Assembly: GCA_944390125.1 (NCBI GenBank)
Contig: CALXOX010000004.1
Location: forward strand, 23,875 to 87,874
From: an uncultured Alphaproteobacteria bacterium
Lineage (GTDB): Bacteria > Pseudomonadota > Alphaproteobacteria > Rs-D84
Direction of reading: 5' to 3'
DNA: 64,000 nt
Made by a program: the position numbers and the translations under genes
Notes under the pieces: model-generated
Told to the model about the DNA's origin: nothing
What the model saw: only the letters and a program-made list of their open reading frames with translations
The model's database searches: none
Shown: positions 1-64,000 of the stretch, one piece after another
How the letters are laid out: each line of letters begins with the position of its first letter
How positions within the stretch are numbered: the first letter of the stretch is position 1

Positions 1-91
1 GATTTTTCGACTTGTTTGGCATAGATGCCATACACGAAGCATCTGGTAAAACATATTCTGAATTATTGGCCATCCGGCGGGAGGTCGCGTA

Positions 92-460
92 ATGAAAGAC
101 TACGAAATGGGATATATGAAACCACCAAAATCAGGACAGTTTCGTCCTGGTCAATCGGGTAACCCCAAGGGGCGACCAAAGGGCAGTAAAAATACATACA
201 AGTTATTGGATGAAATTTTAAACGAAAAAGTTCAAATCGTTAAAAACGGCAATCCAATCAAAATACCTAAAAAGTTGGCGATGTTATTACAGGCGGCAAA
301 CAAAGCGGCCAAGGGTGACCTAAAAGCTCTTCAGATTTTAATCCCCTTGATGATAGAGGCGGATAATAAAAATGAAGAACTGGCCAAGGTCGCGGCGACC
401 ATCCGCCAGGATGACATGACCATAGTTAAACAATTTTTAAAGGATAATAAAAATGGATAA
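92..460 (+). CDS. Phage/GTA terminase small subunit-like protein (DUF5681-like, Gly/Pro/Lys-rich N-terminus)
   Basis: 122-aa ORF with N-terminal motif KPPKSGQFRPGQSGNPKGRPKGSKN typical of DUF5681/terminase small subunit-like proteins; stop overlaps start of the large terminase gene (453) by 8 nt, suggesting coupling. Confidence 0.5.
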   Translation: MKDYEMGYMKPPKSGQFRPGQSGNPKGRPKGSKNTYKLLDEILNEKVQIVKNGNPIKIPKKLAMLLQAANKAAKGDLKALQILIPLMIEADNKNEELAKVAATIRQDDMTIVKQFLKDNKNG

Positions 461-1889
461 AAATATATTTAACGCAATATTGCGTACGGATTTTAAGTCT
501 TTTGTCATAAAGGTGTTCAATGAGGTATCGCCCGGCTCAACATATATGGATAACTGGCATATAGACGTTATCTGTGATGCCGTTATGAATATGTATGATG
601 GCGAAAATCGACGTTTAATAATAAATATGCCACCGCGATATATGAAAAGTATAATTTGTTCGGTTGCGTTGCCTGCATGGCTGTTGGGACACAATCCCAA
701 ACTAAACATAGGATGCGTCAGTTATAACGATGAATTGGCGGCTAAATTTGCCAATAATTGCCGCGATGTTATGCAATCCGATTGGTATCGCGATTTGTTT
801 CCGATGACGCGCCTGCACCCGTCAAGACAGGCTATAAATGACTTTGAAACCACCCATGGTGGTGGCCGAATGTCCACTTCAATTGGCGGTACATTTACGG
901 GACGTGGGGTCGATTGGCTGATAATCGATGATCCGCAAAAGGCCTCGGATGCGAATTCAGAGGTTGCACGAACGAAACTAAACGATTGGTTCGGTACAAC
1001 CGCATATTCGCGCCTTAATGACAAGGCAACAGGAAAGATTTTGCTGGTTATGCAACGTTTGCACCAAGATGACCTGACCGGGCATTTATTGGATACCAAT
1101 TCAGGGTTTAATGTTATAAAACTCCCTGTTATTGCGACCGAGGATGAGACTTGGATAATTAAAAATCGAATTTTCGGTATAACACAGACAATCATTCGCG
1201 AACAAGGTGAACTGTTGCATCCTGTGCGTGAGAATACGCAAATTGTGGCGGAAATAAAGGAATCTATGGGAGAGTATGCATTTGTTGCACAATATCAGCA
1301 AGATCCATGCCCGCCAGAAGGCGGAATTGTCAAAGAGTCGTGGCTGAAATATTATGAGGATGCTGCCATAAATTCGCGACTTCAACCGAAGCACGTGTTT
1401 ATCAGTTGGGATACAGCTAATAAGACGGGTGATAATAACGCGTATTCTGTTGGGTGTGTAATTCTTATGACAAACAACTATAAATTTTACCTAATAGATA
1501 TAATTAGAGGGAAATGGGATACGCCGCAATTATTTGATAAAATAATAGAGGTATATAATGAATATAAATATAACCAACAGGCCGGCAATTATGTGAAATT
1601 GTTGATAGAGGACAAGGCTAGTGGCGAGTTCCTTATCCCGATGTTAGGTAAGGCACGTGATCGTGTCGGTCGGCGGATAGAGGTTGTACCCATTAAACCC
1701 ACGATAGATAAAATATCTCGCGCAAAGGCATTAGGTGTTATGATTGAAAAAGGGAATTTGCTATTTCCACAAAAAGATGAAGCCTGGTGGCAAAATTGTA
1801 AAAAGGAACTACTGGGGTTCCCAAATACAAAATATAAAGATCAGGTTGATGCCATGTCACAGTGTATAAACTATGCTATGCAACAATAA
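453..1889 (+). CDS. Phage terminase large subunit (Terminase_6/GTA-like): ATPase + RNaseH-like nuclease
   Basis: 478 aa; ATPase region (MPPRYMKS Walker A-like, LIIDDP Walker B), C-terminal nuclease with acidic residues (WDTANKTGDNNAYSVG ... KDQVDAMSQ); no portal/capsid genes follow, only an oppositely oriented lipoprotein gene. Confidence 0.8.
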   Translation: MDKNIFNAILRTDFKSFVIKVFNEVSPGSTYMDNWHIDVICDAVMNMYDGENRRLIINMPPRYMKSIICSVALPAWLLGHNPKLNIGCVSYNDELAAKFANNCRDVMQSDWYRDLFPMTRLHPSRQAINDFETTHGGGRMSTSIGGTFTGRGVDWLIIDDPQKASDANSEVARTKLNDWFGTTAYSRLNDKATGKILLVMQRLHQDDLTGHLLDTNSGFNVIKLPVIATEDETWIIKNRIFGITQTIIREQGELLHPVRENTQIVAEIKESMGEYAFVAQYQQDPCPPEGGIVKESWLKYYEDAAINSRLQPKHVFISWDTANKTGDNNAYSVGCVILMTNNYKFYLIDIIRGKWDTPQLFDKIIEVYNEYKYNQQAGNYVKLLIEDKASGEFLIPMLGKARDRVGRRIEVVPIKPTIDKISRAKALGVMIEKGNLLFPQKDEAWWQNCKKELLGFPNTKYKDQVDAMSQCINYAMQQ

Positions 1890-1920
1890 ACTCAACGCCC
1901 CATTTGGGGCGTTGTAAATA

Positions 1921-2343
1921 TCAATCTTCTTTCTGTTCAACGATACAATCCCTTTCCCATGAAAAACATTCTTGTTTTTGAATATCTTTTTTGGCGCAAT
2001 CCCCATAATACACAGGAACGGTTCTTTGGGCACTTGTCGCCGTTGTAAATGAGAATGATTTACGTGTATTCTCCAAAATTCCAGACCATACATAGTATTG
2101 GCCATCAACCCATTCATTCTCGTATTTACAATTCTCCAGAATCAATTTAACACTGTATACAACACCCCATTTTTCTCCTTGTGGTCCCAGATAGCCAACA
2201 TTCGCCAATGCAACTTTTTTTGTGCCTGACTGGTCAAGCACCTGATGAACATAAGCCCAATGTTTGACCTCTACATCTCTGGTTCCTGTGGTACAAGAGG
2301 TTAAGCTCAATAATCCTAATATAAAAAATGATACTTTTTTCAT
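1921..2343 (-). CDS. Putative lipoprotein
   Basis: MKKVSFFILGLLSLTSCTTG: signal peptide with lipobox (LTSC). Confidence 0.5.
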   Translation of the reverse strand: MKKVSFFILGLLSLTSCTTGTRDVEVKHWAYVHQVLDQSGTKKVALANVGYLGPQGEKWGVVYSVKLILENCKYENEWVDGQYYVWSGILENTRKSFSFTTATSAQRTVPVYYGDCAKKDIQKQECFSWERDCIVEQKED

Positions 2344-2347
2344 TTTG

Positions 2348-3031
2348 CTACTCCTTTGGTGGTATTTTGACTAATAAAAATTTGAACAGGCCGTTTTGTG
2401 CAGGCATCTCATAGAAATCCTGCCAAGTAAATTCATAGTTGTTCCTGATATCCAAATTTGGACGCGTTTTTAGCAATTTTTCTGGATTTGTGCAGTTGGC
2501 TAAATTCCAGTTATATTCCCCTTTGTATTTGGCTCCGGGGCTTATGCGAAATACATATGCCTGAGTTTTTATATTGCATTTGCCGTTCCAATAATATTTG
2601 TCATTGGCGATGCATATAAAGATACCACTGTGGGCAAAGCCACTATTTACCAATTTCTCTATACGCGATATGTCTTTCCAACAGTCATAACAGCCTTCGT
2701 CTTCGGCGCCTTGCGGTTTTAATATATCTCTTACTGGAATGCCGGTATCCTCATATTCTGCTTCAGAGTCTATTCTGTCGGTCTTGTACTTCAACTCAAT
2801 GGGGAATCTTTGACCATCGGCAACAATCAGAATATCAATATAAATCATCCGCCACTGCGTATCGTAAATACGTACTGGAAATTCGCGGTATATTTTAACG
2901 TCTGGGCGATCTTGAAATACCTGCATCAGTTCCCAGGTAAAAGATGCCTGAAAATCCGCCTCTGATACAAAAAAGCGATGTTTTTGCTTCAGGTTTATAA
3001 ATGCCGAAACAATAGATTTTGTAATATCCAC
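2348..3031 (-). CDS. Hypothetical protein with PD-(D/E)xK nuclease-like motif
   Basis: 227 aa; motif YIDILIVADGQRFPIELKYK gives D...E-x-K spacing typical of the restriction-endonuclease fold; no other recognisable domain. Confidence 0.35.
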   Translation of the reverse strand: MDITKSIVSAFINLKQKHRFFVSEADFQASFTWELMQVFQDRPDVKIYREFPVRIYDTQWRMIYIDILIVADGQRFPIELKYKTDRIDSEAEYEDTGIPVRDILKPQGAEDEGCYDCWKDISRIEKLVNSGFAHSGIFICIANDKYYWNGKCNIKTQAYVFRISPGAKYKGEYNWNLANCTNPEKLLKTRPNLDIRNNYEFTWQDFYEMPAQNGLFKFLLVKIPPKE

Positions 3032-3049
3032 ACCAATTCCCTGTTTTTA

Positions 3050-3270
3050 TAAATTAATGACCGTCAACGGAATTGACGGCCGGGGAGTTGGTGTCAGCAA
3101 ACGAATGCTCCGTGCTTTCGGGCAAGCCCTGTTGTATAGCGAACGGCTCCCCGACCACAGTCGGGGGATTTTAACGACAAATTTGTGCCGCGTCTGCGGG
3201 CCACCACAGCCCCGAACCCAATTCCCATTGGATTCAGAGAAAAGTGTACCGCTAGAAACAAAGTAAATCA
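3050..3270. ncRNA. GC-rich (~58% GC) structured element of unknown class in an AT-rich intergenic region; candidate non-coding RNA
   Basis: Perfect hairpin ccgtcaa-cggaa-ttgacgg, 7-bp closing helix cggggag...ctccccg, repeated accacag motif flanking tcggggg...ccccga helix. Only short overlapping ORFs on both strands (69/74 aa) with odd composition. No tRNA T-loop, RNase P P4, SRP domain IV or B12-box motifs found. Confidence 0.3.
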
Positions 3271-3311
3271 AGTTGATTTATTGTAATATGTTATGGATTT
3301 GATGTTATCAT

Positions 3312-4049
3312 ATGTTTATACTTAATAAGTATAGCATAAGGAACAAAATGTCATTTGATAACTGTGATTGTCAAAATAATGTTGCGTCTATGACGGATTT
3401 TTTTAGTGGACTAGACCCAGTAAAAAAGAAAATCTGTGAAATACTAAAAACTTTTAGTAATGACGCAGAAGATGCATACAAAGCTGCGATTTACATCTGG
3501 CAAATCCCTGATTTTCCGGCAAAGCAATCTATTGTTGCTCATTGTCTAGTAAATGTGATGGATGCAATAAATGAATATTCTGAAGATATTTTAAAAGGGC
3601 AATTATTTGACGCATTAAAAACTGTAGATTTTGTGAAAGAATCGGAAAAAACGGACTCAGACATTAACAAAATAATAACGTCTTTATGGAACCAAGGACT
3701 AAAAAAACTATATGATGAAAAAGTTAAAATGCGCGCGCTTTATATGGATAGAAATCCAACATTTGAACGTATGATGAAAGATGAAACTGTGGTGCAAGAA
3801 AAGAAACAGCAGATAAAACGGGAATTTGAAAAGAAAGCAGAAAAAATAAATTTTGCCAAGAGGGGGGATAATAGTTTAAATTCTTGTAGGCATTTGAATA
3901 TAAAATTTCATAAAATATCAGATTCTGAATTTGGCAATCATATAAGCAATATAGAAAACTATATTTTAGAATTAGATAATCCGCTATATCTTGAAAAAAA
4001 GGAAGTCTTGGATGGGATACTGGAAAGCGCCAACACAAAATCAGATTGA
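3312..4049 (+). CDS. Hypothetical protein (245 aa); possible start at MSFDNCD (3348)
   Basis: ORF with no recognisable motif; 3' end overlaps the start of the next ORF by 38-59 nt, suggesting an operon. Confidence 0.4.
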   Translation: MFILNKYSIRNKMSFDNCDCQNNVASMTDFFSGLDPVKKKICEILKTFSNDAEDAYKAAIYIWQIPDFPAKQSIVAHCLVNVMDAINEYSEDILKGQLFDALKTVDFVKESEKTDSDINKIITSLWNQGLKKLYDEKVKMRALYMDRNPTFERMMKDETVVQEKKQQIKREFEKKAEKINFAKRGDNSLNSCRHLNIKFHKISDSEFGNHISNIENYILELDNPLYLEKKEVLDGILESANTKSD

Positions 4050-6891
4050 TTTAGTTCTTAAGCATATTCAAGGAAATCTTAAGGCACAATTTTTTGCAAA
4101 ATTGGAAAATCCTTTATGGTTTGAAGAACTAAAAAAATACGAAGGATTGCTCTGGTATGAAACTATCCCAGGAAATGGTGACACTGACGATAGCTATTCG
4201 TGGCCAGCACTACCATATCTGATAAGAACTGCTTCAGAGAAACCAGTAGACATATACAATTTCTTACAGCCTTTAATAGATAAAATAAATGCGTGTACTA
4301 TTGAATCTTTTTGGTTCGCTCAAATGCTTGTTTTTTCAATTGCACCAAAGATGCCCGATGAACAATTTGTGACAATTATATCTGCTTTTGTATCATATAT
4401 GGAACAAATAAAATATATAGGGTGGTTCGATTATAGAGAATTGCCTATAGTGTTTGAAAGACTAAAAGGGATTGAACCGAAATTAGCGGATAAACTTGCT
4501 CATAATTTGCTGTGCGTTCATCTGGAAAAGTGGGGTGAACATGGCCTCTTAAATATTGTATCAAAATACGGAACAAATAATAGTTATAGATACAATGAAA
4601 TATTGAATTTAATGGAAAAGCTGTATGATAATGACTCAATTAAATTGTTTGATATTTTAATTCAAGTAATCAGTCATGACTTATATAAGGGCGTTTTGGA
4701 CGAAGACAGGAATAGGCATGAATATTGTGGGTATATTTATCGTCCTGCCATTGAAGATCACGCACAAAACCACTTCAATTATGAATTGGAAGACAATATC
4801 ATTAATATGATTAGAAATCTGGCGATGGAAATTCTGCATAAAGAACCAGAACAGATTGATTATGTTTTTAATAAGTTAGAGAGTTCTAATAGGCTGCTGC
4901 TAATTCGTGTCGCATTATATCTATTATCTAATTTAAATGATTTTGATGAAGCATTATTGTCAAAATATCTAACAAATTACGAATTTTTTGACGAATTAAA
5001 CTATCATCATGAATATTTTCATTTAATAAAAAATAAATTTAGTAAACTTTTGCCGGAACACCAAGAGCGTATACTCACTTATATAAAAAATGGGCCGATG
5101 GATGAATACTATAATATGGATGAGAAAAATTTTACTGCAGCAGACAAGCAAAAACGGTGGAAGTTTAATAAGTTGGTTCCAATTTTAGACCAATTGACTG
5201 ACGAACAGAAAGAGCCTTTTGTCAGTGTGCTTTTTGATGCGGACGGAAAGCCTTTGGAACCGGAAATCCACCCAGATTTTTTAAGTTGGATGGGAGATTT
5301 TAAGCCTGTTGTTCATAAATCTCCAGTTAACACAGAAGATATTAAAGATATGTCCATTGAGGAAATTGTTACTATTATGCAGAGCTGGCAACCGGTTAAA
5401 GATAACTGGATAAATGGAACTAGTCGACCAGGCTTAGCCAATACTATACAAGAAGATATTAAACAAAACCCTAAAAAATATATTCTGGAGCTAGAGGCTT
5501 TCCAATCTATATCTGAACCGACATATGTGCGTGCGATTATTCGCGGAATTTTGGAGTCTGGTATCAAAGAAGATGAAGATTGGATTAAACTTATAAAGTT
5601 TTGTGAGACAATTTTAATTCATGATGAAAATTTTGAAGGTCGCGATCCATTCCATGATGGTGATGATAGTTGGTATTGGGCAAAACAGGAAGTCGTGTCG
5701 GTTTTTAGTGCGGCTTTTCGTGAAAAAAATAATTTGTCTGGGGTTGATAGCGCCTTTCTTGAAGGTGTATATAAGGCTCTTAAAATGCTTGTTGAAGCTC
5801 AGGATGAAAATTTAGAGAAAAAAAGAACGGAAAATATCCCAGATCGTTTGCACACAGCAATAAATTCTCTGCATGGCCAAGCTGTGGAAGCCTTATTGAT
5901 ATATGTCTTATGGTTAAAAAATAATGATAAACCAAGAGAGCAAATTTTCCCTCTTTTGACCAAATTAGCATCAGAATCTCGCTATTTGGAAACGTTTGCA
6001 ATAATAGCGCGAATGATTTCATATATGGACTATGCTATTCCAGAGTGGGTTGTAGCTAATATTAATAACATATTTCCTACGGAGATAGGAAAAGAAGAGA
6101 TATTTAAAGCAACATGGCATGCATTTATTTTATATGGTCGGCAGTGTAAGTCTCTGTTTAAATTGTTAGAAACTAAATTTGCTTATGCTTTGAGTGCCGA
6201 TTGGTGGGATGCGGATGAAGGCAAACGGATTAGAGAGCGTACAGCCCAAGGGCTGGCATATTATTATGGGTGGGGAGCATTTGCGTTAGATTCTATTTTA
6301 GTGGAGTTGATCTTTAATTCGACAGATAAACAGATAGAACAAGTAGCCTTTATCAATTATATCGGTTTTTCGCTATGGGATAGAGATGGCCGAGGGGATG
6401 AGATTTCTAAGGATGTCTTGGCTCGTTTTATGAATTTGTGGGAATGGTTCATTGAAAAAATAAAAGATCATAGAGCTGATTATAAAAAAGTATTAGTCGA
6501 ATTTGAACGTTGGTATCAATGTGGAAGGTTCAAGGACGGTGGATGGGGAATAAATCAATTACATAGCTTGGTTATGGATGATGAACTTAAATTGACCATG
6601 TCATGTTTTATGTTAGAGGATAATTTATTGGAAGATTTGCCGCAATCTCCAAGGAAGGTATTTGATATTATTTCGCGTCTCGTATTGCGTGGGGATAGAT
6701 CTGATACCTTTAGCAGAAATGACATTGTAGAAAAAACATTGGAATTTATAAAAAATAATGATTTTCCAGATGATATGTTGTTAAAAAGTGACAAAGATTC
6801 TTTTATAAATAAAATGCTGGAACAATCTGAGGCTTGGGAGCTAGAGCAAAAAGAAGAGAGTTTTAATAGATACCTAGAAAATAGATATTGA
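3991..6891 (+). CDS. Large hypothetical protein (966 aa, predicted alpha-helical; no recognised catalytic motif)
   Basis: Long uninterrupted ORF with AT-rich codon usage consistent with the genome. Overlaps upstream ORF (alternative start ATG at 4012). No Walker, DEAD, HxD or nuclease motifs seen. Confidence 0.5.
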   Translation: MKKRKSWMGYWKAPTQNQIDLVLKHIQGNLKAQFFAKLENPLWFEELKKYEGLLWYETIPGNGDTDDSYSWPALPYLIRTASEKPVDIYNFLQPLIDKINACTIESFWFAQMLVFSIAPKMPDEQFVTIISAFVSYMEQIKYIGWFDYRELPIVFERLKGIEPKLADKLAHNLLCVHLEKWGEHGLLNIVSKYGTNNSYRYNEILNLMEKLYDNDSIKLFDILIQVISHDLYKGVLDEDRNRHEYCGYIYRPAIEDHAQNHFNYELEDNIINMIRNLAMEILHKEPEQIDYVFNKLESSNRLLLIRVALYLLSNLNDFDEALLSKYLTNYEFFDELNYHHEYFHLIKNKFSKLLPEHQERILTYIKNGPMDEYYNMDEKNFTAADKQKRWKFNKLVPILDQLTDEQKEPFVSVLFDADGKPLEPEIHPDFLSWMGDFKPVVHKSPVNTEDIKDMSIEEIVTIMQSWQPVKDNWINGTSRPGLANTIQEDIKQNPKKYILELEAFQSISEPTYVRAIIRGILESGIKEDEDWIKLIKFCETILIHDENFEGRDPFHDGDDSWYWAKQEVVSVFSAAFREKNNLSGVDSAFLEGVYKALKMLVEAQDENLEKKRTENIPDRLHTAINSLHGQAVEALLIYVLWLKNNDKPREQIFPLLTKLASESRYLETFAIIARMISYMDYAIPEWVVANINNIFPTEIGKEEIFKATWHAFILYGRQCKSLFKLLETKFAYALSADWWDADEGKRIRERTAQGLAYYYGWGAFALDSILVELIFNSTDKQIEQVAFINYIGFSLWDRDGRGDEISKDVLARFMNLWEWFIEKIKDHRADYKKVLVEFERWYQCGRFKDGGWGINQLHSLVMDDELKLTMSCFMLEDNLLEDLPQSPRKVFDIISRLVLRGDRSDTFSRNDIVEKTLEFIKNNDFPDDMLLKSDKDSFINKMLEQSEAWELEQKEESFNRYLENRY

Positions 6892-6918
6892 TATAACAAA
6901 ATATATTTATTTTATGTC

Positions 6919-7680
6919 TTACTCTGAATCTTGTTGTGTAATTTGTTGTAGCATGCGAATCAGCGTTCTAGATGTTATAAAACGTACGCATTTTTCATCG
7001 TCTGAAGCTCGTATTATCATACCAAGAACATCATTGTTATCGTCTAATACTGCCCCGCCACTGTATCCATTGAATGTAGCATGGCAATCATTTTGCTCAA
7101 AACTTAGTAAGCCTTGTTCTAATTCAAGTTCTTCTACATTTTCTGATTTGATTTTTATTAAGCACAAATAACGAGAAGATAATCGGATTATCTTATTTTC
7201 TTTGTCCATCTCTGCATCGGGGTATCCATATATTTTGTATTTGCTCCCTATTCTTAGAGGTTGAGTTGATAAGTTTAATGCCTCTATTCCCGATAATGAA
7301 GTGCCTTTATTATTCTTTAGTCTTTCTTCGTCTATACAAAGGAATAAGATATCAAATATTTTACCAACATTTTTTTCAATTGCTCGATGAACAAAATTTA
7401 TAGGAATTCGCCAGCAGTTAGGCGCTCCAGTAAAACCAAAAGAACAATTTTCTTCTATAACAGATTTTATCATGTCGTGCGATATATTGTTGTCATCAAT
7501 TATTCCGATTTTTGCGTAGCGATGTTTTATAATATTGCGAATGCAATGCCAGGCAGTTACAATAAATCTGGTTCCATTATAATGTAATAAATATGCTGTT
7601 CCACGAGTTTCATGAACCCAGCCATCACCATTTTCTAATGCTATAGGAAAAATAGATTTTAGAAGTATATTATCATTCAT
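6919..7680 (-). CDS. Trypsin-like (S1 family) serine protease
   Basis: 253 aa; His motif TAWHC, Ser motif GYSGGAV (GDSGG-like), cytoplasmic (no signal peptide). Start 20 nt downstream of the DUF488 gene stop on the same strand. Confidence 0.6.
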   Translation of the reverse strand: MNDNILLKSIFPIALENGDGWVHETRGTAYLLHYNGTRFIVTAWHCIRNIIKHRYAKIGIIDDNNISHDMIKSVIEENCSFGFTGAPNCWRIPINFVHRAIEKNVGKIFDILFLCIDEERLKNNKGTSLSGIEALNLSTQPLRIGSKYKIYGYPDAEMDKENKIIRLSSRYLCLIKIKSENVEELELEQGLLSFEQNDCHATFNGYSGGAVLDDNNDVLGMIIRASDDEKCVRFITSRTLIRMLQQITQQDSE

Positions 7681-7700
7681 TTTATTGCTCTATCAAATAA

Positions 7701-8126
7701 TTATAGATGTACAATCTCAATATCCGGGAATTGCTCTGCGATGTATTCAGCGGCGAGGCGGCGGTGGCATTGCATGGCGGACTTTTCCATGCATAACAGG
7801 CAGACGCGGTCAATGTTGTCGGGTGTCAATCCGGCGGTTGGGTGGCGCGTGGCCAGTAATTCACGATACATACGCTCATAATCGGGCCAGGTGATTTTGC
7901 CGTTTTTATATCCAGCCAGTATTTCCGCCGTTGGTGCAAATTCGGGGTGATGTTCATAACGCGTGCCCAGTGCTGCGACCAGTTTTTCGCCACTGTAAAA
8001 TGGCACATAGGTACTGGTGCGCCACAGGCGCACATCCCATACGGTACGGATGCGCACCGCATTCAGAACATCCATAAATGCATCTGGGCTCTTGCCGCTA
8101 AAACCGATTGTAAATATCTTTGCCAT
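7701..8126 (-). CDS. DUF488 family protein (copy 1)
   Basis: 141 aa; N-terminal IFTIGFSGK and C-terminal CLLCxEKSAxQCHRRL motifs characteristic of DUF488; ~75% aa identity with 21886..22311. Confidence 0.6.
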   Translation of the reverse strand: MAKIFTIGFSGKSPDAFMDVLNAVRIRTVWDVRLWRTSTYVPFYSGEKLVAALGTRYEHHPEFAPTAEILAGYKNGKITWPDYERMYRELLATRHPTAGLTPDNIDRVCLLCMEKSAMQCHRRLAAEYIAEQFPDIEIVHL

Positions 8127-8127
8127 A

Positions 8128-8778
8128 TCAATATAAAAATAGTCCGTTTAGCATCAAATAGCAATGATTTTCCTGCATCAGGAACTTTCGTGCCAATCCT
8201 ATACGACAATGGGCATATTGACTAGCCGCAATAGCATTGTTTAGGGTCGCGACATCTTTATCTTTTTCAAATATATCGCGCAAGTATTTGCAACTGACCT
8301 TTAATTCATAGGTTTGGTTTGAAAAATCCGTGATACGGGCACGTAATTTGCCGTCTTCTGTAAAGAATTCAATATTGTGTGCCGGAATCAATATGGCACC
8401 CAACGAAGGGCATTTGGTTTTCTGTGGTACATAGGCGTTTTCCTTGACGTGATGATGAAATATGCCCTGTATATCTTTTGAAACGCTATTGTGCAAAGCA
8501 TTGGCCAGCTCTTTTCCTGGCTCAAATTCTTGCAAAACCTCGATGGAGTCAAAGTCTATATTTACGTCCTCGGTTCGGTGGGGATAGTCACGCGGTTCTT
8601 TGAAATCCTCGTTATCGACGAGTATTTCGCAATATGTGGTCGGAATCTGACTGGCATCCCAGTATCCGCCGTCCAACATCAGGCGTTTCATACGTTTTTC
8701 ATAGGTGTCAAATCCGGCAATACAAAATTTTTCTTTCATACATGTTATGTCAGAGATAATGATATTCGATTTTTTCAT
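8128..8778 (-). CDS. Hypothetical protein (216 aa), partner of DUF488 (copy 1)
   Basis: Stop/start 1-nt gap with DUF488 gene; ~85% identical to 22313..22963; no recognisable domain. Confidence 0.5.
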   Translation of the reverse strand: MKKSNIIISDITCMKEKFCIAGFDTYEKRMKRLMLDGGYWDASQIPTTYCEILVDNEDFKEPRDYPHRTEDVNIDFDSIEVLQEFEPGKELANALHNSVSKDIQGIFHHHVKENAYVPQKTKCPSLGAILIPAHNIEFFTEDGKLRARITDFSNQTYELKVSCKYLRDIFEKDKDVATLNNAIAASQYAHCRIGLARKFLMQENHCYLMLNGLFLY

Positions 8779-9241
8779 GTAATTCCTTTTGGGTAATAAA
8801 AATCCCCACCGAGAACGGCGGGGTAAATAAAAAAAACGGCGATAACATCACCTGCTCAAATCGCTAAGTATTATATCAAAAATGGGCTAAAAAATCAATA
8901 AAAAAGATAATTTGCGAAATAAATTCCCTGTTATTTGTTTAGGGAATGTTTGGCGAGAACTGGGGAATGCACATCCTGCGCGTGGAGCAAAAGTGGTTTT
9001 TGTTCAAAAATGGCGAGAATTTCCCTGTAAATTCCCTGTTGTATGTAATAAACCGTAGAATCTTGCCACACCGCCAGGAATAATCAAAACCCCACAAAAT
9101 CCTTGTGGGGTTTGTTTTTGCCCCACTTTCCGGGACTTTTTTAATCTTGTATTACCACTGTATGTCTTATCATACCTTAAATATCCCATTTTCCGCATCC
9201 TAACATACTTTGGCATTTTTCGGACCTGCACAAGTATAGTA

Positions 9242-10036
9242 TTATGGGTTAATAACTATATGTGTATCTAATATTGATATTATGTCGTCTAAGGTTTTTT
9301 GAGCGGCTGTTCTTAGTTGTTCCGAGCGGACCTGAATTATGTTTTCTATATCTGATTTAGTTTTTGCTATATTTATATACTTACGCATAATGCCCGTTAT
9401 AATCACAAATTCTTTATTGGTGATATTCAGGCTTTCGCATTTAGTTTGAAGTATAATGCTAGCGTTACCGCTGTCTGTAACTCTAATACATTTTTTATAG
9501 TCCATGACAATACAATTGCCGGCTTGTGTTTTTTCGCCACATTCAATAATTACCTCTTTTTCAAATGTTATATTGGTAAACTCCGTACATAATTTCTTAA
9601 ATATAGAAATATATTTTGTTAGTTTTGCATTTTGGGGAAATGCAAACTGTATATCGTTGATATTTTTACCGATTTGTAATAATTTTACATTGACGTCATC
9701 TGCTATGTTTAATCCAGAAATGCTCAAAGCAGATGTAAAATTTGCTAGCAACTCATTTCTCAGATTTAGTCGTAGTGTAAAAATATCAAAGGCGTACTGT
9801 TTTGCTGCAATGTTTTTTTGTGCTTCTAAAATTTTTTCCTGGTTATCAAAAGAACGCTTGGAATTGATTTCTTGATTCTTCATAGAAAGCCATTGTAAGT
9901 AGTATATAAAGGTTGTTAATAAGAGTGTTATTAGTGTAAGCTTACCTTCTAGTGTTTGTATTGGGGCATATATTGCTATATATAAAATCAGTATTATAAA
10001 TATACACGGTATAATGGTTGTGAATCTGTTTTTCAT
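9242..10036 (-). CDS. Hypothetical membrane protein (2 N-terminal TM helices + soluble domain)
   Basis: Start chosen at MKNRFTTIIPCIFIILILYIAIY (two hydrophobic segments); the ORF track extends to 10108. Confidence 0.4.
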   Translation of the reverse strand: MKNRFTTIIPCIFIILILYIAIYAPIQTLEGKLTLITLLLTTFIYYLQWLSMKNQEINSKRSFDNQEKILEAQKNIAAKQYAFDIFTLRLNLRNELLANFTSALSISGLNIADDVNVKLLQIGKNINDIQFAFPQNAKLTKYISIFKKLCTEFTNITFEKEVIIECGEKTQAGNCIVMDYKKCIRVTDSGNASIILQTKCESLNITNKEFVIITGIMRKYINIAKTKSDIENIIQVRSEQLRTAAQKTLDDIISILDTHIVINP

Positions 10037-10091
10037 GACAAAATCTCCTGATGTGTTGTACTTGTAATTATATGAGGATATTTCTTTTTTT

Positions 10092-10619
10092 CTATAACTG
10101 ATTTGCAAAGGCTGTATTAAAAATTTCTGTGATGTTTAATTTACCTTTTCCAGATAAAATAGTGTTTATTTTATTCGGATTCATATAGGCTAAACTCAGA
10201 TAGTTAAATAATGTTCTTGGCGATATGCGTTCTTGCTTGCGTATATTGTCAGGCCCAATACCTTGTTCGTACAGTTCTTTATATCTCCACGCGGTTGCAA
10301 AGGCCTTGACGATAAGGTTGTTGTTTTCCGTAATTGTAAGCAGGCTTGTTTTTTCCTTGCTAAATTTAGTGTTTGCATACCTGCGGAAAACTATTGGCGT
10401 GGTTATTGTGACACTGTATTCATTTGTAATAAATTCCATTGGTAAACTTGATTGATTTACATAGACATCCGTAATAAATGGGCGCACGGAATTTGGCGAT
10501 ATATCTAAATAGATAATCAGTTGCTTGTTTGAGAAAATAGCCTTATCAACTATTGCTTGTATAAAGTCTCGTTTTTGTACGCCCGATAGAGCCGCCCAAT
10601 TTACGTACATACATCGCAC
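10092..10619 (-). CDS. Hypothetical protein (175 aa)
   Basis: ORF only; a ~30-nt segment (10270-10300, encoding ATAWRYKELYE) is repeated next to repeat copy 2 (23230-23260). Confidence 0.35.
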   Translation of the reverse strand: MRCMYVNWAALSGVQKRDFIQAIVDKAIFSNKQLIIYLDISPNSVRPFITDVYVNQSSLPMEFITNEYSVTITTPIVFRRYANTKFSKEKTSLLTITENNNLIVKAFATAWRYKELYEQGIGPDNIRKQERISPRTLFNYLSLAYMNPNKINTILSGKGKLNITEIFNTAFANQL

Positions 10620-10751
10620 ATTTAATTACTGGGATTTTACACATTTTTGTTGTGGTAATTACAGCTTACAAAGTGCAGAAACTCAAGTTATTACTGGTTG
10701 ATATAGGTCAAATTTTTTGTACAATATGTGTTATATAAAACAGGAGTTTCT

Positions 10752-11054
10752 ATGAAGAAAAATATAATAATTTTATTCTTACTTGCGGTTAATTTGATTG
10801 GTTGTGGAGTGTTTGATTCTAGGAAAAGAGAATATATGAATAGACATTCTTATAATTTTGATGTTGGGCATACCATATCAAGAAGTAATAATCCAAATCT
10901 TCCGGGCGATGCGGAAGTTTATGACGCAGAAGATTATCGTGCGGGGGCTATGGAGGTTTGCAACTTAATGAAAGAAACGTATGATAAAGATTTATGCGCG
11001 GAAGTAAATTACTGGGGACTTTGGGGACCCAGAATTAAGCCAATAACAGAGTAA
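10752..11054 (+). CDS. Putative lipoprotein
   Basis: MKKNIIILFLLAVNLIGCG lipobox; RBS aggag upstream; followed by terminator. Confidence 0.5.
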   Translation: MKKNIIILFLLAVNLIGCGVFDSRKREYMNRHSYNFDVGHTISRSNNPNLPGDAEVYDAEDYRAGAMEVCNLMKETYDKDLCAEVNYWGLWGPRIKPITE

Positions 11055-11078
11055 TGATATTATTTACCCGATATTTAT

Positions 11079-11100
11079 GTCGGGTATTTTTATTCTTTTT
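11079..11100 (+). terminator. Rho-independent terminator
   Basis: acccgatatttatgtcgggt hairpin followed by atttttattcttttt. Confidence 0.5.
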
Positions 11101-11628
11101 CTGCAAGCCTTTGCATCAGTGGAAAACTTGATATTATTGAATCAACTTTTTTTATATAAACTTTGTCTGATATTGCTTTCTTTTTATTTAACATAGATAC
11201 GACTTCCAGTGCTTCGTACGGGGCCAAGTGTAAAGTCAGTGTAATTTTTTCATGTTTTGTCCTTTTAGTTTTCGGGTAAAGTCAAATCAGCACTCCCAAT
11301 GCCGGTGTAGGCGAAGCAATAATATTCTATCGCGACAGGGCAGGTAGCCGTTATTACGACGGCTGATACGATGTTCTATTTTATTCAAAATGCGACAAGC
11401 ACAATAATAAAGCATATTGCAGGTAGAAACATTGTTTGGTTTGATATCTTCGTAAGATTTACACTTCATGCGACACCCTTTTGTTCAGTTGTCGCATTTA
11501 CGCTTACCTTTCCAAGAAAGTCAAGATTATAGTAAAATAAAAGGCGTGAAAAAATAGATTGTGTTTTAGTGGTGTCTTGATTTTTAGGGTGTTGCCTGTT
11601 AGAATTATTCCTATCAAAGTAAAAGGCT

Positions 11629-14124
11629 GTGACAATGACATTTGATAAGCTGCGTGATGACAATGAAGCGTACGCACGATTGAAGATAAATCAGAAATTG
11701 CATGATGCGGGTTGGTTTTTGACAGATACCCCAGATCATAAGCGAAACGTGAACGTTGAACAAAAGGTTGATGCGGGGTTTGCTGATTACGAACTGTTGG
11801 ATTCAAATGGTTTTCCTTTGTGTATTATAGAGGCGAAAAAGCCGTCCATAAATCCATTGAGTGCAAAAGAACAGGCGCGTCGTTATGCGGTTGAACATAA
11901 TATAAGATTTGTTGTTTTATCAAATGGTGAAATTTATTATTTGTGGGATATTAAGTCTGGAAACCCTCAAATTATAACACAGATACCAACACAAGAATCT
12001 TTGGAAATGCGCAGTGGTTTTGATCCAAGCACCAAAGATATAATGAAAGAAAATATAATTCCAGAATATGTAGCATTACAGAAGAATCCGCGTTTGTTGG
12101 ACATTCCAGAATATCAGAATCCAGAAACTCGTGGTGCATATTGTTGGAATAATGGGTTGCGCATATTGCGAGATTATCAACTTGGTGCAATACAGGCAGT
12201 GCAAAAAGCTATTGCTAATGGTCAAGACAGGTTCTTGATTGAAATGGCAACAGGACTTGGTAAAACATTGACCGCTGGTGCGATAATTCAAATGCTATTA
12301 CGCACAGGCCATGCACACAGGGTTTTGTTCTTGGTCGATCGTATTGAATTGGAACGCCAAGCGTATAAAAATTTTAATGATTATTTGTGCGATTTTATCA
12401 CAGTTATTTATAAAGAAAAGTCTGAAGAATGGCACAAGGCGGATATTGTTGTTTCAACTATTCAGACATTGATGGCAGGTGATAAATATAAAAAGTTTTC
12501 ACCAACTGATTTTGATTTTATTATATCCGATGAAGCACATCGTTCAATTGGCGGCAATAGCCGTGCTGTATTTGAATATTTTATTGGGTATAAATTAGGC
12601 TTGACTGCGACACCGCGTGATTACATCAAAAATGTGGATGTTGATAAAATAAAGCTCAATGACCCAAAAGCTCTTGAGCGTAGATTGTTACTGGATACAT
12701 ATGAAACATTTGGTTGTAAAAGCGGAACGCCAACATATAAATATTCAATGGTTGACGGTATAAAAAATGGTTATTTGGTTGCTCCTATGGCCATTGATGC
12801 GCGTACAGATATAACCACACAAATGTTATCTGAAAAGGGCTATCATGCTATTGGCGTTGATGAAAATGGCGAAGATGCCGAAGCCGATGTTGTTGTAAAG
12901 GATTTTGAAAAACGCTTTTTTAATGAAAATATAAATGCTGTATTTTGCAAAGCATTCTTAGAAAATGCAGAACGTGATCCAATAAGTGGCGAAATTGGAA
13001 AAACGTTGGTGTTTTGTGTCAGTCAATCGCACGCTGCCAAGATAACACAAATTTTAAATGAGTTTGCTATGCAGGCGTTCCCTGGAAAATATAACAGTGA
13101 TTTTGCGGTTCAGGTTACCAGCAATGTTCAAAACGCCCAAGATATGACGAACCAGTTTATGACAGATAGTAATAATCTGGGTGGAAAATCTACATTTTTA
13201 GAGGGCTATGATACGTCAAAAACTCGTGTATGTGTAACTGTTGGAATGATGACAACTGGTTATGACTGCAGTGATTTATTAAATATAGTATTTATGCGCC
13301 CGGTATTTTCACCAACTGATTTTGTACAAATGAAAGGACGTGGAACTAGAAAATATACATTCAAGTATATTGATGCTGATAAAAACGAAATAAAAAAGGA
13401 AAAAGAACACTTTAAACTTTTTGATTTCTTTGGAAACTGTGAATATTTTGAAGAAAAATTTGATTATGGTCAGCAGTTAAAGCTACCACAATTATCCAAG
13501 GGTGTTACTGCTGGAACTTCTGGGCAGGTGCGTACCTTTACAACATTGACATCAGAAGAAATTACAAAGCTTGTTCAAATGGAAACACTTGCTATACCTG
13601 ATAATGGCATGCGTATTGATCGTGAATTCTGGGGCAATTTCCAAAAAACAATTAGCGCCGATGCAGACATAAAAAATGCGGTCGACAATTCCGATTGGGA
13701 TTATGCGGTAGCCCTGGTTAAAGAAAAATACGAAAACAAGCCAGAATTATATCCTAACCTGGAACGGATTAAAAAGGCGACAAAATTGGACCGCCGTTTA
13801 TCTTGGCGCGAAATATTGGAACACATATTCGGTTTACTGCCCCGGTTTAAGACACGCGATGAAATGTTAGAAGACGAATGCGATAAATACATATCCATCG
13901 TTAAACCTGCACCTGAAATAGTTCCCTCTATTAAAAATTTTATAAAATTGTATGTTACAGATAACACATTTCGTGATATAATAGAAAAACAGGAATACCC
14001 AAGGCTTAACGCTGAAATTCCGGGTTTTAGTATGCAGGATTTAAAATTAATGGGCAAAGATATTCGCGAAAATTTACCTGAATACATCAAAGAAAATATC
14101 GTTTTAAATAAATATATGGGGTAA
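11629..14124 (+). CDS. hsdR: Type I restriction enzyme R subunit-like: N-terminal PD-(D/E)xK nuclease + SF2 helicase
   Basis: N-terminal DYELLD...CIIEAKK (D-E-x-K), Walker A EMATGLGKT, DEAH box SDEAHRS, motif VI QMKGRGTR; 831 aa; the M-S gene starts 5 nt after its stop. Confidence 0.75.
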   Translation: MTMTFDKLRDDNEAYARLKINQKLHDAGWFLTDTPDHKRNVNVEQKVDAGFADYELLDSNGFPLCIIEAKKPSINPLSAKEQARRYAVEHNIRFVVLSNGEIYYLWDIKSGNPQIITQIPTQESLEMRSGFDPSTKDIMKENIIPEYVALQKNPRLLDIPEYQNPETRGAYCWNNGLRILRDYQLGAIQAVQKAIANGQDRFLIEMATGLGKTLTAGAIIQMLLRTGHAHRVLFLVDRIELERQAYKNFNDYLCDFITVIYKEKSEEWHKADIVVSTIQTLMAGDKYKKFSPTDFDFIISDEAHRSIGGNSRAVFEYFIGYKLGLTATPRDYIKNVDVDKIKLNDPKALERRLLLDTYETFGCKSGTPTYKYSMVDGIKNGYLVAPMAIDARTDITTQMLSEKGYHAIGVDENGEDAEADVVVKDFEKRFFNENINAVFCKAFLENAERDPISGEIGKTLVFCVSQSHAAKITQILNEFAMQAFPGKYNSDFAVQVTSNVQNAQDMTNQFMTDSNNLGGKSTFLEGYDTSKTRVCVTVGMMTTGYDCSDLLNIVFMRPVFSPTDFVQMKGRGTRKYTFKYIDADKNEIKKEKEHFKLFDFFGNCEYFEEKFDYGQQLKLPQLSKGVTAGTSGQVRTFTTLTSEEITKLVQMETLAIPDNGMRIDREFWGNFQKTISADADIKNAVDNSDWDYAVALVKEKYENKPELYPNLERIKKATKLDRRLSWREILEHIFGLLPRFKTRDEMLEDECDKYISIVKPAPEIVPSIKNFIKLYVTDNTFRDIIEKQEYPRLNAEIPGFSMQDLKLMGKDIRENLPEYIKENIVLNKYMG

Positions 14125-14128
14125 TAAG

Positions 14129-16540
14129 ATGCTGGACGCCAGAACCAAACAAACCATTGATAACGCTTGTGATACGTTGGTTGGAAGAGTACCAAGCCCG
14201 CAGACACAGGTTGATATTATTACAACCGCATTGATTTATAAGTTTATGGACGATATGGACTTGGATGGTTTGGAATTATCGGGCAAACGCACGTTCTTTG
14301 TTGGCGATTTGGAACCATACGCATTTTCAACCGTCGTTAACACCAAGGGAAATCAAGAACGTATGAACTTGTATTTGACGGGACTTGAAAAAGTTCAGAT
14401 AGCCAAGTCAGTACCAGAATTATTTCGTCGTATTTTCAAAGAAGCGAATATTCCGTTCCGTGACCCAACAACATTTGCATTGTTTTTAAAGGAAATTAAT
14501 GAGTTAAAATATGATGATTCAGAAAAAATTGGCGATGCATTTGAATATTTATTAAACAAAATGTCTACTGCGAAGAATGCGGGACAATTTCGTACACCAC
14601 GCAATATAATTGACTTTATTGTTGATGTGGTAAAGCCGACAAAAAACGATACGATATTGGATCCTGCATGTGGAACGGCGGGCTTTTTGATTTCTGCATA
14701 TAAACACATTACATCAGACGGTAAATTAACACCGGACGAATTAAAACGGGTTACAAACAGCATTGTTGGATTGGATATTGACCCAACAATGGTAAAATTA
14801 AGTTTGGTTAACCTGTATCTGCATAAATTTGAACAACCCAATATTTATGAATATGATACATTGTCCATTGATGCGCGTTGGGGTGACAGATATGATGTTA
14901 TTTTGGCAAACCCACCGTTTATGACGCCAAAGGGTGGAATCACACCACATAAACGCTTTGCAATCAATGCAAACCGCAGTGAAGTATTGTTTGTTGATTA
15001 TTTTATGGAACATTTAACAATCAATGGTCGCGCCGGTTTTGTTGTTCCCGAAGGGATTATATTCCAAACCGCAAACGCATATAAAGATTTGCGTAAAATG
15101 ATGTTGGATGGTTATCTGTATGCGGTTGTGTCGTTACCTGCGGGTGTATTTAATCCATATGCCGGTGTAAAAACATCAATATTATTCTTTGACCGCGCAT
15201 TTGCAAAACAAAATAAAGATATATTATTTGTGCGTGTTGATAATGATGGATTTTCCCTGGGCGCACAACGCACACCAATTAAACAAAACGATTTACCCGA
15301 AGCGTTAAAGATTATCAATGAATACCGCGATGGTAAAGATGTATCGGGTTATGAACGCGCAATGGTTGTATCCAAAGAACGCATTGCCGAAAACAATTAT
15401 GATTTAACCGCTGCAAAATATATTGAAAAAGAAACGCGCGAATGCAAATATGAAATGGTTAAATTGGGTGATGTTTGCGAATTGTTAAATGGGTATGCGT
15501 TTAAAAGTGAATTATATACAGATACAGGTATTCGTGTAATGCGTATAACCAATGTGCAAAAAGGCGAAATTGTTGATGATAACCCAAAATTTTATCCTCT
15601 GGACAAACAAACAGAAATACAAAATTATATGTTACGCGAAAATGACTTACTTGTATCTTTAACGGGTAATGTCGGGCGTGTTGGTTTGTTGCCAAAGGAA
15701 TTATTACCTGCAGGATTGAATCAACGCGTTGCATGTTTAAGACCTGATGAAACCAAAATTTTGAAAGGGTATCTTTTCAGTGTGTTAAACCAAGACAAAT
15801 TTGAACACGATTGTATTGAATCATCTGGTGGTATAGCGCAAAAGAATCTAAGCACAGTTTGGTTGCAAAATTACGATATCCCACTCCCACCGTTGGATGT
15901 GCAGCAGCAGATTGTGGATGAAATTGAAAACAAGCAATCTGCAATCAACCATGCGCGTGAAATCATTAAAAATCTAGAAAGAGAGAGATTCTATTTTGCC
16001 GGCTTACTTGATGGGATAAATTACAACAAAGTAAAATTAGGCGATTTGTTAGATTACGAACAGCCAACAAAATATATTGTCAGTAGCACAGAATACGACA
16101 ATAAATATAAAGTTCCCGTTCTTACGGCAGGACAATCGTTTATTCTTGGGTATACAGATGAAACAGATGATGTTTTTGAAAATGTACCAGTAATTATTTT
16201 TGATGATTTTACAACTGCGTCAAAATATGTGAATTTCCCTTTCAAAGTAAAGTCATCCGCAATGAAAATTTTACATAATCACGATTCAAATGTAAGCGAT
16301 TTGAAATTCATTTACACAATGATGCAAAATATTACATTTGATAGTTCGACGCACAAAAGATATTGGATTTCTGAATTTTCTGACATTGAAATTCCATTGC
16401 CATCTATTGAAGACCAGAAGCGGATTGTTGCGAAATTGGAAGCGGAACAGGAAATTATTGACGCAAATAAACGCTTGATTGATTTAATGCAAGATAAAAT
16501 CAACCAGGTTATAAACCGTATTTACAAGTGTGACATGTAA
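14129..16540 (+). CDS. Fused N6-adenine DNA methyltransferase (HsdM-like) + specificity subunit (HsdS-like, two TRDs) of Type I-like R-M
   Basis: 803 aa; SAM motif DPACGTAGFL and catalytic NPPF (ANPPFM) in the N-terminal ~430 aa. The C-terminal ~370 aa holds two target-recognition domains (VKLGDVCELLNGYAF... and VKLGDLLDYEQ...), each followed by the HsdS conserved helix (PLPPLDVQQQIVDEIE, IPLPSIEDQKRIVAKLE). Confidence 0.75.
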   Translation: MLDARTKQTIDNACDTLVGRVPSPQTQVDIITTALIYKFMDDMDLDGLELSGKRTFFVGDLEPYAFSTVVNTKGNQERMNLYLTGLEKVQIAKSVPELFRRIFKEANIPFRDPTTFALFLKEINELKYDDSEKIGDAFEYLLNKMSTAKNAGQFRTPRNIIDFIVDVVKPTKNDTILDPACGTAGFLISAYKHITSDGKLTPDELKRVTNSIVGLDIDPTMVKLSLVNLYLHKFEQPNIYEYDTLSIDARWGDRYDVILANPPFMTPKGGITPHKRFAINANRSEVLFVDYFMEHLTINGRAGFVVPEGIIFQTANAYKDLRKMMLDGYLYAVVSLPAGVFNPYAGVKTSILFFDRAFAKQNKDILFVRVDNDGFSLGAQRTPIKQNDLPEALKIINEYRDGKDVSGYERAMVVSKERIAENNYDLTAAKYIEKETRECKYEMVKLGDVCELLNGYAFKSELYTDTGIRVMRITNVQKGEIVDDNPKFYPLDKQTEIQNYMLRENDLLVSLTGNVGRVGLLPKELLPAGLNQRVACLRPDETKILKGYLFSVLNQDKFEHDCIESSGGIAQKNLSTVWLQNYDIPLPPLDVQQQIVDEIENKQSAINHAREIIKNLERERFYFAGLLDGINYNKVKLGDLLDYEQPTKYIVSSTEYDNKYKVPVLTAGQSFILGYTDETDDVFENVPVIIFDDFTTASKYVNFPFKVKSSAMKILHNHDSNVSDLKFIYTMMQNITFDSSTHKRYWISEFSDIEIPLPSIEDQKRIVAKLEAEQEIIDANKRLIDLMQDKINQVINRIYKCDM

Positions 16541-16542
16541 CG

Positions 16543-17235
16543 ATGATAGTTGAGTATTCTAATGATAATCCTGTCTATTTATTGATGGATTTATTGCCCC
16601 CTCTTGACGATACTATTGACTATTTATATAAATACCAAGAAGATCTTGCTTATCATTACGAGCGTGGTTTTTATAATCTTGCGTTATTTTCATATCATCA
16701 ATTATACATGGCAATATTTCATATGTATGTATTAAAGTATCATAGAATGGATGTTGATGTTGCTAATTCTTGCAGAAGCGGGCGTCCCCCTATAACAGAT
16801 TTAACACCCGCTATTTATTCCGATGTAGGGGATGAAAAATCTCGTGTTAGGCTATTTGGTCGTAGAATTTCAGAAACAGTGAAAAATGATCATATGGATT
16901 TGGTAAAACAAAGGGATAGAATTGCCCATTTTACTGGTGACGTTGTAACAAAAGAACAAATTGATAAATATATAAAAAAATCTATAAATGTATTAAAGGG
17001 AATCCAACCTGTTGCATTTTATGAATTGCTTTTACATCCATCAGATAGATTTACAAAACATGCAGACGAAATACGTGCAGAAATGGATCAAACAGAAAAG
17101 TTTTATAAAATTTCGGGGTTAATCCGAGATTTTTATTTATCAAAAACAGATATTGATTTTTTAAAAGCTAAACCAGATTTCGTATTTTTTGATGAATATA
17201 TTTCAGAAAATGGCTATGAGCCAATTGAAGGGTAA
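16543..17235 (+). CDS. R-M operon-associated hypothetical protein, possible HEPN (DUF4145-like) domain
   Basis: Starts 3 nt after the M-S stop; contains R-x4-H motif (RDRIAH) compatible with the HEPN fold that is often linked to Type I R-M loci; otherwise unrecognised. Confidence 0.35.
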   Translation: MIVEYSNDNPVYLLMDLLPPLDDTIDYLYKYQEDLAYHYERGFYNLALFSYHQLYMAIFHMYVLKYHRMDVDVANSCRSGRPPITDLTPAIYSDVGDEKSRVRLFGRRISETVKNDHMDLVKQRDRIAHFTGDVVTKEQIDKYIKKSINVLKGIQPVAFYELLLHPSDRFTKHADEIRAEMDQTEKFYKISGLIRDFYLSKTDIDFLKAKPDFVFFDEYISENGYEPIEG

Positions 17236-17285
17236 ACTACCATAAATTTTGGTTTTTGTTACTCATGGTTAAGAAAAAACTAATC

Positions 17286-17313
17286 TTGAAGCTTATGCTA
17301 GTATGGTTATAAT
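17286..17313 (+). promoter_or_regulatory. Putative sigma70 promoter for gajAB (TTGAAG-16-TATAAT)
   Basis: Hexamers read directly; RBS agaggaag precedes ATG at 17361. Confidence 0.4.
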
Positions 17314-17360
17314 ACTGTGTATAATGTGTTATAAAAAATTAATTAGAGGAAGATTAGATT

Positions 17361-19304
17361 ATGCATATTTCTACGATAAAAATTAAAAACTTTCGATTGT
17401 TAAAGGATTTTTCCATAAATCTTGAAAAAAATCTTTCTATAATTATTGGGAAAAATAATACAGGTAAAACGTCTTTTGTTCTGGCACTAGAAAAGTTTTT
17501 AAAAAATGGGAAAATAGATTTCTATGATATAAATACAGATTTTAAAAATTATTTAGCTACATTATTAAAAGATATGCTTTTGTTGAAGGAAGAGAATTTT
17601 AATGCCATTGGGGAACTTGGTATAATCCTGGAAATGGTGATAGAATATGATGATAAAGTAGATAGTTTAGAAAATTTATCAAAATTTATTACTGATTTGG
17701 AGCCCGACAATAAAAAAGTATTTTTTAAATTTAAGTTTTTGTTAAATTATGACAATTATAAAAATATGCACAAAAAATTACAATCGGTTACAGAAAATGA
17801 AAAAAAAGAAAGTTATATAAAAAAACACCTTGCTGAAAATCTGATATGGAAGGCGTATTCATATTATGAAGAAGAACGTTTTGAAAATATACATGAAATT
17901 AAGCCACATGATGCAGATTTAAATAAACTTTTAAATATTGAAATAATAAGGGCTCCAAGAGATTTTGTAAAGAATAACTCTAAAACCCTTTCTGTTCAAT
18001 CAAGTGATTACTTTAGAGCTCGGTCAAAAAATGATTCAAAAGTCTTGGACCGGTTTTCAGAAGCCTTAGAAAAAATAGATAAAGATTTAAAAACAGAATA
18101 CGACGTCATTTATAAAGATGTTTTTGATAGCATAAAAAAATATATTGATGATGATTCTATAAATCCGGAGGTAATACCTGAACTAAATGCCGAAAAAATC
18201 ATTGGGGATAACACAATAGTAAAATATCAAAACGATTTACCGGAGTATAATAATGGGCTAGGATATTTAAACCTGATTTCTATATTGCTTGAAATACACT
18301 TATATGTAGAAAAATTAAGCGGTAAGGCTTCAAAACCGGACATATTTTTGTTGTTTATTGAAGAGCCTGAGGCTCATACGCACCCTCAGATGCAATATAT
18401 TTTTATTAAAAACATCAAAGAATTGTTAAAAAAACAATCTTTTCAAAGTATTATATCTTCACATTCTTCGCATATCGTTTCTAATTCAGATTTTGAAGAT
18501 ATTAAATATTTTTATTTTAACCATAAATTAAAAACGGTAGACTCAAAAAATATTTCTGAGCTTATGTCAAAAATTGGGAAAGATCATTTTGCTTTTTTAA
18601 AGAAATATCTTACTTTGAATTCAGCAGAATTGTTTTTTGCAAACAAAGCAATTTTTATCGAAGGTGATAGCGAAAGGATACTTTTACCAAGTTTTATTAA
18701 AAAAATTAGCGCTGAACCAGATTTTTCTAATGCAATATATCAAAATATAAGCATTATTCATGTTGGTGGTGCTTATGCGCATATATTCAAACCATTAATG
18801 AATTTTTTTGATATAAAATGTCTTATAATTACAGATATAGATTATAAATTGACAGCAATTAAAAGCAAAGATGCTACCGGGAAAACAAAAATTACTGGTT
18901 ATAAATCTAATTTGTCAAAAGGCATTACAAATCAAACTATCAAAAAGCTAATCCGTAAAAATTCATCAACTGCTGAAGATCTTATAGAAAAGGCAGGAGA
19001 AGAGATTCAAAAAAACAAAATATATATAGCTTTCCAAAAAGATGGGACAAGGTCTTTCGAAGATTCTTTTTTTGAAAAAAATAGAGAGTTTATATTAGAC
19101 AATAAAAACGGTTTTAAATCTTTAAAAAAACGGTCTAAAATTGATACATATAAGGATAAATTTGGTTTCTCAGATAATTTTATTTCGAAAAAAACCGATT
19201 TTGCTACAGATATTTTATATCATTCAAATTCAGATTTAACTAATTGGGATATTCCTGATTATATTTCGAACGGATTAAAGTGGTTGTTAAAGGACGATAA
19301 ATAA
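17361..19304 (+). CDS. gajA: Gabija GajA: OLD-family ATPase + TOPRIM endonuclease
   Basis: Walker A IIGKNNTGKTS near N-terminus, Walker B/Q-loop region LLFIEEPEAHTHPQMQ, TOPRIM motif AIFIEGDSERILLP; 647 aa; directly followed by a UvrD-like helicase gene. Confidence 0.8.
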   Translation: MHISTIKIKNFRLLKDFSINLEKNLSIIIGKNNTGKTSFVLALEKFLKNGKIDFYDINTDFKNYLATLLKDMLLLKEENFNAIGELGIILEMVIEYDDKVDSLENLSKFITDLEPDNKKVFFKFKFLLNYDNYKNMHKKLQSVTENEKKESYIKKHLAENLIWKAYSYYEEERFENIHEIKPHDADLNKLLNIEIIRAPRDFVKNNSKTLSVQSSDYFRARSKNDSKVLDRFSEALEKIDKDLKTEYDVIYKDVFDSIKKYIDDDSINPEVIPELNAEKIIGDNTIVKYQNDLPEYNNGLGYLNLISILLEIHLYVEKLSGKASKPDIFLLFIEEPEAHTHPQMQYIFIKNIKELLKKQSFQSIISSHSSHIVSNSDFEDIKYFYFNHKLKTVDSKNISELMSKIGKDHFAFLKKYLTLNSAELFFANKAIFIEGDSERILLPSFIKKISAEPDFSNAIYQNISIIHVGGAYAHIFKPLMNFFDIKCLIITDIDYKLTAIKSKDATGKTKITGYKSNLSKGITNQTIKKLIRKNSSTAEDLIEKAGEEIQKNKIYIAFQKDGTRSFEDSFFEKNREFILDNKNGFKSLKKRSKIDTYKDKFGFSDNFISKKTDFATDILYHSNSDLTNWDIPDYISNGLKWLLKDDK

Positions 19305-19305
19305 T

Positions 19306-20871
19306 ATGCCAACAATTGTACAACAAATAGAGTCTGCCCTAGAAAATAACAAAAGTTTTGTGCTATCTGGCGGTGCTGGTAGTGGAAAAACGCATTCTCT
19401 AAAAGAAGTTATAAATTCAATATACGGCAGTAACCCCAATGCTAAAATTGCTTGTATCACTTTTACAGAGGTGGCTTCTAATGAAATCGCTGAACGATGC
19501 AAAAATACTGATAGGAATCTTTGGGTTTCGACTATTCATAAATTCTTATGGGAAAACATTAAAAATTACAAACCCCAGTTAAAAAAAGAACTTATAGAAC
19601 TTATAAAAGCAGATAAAATATCGTACCACGATGACAACGACATAGAAGAAGTATTAAAAGATAAAGTCGTTGATTACGGAATAAGCAGAAAAATATCAGA
19701 AGGTTTAATTTGGCATGATGATTTATTGCTTATAGCAAAAGAAATGTTTGCTAAATATAAACTATTAAACAAAATTTTTTCTGATAAGTATGACTACGTT
19801 TTTATTGACGAGTATCAAGATACAAGCAAAGATGTTATCGAAATATTTATCAACATGATAAAATCTAATATAAGGACAAAATTTGGCTTTTTTGGTGATT
19901 CTATGCAGGCTATTTATGAAACAGGTATAGGTAGCCTGACAGAATACGTACAAGATAACACGATTACAGAGATAAAGAAAGCGGATAATTATAGATGTTC
20001 TGTAGCAGTAATAGAACTTTGCAATAAAATAAGGAACGATGGGATTATACAAAAGCCGTCAAACATAGAAAACGGCGAGATAAAAAACAAGCCAGGTTGT
20101 GCAGTTTTTATTTATAGTGATAATGACTTAAATGCGTTTGAGCAATCTGATTTATACAACGAAATTTTTGAAAATGTATCGCCAGATAAGGAGTTGTACT
20201 TAACATATAAATTAATTTCACAGAAACATAATTTTATTGATTTGTTAAATGCTTATATAGAAGCATATGGTAGTCATGGTAGAGAAAAACTGATGGGAGA
20301 AAATAAGGACGATATAGCAAAGTTCCTAAATCGTACGGCAGAATTAATATATTTATATAAATCTGGTAGATATAATGAATTTATACAGAAAACTTCATTT
20401 GACTTAAAATCGCATTCTTTCAAATTAGAGTTACGAAACGCCATTGAAACCGCCCTTTCCGAAAAAGATATCGAATGGACTGTTAATTTTATGGCAGAAA
20501 AGAAACTTTTGATTCCTAATGATAATCTTAAAGAAAATATCGCACTTTGGAACAAAGTAAAAACAATCAACTTTGAACAAGCTATGAACGTATATAATTT
20601 AGAAACTGATCATACCCCATATTCTACACAACATGGGGTAAAAGGTGCTGAATTTAATAATGTACTTGTAGTTTTAGATAACGGGAAGTGGTTTAAATAT
20701 AATTTTAATAAACTTTTTTCTCCTGAACCGGCTTTATTAACATTAAAGCTTTTCTATGTGTGTATATCAAGAGCAAAGAATAACTTAGCTGTATTTATGC
20801 AAAAACCCGACAAACAGGTTTTATTAAAGGCTATAGAATGGTTCGGAGAAGAAAATGTTAAAAAAGTTTAA
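19306..20871 (+). CDS. gajB: Gabija GajB: UvrD/Rep-like SF1 helicase
   Basis: Walker A SGGAGSGKTHS, motif II FIDEYQDTS; starts 2 nt after the gajA stop; 521 aa. Confidence 0.75.
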   Translation: MPTIVQQIESALENNKSFVLSGGAGSGKTHSLKEVINSIYGSNPNAKIACITFTEVASNEIAERCKNTDRNLWVSTIHKFLWENIKNYKPQLKKELIELIKADKISYHDDNDIEEVLKDKVVDYGISRKISEGLIWHDDLLLIAKEMFAKYKLLNKIFSDKYDYVFIDEYQDTSKDVIEIFINMIKSNIRTKFGFFGDSMQAIYETGIGSLTEYVQDNTITEIKKADNYRCSVAVIELCNKIRNDGIIQKPSNIENGEIKNKPGCAVFIYSDNDLNAFEQSDLYNEIFENVSPDKELYLTYKLISQKHNFIDLLNAYIEAYGSHGREKLMGENKDDIAKFLNRTAELIYLYKSGRYNEFIQKTSFDLKSHSFKLELRNAIETALSEKDIEWTVNFMAEKKLLIPNDNLKENIALWNKVKTINFEQAMNVYNLETDHTPYSTQHGVKGAEFNNVLVVLDNGKWFKYNFNKLFSPEPALLTLKLFYVCISRAKNNLAVFMQKPDKQVLLKAIEWFGEENVKKV

Positions 20872-21023
20872 TGATTTTTTAAACGAGTTCGGGTGAAAAT
20901 GATGTTTTTTAAGATTAAATGTAATTTTTTAGGTTAATGTGGAAATCAGGTATAAAACTATTACTCATAATTATTGCAGAGCAACGATTGCTGGACTAAG
21001 ATATAAACCAATACACAAGTGGG

Positions 21024-21869
21024 GTGGTTATGTTCAAAATATCAAAATCTGATTATGTATTGGGGGTTAAGTGCCCAAATGCAATATGGTTTAAAAAACT
21101 GCGCAAGGATTTGCAGCCAGAATTCAACACTGCGTTATTAGAGCAGGGTAATGCCGTTGGTGCATTGGCTCGTTCCAAGTACCCAGATGGCGTTCATATA
21201 ACCGATTTGCCTTGGGAACGTTCCGCGGTTCTTAATACCCAGCGCGCCATAGATAACAATGCCCCATACATATACGAAGCAACAATGGCAACAAGCACAG
21301 GTGAATATTGCGCCGTAGATATATTAAAGAACAATAATGACGGTACCTGGGATATCATAGAGGTAAAATCAACCACCAAACCCCACGATTATCACTATAT
21401 AGACATATCGTTTCAAAAGTACGTATTCAGCAAGTGTGGTCTGCAAATTCGTGATTGTTGGATTTTGACTTTGAATCCTGAATATGTGCGTCATGGCGAA
21501 TTAGATGCACAAGAACTGTTTATCGCCCACGACGCATCAGCAGAAATGCAATCTATGGAAACGGTCGCATCAGAAGTTGAACGTATAAGAAACATCTTAA
21601 ACGGGCCAGAATTAGGTATTGCTATATCCAAGGCCAAGTGCAATAAGTTTTACGAGTGCAGTTATAAAAATCATTGTTGGCGTAATGTTCCGCCTTATTC
21701 TGTGTTTGATGCCTTCAAAGTGGCTTTGGCAGATGAAATATATGCAGAATACGGGCCAGATTTGGCAAATGTTCCGGCTGACCAGTATGTTCGACAAATG
21801 CGCAGCGGGGATATAGAGGCTTTTTTAAGCAATCAAGAAATCTGCAACCCAGATATCTTGCGTCAATAA
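21024..21869 (+). CDS. Stand-alone Cas4/RecB-family PD-(D/E)xK nuclease-like protein with Cys cluster
   Basis: N-terminal Cys (GVKCPNAIW), motif II CAVDIL, motif III DIIEVKST (E-x-K), QxxxY (FQKYVF), C-terminal C-x5-C-x5-C (CNKFYECSYKNHC); no cas1/cas2 or CRISPR nearby. Confidence 0.5.
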   Translation: MVMFKISKSDYVLGVKCPNAIWFKKLRKDLQPEFNTALLEQGNAVGALARSKYPDGVHITDLPWERSAVLNTQRAIDNNAPYIYEATMATSTGEYCAVDILKNNNDGTWDIIEVKSTTKPHDYHYIDISFQKYVFSKCGLQIRDCWILTLNPEYVRHGELDAQELFIAHDASAEMQSMETVASEVERIRNILNGPELGIAISKAKCNKFYECSYKNHCWRNVPPYSVFDAFKVALADEIYAEYGPDLANVPADQYVRQMRSGDIEAFLSNQEICNPDILRQ

Positions 21870-21885
21870 TAACAAAATGGTCAAT

Positions 21886-22311
21886 TTATAAATGCACAAT
21901 CTCAGTGTCGGGGATTTGCTCTGCAATGTATTCAGCAGCGAGGCGGCGATGGCATTGTAGGGCGGATTTTTCTGTGCATAACAAGCAGATGCGGTAAATG
22001 TCGGCAGGGGCGAGTCCCTCGATCGGGTGGCGCGCAGCCAGCAATTCGCGATACAGCTTTTCATAATCGGCCCAAGTGATGCGGCCTTCTTTGTATCCAG
22101 CCAATATTTCGGTCGTTGGGGCAAATTCGGGGTGATATTCGTACCGCGCGCCCAATACCGTGGCCAGATTTTTGCCACTGTAAAATGGAACGTACGCGCT
22201 GGCGCGCCAAAGCCGAATATCCCAAACACAGTTTATCTTGGCTGCATTCAGGATATCCAAAAAATCATCGGGCTTTTTGCCACTAAAACCAATTGTAAAA
22301 ATCTTTGTCAT
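21886..22311 (-). CDS. DUF488 family protein (copy 2)
   Basis: 141 aa; same motifs as 7701..8126 (CLLCTEKSALQCHRRL). Confidence 0.6.
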   Translation of the reverse strand: MTKIFTIGFSGKKPDDFLDILNAAKINCVWDIRLWRASAYVPFYSGKNLATVLGARYEYHPEFAPTTEILAGYKEGRITWADYEKLYRELLAARHPIEGLAPADIYRICLLCTEKSALQCHRRLAAEYIAEQIPDTEIVHL

Positions 22312-22312
22312 A

Positions 22313-22963
22313 TCAGTATAAAAATAACCCGTTTAACATTAAATAGCAATGATTTTCCTGTATCAGGAATTTGCGTGCCAACCCTATACGACAATGAGCA
22401 TACTGACTGGCGGCAATGGCATTATTCAAATTTTCGACATCTTTACCTTTTTCAAATATATCGCGCAAGTATTTGCAACTGACTTTTAATTCATAGGTTT
22501 GTTTGGAATAGTCCGTGATACGTGCGCGCAGTTTGCCGTCTTCCGTAAAGAATTCAATATTGTGTGCCGGAATCAATACGGCACCCAACGAAGGACATTT
22601 GGTTTTCTGTGGCACATAAGCATTTTCTTTGACATGATGATGGAATATACTTTGTATGTCTTTTAATATGCTACTTTTTAGTGCGTTTGCCAACTCTTTT
22701 CCTGGTTCAAATTCTTGCAAAATCTCTATAGATTTAATATCTATGTTGACATCTTCGGTTCGGTGTGGGTAATCTCGTGGTTCTTTAAATTCTTCATTGT
22801 CGACCAATATTTCACAATATCTGGTCGGAATCTGATTAGCGTTCCAATAACCAGCGTTTATCATCAGACGTTTCATGCGTTTTTCATATGTATCAAAACC
22901 TGCAATACAGAATTTTTCTTTCATACATGTTATGTCAGAAATAATTATATTTGATTTTTTCAT
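22313..22963 (-). CDS. Hypothetical protein (216 aa), partner of DUF488 (copy 2)
   Basis: Start trimmed to MKKSNIIIS by analogy with copy 1 (the ORF track extends to 23011); ~85% aa identity to 8128..8778. Confidence 0.5.
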   Translation of the reverse strand: MKKSNIIISDITCMKEKFCIAGFDTYEKRMKRLMINAGYWNANQIPTRYCEILVDNEEFKEPRDYPHRTEDVNIDIKSIEILQEFEPGKELANALKSSILKDIQSIFHHHVKENAYVPQKTKCPSLGAVLIPAHNIEFFTEDGKLRARITDYSKQTYELKVSCKYLRDIFEKGKDVENLNNAIAASQYAHCRIGLARKFLIQENHCYLMLNGLFLY

Positions 22964-23360
22964 GTGCTTCCTTTGGGGTAACAAAAATACCCACCAAGAA
23001 CGGCGGGGCAAATAAAAAACGGCGATATAAATCGCCCGCTTAACTCAATGAGATATTATACCAAAATTGGGTTAAAAAATCAATAAAAAAAGATTGTGTT
23101 CTAAATAAATACCCTGTATTTATCGTATCTGATACCGTCAAATGTTACAACCCCGCCAGGAATAAATAAAACCCCACAAAATCCTTGTGGAGTTTATTTT
23201 TTGCCCAGTCAAAACCATGTTCATACATATCTTTATATTTCCACGCAGTTGCAAAGTTTTTTCATCTTTATACGGGGATACATCAATAAAACGTGTTGCA
23301 GCCGATTTCGTTTGCATATTAGATTTGGTTATATATAATTTAAACTCTAAAGGAGAGATT

Positions 23361-23699
23361 ATGTTCAATATTTCTAAATTTTCTTTGTGTCTTTTGCCAT
23401 TCACTCTGGGGGCTTGCTGCCAAAGTAATGTTGAAATAGTGCGCGGAAAATTGACAATGGGGCACGAGGTTAGGGCTTTTGTTCCTGATGGCCAAAATAA
23501 AGAATTTTGGATAATAGATAAGTCTGGTAAACTTTACCCAGAATACCAGAAAATAGCGCCCGTTGAGAAAGGTGCATATACTCCTGTTCGTGCAGAATTA
23601 AAAGTAAAAGAATTACCAAAAATGCAAGACGGTTTTGGCGCAGAATATGATGGAACATATGATGTCGTTGAAATCATTTCTATAACCCCAATAAAATGA
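23361..23699 (+). CDS. Putative lipoprotein
   Basis: Start at MFNISKFSLCLLPFTLGAC (RBS aaaggagag); the ORF-track N-terminal extension overlaps the repeat and is unlikely to be coding. Confidence 0.45.
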   Translation: MFNISKFSLCLLPFTLGACCQSNVEIVRGKLTMGHEVRAFVPDGQNKEFWIIDKSGKLYPEYQKIAPVEKGAYTPVRAELKVKELPKMQDGFGAEYDGTYDVVEIISITPIK

Positions 23700-23709
23700 G
23701 GTATATACC

Positions 23710-24276
23710 ATGAAAAAAATATCTATACTGGCATTGTCTTTAATCCCGACTGTTGCATTCGCGAACGATGATATAAACAATTTGGATGTTTATTTAAGAG
23801 TAGATGCAGGTTTAACTTATTCGGACTTAAATGTTGGTGATTATGATTTAGGTGGCTTCCAGGGTATGTTTAATTTTGCTTTTGGGGGTCAATATAACCG
23901 TTGGCGCGCAGAGTTGGCGTATCAGGAACGTGCAACAGTAAGTGAATTATTTAGTTCTTTGTTGACTCAAACAATGGCCACAATGGAGCAACATGCTTTT
24001 ATAGTCAATGGTTATTATGATATATGGTCGTCAAAATATTTTGCGTGGTATTTTGGCGGTGGTGCAGGTTTGAATTCTTATGAGCAAGTAATTACATATC
24101 AGGATACAGGTTTAGAAGTTACGAAAGATGGTTATTCATCAATTTTTGGGCTTTATACAGGCTTGAGCATAAACTTTGAGCATATTGGTATAGATTTGGG
24201 TGTAGATTATTATTATACGTATAAACCGAGCCAAAATAACATAGTTCCTAAAGTTGGTCTACGCGTAATCTTTTAG
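23710..24276 (+). CDS. Outer-membrane beta-barrel protein (OmpA/OmpW-like porin family)
   Basis: Signal peptide MKKISILALSLIPTVAFA, alternating Gly/aromatic beta-strand pattern, C-terminal ...VGLRVIF (terminal Phe). Confidence 0.55.
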   Translation: MKKISILALSLIPTVAFANDDINNLDVYLRVDAGLTYSDLNVGDYDLGGFQGMFNFAFGGQYNRWRAELAYQERATVSELFSSLLTQTMATMEQHAFIVNGYYDIWSSKYFAWYFGGGAGLNSYEQVITYQDTGLEVTKDGYSSIFGLYTGLSINFEHIGIDLGVDYYYTYKPSQNNIVPKVGLRVIF

Positions 24277-24306
24277 GTAATACGGACAAATGGTAGTGAA
24301 GTAAAT

Positions 24307-25245
24307 TTATTTACGGAACAGCAAGCTAATGAGTCGTTTTACAGGAGATGGTTGCTTTTTGTGTTCAACTTTACAAATATTTTTTTGCATGTATTCATTA
24401 AAAAAGTTTGTGTAAGTTAGATATCGAAACCATATATTTGATTTAGGAGGATTTATAGGATCGTACCAAGGCTTGCCCCAAGTAGTCCAAGTAACATAAT
24501 GTATTTGTATTGGCTCTTTCAGGGCTTCTTGGTGCTCTTGTTCTGTTGAACAATAGACATATTTATCAAAAGTCCATTCCTGTACTGCATACCAAGTCAC
24601 TAACGTCATGTTTCTTGGGTGCAGAAGTTTTATGTTTGGATAACTAACAATATTTAATATCTCTTGGTCGGGCAATTTCAGATAACTATGATATTGTTTA
24701 AGAAAACTCAGATATTTATAAGGCATGTCGTCTTTACGCATTTTATCTAGGTTGTATATCATATAACCCGCACCACAAATAAAGTGCATGTTTTTGTCTG
24801 TAATATCGGTTGAAAATGGTTTGTCTGTAGGTAGGGCCGCTTGTTTTACACCAGCAAAATACTCATCAGACGTAAATGCAATGAACTCCTTTGATATGTC
24901 GCCAGAAAAGACAACATCTACATCAGTTACAATCATTCGTTTAAAATTCTGGAATATATCTGCAACAAGACACTTGTAAACAATTTCTTTTGGCCAACCG
25001 GCGACATTATCAGGTATATCAAATTGCTTATCAATGTCGTCCATCGGTATAAATTTTATAGACGCATTTTTAAATTCAAATACCAACTTGGTCAGTTTGT
25101 TTTTGTGTTCTTCCGATAAATTTGTCTGCAAAACAAATAGTTGATATTGATGTTCTTTTGATGCATTAGCCAATAAAGAATAAATAGCAACAGATGCCGG
25201 AATTGAGTAATTATCATTAAACATCATCGCAATCGGAATGATCAT
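24307..25245 (-). CDS. Glycosyltransferase family 8-like (LPS/capsule glycosyltransferase)
   Basis: N-terminal IPIAMMFNDNY..., DxD-like TDVDVV; last gene of a four-gene operon, 4-nt overlap with the upstream gene. Confidence 0.45.
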   Translation of the reverse strand: MIIPIAMMFNDNYSIPASVAIYSLLANASKEHQYQLFVLQTNLSEEHKNKLTKLVFEFKNASIKFIPMDDIDKQFDIPDNVAGWPKEIVYKCLVADIFQNFKRMIVTDVDVVFSGDISKEFIAFTSDEYFAGVKQAALPTDKPFSTDITDKNMHFICGAGYMIYNLDKMRKDDMPYKYLSFLKQYHSYLKLPDQEILNIVSYPNIKLLHPRNMTLVTWYAVQEWTFDKYVYCSTEQEHQEALKEPIQIHYVTWTTWGKPWYDPINPPKSNIWFRYLTYTNFFNEYMQKNICKVEHKKQPSPVKRLISLLFRK

Positions 25246-26357
25246 TTCAAAAACTCCTCAATAATATCAACTATTCTGTTGGCAGCTTTACCGTCTCCAT
25301 ATGGATTATTGTGTCCGTCTAAGCGTGTCTCTGAAATATCCCGAGATAATATAAAGCGTGCTTCAGAAAGAATTTTATCATAATCTGCGCCGACCAATCT
25401 AGCAAAACCAGCCTTTATGCCCTCTGTACGTTCTGTTTCGTATCGCATTACTAAAACTGGAGCGCCAAACGTAGGGGCTTCTTCTTGAATTCCGCCTGAA
25501 TCTGTCAATACCAATTTTGCATGTTTCATTATAGTTACTAATTCTGGGTAGTCTAGAGGCTCTGTAAGTATAACATTAGACACTAATGCCAATTCAGACT
25601 TTACTTTATCTCTTACGTTAGGGTTAGGATGAACTGGCAATATAAACTGGTGGTCTGAGAAATCGTTTGCTAGTTGTTTTATTGCTTTAAGGATAGAGTC
25701 AAGTCTTTCACCATGATTTTCACGTCTGTGCACTGTAATCAGAGTAAGTTTGTCGTTTAGAACTATATTGCGATCAGAAATAGACTTTTCTGCTTTTAGT
25801 ATAACGTCATCGGATAAGCAACTTAAAGCGTCTATTACGGTATTCCCGGTCATATGTATTTTTTCTGCATTTATGTTCTCTTTTATTAAAGATGTATATG
25901 CCAACTCTGTTGGTGCGAAATGTAAACTTGCAATTCTAGCAGTCATTTGACGCATAGCTTCTTCTGGGAACGGTTCAAATAAATCGTAAGAACGTAATCC
26001 TGCCTCTACATGGAAAAGCGGTACTTTGTTATAAAAAGATACTAGTGCACCACAAAATACTGTCATAGTGTCTCCTTGAACTATTGTGGCATCAAATTTA
26101 TTCTGTTCGAATATAGAGCTAAGTGCAGTTAAAATGCGCGATTGAACGCCAGCCAAAGTCTGATTCGGCTGCATAACGTCCAATTTAAAATCCGGAATTA
26201 TTCCAAAAAAAGACAATGTTTGATTTGACAGTTCTTTTTGCTGCTCCGTATTGCACACGTACACGTTGCAATCATTTCTTTTTTTCAATTCCAAAATTAC
26301 GGGTGCCAATTTTATAGCTTCTGGCCTTGTCCCTAAAATTACAATTATATTTTTCAT
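25242..26357 (-). CDS. wecB: UDP-N-acetylglucosamine 2-epimerase (non-hydrolysing, WecB/NeuC-like)
   Basis: MKNIIVILGTRPEAIKLAPV..., conserved HVEAGLRS and DSGG motifs; ATGA start/stop overlap with the upstream GT gene (start set at 26357). Confidence 0.75.
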   Translation of the reverse strand: MKNIIVILGTRPEAIKLAPVILELKKRNDCNVYVCNTEQQKELSNQTLSFFGIIPDFKLDVMQPNQTLAGVQSRILTALSSIFEQNKFDATIVQGDTMTVFCGALVSFYNKVPLFHVEAGLRSYDLFEPFPEEAMRQMTARIASLHFAPTELAYTSLIKENINAEKIHMTGNTVIDALSCLSDDVILKAEKSISDRNIVLNDKLTLITVHRRENHGERLDSILKAIKQLANDFSDHQFILPVHPNPNVRDKVKSELALVSNVILTEPLDYPELVTIMKHAKLVLTDSGGIQEEAPTFGAPVLVMRYETERTEGIKAGFARLVGADYDKILSEARFILSRDISETRLDGHNNPYGDGKAANRIVDIIEEFLK

Positions 26358-27154
26358 TTTTTTCTCACAATTGCATATATACATTTTTGGGTTGTATGAA
26401 TTTTTATAAGAATCCGTTCGTTCGCATTCAAGGGAATAGAATTTGAATCCCTAATTTTTCTGAAACGTACAAGATACAAGTTACCTATCTTAAATTTATT
26501 TTTCCTTTTATAACCATCCAACCACGAACCATTAAAATGATGTATCGTATAGTTTTCTTTTCCTGTTTCTGGAGTACAGAAAAACCAAGATGGTTCAATT
26601 ACACCGTCGTTACCTAACAATAAGCGTTCGGAACCATTATAGGGTTGTTTTACGCCGTATTGTGCGAAAAACTCGGACACTCGTACTGTATTGGTTTTTA
26701 AATTTAATGAACCATCGGAATTTATAAAGTGTTCACCATCATAATCTGCTAACAAAGCAGATATAATTTTTCCATCAGGTTCTGAACCGACAAACGCAGT
26801 GAAGGGGAAACATTGACCTATAATGTTCTTTTCATAGCCAGATATAAATTTATTTTTACGAAATTTGTCTATGTTTGCAGTAACTTCTAAATCGGAATCG
26901 AAATAAAAACCACCAAATTTTTTCAGTGCGTATAAACGAATAAAATCAGAAACGAATGCCCATTTTTTCTGTTCGAAAGCTTCCTTTAAATAAGGATTTT
27001 TGGTAGATTTTATCACTTGCTCTGTTGCAGCGTTATCCCATTCTACTATTTCATAATCGGAGCAAAATTTTTTCCAACTATCAATACAACGAAGTATCAA
27101 TTCTGATTTTGGACTTGTACCAACCCAAACGAAGTGAATTCTTTTAGGTATCAT
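26354..27154 (-). CDS. Glycosyltransferase, GT32-like (Gly_transf_sug, DXD motif)
   Basis: IPKRIHFVWVG N-terminus and YFDSDLEV DxD motif. Confidence 0.5.
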   Translation of the reverse strand: MIPKRIHFVWVGTSPKSELILRCIDSWKKFCSDYEIVEWDNAATEQVIKSTKNPYLKEAFEQKKWAFVSDFIRLYALKKFGGFYFDSDLEVTANIDKFRKNKFISGYEKNIIGQCFPFTAFVGSEPDGKIISALLADYDGEHFINSDGSLNLKTNTVRVSEFFAQYGVKQPYNGSERLLLGNDGVIEPSWFFCTPETGKENYTIHHFNGSWLDGYKRKNKFKIGNLYLVRFRKIRDSNSIPLNANERILIKIHTTQKCIYAIVRKK

Positions 27155-27179
27155 GATGACGCTATCTCCTTTTATTATA

Positions 27180-28310
27180 CTAGTCTATCAATTTTAAAAT
27201 TTGGCTAGCTATGACATTTGCATCAAATCTTTTAAGTTCTTTTCTTGCGTTAGAAATGATTTCCTCTTTGTCTATTTTATTATTCCATACGTCTGACATA
27301 ATTTCCGCCAATTGTTCAACGTTTCCTGGTTTAAATAGCAGGCCGGCCTTGCCGTTTAGAGCAATTTCTTTTGGCCCATTAGGACAGTCAGAAGCTATAT
27401 TTAAAGTGCCGCAAGCGGAAGCCTCTATCATAACAGTCGGGAGCCCCTCACTATAGCTAGATAAAATTTGTGCTAGAGAATCGTGCATATAACCAAACGG
27501 TTCAGGAATTTTCCCCAAAAAGATGATATCATTTTTAGATAGTTGGGATGCAGCTAGGCTTTGAAAGAAGTTAGCATTTATGCCATCTCCAATTATTACA
27601 AGCTTGCATTCAGGTTGTTTTTCTTTACGCCAAAACACATCAAAAGCCTTTATTACCGTCCCTACATCTTTATCTTTGTCTAAACGAGATACACAAACAA
27701 AAAACGTATAGGGCAAACTACATCCAGCTGAGGCTTTTTTGGCTATATTCTCATAATCGGAAGGATTATATATTCTTATAAGTTTGTCTTTGATGTCTGG
27801 ATAATTATTAGCAATTTCTTCCAGACAGGCATCTGTTATGCATACAATTTTATCGTATTTGCAGAATCTAGAATATAGCTTACTCTCTGCAAAATAATTA
27901 TACGAAGAGTGTAGCCACGTAACGGTTTTCTTTTTTTTACAGTAAGAAAATTCCTTATAGAAAGATCCATTTTTATAATCAACTAATACGTCATGGTTGC
28001 GAAATTTGTACTTAAAAATTACGCGGCGGTATTTTTTATATAAACTGAAAAAGATTCTCCTAATATTCTCTACGACTGGGATATGAGTTTTAAACCTTTC
28101 GAATATTGGACCTGCCGGGAAACAGACATGTGTAATTATATTATTATGATTGTTAAACCACTCTATCCAAAAGGGCTCTGCTAAAGGCATGTGAAAACAC
28201 ACTGTAAGCTCAATGTTTGAATGTTTAGATAAAGAAATCAATGTTTGTCCTAATACGGTTTCGACACCGCCGACAATCATATCTGGAACACAGAAAACAA
28301 TTTTTTTCAT
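27180..28310 (-). CDS. Glycosyltransferase family 4 (GT-B)
   Basis: C-terminal EX7E region SYSEGLPTVMIEASACG. Confidence 0.6.
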   Translation of the reverse strand: MKKIVFCVPDMIVGGVETVLGQTLISLSKHSNIELTVCFHMPLAEPFWIEWFNNHNNIITHVCFPAGPIFERFKTHIPVVENIRRIFFSLYKKYRRVIFKYKFRNHDVLVDYKNGSFYKEFSYCKKKKTVTWLHSSYNYFAESKLYSRFCKYDKIVCITDACLEEIANNYPDIKDKLIRIYNPSDYENIAKKASAGCSLPYTFFVCVSRLDKDKDVGTVIKAFDVFWRKEKQPECKLVIIGDGINANFFQSLAASQLSKNDIIFLGKIPEPFGYMHDSLAQILSSYSEGLPTVMIEASACGTLNIASDCPNGPKEIALNGKAGLLFKPGNVEQLAEIMSDVWNNKIDKEEIISNARKELKRFDANVIASQILKLID

Positions 28311-28422
28311 GATTAAACACCCAAGCTATTTACAAGAACTGGCTTTCACAAATTTTGCAGATATTAGCATAAAAGTCAATTTAAATAAAAGCAAGCTCGT
28401 ATAATTCTTTCTTTTCATATAT

Positions 28423-28926
28423 TTGACGTTGATTTATAATGGGGGCATGGAAGTAAAAACTAATGTTATGCGTATATTGGATGCGCATAAAGTATCTTAT
28501 AAAGCTTATTCTTATGTCGGAACGGGGGCTCTAAATGGGCAAGAGGTGGCAACTGCTTTGAATCAAAACCCTGCACAAGTGTTTAAAACCTTGGTAACGG
28601 TTGCTAAATCGGGGCAGCATTATGTTTTCATGGTTCCTGTGTGCGCAGAATTAGATTTAAAGCGTGCCGCTGCAGCCGTCGGAGAAAAAGCAATTGATAT
28701 GCTTAAAATGCGCGATTTATTGGGACTAACTGGTTATGTGCATGGTGGTTGTAGCCCAATTGGAATGAAAAAACAGTTCAAAACAGTTGCTGATGCATCA
28801 GCGAAAAAATTTAATACGATAATCTTTAGTGCAGGGCGTATTGGATATCAAGTAGAAGTCGCATTGACAGACTTGGAAATGATTATTCCTGTTTCTTTTT
28901 CTGATATTTGCGTACAACAGAGTTAA
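28423..28926 (+). CDS. ybaK: Cys-tRNA(Pro)/Cys-tRNA(Cys) deacylase YbaK/EbsC family
   Basis: Similarity to YbaK (…HGGCSPIGMKK…); true start may be at MEVK (28447). Confidence 0.6.
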   Translation: MTLIYNGGMEVKTNVMRILDAHKVSYKAYSYVGTGALNGQEVATALNQNPAQVFKTLVTVAKSGQHYVFMVPVCAELDLKRAAAAVGEKAIDMLKMRDLLGLTGYVHGGCSPIGMKKQFKTVADASAKKFNTIIFSAGRIGYQVEVALTDLEMIIPVSFSDICVQQS

Positions 28927-29809
28927 AGAACTTTAAGATGTCTTGTTGTACTTGCTCATAGTTTGTTTCCATCAACAGTTCATGTCGAGCTTCAGGGTAT
29001 ATTATTAGCGTTAAATTTTGTATATTATTTGATTGGTACATTTTATAAAGTTTCAATGCAAAGCGACTATTAAAACTGACCATATCCCGACTGCCGCTGA
29101 TTATCAAAAGTGGTCTGTTTGGTATTGTTGTGTCTGATAATTTAACCAGATTTTTAAATAAAGAATAATAAAAGCCATATGAAAAATACTTTGCACGCAT
29201 CGGGTCCTGATCGTGTTTCTTTACTTGTTCTATGTCGCGTGTAAGCTTGCTGATTCCGTCCATTTTTCCTTTTATTGGTGAAAAGAACTCGATAAAACGT
29301 GCTGGTGCATTCGGACCAAAAAGTTTTAGACCTATGAAAGCAGTTATTACTGCTGGAATAAGAAAACATGTGGGGTATTTGGCAGAACCAGAAAGGCAAA
29401 CTCCCGCAGCGGCTAAGTCTGGTTCTTCAATCAGTTTTTGGGTAATAAAACTTCCATAACTATGCCCGAATATAAAGATTGGCAGTTTATATTTGTTCTT
29501 TAGGTATTTAGTTATTGCTTTTTCGTCTGAAACTATTGAATTAAATAAATCGGGATCTCCATCCGGTTGACCTATTTTAGAAATGCTTGCTGCGGTTCTA
29601 CCATGGGCACGGTGGTCATCTCCAAACACTATATAGCCGTTAGAATTTAAGAATTTTGCAAATCTGTCATAGCGCTTGACATGTTCATCCATACCATGAA
29701 TTATCTGAACAACTGCGATGGGATTTTTTACATTGTCCCATAAAGAACAGAAAACTTGCTTTTTGTCTCGTGCTGTGAAAGTAACTTCTTTCATATCATG
29801 TGCTCTCAT
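28883..29809 (-). CDS. Alpha/beta hydrolase (lysophospholipase/monoacylglycerol lipase-like)
   Basis: GHSYG nucleophile elbow (GxSxG), HGMDEH oxyanion-region motif; 44-nt convergent overlap with ybaK. Confidence 0.55.
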   Translation of the reverse strand: MRAHDMKEVTFTARDKKQVFCSLWDNVKNPIAVVQIIHGMDEHVKRYDRFAKFLNSNGYIVFGDDHRAHGRTAASISKIGQPDGDPDLFNSIVSDEKAITKYLKNKYKLPIFIFGHSYGSFITQKLIEEPDLAAAGVCLSGSAKYPTCFLIPAVITAFIGLKLFGPNAPARFIEFFSPIKGKMDGISKLTRDIEQVKKHDQDPMRAKYFSYGFYYSLFKNLVKLSDTTIPNRPLLIISGSRDMVSFNSRFALKLYKMYQSNNIQNLTLIIYPEARHELLMETNYEQVQQDILKFFNSVVRKYQKKKQE

Positions 29810-29871
29810 TTTTTACAATAGTATATTGCACAAATATATGAATAATATAGGTTTGTTTTCTTTGTTGTAAA

Positions 29872-31023
29872 TTATGCATTTTCACCGGCTATACGACCGC
29901 TAGCCCAAGCCCAGTGAAGATTAAAACCGCCCAAATCACCAGCTATGTCCAAGACTTCACCTGCAAAATATAGACCTTTGCACAGTTTAGATTCCATTGT
30001 TTTTGATGATATTTGAGATGTATCAACACCGCCTCTAACAACTTCTGCGCTTTGTAAAGAATGAAGTTTGATGTCTTCTTTTGGTATCACAAGCCGATTG
30101 ATTTTATCGGCAATAGATTTTAAATCAGAATCTTTGTAATCTGCGATGTTTTTTGTGTCGCTGCACAACCATCTGGCCAGACGTAGTGGTAATTTATCTG
30201 CAAGGATATTCGAAACAGTTTTTCGGCCTGAAGTTTGCTTTGCTTTTTGAAATAAATCGTATACATTTATATCGGGAAGAAGATTTATTATAATATCATT
30301 AAAATTACGAACTGTTGCGCGATATACTGCTGGACCGCCGATGCCAAAGTGCGTGAACAGCATAGAGTCTTGAATAATTTCTTTCCCAATTTGAATTTCT
30401 ACATCTGTAGATATACCAGATAAATCCGGAGAAAATATTTTTGTTCCAATGGCGCATAAAGCTGGTCGAATAGGTATAATTTTATGACCAAATTGTTTTG
30501 CAACTTTATAACCAAAGTCTGAAACACCAAGAGCAGGGAAAGAAGTGCCGCCGGTAGCAATTATGATTGATTTTGCGACAAAATTCTTTTTGTCTGTTGT
30601 AACGTAAAAGCAATCATCTTGTTTAACAATCGTGTTTACACATGTTTCTGTGAATATTGTGGCATGGCTTGCATCTTGAAGCAACGCTTTTACTACTGTT
30701 TCGGCACCTGTCGCACAAAAATATTGTCCGGCGGTCTTTTCTACGTATTGTATGTTATGGTTCTTTGCCCAGTCTAGTATTTCTGGCGGTGTAACTCTTG
30801 ATATCGCACTTCGCACAAAGTCTGGGTTATTTCCGAAATATCTTTGTGCTGAAACGGCCATATTTGTGAAGTTGCATCGACCTCCGCCAGAGGCGGATAC
30901 TTTTCGCGCAACTTGCGGTCCCATGTCAAGTATAAGGATGTTTTTGCCTAGTTTGGAAGCCGCTGCTGCTGCTGAAAGTCCGGCAGCGCCCCCGCCAATT
31001 ATGATAACGTCATATATTTTCAT
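29872..31023 (-). CDS. HI0933/YhiN-family FAD-dependent flavoprotein
   Basis: Start at MKIYDVIIIGGGAAGLSAAAAASKLG (Rossmann GxGxxG), GGGRCNFTN motif; the ORF-track N-terminal extension is discarded. Confidence 0.7.
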   Translation of the reverse strand: MKIYDVIIIGGGAAGLSAAAAASKLGKNILILDMGPQVARKVSASGGGRCNFTNMAVSAQRYFGNNPDFVRSAISRVTPPEILDWAKNHNIQYVEKTAGQYFCATGAETVVKALLQDASHATIFTETCVNTIVKQDDCFYVTTDKKNFVAKSIIIATGGTSFPALGVSDFGYKVAKQFGHKIIPIRPALCAIGTKIFSPDLSGISTDVEIQIGKEIIQDSMLFTHFGIGGPAVYRATVRNFNDIIINLLPDINVYDLFQKAKQTSGRKTVSNILADKLPLRLARWLCSDTKNIADYKDSDLKSIADKINRLVIPKEDIKLHSLQSAEVVRGGVDTSQISSKTMESKLCKGLYFAGEVLDIAGDLGGFNLHWAWASGRIAGENA

Positions 31024-31044
31024 AATGTGATTATAGCACAAAAA

Positions 31045-31062
31045 ATCCCCATTGAAGGGGAT
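31045..31062 (-). terminator. Rho-independent terminator after the giant surface-protein gene
   Basis: atccccattgaaggggat hairpin followed by a T-run on the minus strand. Confidence 0.45.
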
Positions 31063-31070
31063 TTTTATTT

Positions 31071-34000
31071 TTACCACATAGTGTATCCTTCTTTGCAGGT
31101 GCGTACACACTTCTTTCTGCTTTCGTCCCAAACCATAGTACCTGTTTCGTCTTCGTACTCTTCGGTTGGACAGATAGGAACACACTCGTTGTATTCAAGG
31201 TTGTACAATTCGCCTTGGTACATACAAGATGCTATTTCACATCCTTGTACGTAACTGCTAGCGGCCAGTTTGCCAAGAACACTGTATTTATTCTTGCATT
31301 CGCCACACTGTTTTGTGTGTTCATTGGTTTCTGACGGATCATTTGTATAACCAGGGTTACATAACGTTGCAACACATTCTCCCCACTTATTCAAGTCATG
31401 ATTCCATTCTTTGAAACCAGAACCATTTTCAATGTTGCATGGCTGAACATCGGACACGCATGCATTTGAAGCGACATGGTACCCATATTCGCATTCTTTT
31501 ATCATGCAAGAACCAAACGCATTCTTTTCGTTATCCCATGTTCTTTCAGCAGATACTGCATTAGGCGCTGTACATTCTTGTATATTACCTACGCAACGAT
31601 CGCCTTCTGGGTGATAGCCCAATACGCATTCCGCAATCTGGCATACACCACCATCCTTATAGGATAGAGCATATTCTCTGTCACATGGTACGCATACACC
31701 GTCTTTCATTTCATATCCAGCGTTGCAAGATTTTTCTACGCAAACTCCGTCAATGATGTCGCAAGGGTTACCTGTGTCTGATTGACCTTCAAATTCGCAG
31801 TCGTCCGGATAGAAAGCCTTATCGCTTACAGGAACAGCAGTTCCGTTTATTACATCGTAAGCTTCGCACTTCTTATAGCAACCACTTTCATCTTTGGCGC
31901 CAGGCAAAGACATAGACCATTCACCGTTACCCAAATCAGCACAGGACTTGATATCATCACCTGGATCTGTTGGGTCAACTGTGCCATCACAGAAGCTTCC
32001 TTCTGGGCATTCTACGCACTGACCGTTATCCAATGTGTAGCCTGCTTGGCAACGCTTGATTTCACAGGTATCAACACCCTGATAGTAATCACGACCTTCC
32101 ATTGCAGCAGCATTTGCAGCCAACTTACATTCTGCATAGCACATTGCAACGTCTGTTGTGCCAGCGTCAGATTCTGGATACAAGCCATCTGTCAAGGACG
32201 CACAGGTCTCTTGTGTCCCGCCGTCACATACGCTGCCAGCAGGGCAATTGATACATGTATTGCCAACCTGAGAGTAGCCCTCGTCGCAGCTTGTTACATT
32301 ACATGTCTGGCAATTAGACGTATAATTCTTACCGGATTCGTCATAATTACATGTCTGTTCACCAGTACCATTTTCAATGTCGCAGGCCATGTCTTCACGA
32401 TAGCACTCAGAGGCAGCTGCACTAGTTTCTGTTCTGGTTGTACCATCCATCGGACATTGATGACGTGCTGTATCCAACGCAGGACTGTAGTACCCTATGC
32501 CAGCGACCATACAGTCTGTCGGCAACAACAAGTGATCGTAGTAGTACCCAGCATCACAACTTGTCATTGTAGGCAAATCGCAACTTGAAGAGTATACTGC
32601 GCTATCGCCATCGCCGCTTGTGTAGTAGCACAAGTATTCACCAGTTCCATGTTCTGCTTCTGTATATGGCAGACCATCCTTGTAGCACAGTAATATGCTG
32701 TCTGATGTTGTGCCATTTGTTTTTCCTGAAGCAGGGCACGCATGACGTTCTGTATCACCAGAATCACTATAGTAATTCAGATCAACTTCTACGCAATCTG
32801 TGTCATCCGGACTTTCCAGCCAATATCCACCACGACAGCTGTTGATTGTTTTTGTGTCACAGTCACGTTGATATACTGCCAGAGTTCCTTCGCCACTTGA
32901 ATAGAAGCAACGTTGTGTACCAGAACCGTATGTAGCTTCGTATGCTAACCCCGTTTTGAAACATTGCTGAACAATAGTTGCTGTTTCTGTTTCAGTATTT
33001 CCACCATTTGGGCACTGTGTACGTTCTGTGCTGGCACCACCACTATAGTATCCATTACCAACTGGATCACAATCAGGGCTTTCTGCCTCTGCATTAGCCA
33101 AGTAATAACCAGCTTCGCAGGAGTTGATAACTTTATCTGTACAGCTAGCACTATATGACTTCTGGTCATCATCATAGTTACATGTTTGTGTACCAGAACC
33201 GTGAGATGCTGTATAAGTCAACTTCGTCTTGTAGCAGCTTGTTACAGCACTTGAGCCAGTTGTTGAAACCCCTTGTTCTGGACATGCATTCAAGCCTTCT
33301 GGAGAACCGCCGTCCGTCGCAAAGTTACCACCAGGGCAGTAGTAGTTAGCAGTACACGTGTCACATTGTGTACCTGTGCCTGTATAGTATGTGCCAGGTG
33401 CACAGTATGTTGTACCAGCTGACCAGCGAGCATAAATTGTTGCTGGACTTGTTGTAAAGGTCAATGCATTTTCAGAAGTTTGGAATATTCCATCTGAAGA
33501 TACGACTTGTGTTCCTCCACTCGTTGCACTGTAGTATCCAGCAAACTCGTAACCAGACTTTGTTGGAACTGTTGTCAACTCAGAGATTGAAGAATTAGCT
33601 TCTTCCGTTGTGAACCAACCTGTTGCATATTTTACATATACAGTTGCAGGTTCTCCATCAGTGTCTGCAGACCGGTGGTCTAACGTTACTTCATATACGT
33701 TTGGTGTCCAAACCGCATATAATGTCGTGTCTGTACCATTCGCAGATATATTCGCAGCAGTTGACTGACCTGCGTAGTAGCATGGACCACTACCGTTCTT
33801 ATCTGCACACCATTTTGCTTGCACTGTGTAACCTGGGCGAGTCAGTCCATCAACTGCAGGCAGTTCGCATGCACCGCTGTCAAATGTGCACTTTATGCTT
33901 GCTGCGACAGAACCTGTACCACCATTTTTATCTAATGTAATGGTATATTCATTCGCCGCACAAGAAGGACTCTCTGAGTTATTACCGTTTACCGTATAAC

Positions 34001-37000
34001 CCGTTTCGCATGTTACAGCGAAAGAACATGCTGCATATGAATCTGCACTGATACCATATACTGTATTCTGTTCTGCCGCTACAGATGTAGAGTGTGGTAC
34101 TTCTATAGCACATGTTTTATAGCAATCCTCATAGCTGTCAGCGTATTCAGAAGACTCTACTTTACCGCCCACAGGATCTTTTGGACATGCCGTTTGTACA
34201 ATTGCACCTTCAGGACTATAAAATCCAGTAGATGTACCACTGCACAAGAACGCATTCTGTTGTGCATACCAGTAACCGGCAATACAACTTTTTACTTCTA
34301 CAATACTGCATGCATCATACTTGCTTGTTGATGACTGGTAGAAGCACTTTGCAGATGCAACACCGTTTTGGAATCCATCATAGTCATCAAAGACTTTATA
34401 GCACTGTGTTATAGATACGGATCCCTTTTCTGATGTTCCGCCGTCTGGACATACGATAGGACTTGGCGATTCTGGTGGGCAGTAATACCCAGCAGGGCAC
34501 TCGTCTGCGTCACCCCATATACACGATGGGTTGGCGCTTGGACTATCTTTAGGAGTGTAGTTCTCATCACATTGAGCGCTATATTGACAGGCAGGGTAAG
34601 ATGAGCCACTATAGAAAGCATTTCCTGTTGATATACCCTGACCATTATCAATTTCTAGTGTTGGCGGGCATACCTTATAACATTCTTCAATTGAACCAGC
34701 ACCTGCAGCGGAAGTTCCGTCTTCTGGACAGGCTTTTTCAACACCGTTTTCACAGTATGATCCTGCAGGACATTGTTCAGGTTCGCCTTCATCTGTGCCG
34801 CCCGGACATGTTACACCGTCTTCGCACTGTGTACACATTGCGCCAGCTGTACCATTGCCAGAGGCAACATAACCTTCGTCACAGTTGGCATTATATGTAC
34901 ACGCAGGATACGCTGAACCCGTCCAGTTGACCTTGTTGGCTACGGCATTCGCTGTTCCGCCAGTAATAGGCTTATTAGAACAAGTCTTATAGCACTGTGT
35001 TACAGCTGTCGCGCCGGCATCAGATGTACCACCACCTGGACATGTAATAGGACCACTGCCGTCTTCTGGACAGTAAGAGCCCGCAGGACATGCCTCTGGA
35101 TCTGCCCATACACAAGATGGCGCTGCACTTGGACTATCCTTAGGTGTATAGTTTTCATCACATTCCGCACGATATTGACATGCAGGATATGAAGAGCCCT
35201 TATAGTAAGCATTCCCCTCAGATATGCCTTGACCATTTTCAATTTCTAACGTTGGGGCACAAGTTTTATAACATTCTTCAATTGAGCCGGCACCAGCAGC
35301 AGATGTACCACCAGCAGGGCACTCTTTTGCGATACCTTCTTCGCAATAAGAACCGACTGGACATTCTTCTGGTTCCTTGTCATCTGTACCGCCAGGGCAG
35401 TTCACACCGTCTTGGCACTTTGTACAAGTCGCACCAGCAGTTCCATTGTTCGATGCAGCATATCCAGCATTACAATTTGCAGTATAAGTACACGCAGGAT
35501 ACGAAGAACCATTATAATTTGACTTGCTAGAATCTGCTGTCAGCTTACCACCTGTTATAGTCTTACCAGAGCAGGTAATATAGCATTGATTCTGTGAGGT
35601 TGCACCTTGATCTGAGGTTCCAGAACCTGGACATGTTGTGCCGCAGCCTGCAGAACCAATGTTTGCAAAGCCTTCACCCGGGCAGAACATTCCAGCAGGG
35701 CAAGTTACATGATTTTCACCGTCATAATATTTACCTGCCTGACACTGAGTCGTCTGTTGTGACCAACAAGCATACATAGTTGTTGCGCCCGTAAAAGTCT
35801 TTTGGAAAACACCACTGGTGCATCCTGCAGAGTCGCCCCATCCAGTAAATGCATATCCCGTACGTTCCAGACCCGCTGATGGCAGGTTGCACATAACACC
35901 GTGTTTGCATTTTTGCACAGCGTCATTTGTGCCAGTTGAACCATTAATCGTTCCTGTACCACCATTCTTTTTCAAAGTGATAGAGTATTCATCAGGTTCA
36001 CAGCTGCTTTCGTCATCAGACAAGTGATAACCCGGATTACATTTGAAAGGTTCGTCATCTCCAGGACACGTTGCATTAGGTATGCACGCCGCACAACCGC
36101 TGCCGGATAAGTAATAATTTTCAGCACATGCAGTTGCAGCACATGTCTTAGTTCCACCTTTCGTTACAGTTCCGCTTACGTCTGTAGAGTGAGAAACGTC
36201 AGACGTTGTGCAGTTGCGGTAACATACAGAATTAGTTTGGCTTTGGCAGACATTGTATGTTCCCAAAGTAAACCCAGAAACACTACTACATGATACACTA
36301 CACGCCGAACAGCCAGAACCATTAGGGTATTGGTTAGACGGGCAGCTGCAAGTGCCGGCACCCGTAGGATTATTAGGACAGGCTGTCCATTGTGCTGTCA
36401 GGACCGTGTCGCCTGCAGTTGTGTAGGTATAGTCTGTGTCGGCGTTTGGATAAGAACCACCCCAACTTGAGAAGTTATAACCTGGACGTGTAAATAATGT
36501 CGCAGCTTTTGTCGTAAATTTGGCGTTATATGTAACACTTTGTGTCGCATCTGCTCCAACACCGCCACCATTCTTATAGGTAACTGTATATTCAGCAGGT
36601 TCACATGCTGTGCCAGAAGAATTCTTTACGTATCCAGCGTTACATGTAAATGAAAGAGTACATGTGGATTCTGCCGCGCTACAGGTACCATTGTAGTACT
36701 GTGTGCCAGACGTTGTCTGAGAACCATGAGTACACGTAGCGTGAGCAGGGCAAGATTGTTGTGTACATGCACGAGTGCAGTTCTTATAGCACTTTGTATT
36801 GCCACCTTCGTTCCCTGCACTGGATAGTTTAAACGAGCCGTCGCCAACAGTACTACATGCAGGACATGTTGTCCCGTTGTCGTAGTAGCCAGAATTTGCG
36901 GTTACAGAAACTACAGGCTTTTTACAATCTTTCGGTGTGCAATCTTCTGTTATTGTACCAGAATATTTTTTCTTGTAACTACAAGTTGTTGGAGTGCAAG

Positions 37001-37973
37001 TACCCCATGCTGTTACGCTTGCACAGTTTGCAGGTACGTCACCATTGACCTGTTTGCCAGACTTTTCAAAAATCCCAACGCAGTCAGCTTCGGCGCCAAC
37101 AGCGGCACCATCACGGTATTCAGCCGGGCATTGATTGCGCGTGCTTGTGCTTCCCTGAGATACTGTATGAGACTCTTTCCAATAACCTGTGCCAACGCTT
37201 GTACACTTAGCATTTGCTTCGGCAACGTATGTACCTGCCGAACATGTCGCTTTACATGATGTAATACCAGCATGGTTAGTGGCGGATGTTCCAGAATTTA
37301 CATAGCCATTTGCTGAATTACACGAAGAGCAAGATGCGGCACCTTTATCTGAATACTGATTGTTACCACAAACACCACAAGACGATGTGCTGCCGTAATT
37401 TACAATATGTCCTGCCTTGAATGTACCGGCGGCACACTCGGCTGTAGTTGTTGTGTTCTTTGTCGTTAAATATTTACCGGCATCAACCATTATATAACAT
37501 CCTGTATCTTTAGTCGCTTCACCAAGATTGGATGTGTAACCACTTGGACATGGGTTTTTACCTTGATCTACACTAGAGCTAAAACTAAACGTTCCGCCCC
37601 CACAATAAGAACCAGCTGGACACTTTGAACAAGTCTTGGAGTTCTGAGGAAGATATTCACCAGCTGCACAGGTTACACTTATCAAAGTACATGAGCCACC
37701 TGCTGTAGTTGTTGCACCGTTCGCTGTTCCGTCAACACTATAACCATTGTCGCATGTACATGTACTTACTGTTCCGCCTTCAGAACTTGAGTTCGCCCCA
37801 CAGGGGTTACAAGAATTACCAACGTCTTGTCCTCCAGACATGTAATAATCCTCGTTACAGGATGTGTACTTCTTGTATGAAGGACACGAATAGCCTTCAG
37901 CAAGCGCATTGCCCACAAATAAAGCTATAAATAAAGATGCAAAAATGCCTAGAAAACAGCGATTTTTTCCCAT
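31071..37973 (-). CDS. Giant secreted Cys-rich repeat protein (~2300 aa) combining Listeria-Bacteroides (InlB B-type) repeats with CPxGxYC Cys-rich modules; putative surface adhesin
   Basis: Start at MGKNRCFLGIFASLFIALFVGNALA (signal peptide; RBS agaggaag). Four Flg_new-like repeats (e.g. YTVTYKNGGGVG...TRPGYNFSSWGG, YSITLKKNGGTGT...RTGYAFTGWG, YTITLDKNGGTGS...RPGYTV, YEVTLDH...KSGYEFAGYY). Numerous CPAGSYC/CPGGT modules; Thr/Gly/Ser/Cys-rich throughout. Confidence 0.7.
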   Translation of the reverse strand: MGKNRCFLGIFASLFIALFVGNALAEGYSCPSYKKYTSCNEDYYMSGGQDVGNSCNPCGANSSSEGGTVSTCTCDNGYSVDGTANGATTTAGGSCTLISVTCAAGEYLPQNSKTCSKCPAGSYCGGGTFSFSSSVDQGKNPCPSGYTSNLGEATKDTGCYIMVDAGKYLTTKNTTTTAECAAGTFKAGHIVNYGSTSSCGVCGNNQYSDKGAASCSSCNSANGYVNSGTSATNHAGITSCKATCSAGTYVAEANAKCTSVGTGYWKESHTVSQGSTSTRNQCPAEYRDGAAVGAEADCVGIFEKSGKQVNGDVPANCASVTAWGTCTPTTCSYKKKYSGTITEDCTPKDCKKPVVSVTANSGYYDNGTTCPACSTVGDGSFKLSSAGNEGGNTKCYKNCTRACTQQSCPAHATCTHGSQTTSGTQYYNGTCSAAESTCTLSFTCNAGYVKNSSGTACEPAEYTVTYKNGGGVGADATQSVTYNAKFTTKAATLFTRPGYNFSSWGGSYPNADTDYTYTTAGDTVLTAQWTACPNNPTGAGTCSCPSNQYPNGSGCSACSVSCSSVSGFTLGTYNVCQSQTNSVCYRNCTTSDVSHSTDVSGTVTKGGTKTCAATACAENYYLSGSGCAACIPNATCPGDDEPFKCNPGYHLSDDESSCEPDEYSITLKKNGGTGTINGSTGTNDAVQKCKHGVMCNLPSAGLERTGYAFTGWGDSAGCTSGVFQKTFTGATTMYACWSQQTTQCQAGKYYDGENHVTCPAGMFCPGEGFANIGSAGCGTTCPGSGTSDQGATSQNQCYITCSGKTITGGKLTADSSKSNYNGSSYPACTYTANCNAGYAASNNGTAGATCTKCQDGVNCPGGTDDKEPEECPVGSYCEEGIAKECPAGGTSAAGAGSIEECYKTCAPTLEIENGQGISEGNAYYKGSSYPACQYRAECDENYTPKDSPSAAPSCVWADPEACPAGSYCPEDGSGPITCPGGGTSDAGATAVTQCYKTCSNKPITGGTANAVANKVNWTGSAYPACTYNANCDEGYVASGNGTAGAMCTQCEDGVTCPGGTDEGEPEQCPAGSYCENGVEKACPEDGTSAAGAGSIEECYKVCPPTLEIDNGQGISTGNAFYSGSSYPACQYSAQCDENYTPKDSPSANPSCIWGDADECPAGYYCPPESPSPIVCPDGGTSEKGSVSITQCYKVFDDYDGFQNGVASAKCFYQSSTSKYDACSIVEVKSCIAGYWYAQQNAFLCSGTSTGFYSPEGAIVQTACPKDPVGGKVESSEYADSYEDCYKTCAIEVPHSTSVAAEQNTVYGISADSYAACSFAVTCETGYTVNGNNSESPSCAANEYTITLDKNGGTGSVAASIKCTFDSGACELPAVDGLTRPGYTVQAKWCADKNGSGPCYYAGQSTAANISANGTDTTLYAVWTPNVYEVTLDHRSADTDGEPATVYVKYATGWFTTEEANSSISELTTVPTKSGYEFAGYYSATSGGTQVVSSDGIFQTSENALTFTTSPATIYARWSAGTTYCAPGTYYTGTGTQCDTCTANYYCPGGNFATDGGSPEGLNACPEQGVSTTGSSAVTSCYKTKLTYTASHGSGTQTCNYDDDQKSYSASCTDKVINSCEAGYYLANAEAESPDCDPVGNGYYSGGASTERTQCPNGGNTETETATIVQQCFKTGLAYEATYGSGTQRCFYSSGEGTLAVYQRDCDTKTINSCRGGYWLESPDDTDCVEVDLNYYSDSGDTERHACPASGKTNGTTSDSILLCYKDGLPYTEAEHGTGEYLCYYTSGDGDSAVYSSSCDLPTMTSCDAGYYYDHLLLPTDCMVAGIGYYSPALDTARHQCPMDGTTRTETSAAASECYREDMACDIENGTGEQTCNYDESGKNYTSNCQTCNVTSCDEGYSQVGNTCINCPAGSVCDGGTQETCASLTDGLYPESDAGTTDVAMCYAECKLAANAAAMEGRDYYQGVDTCEIKRCQAGYTLDNGQCVECPEGSFCDGTVDPTDPGDDIKSCADLGNGEWSMSLPGAKDESGCYKKCEAYDVINGTAVPVSDKAFYPDDCEFEGQSDTGNPCDIIDGVCVEKSCNAGYEMKDGVCVPCDREYALSYKDGGVCQIAECVLGYHPEGDRCVGNIQECTAPNAVSAERTWDNEKNAFGSCMIKECEYGYHVASNACVSDVQPCNIENGSGFKEWNHDLNKWGECVATLCNPGYTNDPSETNEHTKQCGECKNKYSVLGKLAASSYVQGCEIASCMYQGELYNLEYNECVPICPTEEYEDETGTMVWDESRKKCVRTCKEGYTMW
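34100..35700. repeat. Tandem 591-nt (197-aa) repeat, ~2.7 diverged copies, inside the giant gene
   Basis: Protein segments CPGGTDDKEPEECPVGSYC...QCEDGVT and CPGGTDEGEPEQCPAGSYC... are near-identical. Antisense ORFs at 34409..34651 and 35000..35242 are 591 nt apart and homologous. Confidence 0.65.
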
Positions 37974-38068
37974 GACTTCCTCTCTTTTGTATTTCATTCT
38001 AGAAAAAAAGCTATATATCACGCAAGAGAAAAAGTAAAAAAAATCACATTGGTATAAAAATAAAAAAA

Positions 38069-38086
38069 CACGCCATCGGCGTGTAG
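38069..38086 (-). terminator. Terminator hairpin downstream of tRNA-Met
   Basis: cacgccgatggcgtg hairpin followed by ttttttta on the minus strand. Confidence 0.45.
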
Positions 38087-38093
38087 TTATTTG

Positions 38094-38170
38094 TGGTGGG
38101 TTAGGTAGGACTTGAACCCACGACCAAAGCGTTATGAGCGCTCCGCTCTAACCAACTGAGCTACTAACCC
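38094..38170 (-). tRNA. tRNA-Met (anticodon CAT); elongator type, could alternatively be tRNA-Ile2 (lysidine)
   Basis: 77 nt; GGGTTAG acceptor stem, anticodon loop CTCATAA, T-loop GTTCAAGTC, 3' CCA encoded. Confidence 0.8.
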
Positions 38171-38262
38171 ACGGACGCAATTATATACTATTTCATTTTC
38201 GTTGCAAGTGATTTTTATTTATATGCTTTATTTTTATTTTGCTGTGTGCAAAAATATTGCGT

Positions 38263-39543
38263 ATGTCAGAGCTGGTAAAAATTTTAAGTGATATTCAGAT
38301 GGAGGCGTTTAATACAATTGAACGCACACATTCTAATTTGCTTATTTTGGGTCAGGCAGGGACAGGGAAGTCCACTTTTGTAAATTATCTTAAAAGTGCA
38401 TCGAAAAAACGTATTATATGTGCATGTCCAACAGCTGTGTCTGCTTTGAATGTTGGCGGGCAAACGATACATTCGCTGTTTCAAATTCAGCCACGCGACT
38501 TTATTATGCCAGAATTGTTGAAATTAAAGGCAAAGCCTAGAAATATACTGAATGCTGCTGATGTTTTAATAATAGATGAGATATCTATGGTGGCACCAGA
38601 CTTATTAGATGCAATTGATATATTGGCACGTATGGCGCGTCACAATAATGAGCCGTTTGGAGGACTTCAGGTTGTTGCCATAGGGGATTTGTTTCAATTA
38701 CCACCTGTAATCACTCGTGATGCGATGGAGTATTACAAGACTGCGTATGAACATGAAAATGCATACTTTTTTGATAGTAATGTTTATAAAAGGTCTAATT
38801 TTTTAAGATATGATTTTGATTTAGTATATAGACAAAACGATAAGGAACTGTTGGAAAATTTACGTAGATTACGTCAAAACGATTTAACAGCGCTGAGTTT
38901 TTTTAACACGTGTAAAATATCTGATATAGAACGATTAAAAAACGCGGTAATTATTACTCCGTTTAGAGCTGTGGCAGAAAGAATAAATGCGTCGCGTTTA
39001 GCAGAAGTGGATGCTCCAGAGATAAGTTATACTGGTGAATTGACAGGAAACTTTCAAGAGCGCGATGTTCCTGCACCAATGGAGTTGACATTAAAAGTAG
39101 GTGCTTTGGTCGTTTTTGTAAAGAACGGAGATAAGTGGCACAATGGTTCTATGGGAATAGTAAAAAATTTATTATCGCGAGAGATAATTGTTGAATTGTT
39201 GAATAAAGACAGAGATATTGTTTCTGTGCGCCCAGAAAAATGGCAAAAAATAGAATATATTCGTGATGAAAATGACAGATTGCAGGAAAATGAAGTTGGC
39301 AGTTTTAAGCAATTTCCATTAAATCTTGGTTATGCAATGACAATACATAAAGCACAAGGAAAAACGTTAGATAGTGTAATTATTGATATTTCACGTGGTG
39401 CATTTGCTCACGGTCAGACGTATGTCGCGCTTTCACGCACACGTAATGCTTCTGATATGCACATAAGTTCGCCATTACGCCCAAGAGATATTATTTTTGA
39501 TGCGAGGGTTTTAGATTTTGTTGGCGCAAATCATACAGCATAA
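38263..39543 (+). CDS. Pif1/RecD-like SF1B DNA helicase
   Basis: Walker A GQAGTGKST, Walker B LIIDEISMV, GDLFQLPPV motif, C-terminal HKAQGKTLD...ALSRTR. Confidence 0.7.
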   Translation: MSELVKILSDIQMEAFNTIERTHSNLLILGQAGTGKSTFVNYLKSASKKRIICACPTAVSALNVGGQTIHSLFQIQPRDFIMPELLKLKAKPRNILNAADVLIIDEISMVAPDLLDAIDILARMARHNNEPFGGLQVVAIGDLFQLPPVITRDAMEYYKTAYEHENAYFFDSNVYKRSNFLRYDFDLVYRQNDKELLENLRRLRQNDLTALSFFNTCKISDIERLKNAVIITPFRAVAERINASRLAEVDAPEISYTGELTGNFQERDVPAPMELTLKVGALVVFVKNGDKWHNGSMGIVKNLLSREIIVELLNKDRDIVSVRPEKWQKIEYIRDENDRLQENEVGSFKQFPLNLGYAMTIHKAQGKTLDSVIIDISRGAFAHGQTYVALSRTRNASDMHISSPLRPRDIIFDARVLDFVGANHTA

Positions 39544-40573
39544 CATTATAAAGCGTATCACCATTTTGTTTTAATTGCTTAAAATCAACGCCATTACCAT
39601 CTGTCAATTCGGCAATAGATTTTATCTTTTCACCAGATATTACCTTACGTGCGGCGCGAACAATGGCGTTTCTTTCAGCGGAAAAGATTATTTGTCCATC
39701 TTCTGTTAAAGGAGATGCCAGTTCTTCTGCCCTAGTTAAACCAATGTTTGCATGCTCTTTAAAAGAAATTTCCTGTAAATGCCCAGCTACAAATATATTG
39801 CCATTCTTTTTATCAAAAAAACTTGGTATCACGTCAGCAGAGTTTTCATAAATCCAATCAGCAAACATATTATTGTGATATTGCATCATAGTATCTTCTG
39901 CAGATGCGAAAGATAGTGTATTAAATTTTTGCTTAGTCAATGGTGCAACTGGACTGTGCTGCACAACAAATAATTCATGCTGAATTTCTTTTATGTTATC
40001 TGGACTATACCCAAGTTCCAGCATTTTATCGTACATGTAATTAGCCATTTGCCAAATAGTTGAAGCACCTTGGCAATGTCCATAGTAAAAGTTTTTACGC
40101 ATTCTAAAGATTGCTTCATCTTTATTTAATGGTTGATTATCAGAATTTGAAATCCGTGGTAAAAGTAGTATATCAAATAATTGTTTTACGTAATTTGGAA
40201 TTGGTTCGTTTTTGCGCATTTTGTTCAGCGTCATATCTTGTTCGTACTTTACAATTGGATTTACATCCTCTTTTAACAAGCGACGACCAGCAATTCGGAA
40301 TTGCTCTGCGCGTTCTAGTTTGGCGGCTCGAGAACCAAAATTGTACACAACAGAGTAAACATCAATATCGTGGATGTCATACTCATATAGCAAAGTTTGA
40401 ATTTGTTTAGCATATGAATTTGCGGCTCTTTCTGATAACGCCAGTTCTCCGCCAAATGCGATTACTGATGGTTTGTCTACTGGAATTTTATCGACAATAA
40501 TACATCCAAAAGGGTTGTCTTCTGTTTTTGGTACACGCTTTATAATTTTTACACTACTTAAAGTATATGTCAT
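39491..40573 (-). CDS. Hypothetical protein (360 aa), possible hydrolase
   Basis: No clear family; contains GHCQGAS pentapeptide resembling a nucleophile elbow; 53-nt convergent overlap with the helicase gene. Confidence 0.35.
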   Translation of the reverse strand: MTYTLSSVKIIKRVPKTEDNPFGCIIVDKIPVDKPSVIAFGGELALSERAANSYAKQIQTLLYEYDIHDIDVYSVVYNFGSRAAKLERAEQFRIAGRRLLKEDVNPIVKYEQDMTLNKMRKNEPIPNYVKQLFDILLLPRISNSDNQPLNKDEAIFRMRKNFYYGHCQGASTIWQMANYMYDKMLELGYSPDNIKEIQHELFVVQHSPVAPLTKQKFNTLSFASAEDTMMQYHNNMFADWIYENSADVIPSFFDKKNGNIFVAGHLQEISFKEHANIGLTRAEELASPLTEDGQIIFSAERNAIVRAARKVISGEKIKSIAELTDGNGVDFKQLKQNGDTLYNVMLYDLRQQNLKPSHQK

Positions 40574-40956
40574 AAAGTTTTCTCCATCAATATTGCATCG
40601 ATTCCGTCGTAATATTTTGGGCGCTTGCCTATTTGTTTATAGCCACTATTTTCGTACAAAGCACGTGCTGCAGTATTGTTTTCTGCAACCTCTAAGAAAA
40701 TTTTTGTGCCTTCGTGTTTTTTTACGTCGTCTTCAATTAGTGTTAGCATTGCACTGGCGATTCCATTCTTTCTTGCATCGGGATGAACACCAATTGTTAT
40801 TATTTCTGCCTCGCCTGCGACAACACGCCAAACGGCAAATCCATTTTGACTGGCAATAATTTCGCAACCAGACTTCTTCAAATCTGCAAAATCTTGCGCT
40901 GTCCAAGGTTTGTGTGGGAAACAAGCCTTATGAAGATTTTCTAATTCGTTTAGCAT
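40570..40956 (-). CDS. rimI: Ribosomal-protein-alanine N-acetyltransferase (GNAT)
   Basis: GNAT motifs (…ITIGVHPDARKNGIASAML…); overlaps tsaB by 7 nt (conserved tsaB-rimI arrangement). Confidence 0.65.
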   Translation of the reverse strand: MLNELENLHKACFPHKPWTAQDFADLKKSGCEIIASQNGFAVWRVVAGEAEIITIGVHPDARKNGIASAMLTLIEDDVKKHEGTKIFLEVAENNTAARALYENSGYKQIGKRPKYYDGIDAILMEKTL

Positions 40957-41492
40957 TTTTTATTCTGTTCGGCATAACTTGGACGTAGATACATAGGAAC
41001 AACAGGTTCTTCAGTTTTCTTTGACAGTTTATCTTGAATGATTGGTAAGGCGTTATGCAAATCAAATGGTTTATGTCCAACTGTACGCGCCCATTGCATT
41101 TGTTTAACTTCTACATCGTCAATAGACATAGTGCAGGGGGCCAAGCCGTTTGCTGCGACAAAGAAGTCGCCTCGACCAGAATCAATTGCGACAAAAGCAT
41201 CTGGTGTTGCATGTAAATATAATTCAAATGCATTTACAGGAACTACAGGAATGTTTAAGCCCATTCCCAAGCCTTTTGCATAAGCAATGCCAAGGCGGAT
41301 TCCTGTAAAACTGCCTGGCCCAACAACTACACCGGCTGCTGTTAAATCAGACCAGTTAGCATTATTTTCTTTTAGAAATTTTTCTGTTTCGACAGGTAAA
41401 GCAATTGACTGCTTTTCTACATCAATATGCTTAAATTTGTCGTTCAATAAAAATTCCAGCCCATCAGTAGCTGTATTTATAACTAATATCAT
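40950..41492 (-). CDS. tsaB: tRNA threonylcarbamoyladenosine biosynthesis protein TsaB (YeaZ)
   Basis: MILVINTATDGLEFLL..., inactive Kae1/YgjD-like fold, ~180 aa. Confidence 0.65.
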   Translation of the reverse strand: MILVINTATDGLEFLLNDKFKHIDVEKQSIALPVETEKFLKENNANWSDLTAAGVVVGPGSFTGIRLGIAYAKGLGMGLNIPVVPVNAFELYLHATPDAFVAIDSGRGDFFVAANGLAPCTMSIDDVEVKQMQWARTVGHKPFDLHNALPIIQDKLSKKTEEPVVPMYLRPSYAEQNKKC

Positions 41493-41779
41493 CTGTTTTT
41501 ACCATTTTTTGACTGATATTTATTTTGCAACAGCTTATACACCAGACGTGCAAAAAGGCCGTTAGTTGAAGTAAAAGATTTGTCTTTTTTTGACATTGCT
41601 AGTGTGTAAATATAAACGCCTTCGCCGCAATAATCAGGGTCACGCTTTTCAGAAAAAATTTGCACATTACCATTTATAGACGTTTCGTAATTGGAATGTA
41701 GGGGCGTGTCGCTAAATTGAACGGGTGCGTTAGTTGTCTGTATTTCCCGATAAAGTTTATATTTCTCTATAAGATTCAT
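41489..41779 (-). CDS. Hypothetical protein (96 aa)
   Basis: ORF between the Lon-like gene and tsaB; no similarity to the Lon protease domain. Confidence 0.3.
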   Translation of the reverse strand: MNLIEKYKLYREIQTTNAPVQFSDTPLHSNYETSINGNVQIFSEKRDPDYCGEGVYIYTLAMSKKDKSFTSTNGLFARLVYKLLQNKYQSKNGKNR

Positions 41780-41795
41780 TTCTTCCTCGTGTTAT

Positions 41796-43553
41796 TTAAG
41801 CTCTGATTCCAAAACCAATTTTCTTAGACACTGCAACAGATTTACGCAAAGACAGTAATTCGTCTATTTTTTGTGTAGTAAATTCTGTTTTTACATCTTC
41901 GCAATTACACTCTAATAGGGTTCTGCGCAGTAAGGCCGTAATTTCACGTTGTAATTCACGAACACCGTCTTCAGACGTGTAGTTTCTGATTATATGACGC
42001 AAAGCATCGTCAGATATTACAATGTTCTCGACATTCCATCCTGTATCTTTTGCAGCACGTGAAATCAAGTGTTCGCGTGCAATTTGAACCTTTTCATCTT
42101 CGCTGTATCCAGGAATTTCGATAATTTCCATACGGTCTTTCAGTGCATTAGACATGTTCAGACTGTTCGCTGTTGCAATAAACAGGACGTTTGATAAATC
42201 AAAATCTACTTCCAAATAGTGGTCGCGGAAAGATTTGTTTTGTTCTGGATCCAATATTTCCAGCAACGCTGATTCTGGATCACCCCGCCAATCACGTCCC
42301 ATCTTGTCAATTTCATCCAATACAATGACAGGATTGTTTGCTTTGCAACGTTTTAGCGCATCCATTATTCGGCCTGTTTGAGCACCGATGTATGTTTTAC
42401 GATGACCGCGGAAATGGGCTTCGTCAGAAATACCACCCAAAGAAATCCGCTGGTACTTACGCCCCAACGCAGCTGCAATAGATTTACACAAGGATGTCTT
42501 TCCAACCCCAGGCGAACCGACAAAGCATAAAATGCTGCCTTGATTACCGCCAGTCTTTTTCATAACTGCAATGTGTTCCAGTATTCTTTCTTTTACAGCC
42601 TGCATGCCGGAGTGTTCCGAATCTAAAACAGTACGAGCCGTTTTTAAATCAATTGGCATCTTGTCAGACTTGCCCCAAGGCATAGCCAATAACTCTTCTA
42701 GATATGTTTTTAATAATCCACCTTCGTTAGACATAGGCGACATACTGCGCATACGTTTCCATTCAGACATGGCTTTTTCTTTTGCGTCTTGTGGCATAGC
42801 CGATCGCTCTATACGCTTACGCAGGTTTTCCGTATCCATTTCTTCGCTGTCATCGCCCATTTCTTTCTGTATAGCGCGCATTTTTTCTTGTAAGATTGCT
42901 TCGCGGCGACCGTTTTCCATTTGTTGATGAATACGACGATTGATAGATTCCTCAATTTTTGCTGTTTCAGCCATCAGATTTATTTGTTCCAGCAATAACA
43001 TCAATTTATCGCGCCAAGATTGAGCACGTAAAACCCGAACTGCATCATCAGTATCTATATCTGCAGATTGAATTACAGAATCAACAAAAGCGGCAATTGG
43101 GTAGTTCTGAATAATTGCACGCATTTTATCCAGTTTGAATTTACGTACAGCGGATAAGGCTTGCATATTTTCCGCAACTTTATCGCGCAGGGCAATTGTT
43201 TGTTCAAAATTACTGTCGTCCACAATTTCAACAGGCTCTGTTTCTGCGGTAAACAGACCATTCTCAACGTTTATATCTGATAGATTTACAACATCTGTTG
43301 TGCGTATAATTGCGTGTAAAGTACCATCTGGCAAACGCAAGACTTGCGCTATGTCACCAATAGTACCAACGTCATAAACATCATCTGCAGTGGCTGGATA
43401 TGCCCAACTGTGCTGAGGAGTTATAACTAACTTCTGGTTAGACTTTGTTGCGGCCTCTATACAAGCGACAGATAAAGGATTATCGATATATACTGGTACT
43501 GTCAAACCAGGATGTACGACTAAATCGCGAAATGGTAAAATATAGTTTCTCAT
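41796..43553 (-). CDS. lon: Lon-like ATP-dependent protease homologue with Lon N-terminal domain and AAA+ module but no S16 peptidase domain (truncated Lon; possible pseudogene)
   Basis: Collinear with E. coli Lon through the N-domain (FRDLVVHPG..), the coiled-coil region (EKMRAIQKEMGDD) and AAA+ (GSPGVGKTSLCKSIAAAL, VIVLDEIDKM, sensor region). The ORF ends where the protease domain should start, and no PKDGPSAG/catalytic Ser-Lys dyad follows. Confidence 0.65.
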   Translation of the reverse strand: MRNYILPFRDLVVHPGLTVPVYIDNPLSVACIEAATKSNQKLVITPQHSWAYPATADDVYDVGTIGDIAQVLRLPDGTLHAIIRTTDVVNLSDINVENGLFTAETEPVEIVDDSNFEQTIALRDKVAENMQALSAVRKFKLDKMRAIIQNYPIAAFVDSVIQSADIDTDDAVRVLRAQSWRDKLMLLLEQINLMAETAKIEESINRRIHQQMENGRREAILQEKMRAIQKEMGDDSEEMDTENLRKRIERSAMPQDAKEKAMSEWKRMRSMSPMSNEGGLLKTYLEELLAMPWGKSDKMPIDLKTARTVLDSEHSGMQAVKERILEHIAVMKKTGGNQGSILCFVGSPGVGKTSLCKSIAAALGRKYQRISLGGISDEAHFRGHRKTYIGAQTGRIMDALKRCKANNPVIVLDEIDKMGRDWRGDPESALLEILDPEQNKSFRDHYLEVDFDLSNVLFIATANSLNMSNALKDRMEIIEIPGYSEDEKVQIAREHLISRAAKDTGWNVENIVISDDALRHIIRNYTSEDGVRELQREITALLRRTLLECNCEDVKTEFTTQKIDELLSLRKSVAVSKKIGFGIRA

Positions 43554-43647
43554 AGTGAATGTAATATAAGAGTTTTTTTATCGTTTTTCAAGGTCTATAA
43601 AAAAATCCCCAAAAGGGGACTTTTAAAAATATTGTCGCACATTTGAA

Positions 43648-43878
43648 TTAGCGGCGACGACCATTAAAACCGCTATATTGAGCGCTGTTGCTGGAGCGTT
43701 TTGACAGATAGCGTGCTGCAATCAACGCCAACCATTCAAAAGCCAATAAACCCATCCAACCTAATTTTACATCCCAGCCTGGCATCCAACCCAATACATA
43801 AACAATTTGTGCAATGAAAGAGATATATAAAATACCAAACATTCCTGTAAAGAATACTTTTTTAATTTTTCCAAACAT
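43648..43878 (-). CDS. Small membrane protein (2 TM)
   Basis: 76 aa with two hydrophobic helices and a basic C-terminus; followed by a terminator hairpin at ~43600-43620. Confidence 0.35.
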   Translation of the reverse strand: MFGKIKKVFFTGMFGILYISFIAQIVYVLGWMPGWDVKLGWMGLLAFEWLALIAARYLSKRSSNSAQYSGFNGRRR

Positions 43879-43899
43879 ATCTTGCCTTTTTAGTTATTT

Positions 43900-44225
43900 A
43901 AAATAGAACCGGGTTTCTGTTGCCGGGCACCCGGAAAGCCCCGCAATAAGCTAAACGGACATAACTAACAATTGCCAATTATGCCCAACGCCATATTAGG
44001 CAGCCATTGCAAGGCGAACGTTGTCGTTCGCAGCGATTCTATCGCCATTCAGTTTTTATTCGGCTTTTAACGACGCCATGTCGGATTCAACCGATTTGCC
44101 TTTACTGCGCCTGTCGAAACTATGTCAGCCCCATGATTTTTTGTTGGTGGAGCTGTGGGGTACCGCCCCCCAGTCCAAAACGACTATTCCGCAACGGCTT
44201 CAGAATCATCATCGCTTTCACGACA
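43900..44225 (-). ncRNA. ssrA: tmRNA (ssrA), circularly permuted two-piece alphaproteobacterial type; tag peptide ANDNVRLAMAA
   Basis: Minus strand. Acceptor-piece 3' end ...GGGGGGCGGTACCCCACAGCTCCACCA (44134-44160), then coding piece starting GGGGCTG (pairs with CAGCTCC). Tag ORF GCG AAC GAC AAC GTT CGC CTT GCA ATG GCT GCC TAA at 44032..43997. Upstream TTGCAA-16-TATAAT promoter (44232-44259); terminator-like hairpin + T-run near 43900-43935. Ends approximate. Confidence 0.65.
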
Positions 44226-44267
44226 GAAATAATTATAATATTTATGGTGGCAATTGCAAGTTTTTAA

Positions 44268-45786
<1,519 letters not shown>

Positions 45787-45875
45787 GTAAAAACATAAAG
45801 TTATAAAAATTTGCTTTTTGGGCGTTTATCTGATAAACTCTTGGCAGAAATCTTAACACATAAAGGAGAACAAAG

Positions 45876-46502
45876 ATGGCAGTATCATTAAAAGGTACAC
45901 AGACCGAAAAGAACTTGCTGATCGCTTTTGCTGGCGAATCACAGGCACGTAATCGCTACAGCTTTTTTGCATCAAAGGCAAAAGATGAAGGATATCAAGC
46001 AATTTCCAAAATCTTTTTAGAAACAGCAGAACAGGAACGCGAACATGCATCTCGTTTGTTCAAGTTTTTAGAAGGTGGTGATTTGGAAATCACAGCGTCT
46101 TATCCAGCAGGTAAGATTGGAACAACCTTGGAAAATTTGCAGGCTGCAGCATATGGTGAACATGAAGAAAACACAGTGATGTATCCTAAATTTGCACAGA
46201 TTGCTGCACAAGAGGGTTTTGATGCAATTGCTTCTGTTTTGAAAAACATTGGTTATGCGGAACGTTATCACGAATCTCGCTATCGTGCTTTGATTGAAGC
46301 AATTGAAACGGGCACTTTGTTTAAGCAAGACAAAATTGTTATGTGGCGCTGCACAAATTGTGGTATGTGGCACATTGGTACAGAAGCACCAAAAGTATGC
46401 CCAGCTTGCTTGCATCCACAGGGCTATTTCATCAGCGAAGGTACAATCTCTCGTTGTGATACAAACGAAGGTTTCTGCGAATACGCAAAAATCGATGACT
46501 AA
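45876..46502 (+). CDS. rbr: Rubrerythrin (ferritin-like diiron domain + C-terminal rubredoxin-like Cys4)
   Basis: ExxH diiron motifs (EQEREHASR, EHEEN), C-terminal CTNCG...CPAC; RBS aaaggag. Confidence 0.8.
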   Translation: MAVSLKGTQTEKNLLIAFAGESQARNRYSFFASKAKDEGYQAISKIFLETAEQEREHASRLFKFLEGGDLEITASYPAGKIGTTLENLQAAAYGEHEENTVMYPKFAQIAAQEGFDAIASVLKNIGYAERYHESRYRALIEAIETGTLFKQDKIVMWRCTNCGMWHIGTEAPKVCPACLHPQGYFISEGTISRCDTNEGFCEYAKIDD

Positions 46503-46511
46503 CAATAAAAG

Positions 46512-46537
46512 ACCGCCTGAAAAGGCGGTTTTTTTTG
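46512..46537. terminator. Bidirectional rho-independent terminator
   Basis: accgcctgaaaaggcggt hairpin + T8; lies between convergent rubrerythrin and PNPOx-like genes. Confidence 0.6.
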
Positions 46538-46549
46538 TAAGGTTTATAA

Positions 46550-46969
46550 TCAAATCAAGCCGGATTTCATTTCGTTCCCGATGTAAAACTTATACATTTT
46601 GGGTATAAATTTTAGCAGGGCAAAATTCGGGTCATCAAAACCAGTAAAACCAAAATCTGCATATTTATCTTGCCAATATTTTTCTTTTTCATTGATGTCG
46701 GTTACGTTTTCCATTTGACCGAACAAACGCACGGCGTGACGTGTTTCTGGGTTAAAATAGTATAAACAGCAATTATTGTTTTTTTGCAATTGCAGATATT
46801 TTGGAGAATCTTTAATTGTCAAAAATCGCAAATCAATTGCTTCAATATTTTGGTTCATACCGTTCATAACATGGCGTGTTTCAGGATAACCATCCAAACG
46901 ATTGGTACAAAGTTGCACAGAATCACAAGCTTTAATTATGTCAATTATAGATTTAGTTGTTTCGTTCAT
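46550..46969 (-). CDS. Pyridoxamine 5'-phosphate oxidase-like FMN-binding protein (general stress protein 26 family)
   Basis: 139 aa, PNPOx split-barrel-like sequence pattern. Confidence 0.45.
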   Translation of the reverse strand: MNETTKSIIDIIKACDSVQLCTNRLDGYPETRHVMNGMNQNIEAIDLRFLTIKDSPKYLQLQKNNNCCLYYFNPETRHAVRLFGQMENVTDINEKEKYWQDKYADFGFTGFDDPNFALLKFIPKMYKFYIGNEMKSGLI

Positions 46970-47438
46970 TTTGTTTTATCTCCATCTCATCTAGAATATC
47001 TTCGAACTTTCTTAAAGAAGAATTTTGACAGCCACGTCCACGCCAAGTCATCAATTCTTCGCCTGTAATTTGGTCGGCAATAGATATATTGAAGTTCCAC
47101 CACCAAAAGCCATTAAAAGCACACCAAATTGGCGCAATGCGTTCACGACGTTCTTTGACTTTGACGACATATCTTGCTTTCGTAGGTACATGATATGTAT
47201 CTATTTCAGAATCCCCGTCTGCATCTGTCCATTCTTTGGATTCTTTAGCAGAACCTACTACAACGTCATAGCCACGCTCTTCCATTTTTTGTTTTATACT
47301 TTTACGCATGGAATAGCCGCCACGGTCAGCATAAAATGTTTGTGTTGGGTCAATTGTGTTAGGTTTTACATAAATACTATTACATCCAACCAACAGAAAG
47401 GCAGAAGTAAAAAGCAACCTATAAAAATTCATGTACAT
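46953..47438 (-). CDS. Putative lipoprotein
   Basis: Start at MYMNFYRLLFTSAFLLVGCN (lipobox LVGC); the ORF-track extension to 47507 is discarded. Confidence 0.45.
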   Translation of the reverse strand: MYMNFYRLLFTSAFLLVGCNSIYVKPNTIDPTQTFYADRGGYSMRKSIKQKMEERGYDVVVGSAKESKEWTDADGDSEIDTYHVPTKARYVVKVKERRERIAPIWCAFNGFWWWNFNISIADQITGEELMTWRGRGCQNSSLRKFEDILDEMEIKQNERNN

Positions 47439-47541
47439 TCCTTTTATAGAGCTCATTGTACAAAGATGAAGGGTATAAAGACAAGGTAAATTGTTAAAAT
47501 CTTGCAATTTTTAGAGTTCTATTTATAATGATTTGGGACCA

Positions 47542-47618
47542 GCACCCGTGGCTCAACTGGATAGAGCATCGCCCTCCGAAGGCGGGGATTGCGCGTTCGA
47601 ATCGCGCCGGGTGCGCCA
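47542..47618 (+). tRNA. tRNA-Arg (anticodon CCG)
   Basis: GCACCCG acceptor, D-loop AACTGGATAGAGC, anticodon loop CTCCGAA, T-arm GCGCGTTCGAATCGCGC, CCA encoded. Confidence 0.8.
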
Positions 47619-47648
47619 AAAATACACCAAAAAGTAAAAACTGTGCTT

Positions 47649-48455
47649 TTATCTAATTTTCTTTTTGTTGGCGTTATGCCATAAAATAGATTTCCCAATA
47701 TTGGTCAAATTTATTACTTTCTGAATCTTTTTATGATTTAGTTTGTTCCCAGAAATGTTTTCATAGTAATCAACTAAATCCATCGGATTCTGACCAACCT
47801 GTTGGTATTTTGCAGCCATCATTCCAAAGGCGTAATTCTTGTCTGCAATAGCTATTTCATCTAAATCAACAAAACCGGCTAATTTTTCGTTTTCGTCAAC
47901 GATGATGTTTTTAGGAGTCAGACAACAGTGATATACGCCGATATCGGCGATAGGGCATTTATTCATTTGTTTGACGGTTTCTGAAAACACTAATCCAAAA
48001 AGCTTATTGTTTACATCAGAAATATTTCTGCGTGCAACCTGGTGTATGTACCTTGTTTTTGTATTTTCTAACAGATTTATGCAAATAGAGTCCATTTTAG
48101 AAAAGTTATAAACAATATCATGATAAATATATTGTATTTTTTCGCCAGACAAGCCATTGCCAATATGTTCGTACAGCGTTTTGCCGTCTATTATCGGATA
48201 AACTTCCAGCCAATACTCCTCATTCTTTCCCAGTTTGATATCAGGAACTCTGATGCCTGCATTTATAAAGGCTTGACTGACAACAGCATTCTTTTTTGCT
48301 AATTCTTGACAGTTGAACTTGCATATAAACGTTCCATCCAAAGAATTTACAACAAACACATTCTTTTGACTGCCTTGGATGCGCGGAACTTGAATGTTGC
48401 GTACATATGGCACAATGCTTCTTATAGCAGGGAAATAATTCAAAATTTTTGACAT
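47649..48455 (-). CDS. Phosphotransferase-family kinase (APH/choline-kinase-like fold)
   Basis: Catalytic-loop-like HCCLTPKNIIVD and DFG-like GFVDLDE motifs. Confidence 0.45.
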   Translation of the reverse strand: MSKILNYFPAIRSIVPYVRNIQVPRIQGSQKNVFVVNSLDGTFICKFNCQELAKKNAVVSQAFINAGIRVPDIKLGKNEEYWLEVYPIIDGKTLYEHIGNGLSGEKIQYIYHDIVYNFSKMDSICINLLENTKTRYIHQVARRNISDVNNKLFGLVFSETVKQMNKCPIADIGVYHCCLTPKNIIVDENEKLAGFVDLDEIAIADKNYAFGMMAAKYQQVGQNPMDLVDYYENISGNKLNHKKIQKVINLTNIGKSILWHNANKKKIR

Positions 48456-48522
48456 AAAATACCCTTATTATTGTTGTCAAAAAATATTTTATGTCAATTT
48501 TTTATAAAGTCAAGTCCAAGTG

Positions 48523-49609
48523 TTATTTCGCGGAGGCTTGGTTTCGCTGTAGATTTGCAAGCATAAAATCATCTAAATCGCCGTCCAATACAGCATTAGA
48601 ATCTGTTTTTTCAACTCCAGTGCGAACGTCTTTGACCAGTTGATACGGATACAGGACATAATTTCGTATTTGGCTGCCCCATTCAATCTTCTTTTGTTGT
48701 GCAAGCGCAGCATTTTCTTCTTCGGCGCGCTTTTGTAGTTCTAATTCATACAAACGACTACGCAACATTTTCATAGCCATTTCTTTGTTCTGAATTTGAC
48801 TGCGTTCGTTTTGGCACGTTACTACAACGCCTGTCGGCAAGTGCGTAATTCTGACTGCGCTATCAGTTTTGTTTACATGCTGACCGCCAGCCCCAGAAGA
48901 ACGGTATGTATCTATACGCAAATCTTTATCGTTTATCTCTATCTCAATAGAGTCATCAACATCCGGCCAGACGTCAACTGAAGCAAAACTGGTTTGCCGC
49001 TTACCATTTGCATTAAATGGCGAAATGCGAACCAAGCGATGAACGCCAATTTCGTTTTTTAGCCATCCATAAGCACGCTCGCCTGTTATGCGATAAGTTA
49101 TATTTTTGATGCCAGCTGTATCACCTTCGTGTTCTTCAATAACTTCACATTGAAAGCCATGACGTTCGGCCCAGCGTGTGTACATTCTGGACAACATTTG
49201 CGCCCAGTCTTGGGCTTCTGTTCCACCGGCACCTGCCTGAATAAACAAGAACGCTCCGTTGTTGTCAGCGGGATCGCTAAAAAGTGTTATAAACTTTGCC
49301 TTATGAGATTCTTTTGCTAGTTTTTCTATGGCGTCTAAAATTTCTTTGTCTTCTGGCGCCATTTCATATAGGTCAGATAAATTGGAATATTCTGATTCTA
49401 ATTCACGTAATTGATTTAAAGACTTTTCTAAACTGGATTTTTTTTGCAACAACGCCCTGGCATTGTCGGGATTATTCCATAAATCTGGATTGTTTGTTTG
49501 CTCGGTCAGTTCGGCGATTTGTTGCTCTAATTTTTCTGGGTCAAAGAAACCCCCTGACGGCAGATATGTCGTCTGAAATTTGGGTCAAAGTTTCATTTGG
49601 TATAATCAT
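48523..49609 (-). CDS. prfB: Peptide chain release factor 2 with programmed +1 frameshift
   Basis: Frame 1 starts ATG at 49609 (MIIPNETLTQISDDISAVRGFL) and ends at in-frame TGA within AGGGGGTTTCTTTGAC (49541-49556; internal SD AGGGGG, slippery CUU UGA C). The +1 frame continues DPEKLEQQIAELTEQ... into the ORF-track 309-aa product carrying the SPF and GGQ motifs. Confidence 0.85.
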
Positions 49610-49730
49610 AACGTCTGCATATTAGCAAGTTAAACCAGTAAATCAATCTTTTTGTACTTCGTAAGTGAAATGAACGTTTGCCTTTTTTTTCTCAATGTGC
49701 TAAAATTTCTCTAACGAGAGGGATTCCAAT

Positions 49731-50984
49731 ATGAAAAAAACGTTTTTTGCTTTTGGGTTGATGGCGTGTTTCTGCGCTTCTGCTGCATTTGCTGTTTCTG
49801 CAGGTACAGTTGCCACAGATTCTGTTTCACGCGGTTCTGCATCATATGCAGCGAATGGCACGACCACAAATACTGTAAATCGTGGCTATCAAGGATTGGC
49901 AAATGCCTATGTTCAAAACCAAAGAAACACGTACTATATGGTTACTCAACCTGATGTTGATTCCGCTTGTCGAGAAAAGATCTATAATTGTTTGGCGGAA
50001 TATTGCGGTGATGTAACCGTCGTTCCCGGGCAAAGAACTAATCGCTGTCAGTATGCAACTGAAAGCGAGTTGTATAATTATGCTTTGTTGTGCTTGCAAA
50101 AAGATACTTCTGTATTGCTGCCACAGTACAATACTAATACAAAAACTGGTACAACAGGTATGAATACTGCCGCACGTTTGTGTCCGCCATATGTGCAACA
50201 AGAAGTCATGTCTTATTTATCAATGGCCAATATGGCAGACGAACTATCTAAATCTCACAGTGACTTATGCTTGCAGCGTCGTCAAGAATTAGAAGCTGCT
50301 ATGGCTTGTCATTCAGTTGCATTAGCGTATGGCAATGAAACAACAAGTATGTTGACGACTCAGTTGACCGACGCTTGTGGTGCTGGTGTACCAGGTGGTT
50401 CTGCTGAAATGGTTACTCGTTTCGCGAATGCAGGAAACGTAGGTGCTAATGTTTGGGGCTGGGCGGAAAAGATTTTAAATCTGGACATGAATCAAAAGGG
50501 CGAAGACTGGCAGATGGCAGTTGACTCTGTTTTGGCAAGTTATACAAATCGTATGAATTTGGCGTGTGGTGATAATTTGCAAATAAACACAGCGTCAGCA
50601 TCTACATCTGATTCATCACAACCATCTACTTTGCAGACCGTTGCTGCATTGGCAACGGGCGTAGCGTTTCCAAACACAGCGCCTAATGTTGAAAATCCAT
50701 ATGAAAACCAAAGTTTATATATGGATGTAACGACTATGTCTGAAGTATACGATTACAACGCTGCGTATCAATTAGTGCAGGCTGCAATGAGTAATTCTGC
50801 AACAACACAGAACGCATTTTTAACAACCGCACAATTGAGCAGTATGCAGAATGCTTATATACGTGGCACGAAAGTATTTATTATCCGTGATAGCGCGCGT
50901 TGCTATATAATTCCTGTGCAAACGATGACAACACAAGAAACTAACTTGATTGCTCAAATGTTTGCAAGTTGTATAAGCAAATAG
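49731..50984 (+). CDS. Secreted hypothetical protein (Cys-containing, Thr/Ala/Asn-rich)
   Basis: Signal peptide MKKTFFAFGLMACFCASAAFA; followed by terminator ccgcccatttttgggcgg + T-run (51003-51030). Confidence 0.45.
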   Translation: MKKTFFAFGLMACFCASAAFAVSAGTVATDSVSRGSASYAANGTTTNTVNRGYQGLANAYVQNQRNTYYMVTQPDVDSACREKIYNCLAEYCGDVTVVPGQRTNRCQYATESELYNYALLCLQKDTSVLLPQYNTNTKTGTTGMNTAARLCPPYVQQEVMSYLSMANMADELSKSHSDLCLQRRQELEAAMACHSVALAYGNETTSMLTTQLTDACGAGVPGGSAEMVTRFANAGNVGANVWGWAEKILNLDMNQKGEDWQMAVDSVLASYTNRMNLACGDNLQINTASASTSDSSQPSTLQTVAALATGVAFPNTAPNVENPYENQSLYMDVTTMSEVYDYNAAYQLVQAAMSNSATTQNAFLTTAQLSSMQNAYIRGTKVFIIRDSARCYIIPVQTMTTQETNLIAQMFASCISK

Positions 50985-51077
50985 AAAAAGACTTTCAGAA
51001 TACCGCCCATTTTTGGGCGGTTTTGTTTCCTGCATAACGCTTGAACGAATTTGTTTTTTTTGATATAATATTTCCAA

Positions 51078-52253
51078 ATGCAAATCACTAGACGAACTGT
51101 TTTAAAAGTTACGGGACTTACTGCAACAATAGTTGCTTTGTTGCCTCGTGTGGCGTTTGCTGCACGAAATTCATTACGTACTGTACGAACAGGAATACAG
51201 CCAGGAAACAAAACAAGGCTTGTGATAGAGACTTCTGAACGTCCTTCATATTCATTGTCATATCCGGCTAATCAATTAGTTGTCACACTATCTAATACAT
51301 CTGCGAATACGGCATTGGCGCCTTCAATGGCTGCGGGCACATTGGTCAGGGCTATTACGCAGGCACAAACCGGTGACAAATTACAAATCATCGCTGATTT
51401 GTCGTCGCCTATAAACGAAATTCCTAGAGATGGAATTATGTTATTAAATCCTAATGGGGATAATGGGTATAGGTTGGTGTTGGATTTTGTCGCTGGCAGC
51501 GGCAAATCAACAGCTAAATCTGCGACGGTTGCATCAACTGCAACAACGCAAACACCAAAGAAAACAACGCCGTCACGAAAGTATACAATTGTTATTGATG
51601 CCGGTCATGGTGGTAAAGATCCTGGATGTATAGGTAAGGGCGGAACGCAAGAGAAAACAGTCGTTTTATCGGTTGCCAAAAAGTTAAAGACAAAGTTAGA
51701 TGCAGTTGGCTTTCAAACCTATCTGACGCGCAGCAACGATACGTATTTAAAGTTGGCACAACGCGCGTCTATTGGGGAAAAGAAACATGCAGATTTATTC
51801 TTGTCTTTACATGCAAACGCCAACCCTAGTCGCGCGATGCAAGGTTTTTCAATTTATACGTTGTCTGAGAAAGCGTCTGACGAAGAAGCACAAAAGTTGG
51901 CCGATGCGGAAAATGCTGCAGATAAAATTGATGTTAGCGGATTTGAACAGTTCGACAAAGATATAAGAATAGCACTTTCTGCTTTACAACAACACGCAGT
52001 GGCGGCTATGTCTGTAGAATATGCGAACGGTTGCGCCTCACAATTTAAACGTGCAAAGATAACTCAACAGCCTGGACCAGATGTACGTCATGCTCCTTTT
52101 GCGGTACTACGTTCCACTGTTCCCGGGGCTTTGATAGAACTAGGACATTTGTCAAATGCTGCCGAGGAAAAACTATTAAAATCATCTGCGCATCAAGACA
52201 AATTGGTCGCTGCTATTGTAAAATCTGTTCAGTCATATAATTTTGATGTTTAG
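51078..52253 (+). CDS. amiC: N-acetylmuramoyl-L-alanine amidase (AmiC-like: Tat signal, AMIN domain, Amidase_3)
   Basis: Twin-arginine motif RRTVLK, AMIN-like N-terminal domain, catalytic region IVIDAGHGGKDPG ... SLHANA. Confidence 0.75.
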   Translation: MQITRRTVLKVTGLTATIVALLPRVAFAARNSLRTVRTGIQPGNKTRLVIETSERPSYSLSYPANQLVVTLSNTSANTALAPSMAAGTLVRAITQAQTGDKLQIIADLSSPINEIPRDGIMLLNPNGDNGYRLVLDFVAGSGKSTAKSATVASTATTQTPKKTTPSRKYTIVIDAGHGGKDPGCIGKGGTQEKTVVLSVAKKLKTKLDAVGFQTYLTRSNDTYLKLAQRASIGEKKHADLFLSLHANANPSRAMQGFSIYTLSEKASDEEAQKLADAENAADKIDVSGFEQFDKDIRIALSALQQHAVAAMSVEYANGCASQFKRAKITQQPGPDVRHAPFAVLRSTVPGALIELGHLSNAAEEKLLKSSAHQDKLVAAIVKSVQSYNFDV

Positions 52254-52386
52254 AAATTTATTCTTGGGATTAGCTAAGATAACATTCGGTATAAAGAGGC
52301 TTGAAAAAAGCTATAATTCTTTGTACCATACAGACGCCAGAAGTTATTGAACATCTGGGCATAGATATTATTTACAGGGTAGGCAC

Positions 52387-53538
52387 ATGGGCAAAAATAT
52401 AGAATTAGCAATAGTTACGATTATGAAAAATGAAGCGCCATACGTTAAGGAATGGCTGGACTTTCATATTCTTGTTGGAGTACAAAAATTCTATATCTAT
52501 GACAATGAAAGCGAAGATAATTTAAAAGAAATTCTTGAGCCATATATTGCGAAAGGTGTTGTAGAATATACATTCTTTCCGGGACAAGAGAGGCAGATGC
52601 CGGCCTATAACGACTGCGTACGTAAACACCGCGATGAAGTTGAATGGTTGGCTGTCATTGATGCGGACGAATTCATAGTTCCCGTTCAGACGCATACTAT
52701 ACAAGAAACGCTAAAGGATTATAAAGACTATCCTGGTGTCGGTATAAACTGGGTTATGTATGATTGTAACGGCCACATAAAGAAACCAGCAGGCGGAGTG
52801 TTGGAAAATTACGCAAGGTGCCGCAGACAATACAGAAATCAATTATCTACCCATATAAAAAGTATAGTTCAACCGTCAAAAGTAGTAGAATTTATAAATC
52901 CACATTATGCAATTTATGAAAACGAAGCTCTGGCAGTGGACGAGAATAAAAAGCCTATTGATGGATCTGGGCGCGGATTTGCTTTTACTGACATAGCATC
53001 CATAAAGAAATTGCGCATAAATCATTATTGGTCAAAATCATATGAGGAGACGCTTCAAAAGATAGAACGTGGTAATGCAGATTCTGTAAAGAAGCGTAAA
53101 TTAGAAGAATGTAAAAACTTGTATAATATTAAAGATTACACGTATGACTATAATATGTACAAGTACGTAGCTAGACTACAGGGACATTTCGTAAAAGAAT
53201 TCATGAAATATTTGTATTACAAATACTTGGCTTTGTTTTATGACAATAAGAAAACAAAAGCATACAAGACTATTCAACGTTCTGGCTATTTTGATAAAAA
53301 ATGGTATACAGAGCAATACCCAGAAGTTAAAGATTTTGGCATTGATCCGATAGAGCATTATTTACAAGAAGGCTGGAAAAAGGGTTATGCGCCCAGTGAG
53401 CGCTTTGATTCTAATCTGTATTTAGAAAACAATCCCGACGTTAAAGCCGCGAAAGTAAATCCTCTTATCCACTACGTAGAGCATGGTAAAAAAGAAGGAA
53501 GAAAAGCATTTAAAATTATCCAGCAAACTAATGAATAA
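52387..53538 (+). CDS. Glycosyltransferase (GT2/GT92-like) with C-terminal repeated YxxxYP/DP motifs
   Basis: N-terminal IMKNEAPYVKEWLDFH...YIYDNESED and AVIDADEF (DxD) motifs; C-terminal repeats YFDKKWYTEQYPEV / YLENNPDV. Confidence 0.45.
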   Translation: MGKNIELAIVTIMKNEAPYVKEWLDFHILVGVQKFYIYDNESEDNLKEILEPYIAKGVVEYTFFPGQERQMPAYNDCVRKHRDEVEWLAVIDADEFIVPVQTHTIQETLKDYKDYPGVGINWVMYDCNGHIKKPAGGVLENYARCRRQYRNQLSTHIKSIVQPSKVVEFINPHYAIYENEALAVDENKKPIDGSGRGFAFTDIASIKKLRINHYWSKSYEETLQKIERGNADSVKKRKLEECKNLYNIKDYTYDYNMYKYVARLQGHFVKEFMKYLYYKYLALFYDNKKTKAYKTIQRSGYFDKKWYTEQYPEVKDFGIDPIEHYLQEGWKKGYAPSERFDSNLYLENNPDVKAAKVNPLIHYVEHGKKEGRKAFKIIQQTNE

Positions 53539-53553
53539 CTGGATGTAAAAAAC

Positions 53554-53643
53554 TGGCGGAGACGAAGGGATTCGAACCCTTGATACGGTTGCCCGTATAC
53601 ACGATTTCGAGTCGCGCGCATTCGACCACTCTGCCACGTCTCC
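53554..53643 (-). tRNA. tRNA-Ser (anticodon CGA)
   Basis: 90 nt, GGAGACG acceptor, anticodon loop CTCGAAA, long variable arm, T-arm GGTTCGAATCC, CCA encoded. Confidence 0.8.
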
Positions 53644-53731
53644 GACGTGGTGTTCATTATACTGGTTCACTACACTTTTGCAAGGGGTTTGTGTTTGACT
53701 TTGTTTCTCAAAAGAATAAAATAACGACACT

Positions 53732-54073
53732 ATGAAAAGTTTTAATGAACAAGTTTATGATATTGTTGCCCGCATACCGGCAGGACGGGTTGCTACGTTC
53801 GGTCAAATTGCGCGAATGATTGGTCGCCCTAGAATGGCGCGTTTTGTCGGGTACGCTTCAAACAACAAAAATAGTTGGCACCTGCCATGGCATAGAGTGG
53901 TTTTTAAAGATGGAACTTTATGTTCTGGGATGTTTGAAGAACAATATAGGTTGCTAAAGTCTGAAGGTGTAAAATTCGACAGAGAGAAAAAAGTAAAAAT
54001 GGATGAATATCAGTGGGATCCAGAACGTGATGCTGTGCCAATGGATATCAGGGATTTCCCATTAGTTTTTTAG
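53732..54073 (+). CDS. atl: Alkyltransferase-like protein (Atl/YbaZ; MGMT DNA-binding domain lacking the active-site Cys)
   Basis: 113 aa; PWHRVV replaces the PCHRV alkyl-acceptor motif (Trp in place of Cys), the hallmark of ATL proteins. Confidence 0.65.
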   Translation: MKSFNEQVYDIVARIPAGRVATFGQIARMIGRPRMARFVGYASNNKNSWHLPWHRVVFKDGTLCSGMFEEQYRLLKSEGVKFDREKKVKMDEYQWDPERDAVPMDIRDFPLVF

Positions 54074-54082
54074 AAAGAAAAA

Positions 54083-54106
54083 CGGGGCATTGCCCCGAGT
54101 TTTTTT
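54083..54106. terminator. Bidirectional terminator between convergent atl and prx
   Basis: cggggcattgccccg hairpin flanked by T-runs on both strands. Confidence 0.6.
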
Positions 54107-54110
54107 ATTT

Positions 54111-54833
54111 TTATTTTTTTGAGTTCGGTCTCTTATGGAGTTTTTCTGTAATTTCTTTTTCAGATAATTTCTTTAGTGTTAAAAACCAAGATTTAACATC
54201 TATATTTTTATCAGTACCAGACAGCCGTTTCTTCATTTCTTGTGTTGTTGATGGTGCAGAAACAACGACTTCTTCGCCAGGCAGCCAATCTGCGGGTGTT
54301 GCAACGCCAAAAGCGTCTGTTGTTTGTAATGCTATCAAAGTACGTTTTATTTCATCAAAATTTCTGCCTGTCGTTAGAGGATAGTATAAAATGGCTCTTA
54401 TGATTCCATGAGGGTCTATAAAAAACACTGCGCGGACAGTTTTATTGTTAGACGAATGGCTGTGAATCATGCCGTATTTTTTTGAAACTTCCATATTCAT
54501 GTCATCAATGATAGGAAAGGTAATATCCATATCAGACCAATCTCGGTATTTCAGTTTTTTTATTGCCTCTATCCATGCCAAGTGTCCGGTCAGGGTCCCT
54601 ACAGACAAACCGATTATTTCTGTATTTAAGTCATTGAATTCCTTTATCATAGATTGAAACGTCATAAATTCCGTCGTGCATACCGGAGTAAAATCGGCAG
54701 GATGTGAAAAAAGAATGACCCATTTGCCAGTATAATCAGACGGAAATTTTATTGTGCCATTCGTCGTGTTTGCTACAAATTCTGGAGCAACATCTCCTAT
54801 CAAAGGCATTTGAAAAGCATTTTCTTCTTGCAT
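54111..54833 (-). CDS. 1-Cys peroxiredoxin (Prx6-like)
   Basis: Peroxidatic Cys motif FTPVCTTE, thioredoxin fold, ~240 aa with C-terminal extension. Confidence 0.75.
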   Translation of the reverse strand: MQEENAFQMPLIGDVAPEFVANTTNGTIKFPSDYTGKWVILFSHPADFTPVCTTEFMTFQSMIKEFNDLNTEIIGLSVGTLTGHLAWIEAIKKLKYRDWSDMDITFPIIDDMNMEVSKKYGMIHSHSSNNKTVRAVFFIDPHGIIRAILYYPLTTGRNFDEIKRTLIALQTTDAFGVATPADWLPGEEVVVSAPSTTQEMKKRLSGTDKNIDVKSWFLTLKKLSEKEITEKLHKRPNSKK

Positions 54834-54990
54834 ATTTTTCTCCTTTTATTCGTGCAAAGGAATTATACCAACAGAAGAAAAGCAAGATAATAGGCAGATA
54901 ATCTTTGAGATTGTATGTATAAAAACTTTGTTCTTGATAAAATCTTATAAGAAATCAATAATAAGTTCCAAACGAAAAGGGAAAAGAAAA

Positions 54991-55272
54991 ATGAAACGTT
55001 CGGATATCGTACGCTCTATACAGGTTCAATTCAAACATATGCGTGCAGCGGATGCGGCAGCTATACTTGATACGGTTGCAGATCAGATGATTGAGTCGGT
55101 TGCAAATGGTGACAGAATAGAAGTTCGTGGTTTTGGCACATTTCAACCTCGTGCACGTGCAACAAAAATTGGATATAATCCATGCACTGGGCAACCTATG
55201 CACTTAGATGCTAGTACAACTATATTATTTAAACCCAGTCGTGAACTAACAAAAAAAATGAACGAGCAATAA
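54991..55272 (+). CDS. ihfB: Integration host factor/HU-family DNA-binding protein (IHF beta-like)
   Basis: Start at MKRSDIVRS (RBS aaagggaaaag); arm motif RGFGTFQPRARATKIGYNPCTGQP. Confidence 0.65.
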   Translation: MKRSDIVRSIQVQFKHMRAADAAAILDTVADQMIESVANGDRIEVRGFGTFQPRARATKIGYNPCTGQPMHLDASTTILFKPSRELTKKMNEQ

Positions 55273-55273
55273 A

Positions 55274-57016
55274 ATGTTATTTGGTAAAAGAACAGGTATT
55301 AAAAATCATAATCGTGAACGTTATGATCGTATTCGCCGCCTGATGTGGATAAAGTGCGAATCTTGTGGTCGTTTGGTTTATTATAAAGATTATAAAACCA
55401 ATCATTACATTTGCCCACGTTGTGGCAGAGCATTTATCATGACACCTAAACAGCGTTTTGATTTATTGTTTGATAATAATGAATGGAACAGAATTGCACT
55501 GCCTGTTGTGTCAGATGACCCATTAAAATTTGTTGACAGAAAGGCATATAAAGACAGATTAGTAGAAGCACGAGCTGATACAGGTTATAATGATGCTATA
55601 ACAACAGCAGACGGAGTTATTGGCGGCATTCCGACAACGATATGTGTATTGAATGGTGACTTTATGCTGGGCTCTATGGGGCGCGCAGCAGGCGATGGTA
55701 TTGTTGCCAGTATGGAACATGCAATTGAGACAAAACAACCATTCATAATGGTTACTTGCAGTGGTGGTGCTCGCATGCAGGAAAATATATTATCTTTAAT
55801 GCAAATGGCGCGTACAACAGTTGCTGTAAATAAACTGCACGAAAATGGTATTCCATATATTGTGTTGCTGACCGATCCTACATTCGGTGGTGTAACAGCA
55901 TCTTTCGCAATGCTTGGCGATATTCATATTGCTGAAAAAGGTGCGCGTATAGGATTTGCAGGGAAACGAGTAATAGAACAGAATATACGTGAAAAATTGC
56001 CTTCTGATTTCCAAACGGCAGAATATTTGTATGAACACGGAATGGTAGACATGGTTGTACCACGTGCCGAGTTAAAGGGTAAATTGGAAAACATATTAAA
56101 GGTACTAACAAAGCAACCTCATACACCGCATGCTATTACGGTTACAACGCCTGCATCTGATAACAAAAAAGTTCGTGGCATGGGTGAAAACGAAGCGTAT
56201 GATAAAGTTTTATTAGCAAGAAACGAAAATCGCCCCCATTTTTTGGATTATATCAACGGTATTGTGGAAGATTGGACATATCTTGCTGGTGACAGATTGT
56301 TTGGTGAAGATCCAGCAATGTGTGGTGGTATAGGGTATTGGCGCGATATTCCTGCCGTTATTATCGGCCAGGAAAAAGGGCGGACAATTGAAACTCGTCA
56401 GCTTCATCGATTTGGTATGCCAAATCCAGAAGGCTATCGCAAAGCTCAGCGTTTAATGCGTTTAGCAGAAAAATTTAAATTACCGCTGATATCTTTGTTT
56501 GACACAGCTGGGGCATTTGCGGGCAGCGCCGCCGAAGAACGCGGTCAGTCTCAAGCAATTGCATCTTCTATTGCGACAGGATTGAGCATAAAGACTCCGT
56601 ATGTTGCAGTAAACGTTGGTGAAGGTGGCAGTGGCGGTGCAATAGCAATAGGAACTGGCGACAAAGTTCTGATGTTGGAAAATACGATTTATTCAGTTAT
56701 TGCCCCAGAATCTTGCGCAAGTATTTTGTGGAAAGATAATAAATACAAAGCGGTTGCAGCGGAAGCAATGAAATTGACTGCACGCGATATGGCAAACCTG
56801 AATGTTATTGACCAAATTGTGGACGAACCAGCAGGGGGGGCACACACAGATTGGCAGACTACTATGGAATTACTAGCAAATGCAGTTTCTGAACAGATTG
56901 AAGATTTGCAAAAGGTTCCGGTGGAAAGCTTGCCGGCACGTCGTGCGGAAAAATTTCTGGCTATGACAAGAGACGTTGAAATATGCCAGCCAGAACATGA
57001 TTCTGAAGACAAATAA
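55274..57016 (+). CDS. accD-accA: Acetyl-CoA carboxylase carboxyltransferase, fused beta (AccD) + alpha (AccA) subunits
   Basis: N-terminal AccD zinc ribbon CESCG...CPRCG and carboxyltransferase domain. From ~aa 300 onward, AccA-type sequence GRTIETRQLHRFGMPNPEGYRKAQRLMRLAEKFKLPLISLFDTAGAFAG...VGEGGSGGAIAIG. Single 580-aa ORF. Confidence 0.75.
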   Translation: MLFGKRTGIKNHNRERYDRIRRLMWIKCESCGRLVYYKDYKTNHYICPRCGRAFIMTPKQRFDLLFDNNEWNRIALPVVSDDPLKFVDRKAYKDRLVEARADTGYNDAITTADGVIGGIPTTICVLNGDFMLGSMGRAAGDGIVASMEHAIETKQPFIMVTCSGGARMQENILSLMQMARTTVAVNKLHENGIPYIVLLTDPTFGGVTASFAMLGDIHIAEKGARIGFAGKRVIEQNIREKLPSDFQTAEYLYEHGMVDMVVPRAELKGKLENILKVLTKQPHTPHAITVTTPASDNKKVRGMGENEAYDKVLLARNENRPHFLDYINGIVEDWTYLAGDRLFGEDPAMCGGIGYWRDIPAVIIGQEKGRTIETRQLHRFGMPNPEGYRKAQRLMRLAEKFKLPLISLFDTAGAFAGSAAEERGQSQAIASSIATGLSIKTPYVAVNVGEGGSGGAIAIGTGDKVLMLENTIYSVIAPESCASILWKDNKYKAVAAEAMKLTARDMANLNVIDQIVDEPAGGAHTDWQTTMELLANAVSEQIEDLQKVPVESLPARRAEKFLAMTRDVEICQPEHDSEDK

Positions 57017-57065
57017 TTTAAAGCGCCCGTAAATTCGGGCGTTTTAAAATTATATATTTTCCGGC

Positions 57066-57094
57066 TTGCAATTAAAAAACGAATTCTGTATAAT
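57066..57094 (+). promoter_or_regulatory. Sigma70-type promoter for tRNA-Ser (TTGCAA-17-TATAAT)
   Basis: Consensus-like hexamers 19 nt upstream of the tRNA 5' end. Confidence 0.5.
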
Positions 57095-57112
57095 GTGCGA
57101 CGCAACCACGAC

Positions 57113-57201
57113 GGAGCGTTGGCAGAGTGGTAATGCAGCGGATTGCTAATCCGTGACCGTGTTATAGCGGTCCATAGGTTCGAGTCCTATACGCTCCGCC
57201 A
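57113..57201 (+). tRNA. tRNA-Ser (anticodon GCT)
   Basis: 89 nt, GGAGCGT acceptor, anticodon loop TTGCTAA, long variable arm, T-arm GGTTCGAGTCC, CCA encoded. Confidence 0.8.
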
Positions 57202-57288
57202 GTTTGTGTTTTTCAAAAAAATGACAATAAGATTTATAAATTTTTACTGTTGTCGCTAATTCGCTTTTTTCTAAGCAGACGTTTTTGT

Positions 57289-57317
57289 TTGCAATACTTT
57301 CCGTATTTAACTATCAT
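57289..57317 (+). promoter_or_regulatory. Putative promoter for cysS (TTGCAA-17-TATCAT)
   Basis: Hexamers ~20-25 nt upstream of the cysS start. Confidence 0.4.
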
Positions 57318-57337
57318 TCAAACATCATACAAAGGAA

Positions 57338-58771
57338 GTGCATATGACGATTAGATTATTTAATACAATGTCCAGAAAAATCGAAGAATTTAAACCTTTA
57401 GTTCCAGGTAAAATGGGCTTTTATTCTTGTGGTCCAACAGTTTATCATTATGCACACATTGGTAATTTACGTACGATGATTCACAACGATATATTAAAGC
57501 GTATGTTTATTGAAAATGGTTATGACGTACATCATGTTATGAATATTACAGACGTGGGGCACTTGACAAGTGATGATGCTGATAGCGGTGACGACAAGAT
57601 GGAAAAGGGCGCTGCTCGAGATCACAAATCTGTTTGGGATATTGCGAAGTTTTATACAGACGAATTTTTACGTGATTATGATGATTTAAACATAATACGT
57701 CCGACAGATATGCCGCGCGCAACAGATTATATTTCCGAACAAATAGATTTGGTAAAAAAGCTAGAAGAGCTAGGGTTTACATACGAAATACCGGGCGATG
57801 GGATTTACTATGACACCAGTAAGTTTGCTGCATACGGGCAGCTGACTGGTGGCACTCTGACAGGCAATCGTGCGGGTGCGCGCGTAGAATATAACTCGGG
57901 AAAAAGAAATCCGACAGATTTTGCATTGTGGAAGTTTTCTCCGAAAGATGAAAAACGTCAGATGGAATGGGACAGCCCTTGGGGAATTGGTTTCCCTGGT
58001 TGGCACGCAGAATGCAGCGCAATGAGTATGAAATTGCTTGGTAATCACTTTGATATTCATACTGGTGGCGAAGATTTGTCCAGAATTCATCACACAAATG
58101 AAATAGCACAATCTGAACCGATAACGGGTGCACCGTGGGTCAGTTATTGGGTTCATTTTAGTTTCTTAGTTGATAAATCTGGCGAAAAAATGAGCAAATC
58201 CAAGGGAGAATTTCTTGGATTAGAAGCTGTACGTAAACGTGGTTATGACACAATGGTATATAGATATTTGATATTATTGGGTCATTACCAGACGCAGCTG
58301 GCATTTTCTTGGGAAGCAATGGATGCGGCATCTGCGGGCTATAAAAATATTGTGCGCCGCGTTGCTGAAATATTGAGCAATCCAGCGCCAGGTGAATTTT
58401 CACAATCAGAATTCAACATTTGGCATGACAAAATTCTGGCACCTGTTTCCGATAATATGAAGACTGCGGAAGCCATTGTTCAGGTTCAAGAAATGCTAAG
58501 AGATTCCAATATAAACGCATCTACTAAAATCGCTTTATTTGAATTTATTGACCGCTTATTGGGCTTACAGTTTATAGACAGAGCAAAAAAATTAAATGAT
58601 TTGGAATCTGAAACGGCGCCTGCAGAAATTTTGGCACTGGCAGCGGCACGTACGACAGCCAAGAATGAAAAAAATTGGGCTCGTGCGGATGAGCTTCGCG
58701 CTCAAATAGATGCAGCTGGTTGGACAGTAGTTGATACAAAAGATGGTGCAAAACTAGTAAAAAAAGCCTAG
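57338..58771 (+). CDS. cysS: Cysteine--tRNA ligase
   Basis: HIGH motif (YHYAHIGN), KMSKS motif present; N-terminal Zn ligand Cys (CGPTVY), class I fold; 477 aa. Confidence 0.85.
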   Translation: MHMTIRLFNTMSRKIEEFKPLVPGKMGFYSCGPTVYHYAHIGNLRTMIHNDILKRMFIENGYDVHHVMNITDVGHLTSDDADSGDDKMEKGAARDHKSVWDIAKFYTDEFLRDYDDLNIIRPTDMPRATDYISEQIDLVKKLEELGFTYEIPGDGIYYDTSKFAAYGQLTGGTLTGNRAGARVEYNSGKRNPTDFALWKFSPKDEKRQMEWDSPWGIGFPGWHAECSAMSMKLLGNHFDIHTGGEDLSRIHHTNEIAQSEPITGAPWVSYWVHFSFLVDKSGEKMSKSKGEFLGLEAVRKRGYDTMVYRYLILLGHYQTQLAFSWEAMDAASAGYKNIVRRVAEILSNPAPGEFSQSEFNIWHDKILAPVSDNMKTAEAIVQVQEMLRDSNINASTKIALFEFIDRLLGLQFIDRAKKLNDLESETAPAEILALAAARTTAKNEKNWARADELRAQIDAAGWTVVDTKDGAKLVKKA

Positions 58772-58897
58772 TTTGGTAGCCAAAACAAAAAAAACGCCCC
58801 CAAGATTTTCATCTTGGGGTGCAAATTTGTATAAAAAGGGCTTGAAATTAGGGGCATTTTAGTGTATATTGCACCCCAGCAACAAGAGGAACGTTCT

Positions 58898-59422
58898 ATG
58901 AATTACCCATATATGCCAAAGTCCACAGCTTTGTGGCTGATAGAGAACACGTCTTTGACGTTTGAACAGATTGCAGATTTTTGCGGTTTACACGAATTGG
59001 AAGTAAAAAACATTGCTGACGCAGAAACTTCAAAAATTCAGGGTTTGAATCCTATCTTGAACGGTCAATTGACACGTGAAGATATCGAACGTTGTGAAGC
59101 CGACCCTGATGCACGTTTGGAATTGCGTGAAGAAATTGTAAACGCACAAAAAGCCCAGAATAAGAAGGGTGTTGGTTATACCCCTAAGTTACATCGTCAG
59201 AACCGTCTGGGCGGTATATTGTGGATTATAAAGAACTATCCTGAATTGTCAGATGGTCAGGTTGCCCGCCTTATGCGCAGCACAAATCCGACCGTTGCAT
59301 CAGTCAGAAATAAGACACACAAATCATATTCGCTGATTCAAATTCAAAGTCCAATTGTTCTGGGGCTGGTATCTGAATCTGCATTACATGATGCAGTTGC
59401 CAAAGCAAGAAAACAGAAATAA
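58898..59422 (+). CDS. DUF1013 family protein (TrcR-like cell-cycle transcriptional regulator of alphaproteobacteria)
   Basis: Start at MNYPYMPK (RBS aagagga); signature YMPKSTALWLIENTSLTFEQIADFCGLH. Confidence 0.55.
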   Translation: MNYPYMPKSTALWLIENTSLTFEQIADFCGLHELEVKNIADAETSKIQGLNPILNGQLTREDIERCEADPDARLELREEIVNAQKAQNKKGVGYTPKLHRQNRLGGILWIIKNYPELSDGQVARLMRSTNPTVASVRNKTHKSYSLIQIQSPIVLGLVSESALHDAVAKARKQK

Positions 59423-59448
59423 CTTAAACTAAACGGGAAGGTTTGTTT

Positions 59449-61536
59449 ATGGCTAAGAAATTGGACGAAGCAACCAAGTTATTGATTGATTCATTACCGG
59501 AAAATTTACAAAAACTTGCGACCAATGCAGTAGAAGTTGGGTATTTGTCCCAGATGGATTTTAATGCTGCAACTGAAGCTGACGAAGTACCTGAAGAAGA
59601 ACAAGATGAGGTTTTAGACTTCTTTCAGCAAGATTTGGGTTTAGAAATTCTGGAAACAGACAGCTATTCCAAAAATATGGAAAAGTATTATGACGATGAT
59701 GATTCAGAAGAACAACTGGATAAAACTCGTAATCTTTTAAATGCTGATGCGGAACAGGTTGACGTCAACGACGACGATTATGAACATTATGCAAAGCAGT
59801 TAGAGCGCAGCCAGACAGGTAATTTAGTACTTGGCGTTCAGGATTCTGTCCAATCTTATTTAAAACAAATTGGAACGGTTCAATTATTGACTGCCGCAGG
59901 TGAAGTTGCAATTGCGCAACGTATTGAGGCCGCATCACGTTTAATGGTTTACGGTTTGTGTGAAAGTCCAATGACTATTAAAGCTATGTTGGACTGGTAT
60001 CAGCAATTATTAAACGAAGACATTCGTTTGCGTTATATTGTGAACTTGGAAGTTATGTATTCCAGTGATGCGGAACAGAAGTCTTTGGCGGCGATTTCGG
60101 AAACATTAAAGTCCAAGGGTGTTGAACACGTCGATGAATTGGATGATGACGATTTAGATGACTTAGAAGAGTCCACAATATCTGAAGACGACGAAGATGA
60201 TGACGAAGACGATGAAGACGAAGACGGCATCAAAAAAGAAGATACTCCTCGTGGAACGTCAGGCGTGCCAATTCCAGTAATGGAAGAAGCACTGATGCCA
60301 ATGGTAATGGATTTGTTCGCGAAGATTAAACGCGTGTTTAACAACATGCAAAAATTGCAGGCCAAACGTCTTGAGAACTTGGAAACGTCCTCTAAGCCAG
60401 ATGAAACTCTGGAAAAGAAATATACCAAAATGCGTTTGGAATTGTTTGAGCACGTCAGCAAGATACGTTTGAATGATGACAGAATTGCAGAAATTTTGGA
60501 ACAATTGACTAAACGCGACCAGCTGTTGATGGGGTTAGAGGGTAAGTTGTTGCGTTTGGCAATGGCCAATAAAATCAAGCGCGAAGATTTCTTGGAAGAA
60601 TATACTGGCAACGAAATAAATCGCAACTGGGTCAAGAAGCTGATGCGCAGCAAGAACCCAACGTGGGCTAATTTTGCCAAAAAGCACGAAAAAGACATTT
60701 TAAAGATTCAAGAAGACATAACCGCTATTGCAACTGAAACGGGACAGCCAACAGCTGAATACAAGAAAGTTGTTGAATTAGTCCGTCGTGGTCAAGCCGA
60801 AGCCGCTCGTGCAAAACGTGAAATGATAGAAGCGAACTTGCGTCTGGTTATCAAATTCGCAAAGAAGTCCAGCAATCGTGGACTAGGTTTGGATTTTTCA
60901 GATTTGGTTCAAGACGGCAATATTGGTTTGATGAAAGCTGTTGATAAATTTGATTATCGTTTAGGTAATAAATTCTCGACGTATGCTACAAACTGGATAC
61001 AGCAGGGTATTTCACGTAGTATCGCGGACCAGGCTCGTACAATTCGTATACCAGTGCATATGATTGATAATATACACAAGATTCAGCGTGCCACACGCCA
61101 GTTTATGCACAAATACGGCCGCCAGCCGACACCAGAAGAGCTGTCAAAGATTATTTATCTGCCTGTTGACAAGATTCATAAGGCGTTAAAGGTCAATTTG
61201 AAACCAATTTCATTAGAGGCCCCGGTCGGCACAGAAGACGACAGCAGTCGTATTGAAATTATCGCGGACGAAACTGCAAAGAATCCGTTTGTATCAGCCG
61301 CACAAAAGAATTTGCGTAAAATTGTTACACAGATTCTATCTGAATTGGACCCAAAAGAAGAAACTGTTTTGCGCCAGCGCTTTGGTATGAGTACTAACAA
61401 AACAAGCACCTTGGAAGAGGTTGGTGAATATATTGGTGTTACACGTGAACGTATTCGTCAGATTGAACAAAAGGCTTTGAACAAGCTAAAACATCCGACG
61501 CGTGCACGTAAATTGCGCAGTTTCTTGGAAGATTAA
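59449..61536 (+). CDS. rpoD: RNA polymerase sigma factor RpoD (sigma70)
   Basis: Acidic non-conserved region ([10 protein letters not shown]...[13 protein letters not shown]), region 2 ([19 protein letters not shown]...[11 protein letters not shown]), region 4 HTH; terminator cccgcacatgtgcggg follows. Confidence 0.85.
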
Positions 61537-61583
61537 ACACGTCCCGCACATGTGCGGGATTTTATTTACATAAAGGAAAATGA

Positions 61584-62270
61584 ATGAAGAAAGGTTATAT
61601 GATTGCCCTAGAGGGTACAGATAAAGCTGGTAAGCACACCCAAGTTATGAATATTATAGAATATTTAAGAAAGCGTGGCATTGCGGCCGAAACATTAGAC
61701 TTTCCCCAATACGACTCTTTTTTTGGACGTTTAATAACTGATTATTTGAATGGAAAATTCGGCAGCACACGAAATATGCCCGCAGAATATACGATGTTGC
61801 CATATGCTTTGGACAGGGTACAACAACAACCAAAAATTTCCAATTGGCTATCAGAAGGCAAATGGGTGGTTTTAGATAGATATACTTACAGCAATTCGTT
61901 CTCTGTTGCGAAATGCCCGCAAGAACAATGGCAACAGAAGATAAACTTTATGGAAGATTTAGAATTTAATCAACTTGGCATTGCCAAGCCAGATTACAAT
62001 ATTTATCTGTATCTTGATCCCAAAGAATCATACAAAATGCGTACATCTGGTTTGAAACGATACCAAAATGGCAAACCCGATATTCATGAAAGTGACTTCA
62101 AGTTACTGTACGATGTATCAAATGTGTATAAACAAATCGCGGCATCAAATCCAACACAATGGACAATTGTGGATGAAATGCGTTCTGATGGCCGCAGAAT
62201 GGGTATAGAAGAAGTATTTTCACACCTGCAACCCGTAATTGATATTTTAATAAAGAAACATACAAGATAG
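61584..62270 (+). CDS. tmk: Thymidylate kinase-like nucleoside monophosphate kinase
   Basis: P-loop IALEGTDKAGKHTQ, DRY motif (LDRYTYS), LID-region basic residues. Confidence 0.55.
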   Translation: MKKGYMIALEGTDKAGKHTQVMNIIEYLRKRGIAAETLDFPQYDSFFGRLITDYLNGKFGSTRNMPAEYTMLPYALDRVQQQPKISNWLSEGKWVVLDRYTYSNSFSVAKCPQEQWQQKINFMEDLEFNQLGIAKPDYNIYLYLDPKESYKMRTSGLKRYQNGKPDIHESDFKLLYDVSNVYKQIAASNPTQWTIVDEMRSDGRRMGIEEVFSHLQPVIDILIKKHTR

Positions 62271-62276
62271 TAAAAA

Positions 62277-62293
62277 AGCCCCACGAAGGGGCT
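62277..62293. terminator. Bidirectional terminator
   Basis: agccccacgaaggggct hairpin + T-run between convergent genes. Confidence 0.55.
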
Positions 62294-62299
62294 GTTTTA

Positions 62300-64000
62300 T
62301 TATAAATTACCTTTTAAAGCCATATAAATATGCCCTAAATCTGTTTTTGACACAGTTTCTGCCAGTTTGTCAGTTCCGTCTGCCTGACGTGCCGCCAACA
62401 GTATCTTATCAAAACTGCGTACGAATTGGGTCGCTTGAGAACGGAACGCAGCGTTAGTTTTCAACATTTCCCGAACCTGCTTTTTATCTGCTGCAGCCAT
62501 TATTTTGGCAAACCATTTAGAAAAGACTGTTGTGTCGCCGCCATGATATTTTTTCCACACAACATCCGGAATTTCTACACCAGCTGTGCGCGTTAAATCC
62601 ATAGTTTGTTCGTGTAATTTTTCAAACAAGCGTTCACTTTGCTTCAAGAAATCTTGCGGACTTACTCGGCCATATGACGCAGCATTCGGAGTCGTATTTA
62701 TTGCATCCATAGGCGCAGTTGCGCGTGCAACCATCATTTGCTTATTCAAAGTCTGCATCGTATTTACAGCCTTTGTATAATCAGACATTAAATCTATCAT
62801 CTGTTGACGCGATTGTCCTGCCAAGTCTTCCAACTTTACAGCAGACTCAGCAATAGTAGTTGTTGAATCACTTACAGTCTGTTTCATCAGAGCAATTTTT
62901 TCATTCAAAGACTCGACAATTTTTTGCAGATTATCACCAGTGCTTACAGAGCTACTTGCCAAATCGGGCAGGGCTGAATAATACTTTTCTATCAATTCTG
63001 ACAAAGGTTGTAATTGCGCAGTTGTTTCTGCCGACATCTTTATCAAGTTTTCAGATTGCCCAGACAGTTGAGTATGTGCTGTATTCATTTCTATCAACGT
63101 TTCACGAACGCCAGTCGCCATTGCCTTTACGGATTCAGAGAAGGCACCTGCGGCTGTCTTTGTATTCTCTAACGTAGAATTAGCAACCCCAGACACTGTC
63201 TTTAACTCGCCCACAATGTCATTCGTAAATCCTGTAATGTCCTTATTAAAGTGATTGCATAATTCAGTAAGTTCCTTGGAAATATTGCGTACTGCAGATT
63301 CTGTAGAAGTCGCTGAAGACATCAACGCCTCAACGGCATCGGTCAACTTACGAACTTGCGATTCTATAGATGTTTCAGACAACCGAACCTGCCCAGCAAC
63401 TACATTGGCAGTATTGGTCAACGTATTTACCTGACTTGTCAGTTGTTTCTTTGCCTGCTTGCCAAACGTATCCAGCTTCACCAAATGTCCATCTAATAAC
63501 TTGTTATTATTTTCCATAACTTCGGCATAATCAGTGGCAGACGATTTTACATTCTCAAAACCGGTTGCCGTACTTTGCGCCAATTCAGTCAAATTCTGAC
63601 GCATCGCCTCACATTCTGAATTCAAGCCGTTCATTTGCTCTGTATTATTAGTAAACTCTGCTTTCAGTTTTTGCGACAGTTCATCGCCAGAGGCAATCCA
63701 GTTTGTAATATTGCTCTGAATTCTTGCTACCTGTTCATCAGTACTTTGCGAAGTAGTCTCAATTTTCGCCAACAAATCATTTACTGTGGCGCTGAACCTG
63801 TCTGTAGATAATTCGACATCCTGCCATCCGTTAGAACTAACTATATTATGTAAGTCAGAAACAGTATTGTCCAAACGTTGTGACATAACCGCTATCTTCT
63901 TTGTGGAATCATCAGCAGTTGCTGTCAGACGCGCATTTTGCTCTTCTAAAGAATTTTTCAAATCTGTTGCGACTTTAATTTGAGCATTTAATTCATCACG
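62300..64000 (-). CDS. Large alpha-helical/coiled-coil protein, 5'-partial (N-terminus beyond window end)
   Basis: Reading frame stays open from 62300 to the window edge (the ORF-track start at 63961 is a TTG). Low-complexity Ser/Thr/Ala/Gln/Glu-rich helical sequence. Confidence 0.4.
   Translation of the reverse strand, partial: RDELNAQIKVATDLKNSLEEQNARLTATADDSTKKIAVMSQRLDNTVSDLHNIVSSNGWQDVELSTDRFSATVNDLLAKIETTSQSTDEQVARIQSNITNWIASGDELSQKLKAEFTNNTEQMNGLNSECEAMRQNLTELAQSTATGFENVKSSATDYAEVMENNNKLLDGHLVKLDTFGKQAKKQLTSQVNTLTNTANVVAGQVRLSETSIESQVRKLTDAVEALMSSATSTESAVRNISKELTELCNHFNKDITGFTNDIVGELKTVSGVANSTLENTKTAAGAFSESVKAMATGVRETLIEMNTAHTQLSGQSENLIKMSAETTAQLQPLSELIEKYYSALPDLASSSVSTGDNLQKIVESLNEKIALMKQTVSDSTTTIAESAVKLEDLAGQSRQQMIDLMSDYTKAVNTMQTLNKQMMVARATAPMDAINTTPNAASYGRVSPQDFLKQSERLFEKLHEQTMDLTRTAGVEIPDVVWKKYHGGDTTVFSKWFAKIMAAADKKQVREMLKTNAAFRSQATQFVRSFDKILLAARQADGTDKLAETVSKTDLGHIYMALKGNL

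Follow-up and report, generated by a model that had tools for sequence, protein, structure and literature searches.

The analysis suggested that two overlapping genes of an uncultured alphaproteobacterium probably constitute a selected, DSR1-type anti-phage system of two proteins, in which the slot of SIR2 is filled by a separate gene for a helical N-terminal domain (N-domain). Both lie on the plus strand of the window, the 64,000-nucleotide stretch of DNA that was analyzed, as do all features of the pair described below: ORF1 (3348-4049, 233 aa) encodes the all-helical N-domain, a presumed effector or effector-coupling module, and ORF2 (4012-6891, 959 aa) encodes a DSR1-type alpha-solenoid sensor, as judged from homology and a fold model. 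DSR1, defence-associated sirtuin 1, was reportedly described by Gao et al. in 2020 and is represented by the PADLOC model Dsr1 (PDLC04166) and the NCBIfam model NF041818. The sensor half of the pair belongs to a family that was characterized experimentally in 2026.

ORF2 is a predicted solenoid of the DSR1 sensor family

The AF2 model of ORF2 was nearly all helix, with a pLDDT of 86.7, and its Foldseek matches were HEAT/ARM solenoids. ORF2 is therefore confidently modelled as an all-alpha, HEAT/TPR-like solenoid, one of the folds for which a preliminary description of this DNA had suggested a search. Its family comprises at least 9,178 cluster representatives from bacteria and archaea, and hhalign comparison of the window clade with the SIR2-linked solenoids returned 100% with an E value of 6e-82 over 838 columns. 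Among the proteins retrieved with ORF2 was P0023 (E 6e-19), which matched PADLOC Dsr1 at positions 335-1191 (E 3e-98); at its locus, L012, the gene is overlapped by 4 nt by a SIR2_2 gene whose product matched positions 5-283 of PADLOC Dsr1 (E 8e-48). Of 30 homologues retrieved with ORF2, 16 matched PADLOC Dsr1 models, and NF041818 matched family members at E values of 1e-12 to 1e-17, with 21-63 bits against an equivalog cut-off of 1,400 bits; the window proteins had no NCBIfam match.

Judged from these alignments, ORF2 is a homologue of the C-terminal sensor of DSR1. The link runs via homologues at about 20-25% identity, and the trigger may differ from a capsid protein. By extension, transitively through Dsr1, ORF2 would also be homologous to the Avs7 sensor and a member of the Avs7/Dsr1 superfamily. 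ORF1 and ORF2 themselves gave no significant match in Pfam, NCBIfam or PADLOC, and a PDB sequence-profile search with the solenoid profile returned no relatives. Thus, the earlier statement that the pair has no recognizable domains holds for the window proteins in these three libraries and fails for the family, more than half of whose sampled ORF2 homologues match PADLOC Dsr1, while the term "dark matter" no longer suits a confident solenoid from a DSR1-sensor family of at least 9,000 representatives.

Conservation in the family peaks at the motif RPAIEDHAQN (ORF2 residues 244-253, positions 4741-4770), which falls in a lower-confidence loop of the AF2 model and lies inside the segment (positions ~590-760) to which the NCBIfam Dsr1 model aligns. 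Its R, E, Q and N are found in 93%, 94%, 87% and 85%, respectively, of 250 diverse family members. A near-invariant polar cluster is made up of the motif HHEYFHL (residues 332-338, positions 5005-5025) together with R268 (4813-4815) and R299 (4906-4908); in the 250 members, E334 and R299 are conserved at 100%, R268 at 94% and H333 at 91%. The reading of HHEYFH as the HExxH motif of a zincin metallopeptidase was rejected, the second histidine being a leucine in 111 of the 250 members, and the Pfam search gave no peptidase match in ORF1 or ORF2.

ORF1 is a helical domain with two invariant histidines

ORF1 is 50% identical to residues 1-232 of a fused 1,195-aa homologue, P0010, and hhalign matched it to the N-terminal extension seen in the family at large (91%, E 1e-6; alignment A2). 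The N-domain is all-helical and about 165-230 aa in size. Two histidines stay invariant throughout alignment A2, whose members come from very diverse phyla; in the window they are His65, in the motif AHCLVN (3537-3554), and His182, in the motif CRHLN (3885-3899). The usual motifs of the N-domain are H-x-x-R-E and, further on, A-H-R, the second more generally being A-H-(R/H). At the first motif, where most family members have H-x-x-R-E with the R and E at least 90% conserved, the window allele has lost the Arg-Glu. Having lost a dipeptide found in more than 90% of members, the window ORF1 may be catalytically altered or no enzyme at all. Even so, the "LVN" allele has been conserved under selection and has been exchanged among lineages of the sensor.

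No enzyme family reached threshold for the N-domain in the Pfam and PDB profile searches, and the PDB sequence-profile search with the N-domain profile gave no meaningful relatives. The sole recurring family was Pfam PF18165 (pP_pnuc_1, a predicted pPIWI-associating nuclease), seen in 9 of the 24 N-domain members scanned at a best E value of 8e-4, that is, below threshold. It resembles the N-domain as a small, all-helical domain and predicted nuclease in conflict systems; it differs in that all matches stayed under the gathering score of 26.3 bits, that the window ORF1 had no match to it, and that no pPIWI gene occurs near the pair. A literature search on pP_pnuc_1 found nothing, and a large homology search for other architectures containing the N-domain yielded only stand-alone or truncated copies. 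A HEPN-type RNase was rejected, as the motifs are H-x-x-R-E and A-H-(R/H) rather than R-x4-6-H, and no HEPN family was among the top 25 Pfam families in the per-member N-domain scan at E <= 1. The leading guess for the chemistry of ORF1, which we hold weakly, would be a nuclease-like activity via the two invariant histidines.

N-terminal modules are exchanged among homologous sensors

We surveyed the slot before the sensor at 82 loci, a set biased toward the window's branch, and found the N-domain fused to the sensor at 31 loci, the N-domain as a separate gene at 33, and SIR2 as a separate gene at 11, where SIR2_2 stands in place of the N-domain. In this biased survey non-SIR2 N-domain forms outnumbered SIR2 forms by 64 to 11, and about half of the N-domain forms were two-gene versions, whose upstream N-domain genes mostly overlap the sensor gene. 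Sensors that are nearest neighbours often differ in the type or state of their module. In one MAG both kinds, SIR2 and N-domain, occur on sensors that are 60% identical, and the sensors of L014 and L015 are 96% identical, with N-domains at only 42%. These data indicated that effector modules are exchanged among homologous sensors, as in the superfamily of Lee et al., and the L014/L015 alleles on near-identical sensors provide a ready-made swap experiment.

In that superfamily, EcDsr1 and SeAvs7 share a sensor, and these are the two proteins for which activation by the phage major capsid protein has been shown (Lee et al., Nature 2026; PMC12803255, PMC13581612). The sensor family is common to Avs7, Dsr1 and about 9,000 other proteins, its N-terminal effectors are interchangeable (NADases, nucleases, kinases, a HEPN-like RNase and unknowns), and effector mutations abolish defence (PMC13581612, PMC12803255). 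The trigger, an HK97-fold major capsid protein, is clamped between the two lobes of a bilobed, sharply bent sensor, and the text does not mention two-gene forms made of a sensor-only protein and a separate effector (PMC13581612; preprint PMC12803255). The curation of Lee et al. dropped "partial proteins" and may in this way have excluded two-gene forms, versions that tend to be discarded as partial in protein-centred censuses.

The pair and the surveyed loci show the same effector exchange as this superfamily, and apart from the activity of the N-domain the pair fits the recent view in which sensors are modular and their effectors interchangeable. With DSR1 it shares an alpha-solenoid sensor of about 900-950 aa, homologous to ORF2, a conserved RPAIEDHxQN/HE core in the region of the curated Dsr1 model, a layout in which the large sensor comes after a small N-terminal module, and a context of defence islands and mobile elements. 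It differs from DSR1 in having the helical two-histidine domain instead of the SIR2 NADase (neither ORF matched SIR2 or SIR2_2 at E <= 0.1), in that its modules are separate, translationally coupled genes, and in that the window clade is too divergent for a direct match to any Dsr1 model. With no SIR2 present, NAD+ depletion is not to be expected of the pair. Standard annotation by PADLOC, NCBIfam and Pfam misses this whole clade of DSR1-type systems, because its sensors are divergent and it has another domain in place of the SIR2 hallmark.

Unlike Avs systems such as Avs7, ORF1, ORF2 and the scanned fused homologues lack a STAND NTPase domain, and therefore the pair is not an Avs. DSR2, which combines SIR2 with an alpha-solenoid sensing the phage tail tube (PMC11850899, PMC11087589), is similar in outline, in that its large alpha-solenoid at the C terminus binds a phage structural protein and restrains the N-terminal effector. 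However, ORF2 and its homologues had no sequence match to Dsr2 models, the solenoid family and the effector are different, and DSR2 consists of one chain, which assembles into tetramers.

Proposed mechanism and the role of ORF1

As a DSR1-type system, the pair would act as follows. ORF1 and ORF2 would form a resting complex; on infection, the ORF2 solenoid would bind a phage structural protein, for which an HK97-fold major capsid protein is, by analogy, the best available guess. A conformational change in ORF2 would then release or activate ORF1, and the activity of ORF1 would halt phage replication or kill the cell. In this scheme, the mutual binding of the two proteins, the identity of the trigger, the role of ORF1 as the effector and its chemistry are points that we infer.

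It is also conceivable, if rather improbable, that ORF2 is a defence sensor and ORF1 a regulatory, oligomerization or adaptor module, the growth arrest coming from an unlinked partner, from a neighbour such as the trypsin-like protease, or from the polar cluster of the solenoid. The missing Arg-Glu of the near-universal H-x-x-R-E in the window allele and the lack of an above-threshold enzyme family for the N-domain are in line with this reading, and the convergent protease adjoining ORF2 has LmuA-like/RT-protease similarity. The invariant polar cluster (R244, E248, Q252, N253, R268, R299, H333, and E334) would moreover be unexpected in a pure shape-recognition scaffold; yet it is just as conserved in the SIR2-linked sensors, whose effector is clearly SIR2. 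The N-domain also occupies, relative to sister loci, the exact slot of SIR2, a proven effector, its two histidines do not vary even among very diverse phyla, and no third gene is conserved beside the pair (L001, L009, L094, and L095). These observations favour ORF1 as the effector of a DSR1-type pair.

A more specific version of the DSR1-type reading is possible, which we put forward only tentatively. The N-domain would represent an uncharacterized effector class, here a subunit of its own that docks on a capsid-type sensor by non-covalent contacts, the "LVN" allele would have a different, possibly non-enzymatic, mechanism, and R244, E248, R299, H333, and E334 in the N-terminal half of the sensor would form a docking or switch site by which target binding is coupled to either SIR2 or the N-domain, whether fused or free. 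As a natural system, the split forms lend themselves to studying the control of a non-covalently attached effector by a capsid-type sensor.

The two genes are translationally coupled and under purifying selection

As listed, the open reading frames span 3312-4049 (245 aa) and 3991-6891 (966 aa), with the ORF2 frame at +1 relative to ORF1. ATG 3348 is the most likely start of ORF1, rather than the upstream ATG 3312, because of a Shine-Dalgarno-like TAAGGAA (3337-3343, read from the sequence, 4 nt 5' of the ATG), the starts of the homologues P0031-P0036 and the alignment with L001, which begins at the same Met; the AGGAAC of this region is conserved in L094 and L095. About 26 nt 5' of the ORF1 start, the putative -10 box TATACT (3317-3322) may belong to a promoter of the pair's own: TTAnACT is kept in five of five aligned lineages (alignment A5), and a scan for consensus promoters gave no complete sigma-70 match at this site.

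For ORF2 the most likely start is ATG 4012, which gives the database protein P0001. An internal Shine-Dalgarno sequence, AAGGAAG (3999-4005), lies 6 nt 5' of this ATG within the 3' end of ORF1, and its counterpart in L001 and L009 is AGGAGG. The refined starts leave an overlap of 38 nt (4012-4049), the lower bound of the 38-59 nt quoted previously. At L001, L009, and L011, a TAG directly precedes the ATG in the ORF2 frame (T-TAG-ATG-G), so that a frameshift upstream of the start is excluded. Since ORF2 has its own Shine-Dalgarno sequence and ATG, the pair is translationally coupled, not frameshifted, and the operon proposed in the preliminary description stands.

Compared with two relatives at about 80% identity, dN/dS was 0.16-0.22 for both ORFs (0.18-0.19 for ORF2), and the two-gene layout recurs among relatives as distant as 38-43% identity. 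These results indicated that both genes are under purifying selection and that the pair is far beyond chance. The alignment of ORF1 with the N terminus of fused homologues and the fused and split forms of the survey mark the pair as one functional unit, which in many genomes is a single fused protein.

The existence of fused homologues of 1,191-1,196 aa, the different frames of the overlapping ORFs and a seven-A run at 3994-4000 in the overlap region raise the alternative of a broken gene, that is, a formerly fused DSR1-like gene that a frameshift has split and that is now in decay, or is rescued only by programmed +1 frameshifting or transcriptional slippage on the A-run. We consider this very unlikely. 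Decay into a pseudogene is ruled out by the dN/dS values of both halves, and programmed frameshifting or slippage by the conserved stop-ATG junction, in which the stop precedes the ATG at the three loci named above, by the Shine-Dalgarno sequence and by the A-run, which is not a conserved feature in L001 or L009. Furthermore, 33 independent split loci occur across phyla, with overlaps of ~1-120 nt (most 4-38 nt), and the surveyed SIR2-linked versions are likewise two genes.

Genomic context and mobility

The pair lies among defence genes in a mobile element, at a hotspot with variable cargo, as anticipated by its placement in an accessory stretch beside a defence island, and it is absent there in 20 of 21 related elements. 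As previously described, a terminase gene (453-1889) lies upstream and a trypsin-like protease gene (6919-7680), whose product has LmuA-like/RT-protease similarity, is convergent to ORF2; the PD-(D/E)xK label given to the gene at 2348-3031 was not confirmed by any library searched. The protease and this latter gene were each rejected as a third component, as neither is kept beside the pair at L001, L009, L094, and L095, and the downstream neighbour differs at each of these loci. The GC-rich element was rejected as an operon leader or riboswitch, as it belongs to the mobile-element backbone and, in 20 of 21 other copies, lies 5' of cargo that is unrelated.

A non-defence helical scaffold riding in the island, such as a HEAT-repeat adaptor for housekeeping or for mobile-element packaging or partition, is the least probable reading, for although all fold matches are eukaryotic transport or scaffold HEAT proteins and the pair adjoins a terminase/ParB-methylase module, the sensor is homologous in sequence to DSR1 sensors and has SIR2 partners in sister loci, the terminase backbone carries many other cargoes in the pair's place, and the pair occurs without that backbone at L007, L011, and L094.

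No relatives were found among IMG/VR viral contigs. The family is patchily distributed and moves between contexts, which, with the absence at the hotspot in nearly all related elements, is not the pattern of a core-genome housekeeping family, the kind of homology that had been named as contradicting the earlier proposal of an uncharacterized anti-phage or effector system; the homology of the ORF2 family to the DSR1 sensor domain speaks for that proposal. Downstream of the pair, the window contains DUF488 plus DuOB, a Type I restriction-modification (R-M) system and a Gabija-like pair, and the neighbourhoods of relatives elsewhere contain Type ISP/IIG R-M, KAP NTPase, and Abi_C genes.

A DSR1-type sensor encoded by ORF2

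Direct searches of Pfam, NCBIfam, and PADLOC yielded no significant match for ORF1 or ORF2, and to this extent the preliminary description, which had reported no recognisable domains, was correct. The search with ORF2 returned 30 proteins only, and a profile built from these homologues was used in an exhaustive search of 1.84 billion cluster representatives, which revealed 9,178 proteins at E <= 1e-3, of which 4,505 had E <= 1e-30. The family members are either about 950 aa long or, where they carry an N-terminal extension, about 1,130 aa, and the closest relatives of the pair belong to uncultured Alphaproteobacteria assembled from gut and rumen metagenomes.

One of the proteins retrieved by ORF2 itself (P0023, E 6e-19) is the sensor of the homologous locus L012. 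This sensor matched the PADLOC Dsr1 model PDLC04166 at positions 335-1191 of 1,227 (E 3e-98), and the SIR2 gene overlapping it matched positions 5-283 of the same model (E 8e-48). Thus, L012 is a split form of DSR1, the defence-associated sirtuin in which SIR2 is joined to a C-terminal sensor. The Dsr1 C-terminal region was also matched by L032 (E 5e-47), in which a helical N-terminal domain homologous to ORF1 (N-domain) is fused to the sensor. Dsr1 models were matched by 16 of the 30 ORF2 homologues (best 6e-107) and by none of the 14 sequences that make up the clade of the window itself; this explains why the locus had looked dark. As a direct test, the window clade and the SIR2-linked sensors were aligned separately and compared with hhalign, giving a probability of 100% and E 6e-82 over 838 aligned columns. 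The NCBIfam Dsr1 equivalog model matched family members as well (E 1e-12 to 1e-17, far under its cut-off), and these matches cover the region of the family's most conserved motifs.

The Dsr1 sensor is common to the STAND protein Avs7 and about 9,000 other proteins without an NTPase, whose N-terminal effectors include NADases, nucleases, kinases, a HEPN-like RNase, and unknowns; the sensor is modelled as helical-repeat, bilobed, and sharply bent, Avs7 structures show an HK97-fold protein clamped by both lobes with a movement that relieves autoinhibition, and effector mutations abolished defence (Lee et al., Nature 2026, PMC13581612; preprint PMC12803255). DSR2 follows a parallel logic, although its solenoid and its target are both different. 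From its sequence, the locus in the window appears to encode a DSR1-type sensor together with a separate, coupled gene for an uncharacterised helical module other than SIR2, and it is divergent enough to evade current defence annotation. Published work now accounts for the sensor half; the parts that lend themselves to testing are the effector half, the two-gene architecture, and the exchange of alleles.

The AlphaFold2 model of ORF2 is nearly all helix (mean pLDDT 86.7), and Foldseek against the PDB retrieved importin-beta, CAND1, SF3b, and similar HEAT/ARM solenoids with low TM-scores, so that the predicted fold class is a helical solenoid and nothing more specific; a profile search of PDB sequences found no solved relative. 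Across 250 diverse members, the N-terminal third of the sensor carries a near-invariant set of polar residues, comprising the stretch W-R-P-A-I-E-D-H-x-Q-N (R244 93%, E248 94%) as well as R268 (94%), R299 (100%), H333 (91%), and E334 (100%). An HExxH site was rejected, since its second His is often Leu (111 of 250 members). The polar cluster is conserved to the same degree in SIR2-linked sensors and is therefore unlikely to be the effector; a reasonable guess is that it provides the site at which the effector, of whatever type, docks or is switched. In one family member of 1,617 aa (P0165), the DSR1-type solenoid is followed by a complete pyruvate kinase (PK barrel and C-terminal domain), an architecture that may be a gene-calling fusion.

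Gene structure of the pair

Mechanical ORF calling placed ORF1 at 3312-4049 and ORF2 at 3991-6891, both on the + strand, with ORF2 in frame +1 relative to ORF1. The real starts of both likely lie downstream: at ATG 3348 for ORF1 (233 aa), which has TAAGGAA ahead of it, is where the homologues P0031-P0036 begin, and is the Met from which L001 aligns; and at ATG 4012 for ORF2 (959 aa, the same length as P0001), with AAGGAAG at 3999-4005. The two genes therefore overlap by 38 nt.

Among the 30 proteins matched by the ORF2 search, five are 1,191-1,196 aa long, and their residues 1-232 align to ORF1 with 50% identity, indicating that ORF1 and ORF2 form a single protein elsewhere. The two-gene layout is kept in the homologous loci L001, L009, and L011 (74%, 61%, and 43% identity, respectively), in all of which a stop lies directly ahead of the ORF2 ATG in the ORF2 frame (T-TAG-ATG-G); AGGAGG is present upstream of this ATG in L001 and L009. 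Relative to L094 and L095 (~80% identity), dN/dS was 0.16-0.22 for ORF1 and 0.18-0.19 for ORF2. Both are real genes under selection, and the overlapping pair noted in the preliminary description is thus confirmed, with its layout kept in relatives. The conserved layout, the stop-ATG junction, and the dN/dS values led us to reject damage as the origin of the split, and programmed slippage on a run of seven A's was rejected because the A-run of the window is not conserved. ORF2 is probably produced through translational coupling, and the pair would constitute one functional unit.

The N-domain and its putative role

The N-terminal extensions of the 1,130-aa members are all homologous to one another, and profile-profile comparison of this group with ORF1 gave 91% and E 1e-6; ORF1 corresponds to the N-terminal domain of the sensor family. 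A joint alignment of ORF1 with these extensions contains two invariant histidines, one in H-x-x-R-E, with R and E each at least 90% conserved, and the other in A-H-(R/H), which is R-H in the ORF1-like branch. The alleles of L001, L009, and L011 read HCFRE, while that of the window (AHCLVN) has kept the histidine and lost Arg-Glu, and may therefore act differently. In a per-member Pfam scan, the sole recurring family was PF18165 (pP_pnuc_1, "predicted pPIWI-associating nuclease"), matched by 9 of 24 N-domain members, always below threshold (best E 8e-4), and with no match in the window's ORF1. In the full-length model of the fused homologue P0010 (pLDDT 82.6), the N-domain is a helical bundle in which the first His lies close to where one long helix begins and the second close to where another ends. 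P0129 and P0021 carry an additional HTH_3 or LexA DNA-binding domain before the N-domain.

By homology, ORF2 is the sensor, and its probable ligand is a structural protein of a phage; our best guess for the target is a capsid protein, though a loose one, given that ORF2 shares only ~20-25% identity with Dsr1-type sensors. ORF1 is most likely the effector, since it is located in the effector slot, and may be held by ORF2 as a separate subunit until target binding leads to its release or activation. The two invariant histidines and the weak similarity of some N-domains to pP_pnuc_1 suggest that ORF1 could act in a nuclease-like manner. In the main rival reading, ORF1 serves in coupling or regulation and the toxicity originates elsewhere; however, no third gene that could support it is conserved beside the pair in L001, L009, L094, and L095.

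Exchange of modules before the sensor

A pattern-plus-tblastn scan with one genome per species yielded 80 loci from Acidobacteriota, Planctomycetota, Actinomycetota, Patescibacteria, Nitrosopumilus, and others. In these and in L012 and L013, ORFs were called and scored against local solenoid and N-domain HMMs. The slot ahead of the sensor held a fused N-domain in 31 loci, a separate upstream N-domain gene in 33 (mostly overlapping the sensor gene by 1-38 nt), and an upstream gene of 306-420 aa other than an N-domain in 11, all 11 being SIR2_2 proteins; 7 loci were truncated or undetermined. Module type does not track the sensor phylogeny: a sensor with a fused N-domain often has one with a split N-domain as its nearest neighbour, and vice versa, and three SIR2-linked sensors have an N-domain-linked nearest neighbour. 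The Lentisphaerota MAG JBFZFB01 contains two paralogous DSR1-type systems (L020 and L042) whose sensors are 60% identical, with a helical N-domain gene upstream of one and a SIR2 gene upstream of the other, a natural side-by-side case of effector exchange.

The histories of N-domain and sensor also differ. The window shares 40% identity with L001 in the N-domain and 74% in the sensor, and the corresponding values are 49-50% and 41-42% with the fused loci L007 and L015; between L014 (split, HCFRE type) and L015 (fused, HCLVN type), they are 42% and 96%. This mismatch indicates that two N-domain alleles have been exchanged between sensor lineages, and the fused or split state changes along with the allele.

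A defence-rich accessory stretch

The pair is situated in a defence-rich accessory stretch, which, together with the DSR1-type homology, supports the earlier reading of the locus as a defence system. Convergent with ORF2 is a stand-alone trypsin-like protease (6919-7680, - strand, 253 aa) that resembles the protease part of PADLOC LmuA (E 4e-10) and RT-Protease_XI (E 5e-9) and is not kept beside the pair in relatives. Next to it, a DUF488 (141 aa) and DuOB (216 aa) pair (7701-8778, - strand) corresponds to PADLOC candidate PDC-M45 (DUF488 matches PDC-M45C, E 2e-34); it adjoins the DSR1-like pair in L001-L006, is absent in L009, L094, and L095, and is a candidate two-gene defence system of its own. 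Further along are a Type I R-M system with HsdR (831 aa) and a fused HsdM-HsdS (803 aa) (11629-16540, + strand), a Gabija-like pair of an AAA_15-TOPRIM OLD-family ATPase (647 aa) and a UvrD-type helicase (521 aa) (17361-20871, + strand), and a Cas4-like nuclease (21024-21869). No relatives of the pair were found on viral contigs in IMG/VR.

A mobile-element backbone with variable cargo

Upstream of the pair, within 92-1889, lie DUF5681 and a large terminase, preceded in L001-L006 by a ParB-methylase, DUF2924, and a large serine recombinase. The terminase had been described as an orphan; it does stand without other virion genes, but it belongs to a recurrent mobile-element backbone (window 92-1889; L001 2278-7619) of large serine recombinase, DUF2924, ParB_N-N6_N4 methylase, DUF5681, and large terminase. 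The chromosomal site of the recombinase-to-terminase block differs from assembly to assembly, as does its defence cargo, and the block may be a satellite-like or terminase-hijacking element.

Just before ORF1 is a conserved, GC-rich (51%) non-coding element (about 3045-3285, core 3207-3232), which is 89% identical to its counterparts in L001-L006, compared with only 40% identity for the ORF1 proteins next to it. The core of the element, CAGCCCCGAACCCAAnTCCCnTTGGA, is present in 21 metagenome contigs and in each of them lies where a DUF5681-terminase backbone gives way to variable cargo. In only one of the 21, a contig of the assembly that also contains L001, is it followed by an ORF1/ORF2-type pair; behind it in the remaining contigs are a KAP NTPase and ApeA-like pair, AAA_13 and DUF2130, or unknown genes. 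The element is therefore the boundary marker of a cargo hotspot within a mobile element that bears a terminase; many different cargoes can fill this hotspot, the DSR1-like pair among them. That the element is a leader of the ORF1/ORF2 operon was rejected, given the unrelated cargo behind it in 20 of 21 contigs. Its left half aligned full-length, on the strand opposite ORF1, to Rfam sRNA-Xcc1 (RF02221) with scores (27 bits for the window, 40 bits for L114) below the gathering score of 53. On this strand, the consensus fold has roughly twice the stability (-36.7 versus -18.0 kcal/mol), and the terminal hairpin is preserved by a compensatory change (AAT/ATT to AAA/TTT). The element probably represents a small RNA gene, or else a region of the mobile element that holds a recombination site.

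Elsewhere in the window, an alpha-type tmRNA was located at 43905-44263, in keeping with the alphaproteobacterial origin of this DNA, and a very long ORF of 2,316 aa (31071-38021, - strand) adjoins a tRNA-Met at 38094-38170. The stretch of this ORF has a GC content of ~45%, versus 38% for the window.

Follow-up and report, generated by a model that had tools for sequence, protein, structure and literature searches.

A 64,000-nucleotide stretch of DNA from an uncultured gut alphaproteobacterium (the window) probably carries two or more related integrative elements arranged in tandem, among them E1 and E2, which lie head-to-tail at ...CCGCCA|GGAAT... junctions in a serine-tRNA-type site. The best reading of two direct repeats in the window is that they represent the conserved modules at the ends of E1 and E2. 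This reading is based on the exactness of the junctions, the multiple contexts in which the modules are found, their association with tRNA-Ser genes, and the existence of closer alleles of each copy elsewhere. The comparator loci (L numbers) were all metagenome contigs or MAGs.

Gapped self-alignment of the 64-kb window gave a single direct repeat outside a giant repeat protein; the one further self-match lies within that protein. The repeat copies span 7701-9125 and 21886-23207 and consist of a main block (7701-8936 and 21886-23121; 81.5% identity over 1242 aligned nt with 7 gap openings) and a second block (9052-9125 and 23134-23207; 83.8% identity). The spacer between the blocks is 116 nt in copy 1 versus 13 nt in copy 2, leaving approximately 103 extra nt in copy 1. 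A preliminary description of this DNA was right about the two repeats, but its limits of 7685-9140 and 21875-23215 were slightly too wide and its estimate of 85-90% identity was too high. As it had stated, homology starts at the DUF488 stop codon in both copies (7701 and 21886). The repeat period of 14,082 equals the spacing of repeat family D3 and the distance between two junction motifs, CCGCCAGGAAT, that begin at 9071 and 23153. The conserved hairpin that it reported, AAAACCCCACAAAATCCTTGTGGGGTTT, occurs at two sites only in the window, 9086-9113 (hairpin 1) and 23168-23195 (hairpin 2, 1 mismatch), against a chance expectation of none.

Each repeat copy is a self-contained operon on the minus strand encoding a two-OB-fold DuOB-like protein and a DUF488 protein. 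This matches the common two-gene cassette described previously, in which the 216-aa product had no assignment. In copy 1 the DUF488 gene (141 aa) is at 7701-8126 and the DuOB-like gene (216 aa) at 8128-8778; the corresponding genes of copy 2 are at 21886-22311 and 22313-22963, the latter with its ATG at 22963. The 216-aa protein matches Pfam DuOB with E=1.6e-5 and 25.5 bits, slightly below the cut-off of 27. The 141-aa protein matches Pfam DUF488 (E=4.6e-18) and is predicted to have a phosphatase-like fold. Between the copies, the DuOB genes are 84.2% identical in nucleotides and 89.9% in amino acids and the DUF488 genes 77.2% and 73.9%, with dN/dS of 0.04 for DuOB (dS 1.26) and 0.20 for DUF488 and dS across both genes of 0.83-1.26. 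Both cassettes are under purifying selection, which is very strong for DuOB.

The DUF488 protein also matches the PADLOC model PDC-M45C (E=1.9e-34) and in this respect resembles PDC-M45, a DUF488-containing defence candidate of PADLOC. The cassette differs from this candidate in that the partner DuOB protein matches no PADLOC model and no PDC-M45A partner is evident nearby, the sole PDC-M45B match (E=1.7e-11) being the DUF488 protein itself. We know of no experimental defence phenotype for PDC-M45. Our best guess is that the cassette may be a tightly attenuated module acting on nucleic-acid ends, in which an OB protein binding ssDNA or RNA would guide a cysteine-phosphatase-like enzyme. Such a module would serve defence or the element's own life cycle.

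Each copy is nearer to alleles in other species (L008, L020 and L029 for copy 1, 90-93% in nucleotides; L006-L016 and L030 for copy 2, 87-91%) than to the other copy (about 81%). Together with the dS of 0.83-1.26, this argues against a recent duplication. Tandem duplication of one cassette in situ, after which the copies diverged and cargo was inserted between them, would explain their direct orientation, identical gene order, and common boundaries, but is highly improbable given these values and given that the leaders of the two copies are of different length classes, each of which is common to other species. An assembly artefact, in which the versions of a single locus from two strains were collapsed or joined into a chimera, is barely credible. 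Several metagenome contigs do end in or beside the repeat (L080-L084, L087), but copies that differ by about 18% are easily resolved by assemblers, and two assemblies from different sample sets contain both copies and the 13 kb between them at 99-100% identity. BRZ_MG contig NODE_731 aligns in one piece to 7365-24280 of the window (99.0%), and scaffold_1665 of ONAT22-1 SAMEA6814614 spans 7239-24268. Since each of these independent assemblies carries both copies on a single contig, the arrangement is not a mis-assembly, in agreement with the earlier claim.

Promoter and terminator scans and an alignment of 26 leader sequences were used to describe the leaders, which we regard as attachment arms; both cassettes have a predicted promoter and a tandem pair of terminator hairpins there. 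The leader of cassette 1 (8779-9076, minus strand) contains a ribosome-binding site (AAGGAA), two tandem terminator-like hairpins (8804-8823 and 8838-8852), a predicted promoter (TTGATT-N17-TATAAT, 8870-8898), a TTCCCT-N13-AGGGAA palindrome whose AGGGAA arm is ACAGGGAA at 8924-8931, and CAGGGAA repeats at 9021-9039. Dual leader hairpins with unrelated stems are kept in distant relatives and were obtained in none of 200 shuffles. The leader of cassette 2 (22964-23158, minus strand) belongs to a short class of 198 nt, common to L004, L019, L038, and L050, and is without the approximately 103-nt stretch bearing the first CAGGGAA repeats. At the outer end of each leader, on the plus strand, is a pseudo-tRNA-Ser 3' end with a T-loop-like GAATC and then ...CCGCCA; these are ACCGTAGAATCTTGCCACACCGCCA at 9052-9076 in E1 and ACCGTCAAATGTTACAACCCCGCCA at 23134-23158 in cassette 2. 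The E1/E2 junction is directly after base 9076.

The right-hand approximately 9 kb of E1 occupies positions 1-9076 (minus strand). This region is matched at 100% identity by two conspecific contigs, L055 and L040, both of which diverge exactly after 9076. The left part of E1, off the window, carries a 529-aa large serine recombinase with Resolvase and Recombinase domains (Pfam) and, in some strains, tRNA-Ser(tga). The order in L055 is tRNA-Ser(tga) ...CCGCCA|GGAATATCAGA, LMBR1-like, large serine recombinase, DUF2924, ParB-MTase, DUF5681, TerL, and cassette. An intact tRNA-Ser(tga), ...CCCATCCGCCA|GGAATATCAGA, bounds the E1 block on the left in L055, L056, L058, and L060, and in L053, L054, and L057 the GGAATATCAGA end of E1 abuts the pseudo-tRNA end of another element. 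This outer end is known from sister strains, the far left of the array lying beyond the window. A packaging-like module at 92-1889 (plus strand), comprised of DUF5681 (92-460; Pfam E=9e-24) and a large terminase (453-1889; Terminase_6C, E=8e-10), also adjoins cassettes in L007, L012, and the IMG/VR contig L085. The cargo slot of E1 (3312-7680), which is filled by known defence systems in other elements, encodes a 245-aa protein (3312-4049, plus strand) and a 966-aa protein (3991-6891, plus strand), neither of which gave a match in Pfam and PADLOC searches, and a trypsin-like protease (6919-7680, minus strand; Trypsin_2, with PADLOC LmuA and RT-protease matches). E1 is more intact than E2.

E2 extends over 14,082 bp (9077-23158) between the two CCGCCA junctions, as defined by the junction motif and the repeat period, and is present in independent contigs. 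At its recombinase-side end, hairpin 1 forms a predicted bidirectional terminator (scan stems 9087-9113); in L029 and L034 the 3' flank of tRNA-Ser(gga), with its terminator, looks similar to this hairpin plus GGAATAATCAAAA. Hairpin 1 is followed by a predicted 288-aa membrane protein from the ORF list (9242-10108, minus strand) with no significant family match in Pfam and PADLOC searches. The next ORF (10092-10619, minus strand), earlier listed as 175 aa of unknown identity, is the C-terminal third (approximately 170 residues) of a large serine recombinase paralogous to that of E1: tblastn with the 533-aa recombinase of L008 matched residues 364-533 only, at 10095-10604 with 97% identity. Full-length relatives contain the Pfam Resolvase and Recombinase domains; since the catalytic part has been lost here, E2 is unable to move on its own. 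A 108-aa lipoprotein-like ORF (10728-11054, plus strand; ORF list) gave no match in family searches.

The remaining cargo of E2 is on the plus strand. A Type I-like restriction-modification (R-M) system (11629-17235) consists of an HsdR-like protein (11629-14124; Pfam ResIII and HSDR_N, PADLOC REase_I E=1.3e-58), a fused HsdM-HsdS (14129-16540; Pfam N6_Mtase and Methylase_S, PADLOC MTase_I E=4.7e-100), and a 230-aa protein with no assigned identity (16543-17235). Gabija (17361-20871), with GajA at 17361-19304 (PADLOC E=1.4e-171) and GajB at 19306-20871 (E=2e-151), has a GC content of 26-30% versus 36-42% in the flanks. A 281-aa Cas4-like PD-(D/E)xK nuclease follows (21024-21869; Pfam Cas_Cas4 E=1.8e-5, PADLOC Cas4 E=1.3e-6), and a homologue 67% identical to it lies near the cassette in L022. 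Beyond E2, conspecific contigs share a fixed right flank (23159-23207) of GGAATAAATAAAA and hairpin 2, which is probably the native 3' flank of the target tRNA-Ser. From the junctions we infer that E2 is one complete but decayed element with its own cassette, adjacent to another member of its family.

In other species the slot directly downstream of DUF488 contains Gabija, PD-Lambda-4-like, PD-Lambda-2-like, C5-methyltransferase, or IetS genes. The comparison of related genomes thus bears out the earlier proposal of a defence-gene hotspot with variable cargo. Tandem accretion of islands linked to tRNA genes is an ordinary route by which bacteria gather anti-phage genes.

Among related strains and species, homology breaks exactly after the CCA of the pseudo-tRNA end (9076 and 23158). 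Conspecific contigs have at least three different right-hand partners after 9076, and the block 100% identical to window 1-9076, cassette 1 included, occurs in at least four contexts within one species. In L076, L077, L079, L080, and L082, also conspecific, the match to the window begins at 23151-23153, at CCGCCA, and the DNA to the left of it belongs to different elements. The preliminary description had taken the cassettes to be paralogous anchor genes that delimit a hotspot and had suggested that recombination between the repeats could delete or exchange the cargo. Taken as a model of fixed chromosomal anchors around a single hotspot, in which homologous recombination between the two repeats or inside them adds, removes, or exchanges cargo, this would account for the strong conservation of the cassette (DuOB is 89-93% identical in amino acids across species) and for the variable DNA found on both of its sides everywhere. 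Some homologous exchange within the cassette does occur, as seen from a breakpoint inside the leader in L043 and an identical cassette joined to different downstream cargo in L047, and to this extent the claim of recombination stands. However, most breakpoints fall right after CCA, outside the coding repeat, and most cargo turnover looks site-specific at the junctions. Fixed anchors are quite unlikely, as the cassettes are at different tRNA-Ser genes across species and in the several contexts just described within one, most relatives have one cassette per locus and not a bracketing pair, and repeats with 81.5% identity and dS near 1 are a poor substrate for homologous recombination.

Across species the cassette adjoins four tRNA-Ser genes (gga, tga, cga, and gct). 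At 10 or more loci, representing four anticodons, intact tRNA-Ser genes are found 40-1700 nt beyond DUF488, on the opposite strand; at other loci an intact tRNA-Ser has its 3' end at the pseudo-tRNA position. The tRNA-Ser(gga) terminator of L033 has exactly the same sequence as the hairpin preceding the leaders of L007 and L014. A 61-nt direct repeat from the 3' half of tRNA-Ser(gct) lies on either side of the cassette in L018, and the tRNA-Ser(gct) of the window (57113-57201) is an empty site matching L018. Full or partial recombinase copies adjoin cassettes in L004, L008, L014, L020, L025, L029, L041, and L047.

In L018, L019, L033, and L034 the cassette is alone beside tRNA-Ser with little else, and such cassettes also fit a chromosomal gene pair between two hotspots. 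The cassette would then be a resident operon between a decayed upstream and a real downstream tRNA-Ser, with unrelated islands inserting on either side. Elements that have the same attachment arm and no cassette (L076, L077, L079) and the dN/dS of DuOB are in keeping with this. We nevertheless find it unlikely because the CCGCCA direct repeat of L055 surrounds both the cassette and the recombinase block, the 20 nt separating the protease gene from DUF488 hold no tRNA fragment, the cassette 1 block shifts between contexts as one 100% identical unit, and genomes carry two or three diverged copies. The L018 cassette within a tRNA(gct) duplication, for which the window has the empty site, also argues against it.

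Under the tandem-element reading, an element would run rightwards from the terminator hairpin through a membrane-protein gene, a large serine recombinase gene with DUF2924, an optional ParB-methylase/DUF5681/terminase module, and a variable cargo slot to the conserved DuOB-DUF488 operon, which would read back to the cargo and have a leader ending in a degenerate tRNA-Ser 3' end. The serine recombinase would catalyse integration at, or a few bases from, the CCA end of a tRNA-Ser gene. The pseudo-tRNA end of the element would recreate a similar target that may be used as a secondary attachment site, letting further elements stack. Several observations count against this reading. The sequence common to the attachment ends is short (CCGCCA, often then GGAAT), and site geometry is not uniform, since a more distant group (L021-L026, L035) has leaders without the TGGCGG core and, in L024 and L025, a recombinase that directly adjoins the cassette. 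A search for an excision product, a circular junction, and an exact empty site of E2 found none. Serine recombinases are not known to rely on arm-type repeats like the CAGGGAA motifs, so a different enzyme may be at work.

Classical tRNA- and tmRNA-linked islands target tRNA genes, accrete in tandem, and usually encode a P4-type tyrosine integrase. The elements described here resemble them in several respects: one end has an intact tRNA and the opposite end a duplicate of a tRNA 3' segment (61 nt in L018), strains differ in whether an island is present and the breaks fall at the tRNA 3' end, several islands are stacked at a site, and the cargo is made up of defence genes. They differ in having a large serine recombinase and DUF2924 in place of the tyrosine integrase, a common core of approximately 6-11 nt at the very CCA end, use of all four tRNA-Ser isoacceptors seen, and a decayed pseudo-tRNA end in each element that seems to be the next docking site. 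SCC and SCCmec of staphylococci are islands with Ccr serine recombinases that stack at the 3' end of rlmH. They likewise form tandem arrays at the 3' end of a conserved gene, with short direct repeats separating the units, R-M systems among the cargo, and some units that have lost the recombinase and could be moved in trans only. By contrast, the elements here target a tRNA-Ser end in place of a protein-coding gene, belong to an uncultured alphaproteobacterium of the gut, and have a conserved DuOB-DUF488 operon at the junction; Pfam domains gave no homology to SCC backbone genes.

P4/P2 hotspots and PICI-like elements are phage satellites or prophage-borne defence hotspots. Like them, the elements have a fixed backbone with a defined variable slot for different anti-phage systems in relatives, E1 has terminase-type genes with no capsid or portal genes in the approximately 24 kb seen, and one relative is in IMG/VR; unlike in those systems, neither a helper phage nor a replication module nor genes for capsid redirection were identified here. 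Hotspots anchored by core genes lie between conserved chromosomal markers in E. coli or Pseudomonas and share with this locus conserved flanks and defence cargo that is highly variable between strains. The "anchors" here differ from those markers in being mobile, multi-copy, and att-associated, rather than single-copy core genes at a fixed position.

The window contains a single long direct repeat, made up of two copies of a two-gene cassette at 7701-9125 (copy 1) and 21886-23207 (copy 2). Using gapped self-comparison we aligned a main block, 7701-8936 with 21886-23121, at 81.5% identity over 1242 aligned nt, and a second block of 74 nt, 9052-9125 with 23134-23207, at 83.8%; the gap between the blocks is 116 nt in copy 1 versus 13 nt in copy 2. 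Ungapped comparison gave the same repeat families, the coding blocks starting 14,185 nt apart and the hairpin blocks 14,082 nt apart. The preliminary description of this repeat was right in substance, including the start of homology at both DUF488 stop codons, and its identity of 85-90% was too high. The hairpin motif occurs exactly twice in the 64 kb, where no copies are expected by chance; with just two copies in the window, a dispersed REP-like repeat was rejected. Each cassette encodes a 216-aa protein with a near-threshold match to Pfam DuOB (PF22557) and a 141-aa DUF488 protein that matches DUF488-N3a and PADLOC PDC-M45C (E=1.9e-34). The full PADLOC PDC-M45 candidate system is absent: the same DUF488 protein has a weaker M45B match, and DuOB and the neighboring proteins have none. 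PDB sequence searches with both cassette proteins found no relatives, and we found no published literature on this cassette or these islands.

In the reading we favor, copy 1 belongs to a left element (E1) that enters the window from its left edge and ends at 9076, and copy 2 to a second element (E2, 9077-23158) whose length of 14,082 bp is the period of the hairpin-block repeat. Between the cassette copies E2 encodes a 288-aa membrane protein, a 175-aa ORF, a small lipoprotein, an HsdR-like protein, a fused HsdM-HsdS, a 230-aa unknown protein, GajA and GajB, and a Cas4-like nuclease. A Gabija system consists of neighboring genes for GajA (ATPase and TOPRIM/OLD-like) and GajB (UvrD-like helicase), and both were found, GajA at 17361-19304 matching over its full length (PADLOC E=1.4e-171) and GajB adjacent to it at 19306-20871 (E=2e-151). 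The Type I restriction-modification gene set is predicted to be complete, with HSDR_N, ResIII and Helicase_C domains in the HsdR-like protein and N6_Mtase plus two Methylase_S domains in an 803-aa M-S fusion, a predicted Type I component. The GC content around Gabija (17001-21000) is 26-30% versus 36-42% in the rest of the element, suggesting that this cargo is a more recent or foreign arrival. The 175-aa ORF corresponds to the C-terminal ~170 residues of a large serine recombinase and is 97% identical to residues 364-533 of a full 533-aa gene in a related locus (L008). Only residues ~364-533 thus remain in E2, which lacks the catalytic part and also the terminase module. A complete recombinase of 529 aa with Resolvase and Recombinase Pfam domains is found for E1 outside the window, in conspecific contigs L053-L060. 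A 75-aa ORF at 9004-9231 (- strand) straddles the E1/E2 junction (9076/9077) and is therefore probably not a real gene; in sister contigs, gene callers give it a length of 60-70 aa.

A scan of one genome per species yielded 39 loci, nearly all from gut Alphaproteobacteria labelled Candidatus Enterousia. The cassette is typically present once per 20-kb locus, with DuOB 89-93% identical within the main group. At all 39 loci nucleotide homology to the window ends at the DUF488 stop codon; at the opposite end of the cassette its limit is near window 8936-9096, or 23121 in the case of copy 2. The neighbors of the cassette nearly all differ between loci, and the commonest other gene cluster occurs in only 11. 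In more distant Alphaproteobacteria the pair is kept beside P4-type tyrosine integrases and defence-like genes. The nearest alleles of copy 1 are in L008, L020 and L029 (90-93% nt) and those of copy 2 in L016, L030 and L006-L015 (87-91%), so each copy is closer to other species than to its partner. DuOB differs between the copies with a dS of 1.26 and a dN/dS of 0.04, and DUF488 with a dS of 0.83 and a dN/dS of 0.20. These values and the closer alleles in other species rule out that the second cassette arose by recent local duplication, and the dN/dS values indicate that both copies are maintained as functional. Mis-assembly, which the preliminary description had also argued against, is excluded by the same divergence and by two independent contigs that span the whole arrangement.

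The leader upstream of the cassette genes links these elements to tRNA-Ser. Read in the direction of the cassette, all main-group leaders start TGGCGG(N)G...ATTYCTACGGT; ahead of them lie a T-rich spacer and a terminator hairpin that varies in sequence between loci. The start, TGGCGGAG, is the reverse complement of a tRNA-Ser 3' end (...CTCCGCCA). In two loci (L029, L034) an intact tRNA-Ser(gga) ends in the identical hairpin-spacer-TGGCGG arrangement, and the hairpin preceding the leaders of L007 and L014 is identical to the tRNA-Ser(gga) terminator of L033. Using ARAGORN, we found an intact opposite-strand tRNA-Ser (anticodon gga, tga, cga or gct) 40-1700 nt beyond DUF488 in L011, L017, L018, L019, L027, L028, L031, L033, L034 and L039. 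The cassette of L018 lies between 61-nt direct repeats of the 3' half of tRNA-Ser(gct), the partial copy being followed by the native flank. This flank directly follows tRNA-Ser(gct) (57113-57201) in the window, which is therefore the empty site for the L018 insertion. Three successive sites consisting of a terminator and TGGCGGAG surround the cassette of L019. The window itself has only CCGCCA and a T-loop-like GAATC at the right spacing, a putative remnant of such a tRNA 3'-segment repeat.

Conspecific contigs, obtained by exact-protein look-ups, place the element boundaries at these CCA ends. L055 and L040 match window 1-9076 with 100% identity and part from it directly past the CCA, and the identity of L041 and L054 continues to 9082; at least three different sequences follow the 9076 CCA among strains. 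In L055, L056, L058 and L060 the E1 block starts at an intact tRNA-Ser(tga), whose ...CCCATCCGCCA runs directly into GGAATATCAGA and the hairpin. This tRNA at the unit end was seen for E1 in conspecific contigs, the left end of the window's own array lying outside the window. From tRNA-Ser(tga), E1 encodes an LMBR1-like protein, the 529-aa Resolvase and Recombinase protein, a 259-aa protein, DUF2924, a ParB-methylase, DUF5681 and a terminase, followed by the cargo and the cassette. In L053, L054 and L057 what adjoins the GGAATATCAGA end is a different pseudo-tRNA end that resembles a leader, ...TTCATACCCCGCCA, of a further element that has its own terminase.

To the right of copy 2, breaks in several conspecific contigs fall at 23153-23158. 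Five conspecific contigs match the window from 23151-23153, at CCGCCA; on their left is a different arm in which the CAGGGAA repeats recur, and DuOB-DUF488 is absent from its vicinity. In L076, L077, L079, L080 and L082 this different pseudo-tRNA arm (...GTAAAAGATTCCTTGCACCGCCA) lies just left of the sequence matching window 23153. The occurrence of the CAGGGAA arm without a nearby cassette indicates that it is an attachment arm common to a wider set of islands. The 3' flank of tRNA-Ser(cga) has at least four versions between strains that differ from right behind the CCA. At 52387-53643, 3' of this tRNA, the window has a GT92/GT2 glycosyltransferase, and sister strains have 64-, 112-, 123- or 288-aa genes. 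The 288-aa membrane protein gene of E2 has no nucleotide similarity to the tRNA-Ser(cga) site of L064. The islands are thus present or absent between strains, with breaks at the attachment site.

The preliminary description had proposed a defence island bracketed by paralogous anchor genes, with cargo that recombination between the repeats could delete or exchange. Such a model accounts for the pattern of conserved and variable segments and for a few internal breakpoints (L043, L047). Core anchor genes would be single-copy and fixed in position; the cassette is multi-copy, adjoins four different tRNA-Ser genes across species and occupies several contexts within this species. The anchor model fails on this mobility, on the tRNA duplications and on the CCA-exact breaks. 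For stand-alone cassettes, a resident operon between two hotspots is a possible reading that fits L055 and L018 poorly.

We favor a tandem array in which E1 would end at 9076 and E2 would span 9077-23158, followed by a fixed flank comprising hairpin 2, genes for a 112-aa UCP028175-like and a 188-aa protein, a glycosyltransferase cluster that varies between strains, and a YbaK-like gene. E2 is laid out as E1 is; from the recombinase-side end both have a hairpin, membrane protein, recombinase, cargo and cassette. Recombinase genes or fragments also lie beside cassettes and are oriented to the junction in L004, L008, L014, L020, L025, L029, L041 and L047. On this reading, the serine recombinase would carry out integration and the pseudo-tRNA end may act as a new docking site, which would be the reason why elements stack. 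If the pseudo-tRNA end is indeed a renewable dock, tandem growth of islands would be explained without homologous recombination. The predicted E2 circle junction (...GTTACAACCCCGCCA joined to GGAATAATCAAAACCCCAC...) and the predicted junction of a chromosome lacking E2 (...CTTGCCACACCGCCA joined to GGAATAAATAAAACCCCAC...) had no match in JGI metagenome contigs, and the comparison loci contain just the two existing junction types. The nearest known systems are tandemly accreting tRNA-linked islands, SCC-type serine-recombinase stacks and satellite or prophage defence hotspots. The present elements differ from these in recombinase type, in using any tRNA-Ser at its extreme CCA end, in the pseudo-tRNA end on each unit and in the conserved, apparently attenuated DuOB-DUF488 operon.

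Leader alignment and a pattern scan show that the junction is followed first by the TGGCGG core, then by a pair of CAGGGAA repeats and a TTCCCT-N13-AGGGAA palindrome. Next come a good promoter of the sigma-70 type (TG-extended TTGATT-N17-TATAAT), two successive hairpins each with a T-run behind it, an AAGGAA ribosome-binding site and ATG. The leader of copy 2 is of a short class that lacks the first CAGGGAA repeats. The tandem terminator-like hairpins, at 8804-8852 (- strand) and also upstream of 22963, lie between promoter and ribosome-binding site. RNAalifold gave no consensus for 21 leaders because the distant ones are out of structural register, and a terminator scan of each sequence with shuffles was used in its place. 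Of the 21 leaders, 15 have two terminator-like hairpins in the 105 nt before the ATG, among them distant relatives with wholly different stems (GGCAC/GTGCC, GCGACC/GGTCGC, GACCACG/CGTGGTC); none of 200 shuffles per sequence had two. This recurrence with unrelated stems points to cassette genes that are attenuated and conditionally expressed, and suggests that the dual hairpins are an attenuation or antitermination switch. An antisense tRNA-like RNA in the 300-nt leader was rejected because the alignment reveals a promoter, repeats and terminators; ARAGORN and Rfam found no such RNA, Rfam giving just sub-threshold terminator-like matches.

The position directly past the DUF488 stop codon is a slot that holds different genes in different elements. 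These are Cas4-like, Gabija and Type I restriction-modification genes in E2, Gabija of another subtype in L004, PD-Lambda-4-like in L001 (the same cluster occurs in L006, L007 and L012), PD-Lambda-2-like in L002 and L009, a C5-methyltransferase with a partner gene in L010 and L085, IetS in L005, and an unannotated trio of a protease, a 966-aa and a 245-aa protein in E1. A pooled scan of 123 neighboring proteins also gave model matches to AriA, AbiLi, Old, PD-T4-6 and PDC-S01. In the E1 trio (3312-7680) the 245-aa and 966-aa proteins have no family matches and the trypsin-like protease has weak similarity to LmuA and RT-protease. Since the same slot holds known defence systems in sister elements, the trio is a candidate new defence system. 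An E1-like element is present in L085, an IMG/VR contig classed as viral (IMGVR_UViG_3300029906_000277), with the cassette, C5-methyltransferase, terminase, DUF5681 and ParB-methylase. The 14 kb available for it has no gene for a capsid or portal protein, a hint that the element may live in the manner of a satellite.

It is already well known that integrative elements at tRNA hotspots carry defence cargo, and in principle this case is unsurprising. These small-genome gut bacteria (Ca. Enterousia) appear to gather and swap anti-phage systems via islands stacked at tRNA-Ser ends, and in this unstudied lineage the slot behind the conserved operon is a practical guide to new defence genes such as the E1 trio. 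The DuOB-DUF488 pair is conserved, under purifying selection and apparently attenuator-controlled. As a working hypothesis, it would combine an OB-fold protein that binds nucleic acid with a phosphatase-like enzyme acting on DNA or RNA ends, and it is a candidate for a defence, counter-defence or element-maintenance role. We consider it rather unlikely that the pair is both a new nucleic-acid-end module (a ssDNA/RNA binder and a cysteine-phosphatase-like enzyme silenced by tandem attenuators) and the signature immunity or maintenance operon of a family of serine-recombinase elements that dock at the tRNA-Ser CCA, renew their own landing site and form self-extending defence arrays.

Elsewhere in the window, 43905-44263 (- strand) contains a permuted two-piece alphaproteobacterial tmRNA gene (Rfam alpha_tmRNA, 154.9 bits) that ARAGORN did not report. 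A 2316-aa ORF at 31071-38021 (- strand) has a higher GC content of about 45-47% and an internal ~590-nt tandem repeat (34396-35045 versus 34987-35636, 71% identity); the version in sister strains is 2300 aa long and gives a faint Flg_new match only. Between the 188-aa and YbaK-like genes (24280-28447) the window has a glycosyltransferase/epimerase cluster, and sister strains have another set in the same place, consisting of a 744-aa pyruvyl-transferase-like protein, GT1 and GT2. This variation looks like a surface-polysaccharide switch beside the island array.

What the first reader, a model, noticed from the sequence alone, without database searches (positions are those of the whole stretch)
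31071..37973. ~2300-aa secreted chimeric surface protein: InlB B-type (Listeria-Bacteroides) repeats interleaved with Cys-rich modules and a 591-nt tandem repeat
The protein has a signal peptide and four Flg_new-like repeats with the hallmark NGG...R/KxGYxFxGW pattern. It carries dozens of CPxGxYC/CPGGT Cys-rich units resembling GCC2/GCC3 or VSP-like modules, more typical of eukaryotic or protist surface proteins than of bacterial ones. About 2.7 tandem copies of a 197-aa unit (34100-35700) are present; such repeats are prone to slipped-strand or recombinational length variation. This is a likely adhesin or antigenic-variation candidate. The extreme Cys content suggests an oxidising extracellular location.
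Basis: partly seen in the sequence, partly recalled or inferred. Interest (0 to 1): 0.6.

Follow-up and report, generated by a model that had tools for sequence, protein, structure and literature searches.

The report
Giant cysteine-rich secreted protein of Enterousia
This is an intact 2,300-residue, signal-peptide-bearing, cysteine-packed modular protein. It is a conserved single-copy gene of small-genome gut alphaproteobacteria (Candidatus Enterousia) and most likely a long surface fibre for sticking to other cells, not a rapidly varying antigen.

Summary
The minus-strand ORF 37973..31071 encodes 2,300 aa with a Sec signal peptide, 183 Cys (8.0%), four Pfam Flg_new repeats and a 591-nt (197-aa) tandem duplication.

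The window is alphaproteobacterial (alpha-type tmRNA). Relatives are Candidatus Enterousia / Rs-D84 gut MAGs with genomes under 1 Mb. The gene sits in one conserved syntenic slot, intact, in at least 30 species-level genomes. Its GC3 equals that of its neighbours, so it is a vertically inherited core gene.

The Cys-rich modules miss every Pfam cut-off (PF07699 best 18.1 vs 23.1 bits). They are linked to Ephrin_rec_like/TNFR repeats only by profile-profile comparison (95%) and by weak fold matches. AlphaFold models are confident (pLDDT 93 and 90) and show strings of small beta-hairpin modules.

The repeat copies are old: 70% nt identity and a longest exact run of 20 nt. All 15 listed strain variants are 2,300-2,301 aa, and within-species dN/dS is 0.11. 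Slippage or antigenic variation is therefore not supported for this allele. A sister species does vary by exactly one 197-aa unit.

The variable N-terminal half and the conserved, always-terminal 350-aa C-terminal domain fit an adhesin-like fibre. The anchoring route and the ligand are unknown.

The parts
31071..37973 (-). Complete coding sequence: 2,300 aa plus TAA stop. The mature protein is about 237 kDa with pI 4.3.
   Evidence: Intact orthologues occur in 65 loci.
37976..37984 (-). Shine-Dalgarno region (GAGAGGAAG; AGGA core 4 nt before the ATG).
   Evidence: Read from the sequence.
37899..37973 (-). Sec-type signal peptide, aa 1-25, with an ALA|EG cleavage motif and no lipobox.
   Evidence: Sequence. 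It is the only segment with mean hydropathy above 1.6. It is conserved in homologues.
36591..37898 (-). N-terminal Cys-rich region, aa 26-461, with 39 Cys. It is the least conserved part among orthologues.
   Evidence: Per-100-aa identity scan. Cys count.
37497..37661 (-). Best, sub-threshold Ephrin_rec_like (PF07699) match, aa 105-159.
   Evidence: 18.1 bits, E 0.0024, profile positions 1-48 of 48, cut-off 23.1.
36390..36590 (-). Flg_new (Listeria-Bacteroides / InlB B-type) repeat 1, aa 462-528.
   Evidence: 30.1 bits.
35769..35987 (-). Flg_new repeat 2, aa 663-735.
   Evidence: 33.1 bits. TIGR02543 gives 22.8 bits.
35565..35741 (-). Leading TNFR/Ephrin-like module, aa 745-803. Part of it (aa 758-803) is the partial first copy of the tandem array.
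   Evidence: Self-BLAST: aa 758-900 vs 962-1097 are 64% identical. AF2 model.
34974..35564 (-). Tandem unit copy 1, aa 804-1000 (197 aa, 591 nt, 18 Cys). It consists of two sub-modules of about 104 and 93 aa.
   Evidence: AF2 pLDDT 93.4.
34383..34973 (-). Tandem unit copy 2, aa 1001-1197. It is 69% aa and 70% nt identical to copy 1.
34104..34382 (-). Degenerate partial third copy, aa 1198 to about 1290.
   Evidence: Self-BLAST: aa 905-1100 vs 1102-1286 are 45% identical, E 2e-51.
33714..33947 (-). Flg_new repeat 3, aa 1343-1420.
   Evidence: 25.6 bits.
33474..33701 (-). Flg_new repeat 4, aa 1425-1500. The Pfam core match covers aa 1457-1496.
   Evidence: 24.5 bits.
32124..33461 (-). Second series of about 93-aa Cys-rich repeats, aa 1505-1950 (roughly 4-5 copies, 32-42% identical).
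   Evidence: Self-BLAST. Collinearly conserved across the family.
31074..32123 (-). Family-defining conserved C-terminal Cys-rich domain, aa 1951-2300 (32 Cys, invariant terminal Trp).
   Evidence: Alignment A2. AF2 pLDDT 89.9. There are 259 50%-identity cluster representatives at E<=1e-30, and the domain ends at the protein's C-terminus in almost all listed hits. It occurs in 65 genome loci.
31041..31066 (-). Intrinsic-terminator-like hairpin (AAAAATCCCC-TTCAAT-GGGGATTTTT plus T) beginning 5 nt after the stop. The gene appears monocistronic.
   Evidence: The downstream HI0933-like gene has its own TGnTATAAT and an ATG at 31022, and is called separately in orthologous loci.

Best explanation
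The gene encodes a giant (about 237 kDa), Sec-exported, acidic, cysteine-rich modular protein. It is a vertically inherited, usually single-copy core gene of Candidatus Enterousia / order Rs-D84, which are gut alphaproteobacteria with genomes under 1 Mb.

The chain is a string of small all-beta modules. TNFR / ephrin-receptor-CRD-like units alternate with CCP-like beta-hairpin units. This string is interrupted by two pairs of Flg_new (InlB B-repeat) domains.

Most likely (inferred, not shown) it forms a long, protease-resistant extracellular fibre. On this reading the conserved C-terminal half, and especially the terminal 350-aa domain, is the cell-proximal, anchoring or assembly end. The variable, module-shuffled N-terminal half would be the distal part that binds another cell or a host or mucus surface. 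That would serve the partner-dependent lifestyle proposed for this lineage.

The 197-aa tandem duplication is an old module expansion that lengthens the fibre. It is not an active variation switch in this species.
For: Shown:
- The ORF is intact, with a Shine-Dalgarno site, a signal peptide and a terminator.
- There is no TM segment besides the signal peptide.
- The context is alphaproteobacterial: alpha_tmRNA at 154.9 bits.
- Homologues are named only 'InlB B-repeat-containing protein' and come from Enterousia / Alphaproteobacteria MAGs.
- The synteny Lon-TsaB-..-PIF1-GIANT-HI0933-hydrolase is kept in at least 30 loci. ORFs there are intact, 1,313-3,606 aa, with 5-9% Cys. One is a circular long-read genome, OZ007020.1.
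- GC3 is 0.33 against 0.26-0.33 for neighbours.
- dN/dS is 0.11.
- Nearly all Cys columns are invariant.
- AF2 pLDDT is 93.4 and 89.9, and the models are all beta hairpins.
- The best, non-significant fold matches are TNFR, Eph CRD, CCP strings, ELAPOR1 and the Entamoeba Gal/GalNAc lectin.
- hhalign gives 95.3% probability to an Ephrin_rec_like protein.
- The C-terminal half is collinearly conserved while the N-terminal half is variable.
- The C-terminal domain is at the extreme C-terminus in almost all listed relatives, with 259 at E<=1e-30.

From the literature: Rs-D84 lack a TCA cycle, respiration, flagella and standard transporters, and are inferred to be obligate symbionts or parasites that take metabolites from other cells (PMC12306168).
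Against: - No recognised outer-membrane translocation or anchoring device was found. There is no autotransporter barrel, LPXTG, lipobox, T9SS CTD or RTX signal, so surface exposure is inferred only.
- No ligand-binding domain of known specificity is present.
- No expression data were examined.
- The polarity (C-terminus proximal) is inferred from conservation alone.
- How about 91 disulfides would form in a non-respiring anaerobe is unexplained.
Confidence: 0.55

Rival explanations
1. It is a protective coat protein. A dense, disulfide-knotted, protease-resistant layer would cover the cell (functionally like Giardia VSPs or an S-layer) rather than act as a specific adhesin.
For: Very high Cys content, an acidic pI of 4.3 and no recognisable binding domain. 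The organism lives in a protease-rich gut lumen. The protein is a conserved core gene under purifying selection.
Against: There is usually one copy per genome, not a switching repertoire. No VSP-type Pfam hit, TM segment or CRGKA tail is present. Extensive gain and loss of N-terminal modules between species fits ligand adaptation better than a uniform coat. Abundance is unknown.
Confidence: 0.15
2. It is a contingency or antigenic-variation locus. The 591-nt tandem repeat would drive frequent recombinational or slipped-strand length changes that alter the exposed surface.
For: Copy number of the 197-aa unit ranges from about 0.75 to 3 among orthologues. In the sister cluster of P0002, strains are 2,575/2,576 or 2,377/2,378 aa. 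P0141 and P0002 are 96% identical and differ by one exact 197-aa indel. There the copies are 84-85% alike.
Against: In this window the copies are 70% identical at the nt level, 48% at third codon positions, with a longest exact run of 20 nt. The copies are positionally orthologous across species. All 15 listed conspecific variants are 2,300/2,301 aa, and all full-length listed members of the P0003 cluster are 2,266 aa. dN/dS is 0.11 overall and 0.04 in the repeat region. The 197-aa polymorphism in the sister species could in part reflect short-read repeat collapse.
Confidence: 0.05
3. It is a periplasmic or envelope-internal structural protein, exported by Sec but never crossing the outer membrane.
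For: There is a signal peptide but no identifiable outer-membrane secretion or anchoring domain. The periplasm is where disulfides are normally introduced in diderm bacteria (general knowledge).
Against: A chain of 2,275 residues built from dozens of small serial modules is expected to be far longer than a periplasm is wide (inference from models). Flg_new and Ephrin_rec_like/TNFR-type modules are otherwise found in extracellular proteins: NCBI's InlB B-repeat naming, P0070 with a pilin-type N-terminus, and PMC6993872.
Confidence: 0.1
4. It is a host-mimicry decoy. The TNFR-like and CCP-like modules would bind host cytokines, complement or ephrins. They may have been acquired from a eukaryote.
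For: The best structural neighbours are TNF receptors, complement-control proteins and Eph CRDs, including viral decoy receptors. The unit profile also hits an oomycete TNFR_c6 protein. Ephrin_rec_like is regarded as a eukaryotic invention, with bacterial cases attributed to HGT (PMC6993872).
Against: All fold matches are non-significant, and no Pfam TNFR_c6 or Sushi hit reaches threshold. GC3 matches the neighbours and synteny is conserved across at least 30 species, so there is no sign of recent transfer. The family occurs in guts of birds, mammals and what appear to be insects, which argues against a vertebrate-specific ligand.
Confidence: 0.05

Closest known systems
Bacterial 'InlB B-repeat-containing proteins' that combine Flg_new with Ephrin_rec_like repeats
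   Same: Giant secreted bacterial proteins that mix Flg_new (PF09479) domains with TNFR/Ephrin-type Cys-rich repeats. P0070 is a detectable homologue of the query. It scores PF07699 at E 4.5e-89, PF23091 and PF09479. NCBI gives relatives of the window protein the same generic name.
   Different: P0070 has a type-IV-pilin-like N-methyl N-terminus and clear Pfam Ephrin_rec_like hits. The window protein has a classical Sec signal. Its modules are too divergent for any Pfam cut-off. It also has CCP-like sub-modules and a clade-specific, always-terminal 350-aa C-terminal domain.
Listeria monocytogenes InlB (source of the B-repeat / Flg_new domain)
   Same: It shares the Flg_new repeat family (PF09479 at 67.2 bits; TIGR02543 at 22.8 bits). 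InlB is a surface invasion protein (general knowledge).
   Different: No LRR, inter-repeat or GW anchoring modules were detected here. Flg_new makes up only about 13% of the chain. The organism is an alphaproteobacterium, not a Gram-positive firmicute.
Eukaryotic Cys-rich ectodomains: Eph-receptor CRD / Ephrin_rec_like (ex-GCC2_GCC3), TNFR CRDs, ELAPOR1, CCP/sushi strings
   Same: CPxGxYC...CPxGxxS...C spacing. hhalign gives 95.3% probability to an Ephrin_rec_like protein. These proteins are the recurrent top Foldseek neighbours in the PDB and BFVD libraries.
   Different: Pfam thresholds are not reached. No Foldseek match reaches E<=1e-3. No signalling or TM parts are present. The context is bacterial and vertically inherited.
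Protist Cys-rich surface proteins (Giardia VSP/HCMP; Entamoeba Gal/GalNAc lectin heavy subunit)
   Same: Very Cys-rich extracellular proteins of anaerobic gut organisms. The Entamoeba lectin appears among the weak fold matches of the C-terminal domain (E 0.21).
   Different: No VSP Pfam hit, no C-terminal TM segment or conserved cytoplasmic tail, and few CxxC motifs (15). There is usually a single copy per genome, not a variant repertoire.
Giant surface proteins of other reduced-genome, partner-dependent bacteria (e.g. Rickettsia Sca autotransporters; recalled from general knowledge)
   Same: A very large secreted protein retained in a small genome of a partner-dependent alphaproteobacterium.
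   Different: There is no autotransporter beta-barrel. The C-terminal 350 aa model as Cys-rich hairpin modules.

Membership tests
Flg_new / Listeria-Bacteroides repeat (PF09479, TIGR02543) | Profile-HMM match above the curated cut-off | tested here: met
   PF09479 gives 67.2 bits against 27, in 4 stretches. Single repeats score 30.1, 33.1, 25.6 and 24.5 bits. TIGR02543 gives 22.8 against 20.95.
Flg_new / Listeria-Bacteroides repeat (PF09479, TIGR02543) | Characteristic fold of the B-repeat | not tested
   Neither structure job covered a Flg_new segment.
Ephrin_rec_like (PF07699, formerly GCC2_GCC3) | Profile-HMM match at or above Pfam's gathering score (23.1 bits) | tested here: not met
   There is no hit on the whole protein or on 300-aa slices. 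The best short-slice hit is 18.1 bits at aa 105-159. Only 2 of 25 unit homologues hit, at E 0.03.
Ephrin_rec_like (PF07699, formerly GCC2_GCC3) | Remote homology to bona fide members (profile-level) | tested here: met
   Profile A1 finds P0121 at E 8.9e-16. P0121 scores PF07699 at E 6.2e-34 in 7 stretches. hhalign gives probability 95.3% and E 2.2e-8 over 209 columns. Caveat: Cys/Gly-rich composition can inflate such scores.
Ephrin_rec_like (PF07699, formerly GCC2_GCC3) | Structural match to Eph-receptor CRD / TNFR-type modules | tested here: inconclusive
Sushi / CCP domain (PF00084) | HMM match, or significant fold match to CCP modules | tested here: inconclusive
   No Pfam hit. Top Foldseek hits are CCP strings: beta2-GPI at E 0.018, CD46 at 0.022 and viral complement-control proteins at 0.016-0.07. 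All are non-significant.
Giardia VSP-like variant surface proteins | VSP profile match, many CxxC motifs, C-terminal TM segment with conserved tail, multi-copy repertoire | tested here: not met
   No VSP hit. There are 15 CxxC motifs among 183 Cys. No TM segment lies outside the signal peptide. There is usually one locus per genome.
Repeat-driven phase- or length-variable adhesins (contingency loci) | Near-identical tandem repeats that offer long exact matches | tested here: not met
   70% nt identity and a longest exact run of 20 nt.
Repeat-driven phase- or length-variable adhesins (contingency loci) | Length polymorphism between strains of one species | tested here: not met
   The 15 listed members of the window's 90% cluster are 2,300 or 2,301 aa. 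A sister cluster does show a 197-aa polymorphism.
Autotransporter / T5SS adhesins | C-terminal beta-barrel translocator domain | tested here: not met
   No Pfam hit. The AF2 model of aa 1951-2300 shows short Cys-rich hairpin modules, with 32 Cys.

The most novel reading that the evidence does not exclude
This conserved, usually single-copy giant protein could be the attachment fibre that lets Enterousia / Rs-D84 cells dock onto a partner cell (bacterium, archaeon, protist or host epithelium). Docking would allow them to live as obligate episymbionts or parasites. On this reading the fibre is built from a previously unmodelled bacterial lineage of TNFR / ephrin-receptor-like and CCP-like disulfide modules. 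A new, always-terminal C-terminal domain would act as a novel anchoring or export module in a diderm that lacks known surface-display systems.
Probability: 0.3. Interest if true: 0.7.

Novelty: new variant of a known kind. Interest (0 to 1): 0.45.

Why it matters
Candidatus Enterousia / Rs-D84 are widespread, uncultured gut bacteria. Their genomes are under 1 Mb and they are thought to depend on other cells, but no interaction machinery has been described for them (PMC12306168).

A 6.9-kb gene, roughly 0.7% of such a genome, is kept intact in one syntenic slot across dozens of species under purifying selection. That makes it a prime candidate for the interaction machinery.

About 85% of the protein is invisible to Pfam. 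Its modules and its conserved C-terminal domain (259 cluster representatives at E<=1e-30) could be defined as new families. Doing so would improve annotation of hundreds of giant MAG proteins now labelled only 'InlB B-repeat-containing'.

The protein also raises a concrete biochemical question: how does a non-respiring anaerobe fold about 91 potential disulfides?

Tried and rejected
- TRF found nothing because the period exceeds 500; the repeat finder and self-BLAST were used instead. A first self-BLAST returned only the diagonal, and chunked masking solved this.
- An exact-sequence contig look-up of the window protein found nothing. Near-identical alleles were used instead.
- A profile search of PDB sequences with the unit alignment gave 0 hits at E<=1.
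- Foreign origin or island: rejected. GC3 equals the neighbours, so the 45% GC is compositional, and synteny is conserved. The adjacent tRNA-Met has its own promoter and terminator and is not an integration scar.
- Operon with the downstream HI0933-like flavoprotein: rejected, because a terminator hairpin and a separate promoter and start lie between them.
- A link to the downstream glycosyltransferase cluster: not conserved in orthologous loci.
- A paralogue elsewhere in the window: none.
- One literature search ('InlB B-repeat' / 'cysteine-rich') was uninformative. No paper in the library describes this protein family.
- Pfam scans of other window ORFs found no secretion-system or outer-membrane biogenesis genes that could explain export.
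Full report
**1. What is there**

The finding's coordinates hold a single ORF on the minus strand. The longest form runs 38021..31071 (GTG, 2,316 codons). The biologically sensible start is the ATG at 37973, for three reasons. Orthologues begin MGK.... An AGGA Shine-Dalgarno lies 4 nt upstream. And the product starts with a textbook Sec signal peptide, MGKNRCFLGIFASLFIALFVGNALA|EG.

That signal peptide is the only hydrophobic segment of the protein. The maximum 19-residue hydropathy elsewhere is 1.07. The product is 2,300 aa. The mature form is about 237 kDa with pI 4.3. It contains 183 Cys (8.0%) and is rich in G, T, S and A.

A GC-rich hairpin followed by a T-run starts 5 nt after the TAA stop (31066-31041). 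The downstream HI0933-like flavoprotein gene has its own extended -10 element and an ATG at 31022. The gene therefore looks monocistronic. The tRNA-Met immediately upstream has its own promoter-like site and terminator.

**2. Domain content**

Pfam finds only Flg_new (PF09479): 67.2 bits against a cut-off of 27, in four stretches. I placed them at aa 462-528, 663-735, 1343-1420 and 1457-1496. NCBIfam TIGR02543 also passes, at 22.8 against 20.95. This explains why NCBI names relatives 'InlB B-repeat-containing protein'.

- There is no hit on the whole protein.
- There is no hit on 300-aa slices even at E<=10.
- The best hit on short slices is 18.1 bits against 23.1, at aa 105-159.
- Across 25 homologous units, only 2 give E 0.03.

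About 85% of the protein is therefore outside any curated family. That is not 'dozens' in the strict sense.

**3. Repeats**

Direct repeats at 591-nt spacing are real. Chunked self-BLAST gives the following:
- aa 804-996 vs 1001-1193: 70% identity, E 3e-103.
- A leading partial copy: aa 758-900 vs 962-1097, 64%.
- A degenerate third copy: aa 905-1100 vs 1102-1286, 45%.

Each 197-aa unit is itself two sub-modules of about 104 and 93 aa (spacings of 312 and 279 nt). A second series of about 93-aa repeats fills aa 1524-1950.

The two full copies are old. In register they share 70% of nucleotides, but only 48% at third codon positions, and the longest exact run is 20 nt. Copy 1 is closer to copy 1 of other species (72-74%) than to its neighbouring copy (69%). 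The same holds for copy 2 (74-77%). The duplication therefore predates speciation and has not been homogenised.

**4. Who owns it**

The window carries an alpha-type permuted tmRNA at 154.9 bits. Homologues come from Candidatus Enterousia and 'uncultured Alphaproteobacteria' gut MAGs.

A scan of one genome per GTDB species with the C-terminal 350 aa returned 65 loci. The titled ones are nearly all Enterousia or Alphaproteobacteria from chicken, human, ruminant, horse and other guts. They include a circular 958,618-bp long-read genome.

In at least 30 of these loci the giant ORF lies in the same slot: Lon-TsaB-...-PIF1(opposite strand)-GIANT-HI0933-hydrolase. The ORF is uninterrupted there, 1,313-3,606 aa long, with 5-9% Cys.

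GC3 of the gene (0.33) equals that of its neighbours (0.26-0.33). Its higher overall GC (45% against about 36-40%) is therefore a consequence of amino-acid composition, not of foreign origin. Identity to the syntenic orthologue P0003 is 74%, inside the 60-87% range of the flanking genes.

According to PMC12306168, Rs-D84/Enterousia have genomes under 1 Mb. They lack a TCA cycle, respiration, flagella and standard transporters. The authors infer that they obtain metabolites from other cells, and they do not mention this protein.

**5. Structure**

AlphaFold2 was run with family alignments. For aa 745-1003 it gave pLDDT 93.4. For aa 1951-2300 it gave pLDDT 89.9. Both models are chains of short beta-hairpin modules, and pTM is low (0.68 and 0.48), as expected for elongated rods.

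Foldseek found no hit at E<=1e-3 in the PDB. The weak hits are thematically consistent:
- CCP/sushi strings: beta2-GPI, CD46, CD55.
- Eph-receptor ectodomains and CRDs.
- TNF-receptor family members and ELAPOR1.
- For the C-terminal domain: clostridial toxin repeat regions, ADAM22, the EphA2 CRD (probability 0.80-0.85 locally) and the Entamoeba Gal/GalNAc lectin.

An independent viral library gave the same themes: a poxvirus TNFR-like protein at E 1.1e-3, complement-control proteins, and a viral Ephrin_rec_like protein at probability 0.94.

At sequence level, a profile of the unit finds a bona fide 7x Ephrin_rec_like protein at E 9e-16, and also an oomycete TNFR_c6 protein. hhalign gives 95.3% probability.

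**6. Variation**

Across orthologues the N-terminal half is poorly conserved and differs by module gain and loss. From about aa 1300 onward the protein is collinear even with 3,600-aa relatives, and the last 100 aa are the most conserved, at 55-90% identity.

The 350-aa C-terminal domain has 259 relatives at E<=1e-30 among 50%-identity cluster representatives. It ends at the protein's C-terminus in almost all listed hits, which range from fragments of a few hundred aa to 4,444 aa. The terminal Trp and more than 30 Cys are invariant in the 19-sequence alignment.

The 197-aa unit occurs 0.75 to 3 times among orthologues. Strain-level data are decisive for this allele:
- All 15 listed members of the window's >=90% cluster are 2,300 aa, with one of 2,301.
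- All full-length listed members of the P0003 cluster are 2,266 aa.
- The P0002 cluster splits into 2,575/2,576 and 2,377/2,378 aa.
- P0141 and P0002 are 96% identical and differ by one exact 197-aa gap inside the array. In that species the copies are 84-85% alike.

Against a conspecific allele (L067-L070), the window gene shows 64 synonymous and 24 non-synonymous differences. That gives dN/dS 0.11 overall and 0.04 in the repeat region, with no change at all in the last 350 codons. The gene is under purifying selection. Its repeat is fixed in length in this species, although unequal recombination has changed copy number in the family's history.

**7. Interpretation**

Shown:
- The gene is intact, Sec-targeted, conserved and vertically inherited.
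- Cys positions are invariant.
- The models are confident, rod-like and modular.
- The N-terminal half is variable and the C-terminal half conserved.

Inferred:
- Extracellular location. The chain should be far too long for a periplasm, and its module types are extracellular elsewhere.
- Disulfide bonding.
- C-terminal anchoring or assembly.
- N-terminal ligand binding that serves a partner-dependent lifestyle.

Unknown: the export route across the outer membrane, the anchor, the ligand, and the source of oxidising power in a non-respiring anaerobe.

I put 0.55 on the adhesin-like fibre. The rivals are a protective coat (0.15), an envelope-internal protein (0.10), a repeat-driven variation locus (0.05) and a host-mimicry decoy (0.05).

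**8. Novelty**

Homologues already sit in databases under a generic name, so the sequence itself is not new. Giant modular adhesin-like proteins are a known kind, and Flg_new plus Ephrin-like combinations exist elsewhere.

The new points are as follows. The gene is a syntenic core gene of a reduced-genome, partner-dependent gut clade. Most of its modules and its always-terminal C-terminal domain are unmodelled. Its tandem repeat is shown to be evolutionarily old and fixed in this species. I rate it a new variant of a known kind, of moderate interest.

Noticed in passing
window 11629-16540 (+): Type I restriction-modification genes. An HsdR-like helicase (ResIII, HSDR_N) is followed by a fused methylase plus specificity protein (N6_Mtase + two Methylase_S stretches).
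   Followed up: no
window 17361-20871 (+): A Gabija-like defence pair: AAA_15 + OLD-type TOPRIM (GajA-like, 647 aa) followed by a UvrD-type helicase (GajB-like, 521 aa). It lies in the lowest-GC stretch of the window, 29% at 16-20 kb. Together with the R-M genes it looks like a defence island.
   Followed up: no
window 453-1889 (+); also L001 22227-22801: A terminase large-subunit-like ORF (Terminase_6C). A terminase next to a ParB/N6_N4 methylase also lies near the orthologous locus L001. These are possible prophage remnants in Enterousia genomes.
   Followed up: no
window 43905-44263 (-): Alphaproteobacterial two-piece (permuted) tmRNA at 154.9 bits. It fixes the taxonomic class of the window.
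   Followed up: partly
window 38094-38170 (-): tRNA-Met (CAT) directly upstream of the giant gene on the same strand. It has its own TTGCAA-16-TATAAT promoter-like site (38207-38180) and a terminator hairpin (38084-38068).
   Followed up: yes
window 24307-28310 (-): A glycosyltransferase cluster (GT8, UDP-GlcNAc 2-epimerase, DXD sugar-binding GT, GT1) downstream of the hydrolase gene. It is absent from the same position in orthologous loci L001 and L067, so it is strain- or species-variable.
   Followed up: partly
proteins P0088, P0096, P0099, P0100, P0105 (other contigs of 0.2-1.06 Mb): A sibling family shares the same signal peptide and first module (...NALAAGYSCPxYKKYTSC...) but ends in a different, Cys-poor C-terminus (...LYLRSxKKTTPSLNVKIGDxTYYGNM...SVHDDS). 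This suggests a common N-terminal cassette on different C-terminal domains.
   Followed up: partly
window gene vs L067: aa 461-745 against aa 1505-2300: Synonymous divergence between conspecific alleles is very uneven: dS is 0.09 around Flg_new 1-2, 0.02 in aa 1505-1950, and 0 in the last 350 codons. This hints at recombination between alleles or unusually strong constraint at the 3' end.
   Followed up: no
L055, L062, L063 (records titled Muribaculaceae), L008 (Clostridia), P0061 (Lachnospiraceae): A few family members sit in MAGs labelled as Bacteroidota or Firmicutes. L055 nonetheless keeps the Enterousia-type Lon-TsaB-PIF1-GIANT-HI0933 synteny on a 716,531-bp 'chromosome'. The labels therefore look like taxonomic mis-assignment or mis-binning.
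   Followed up: partly
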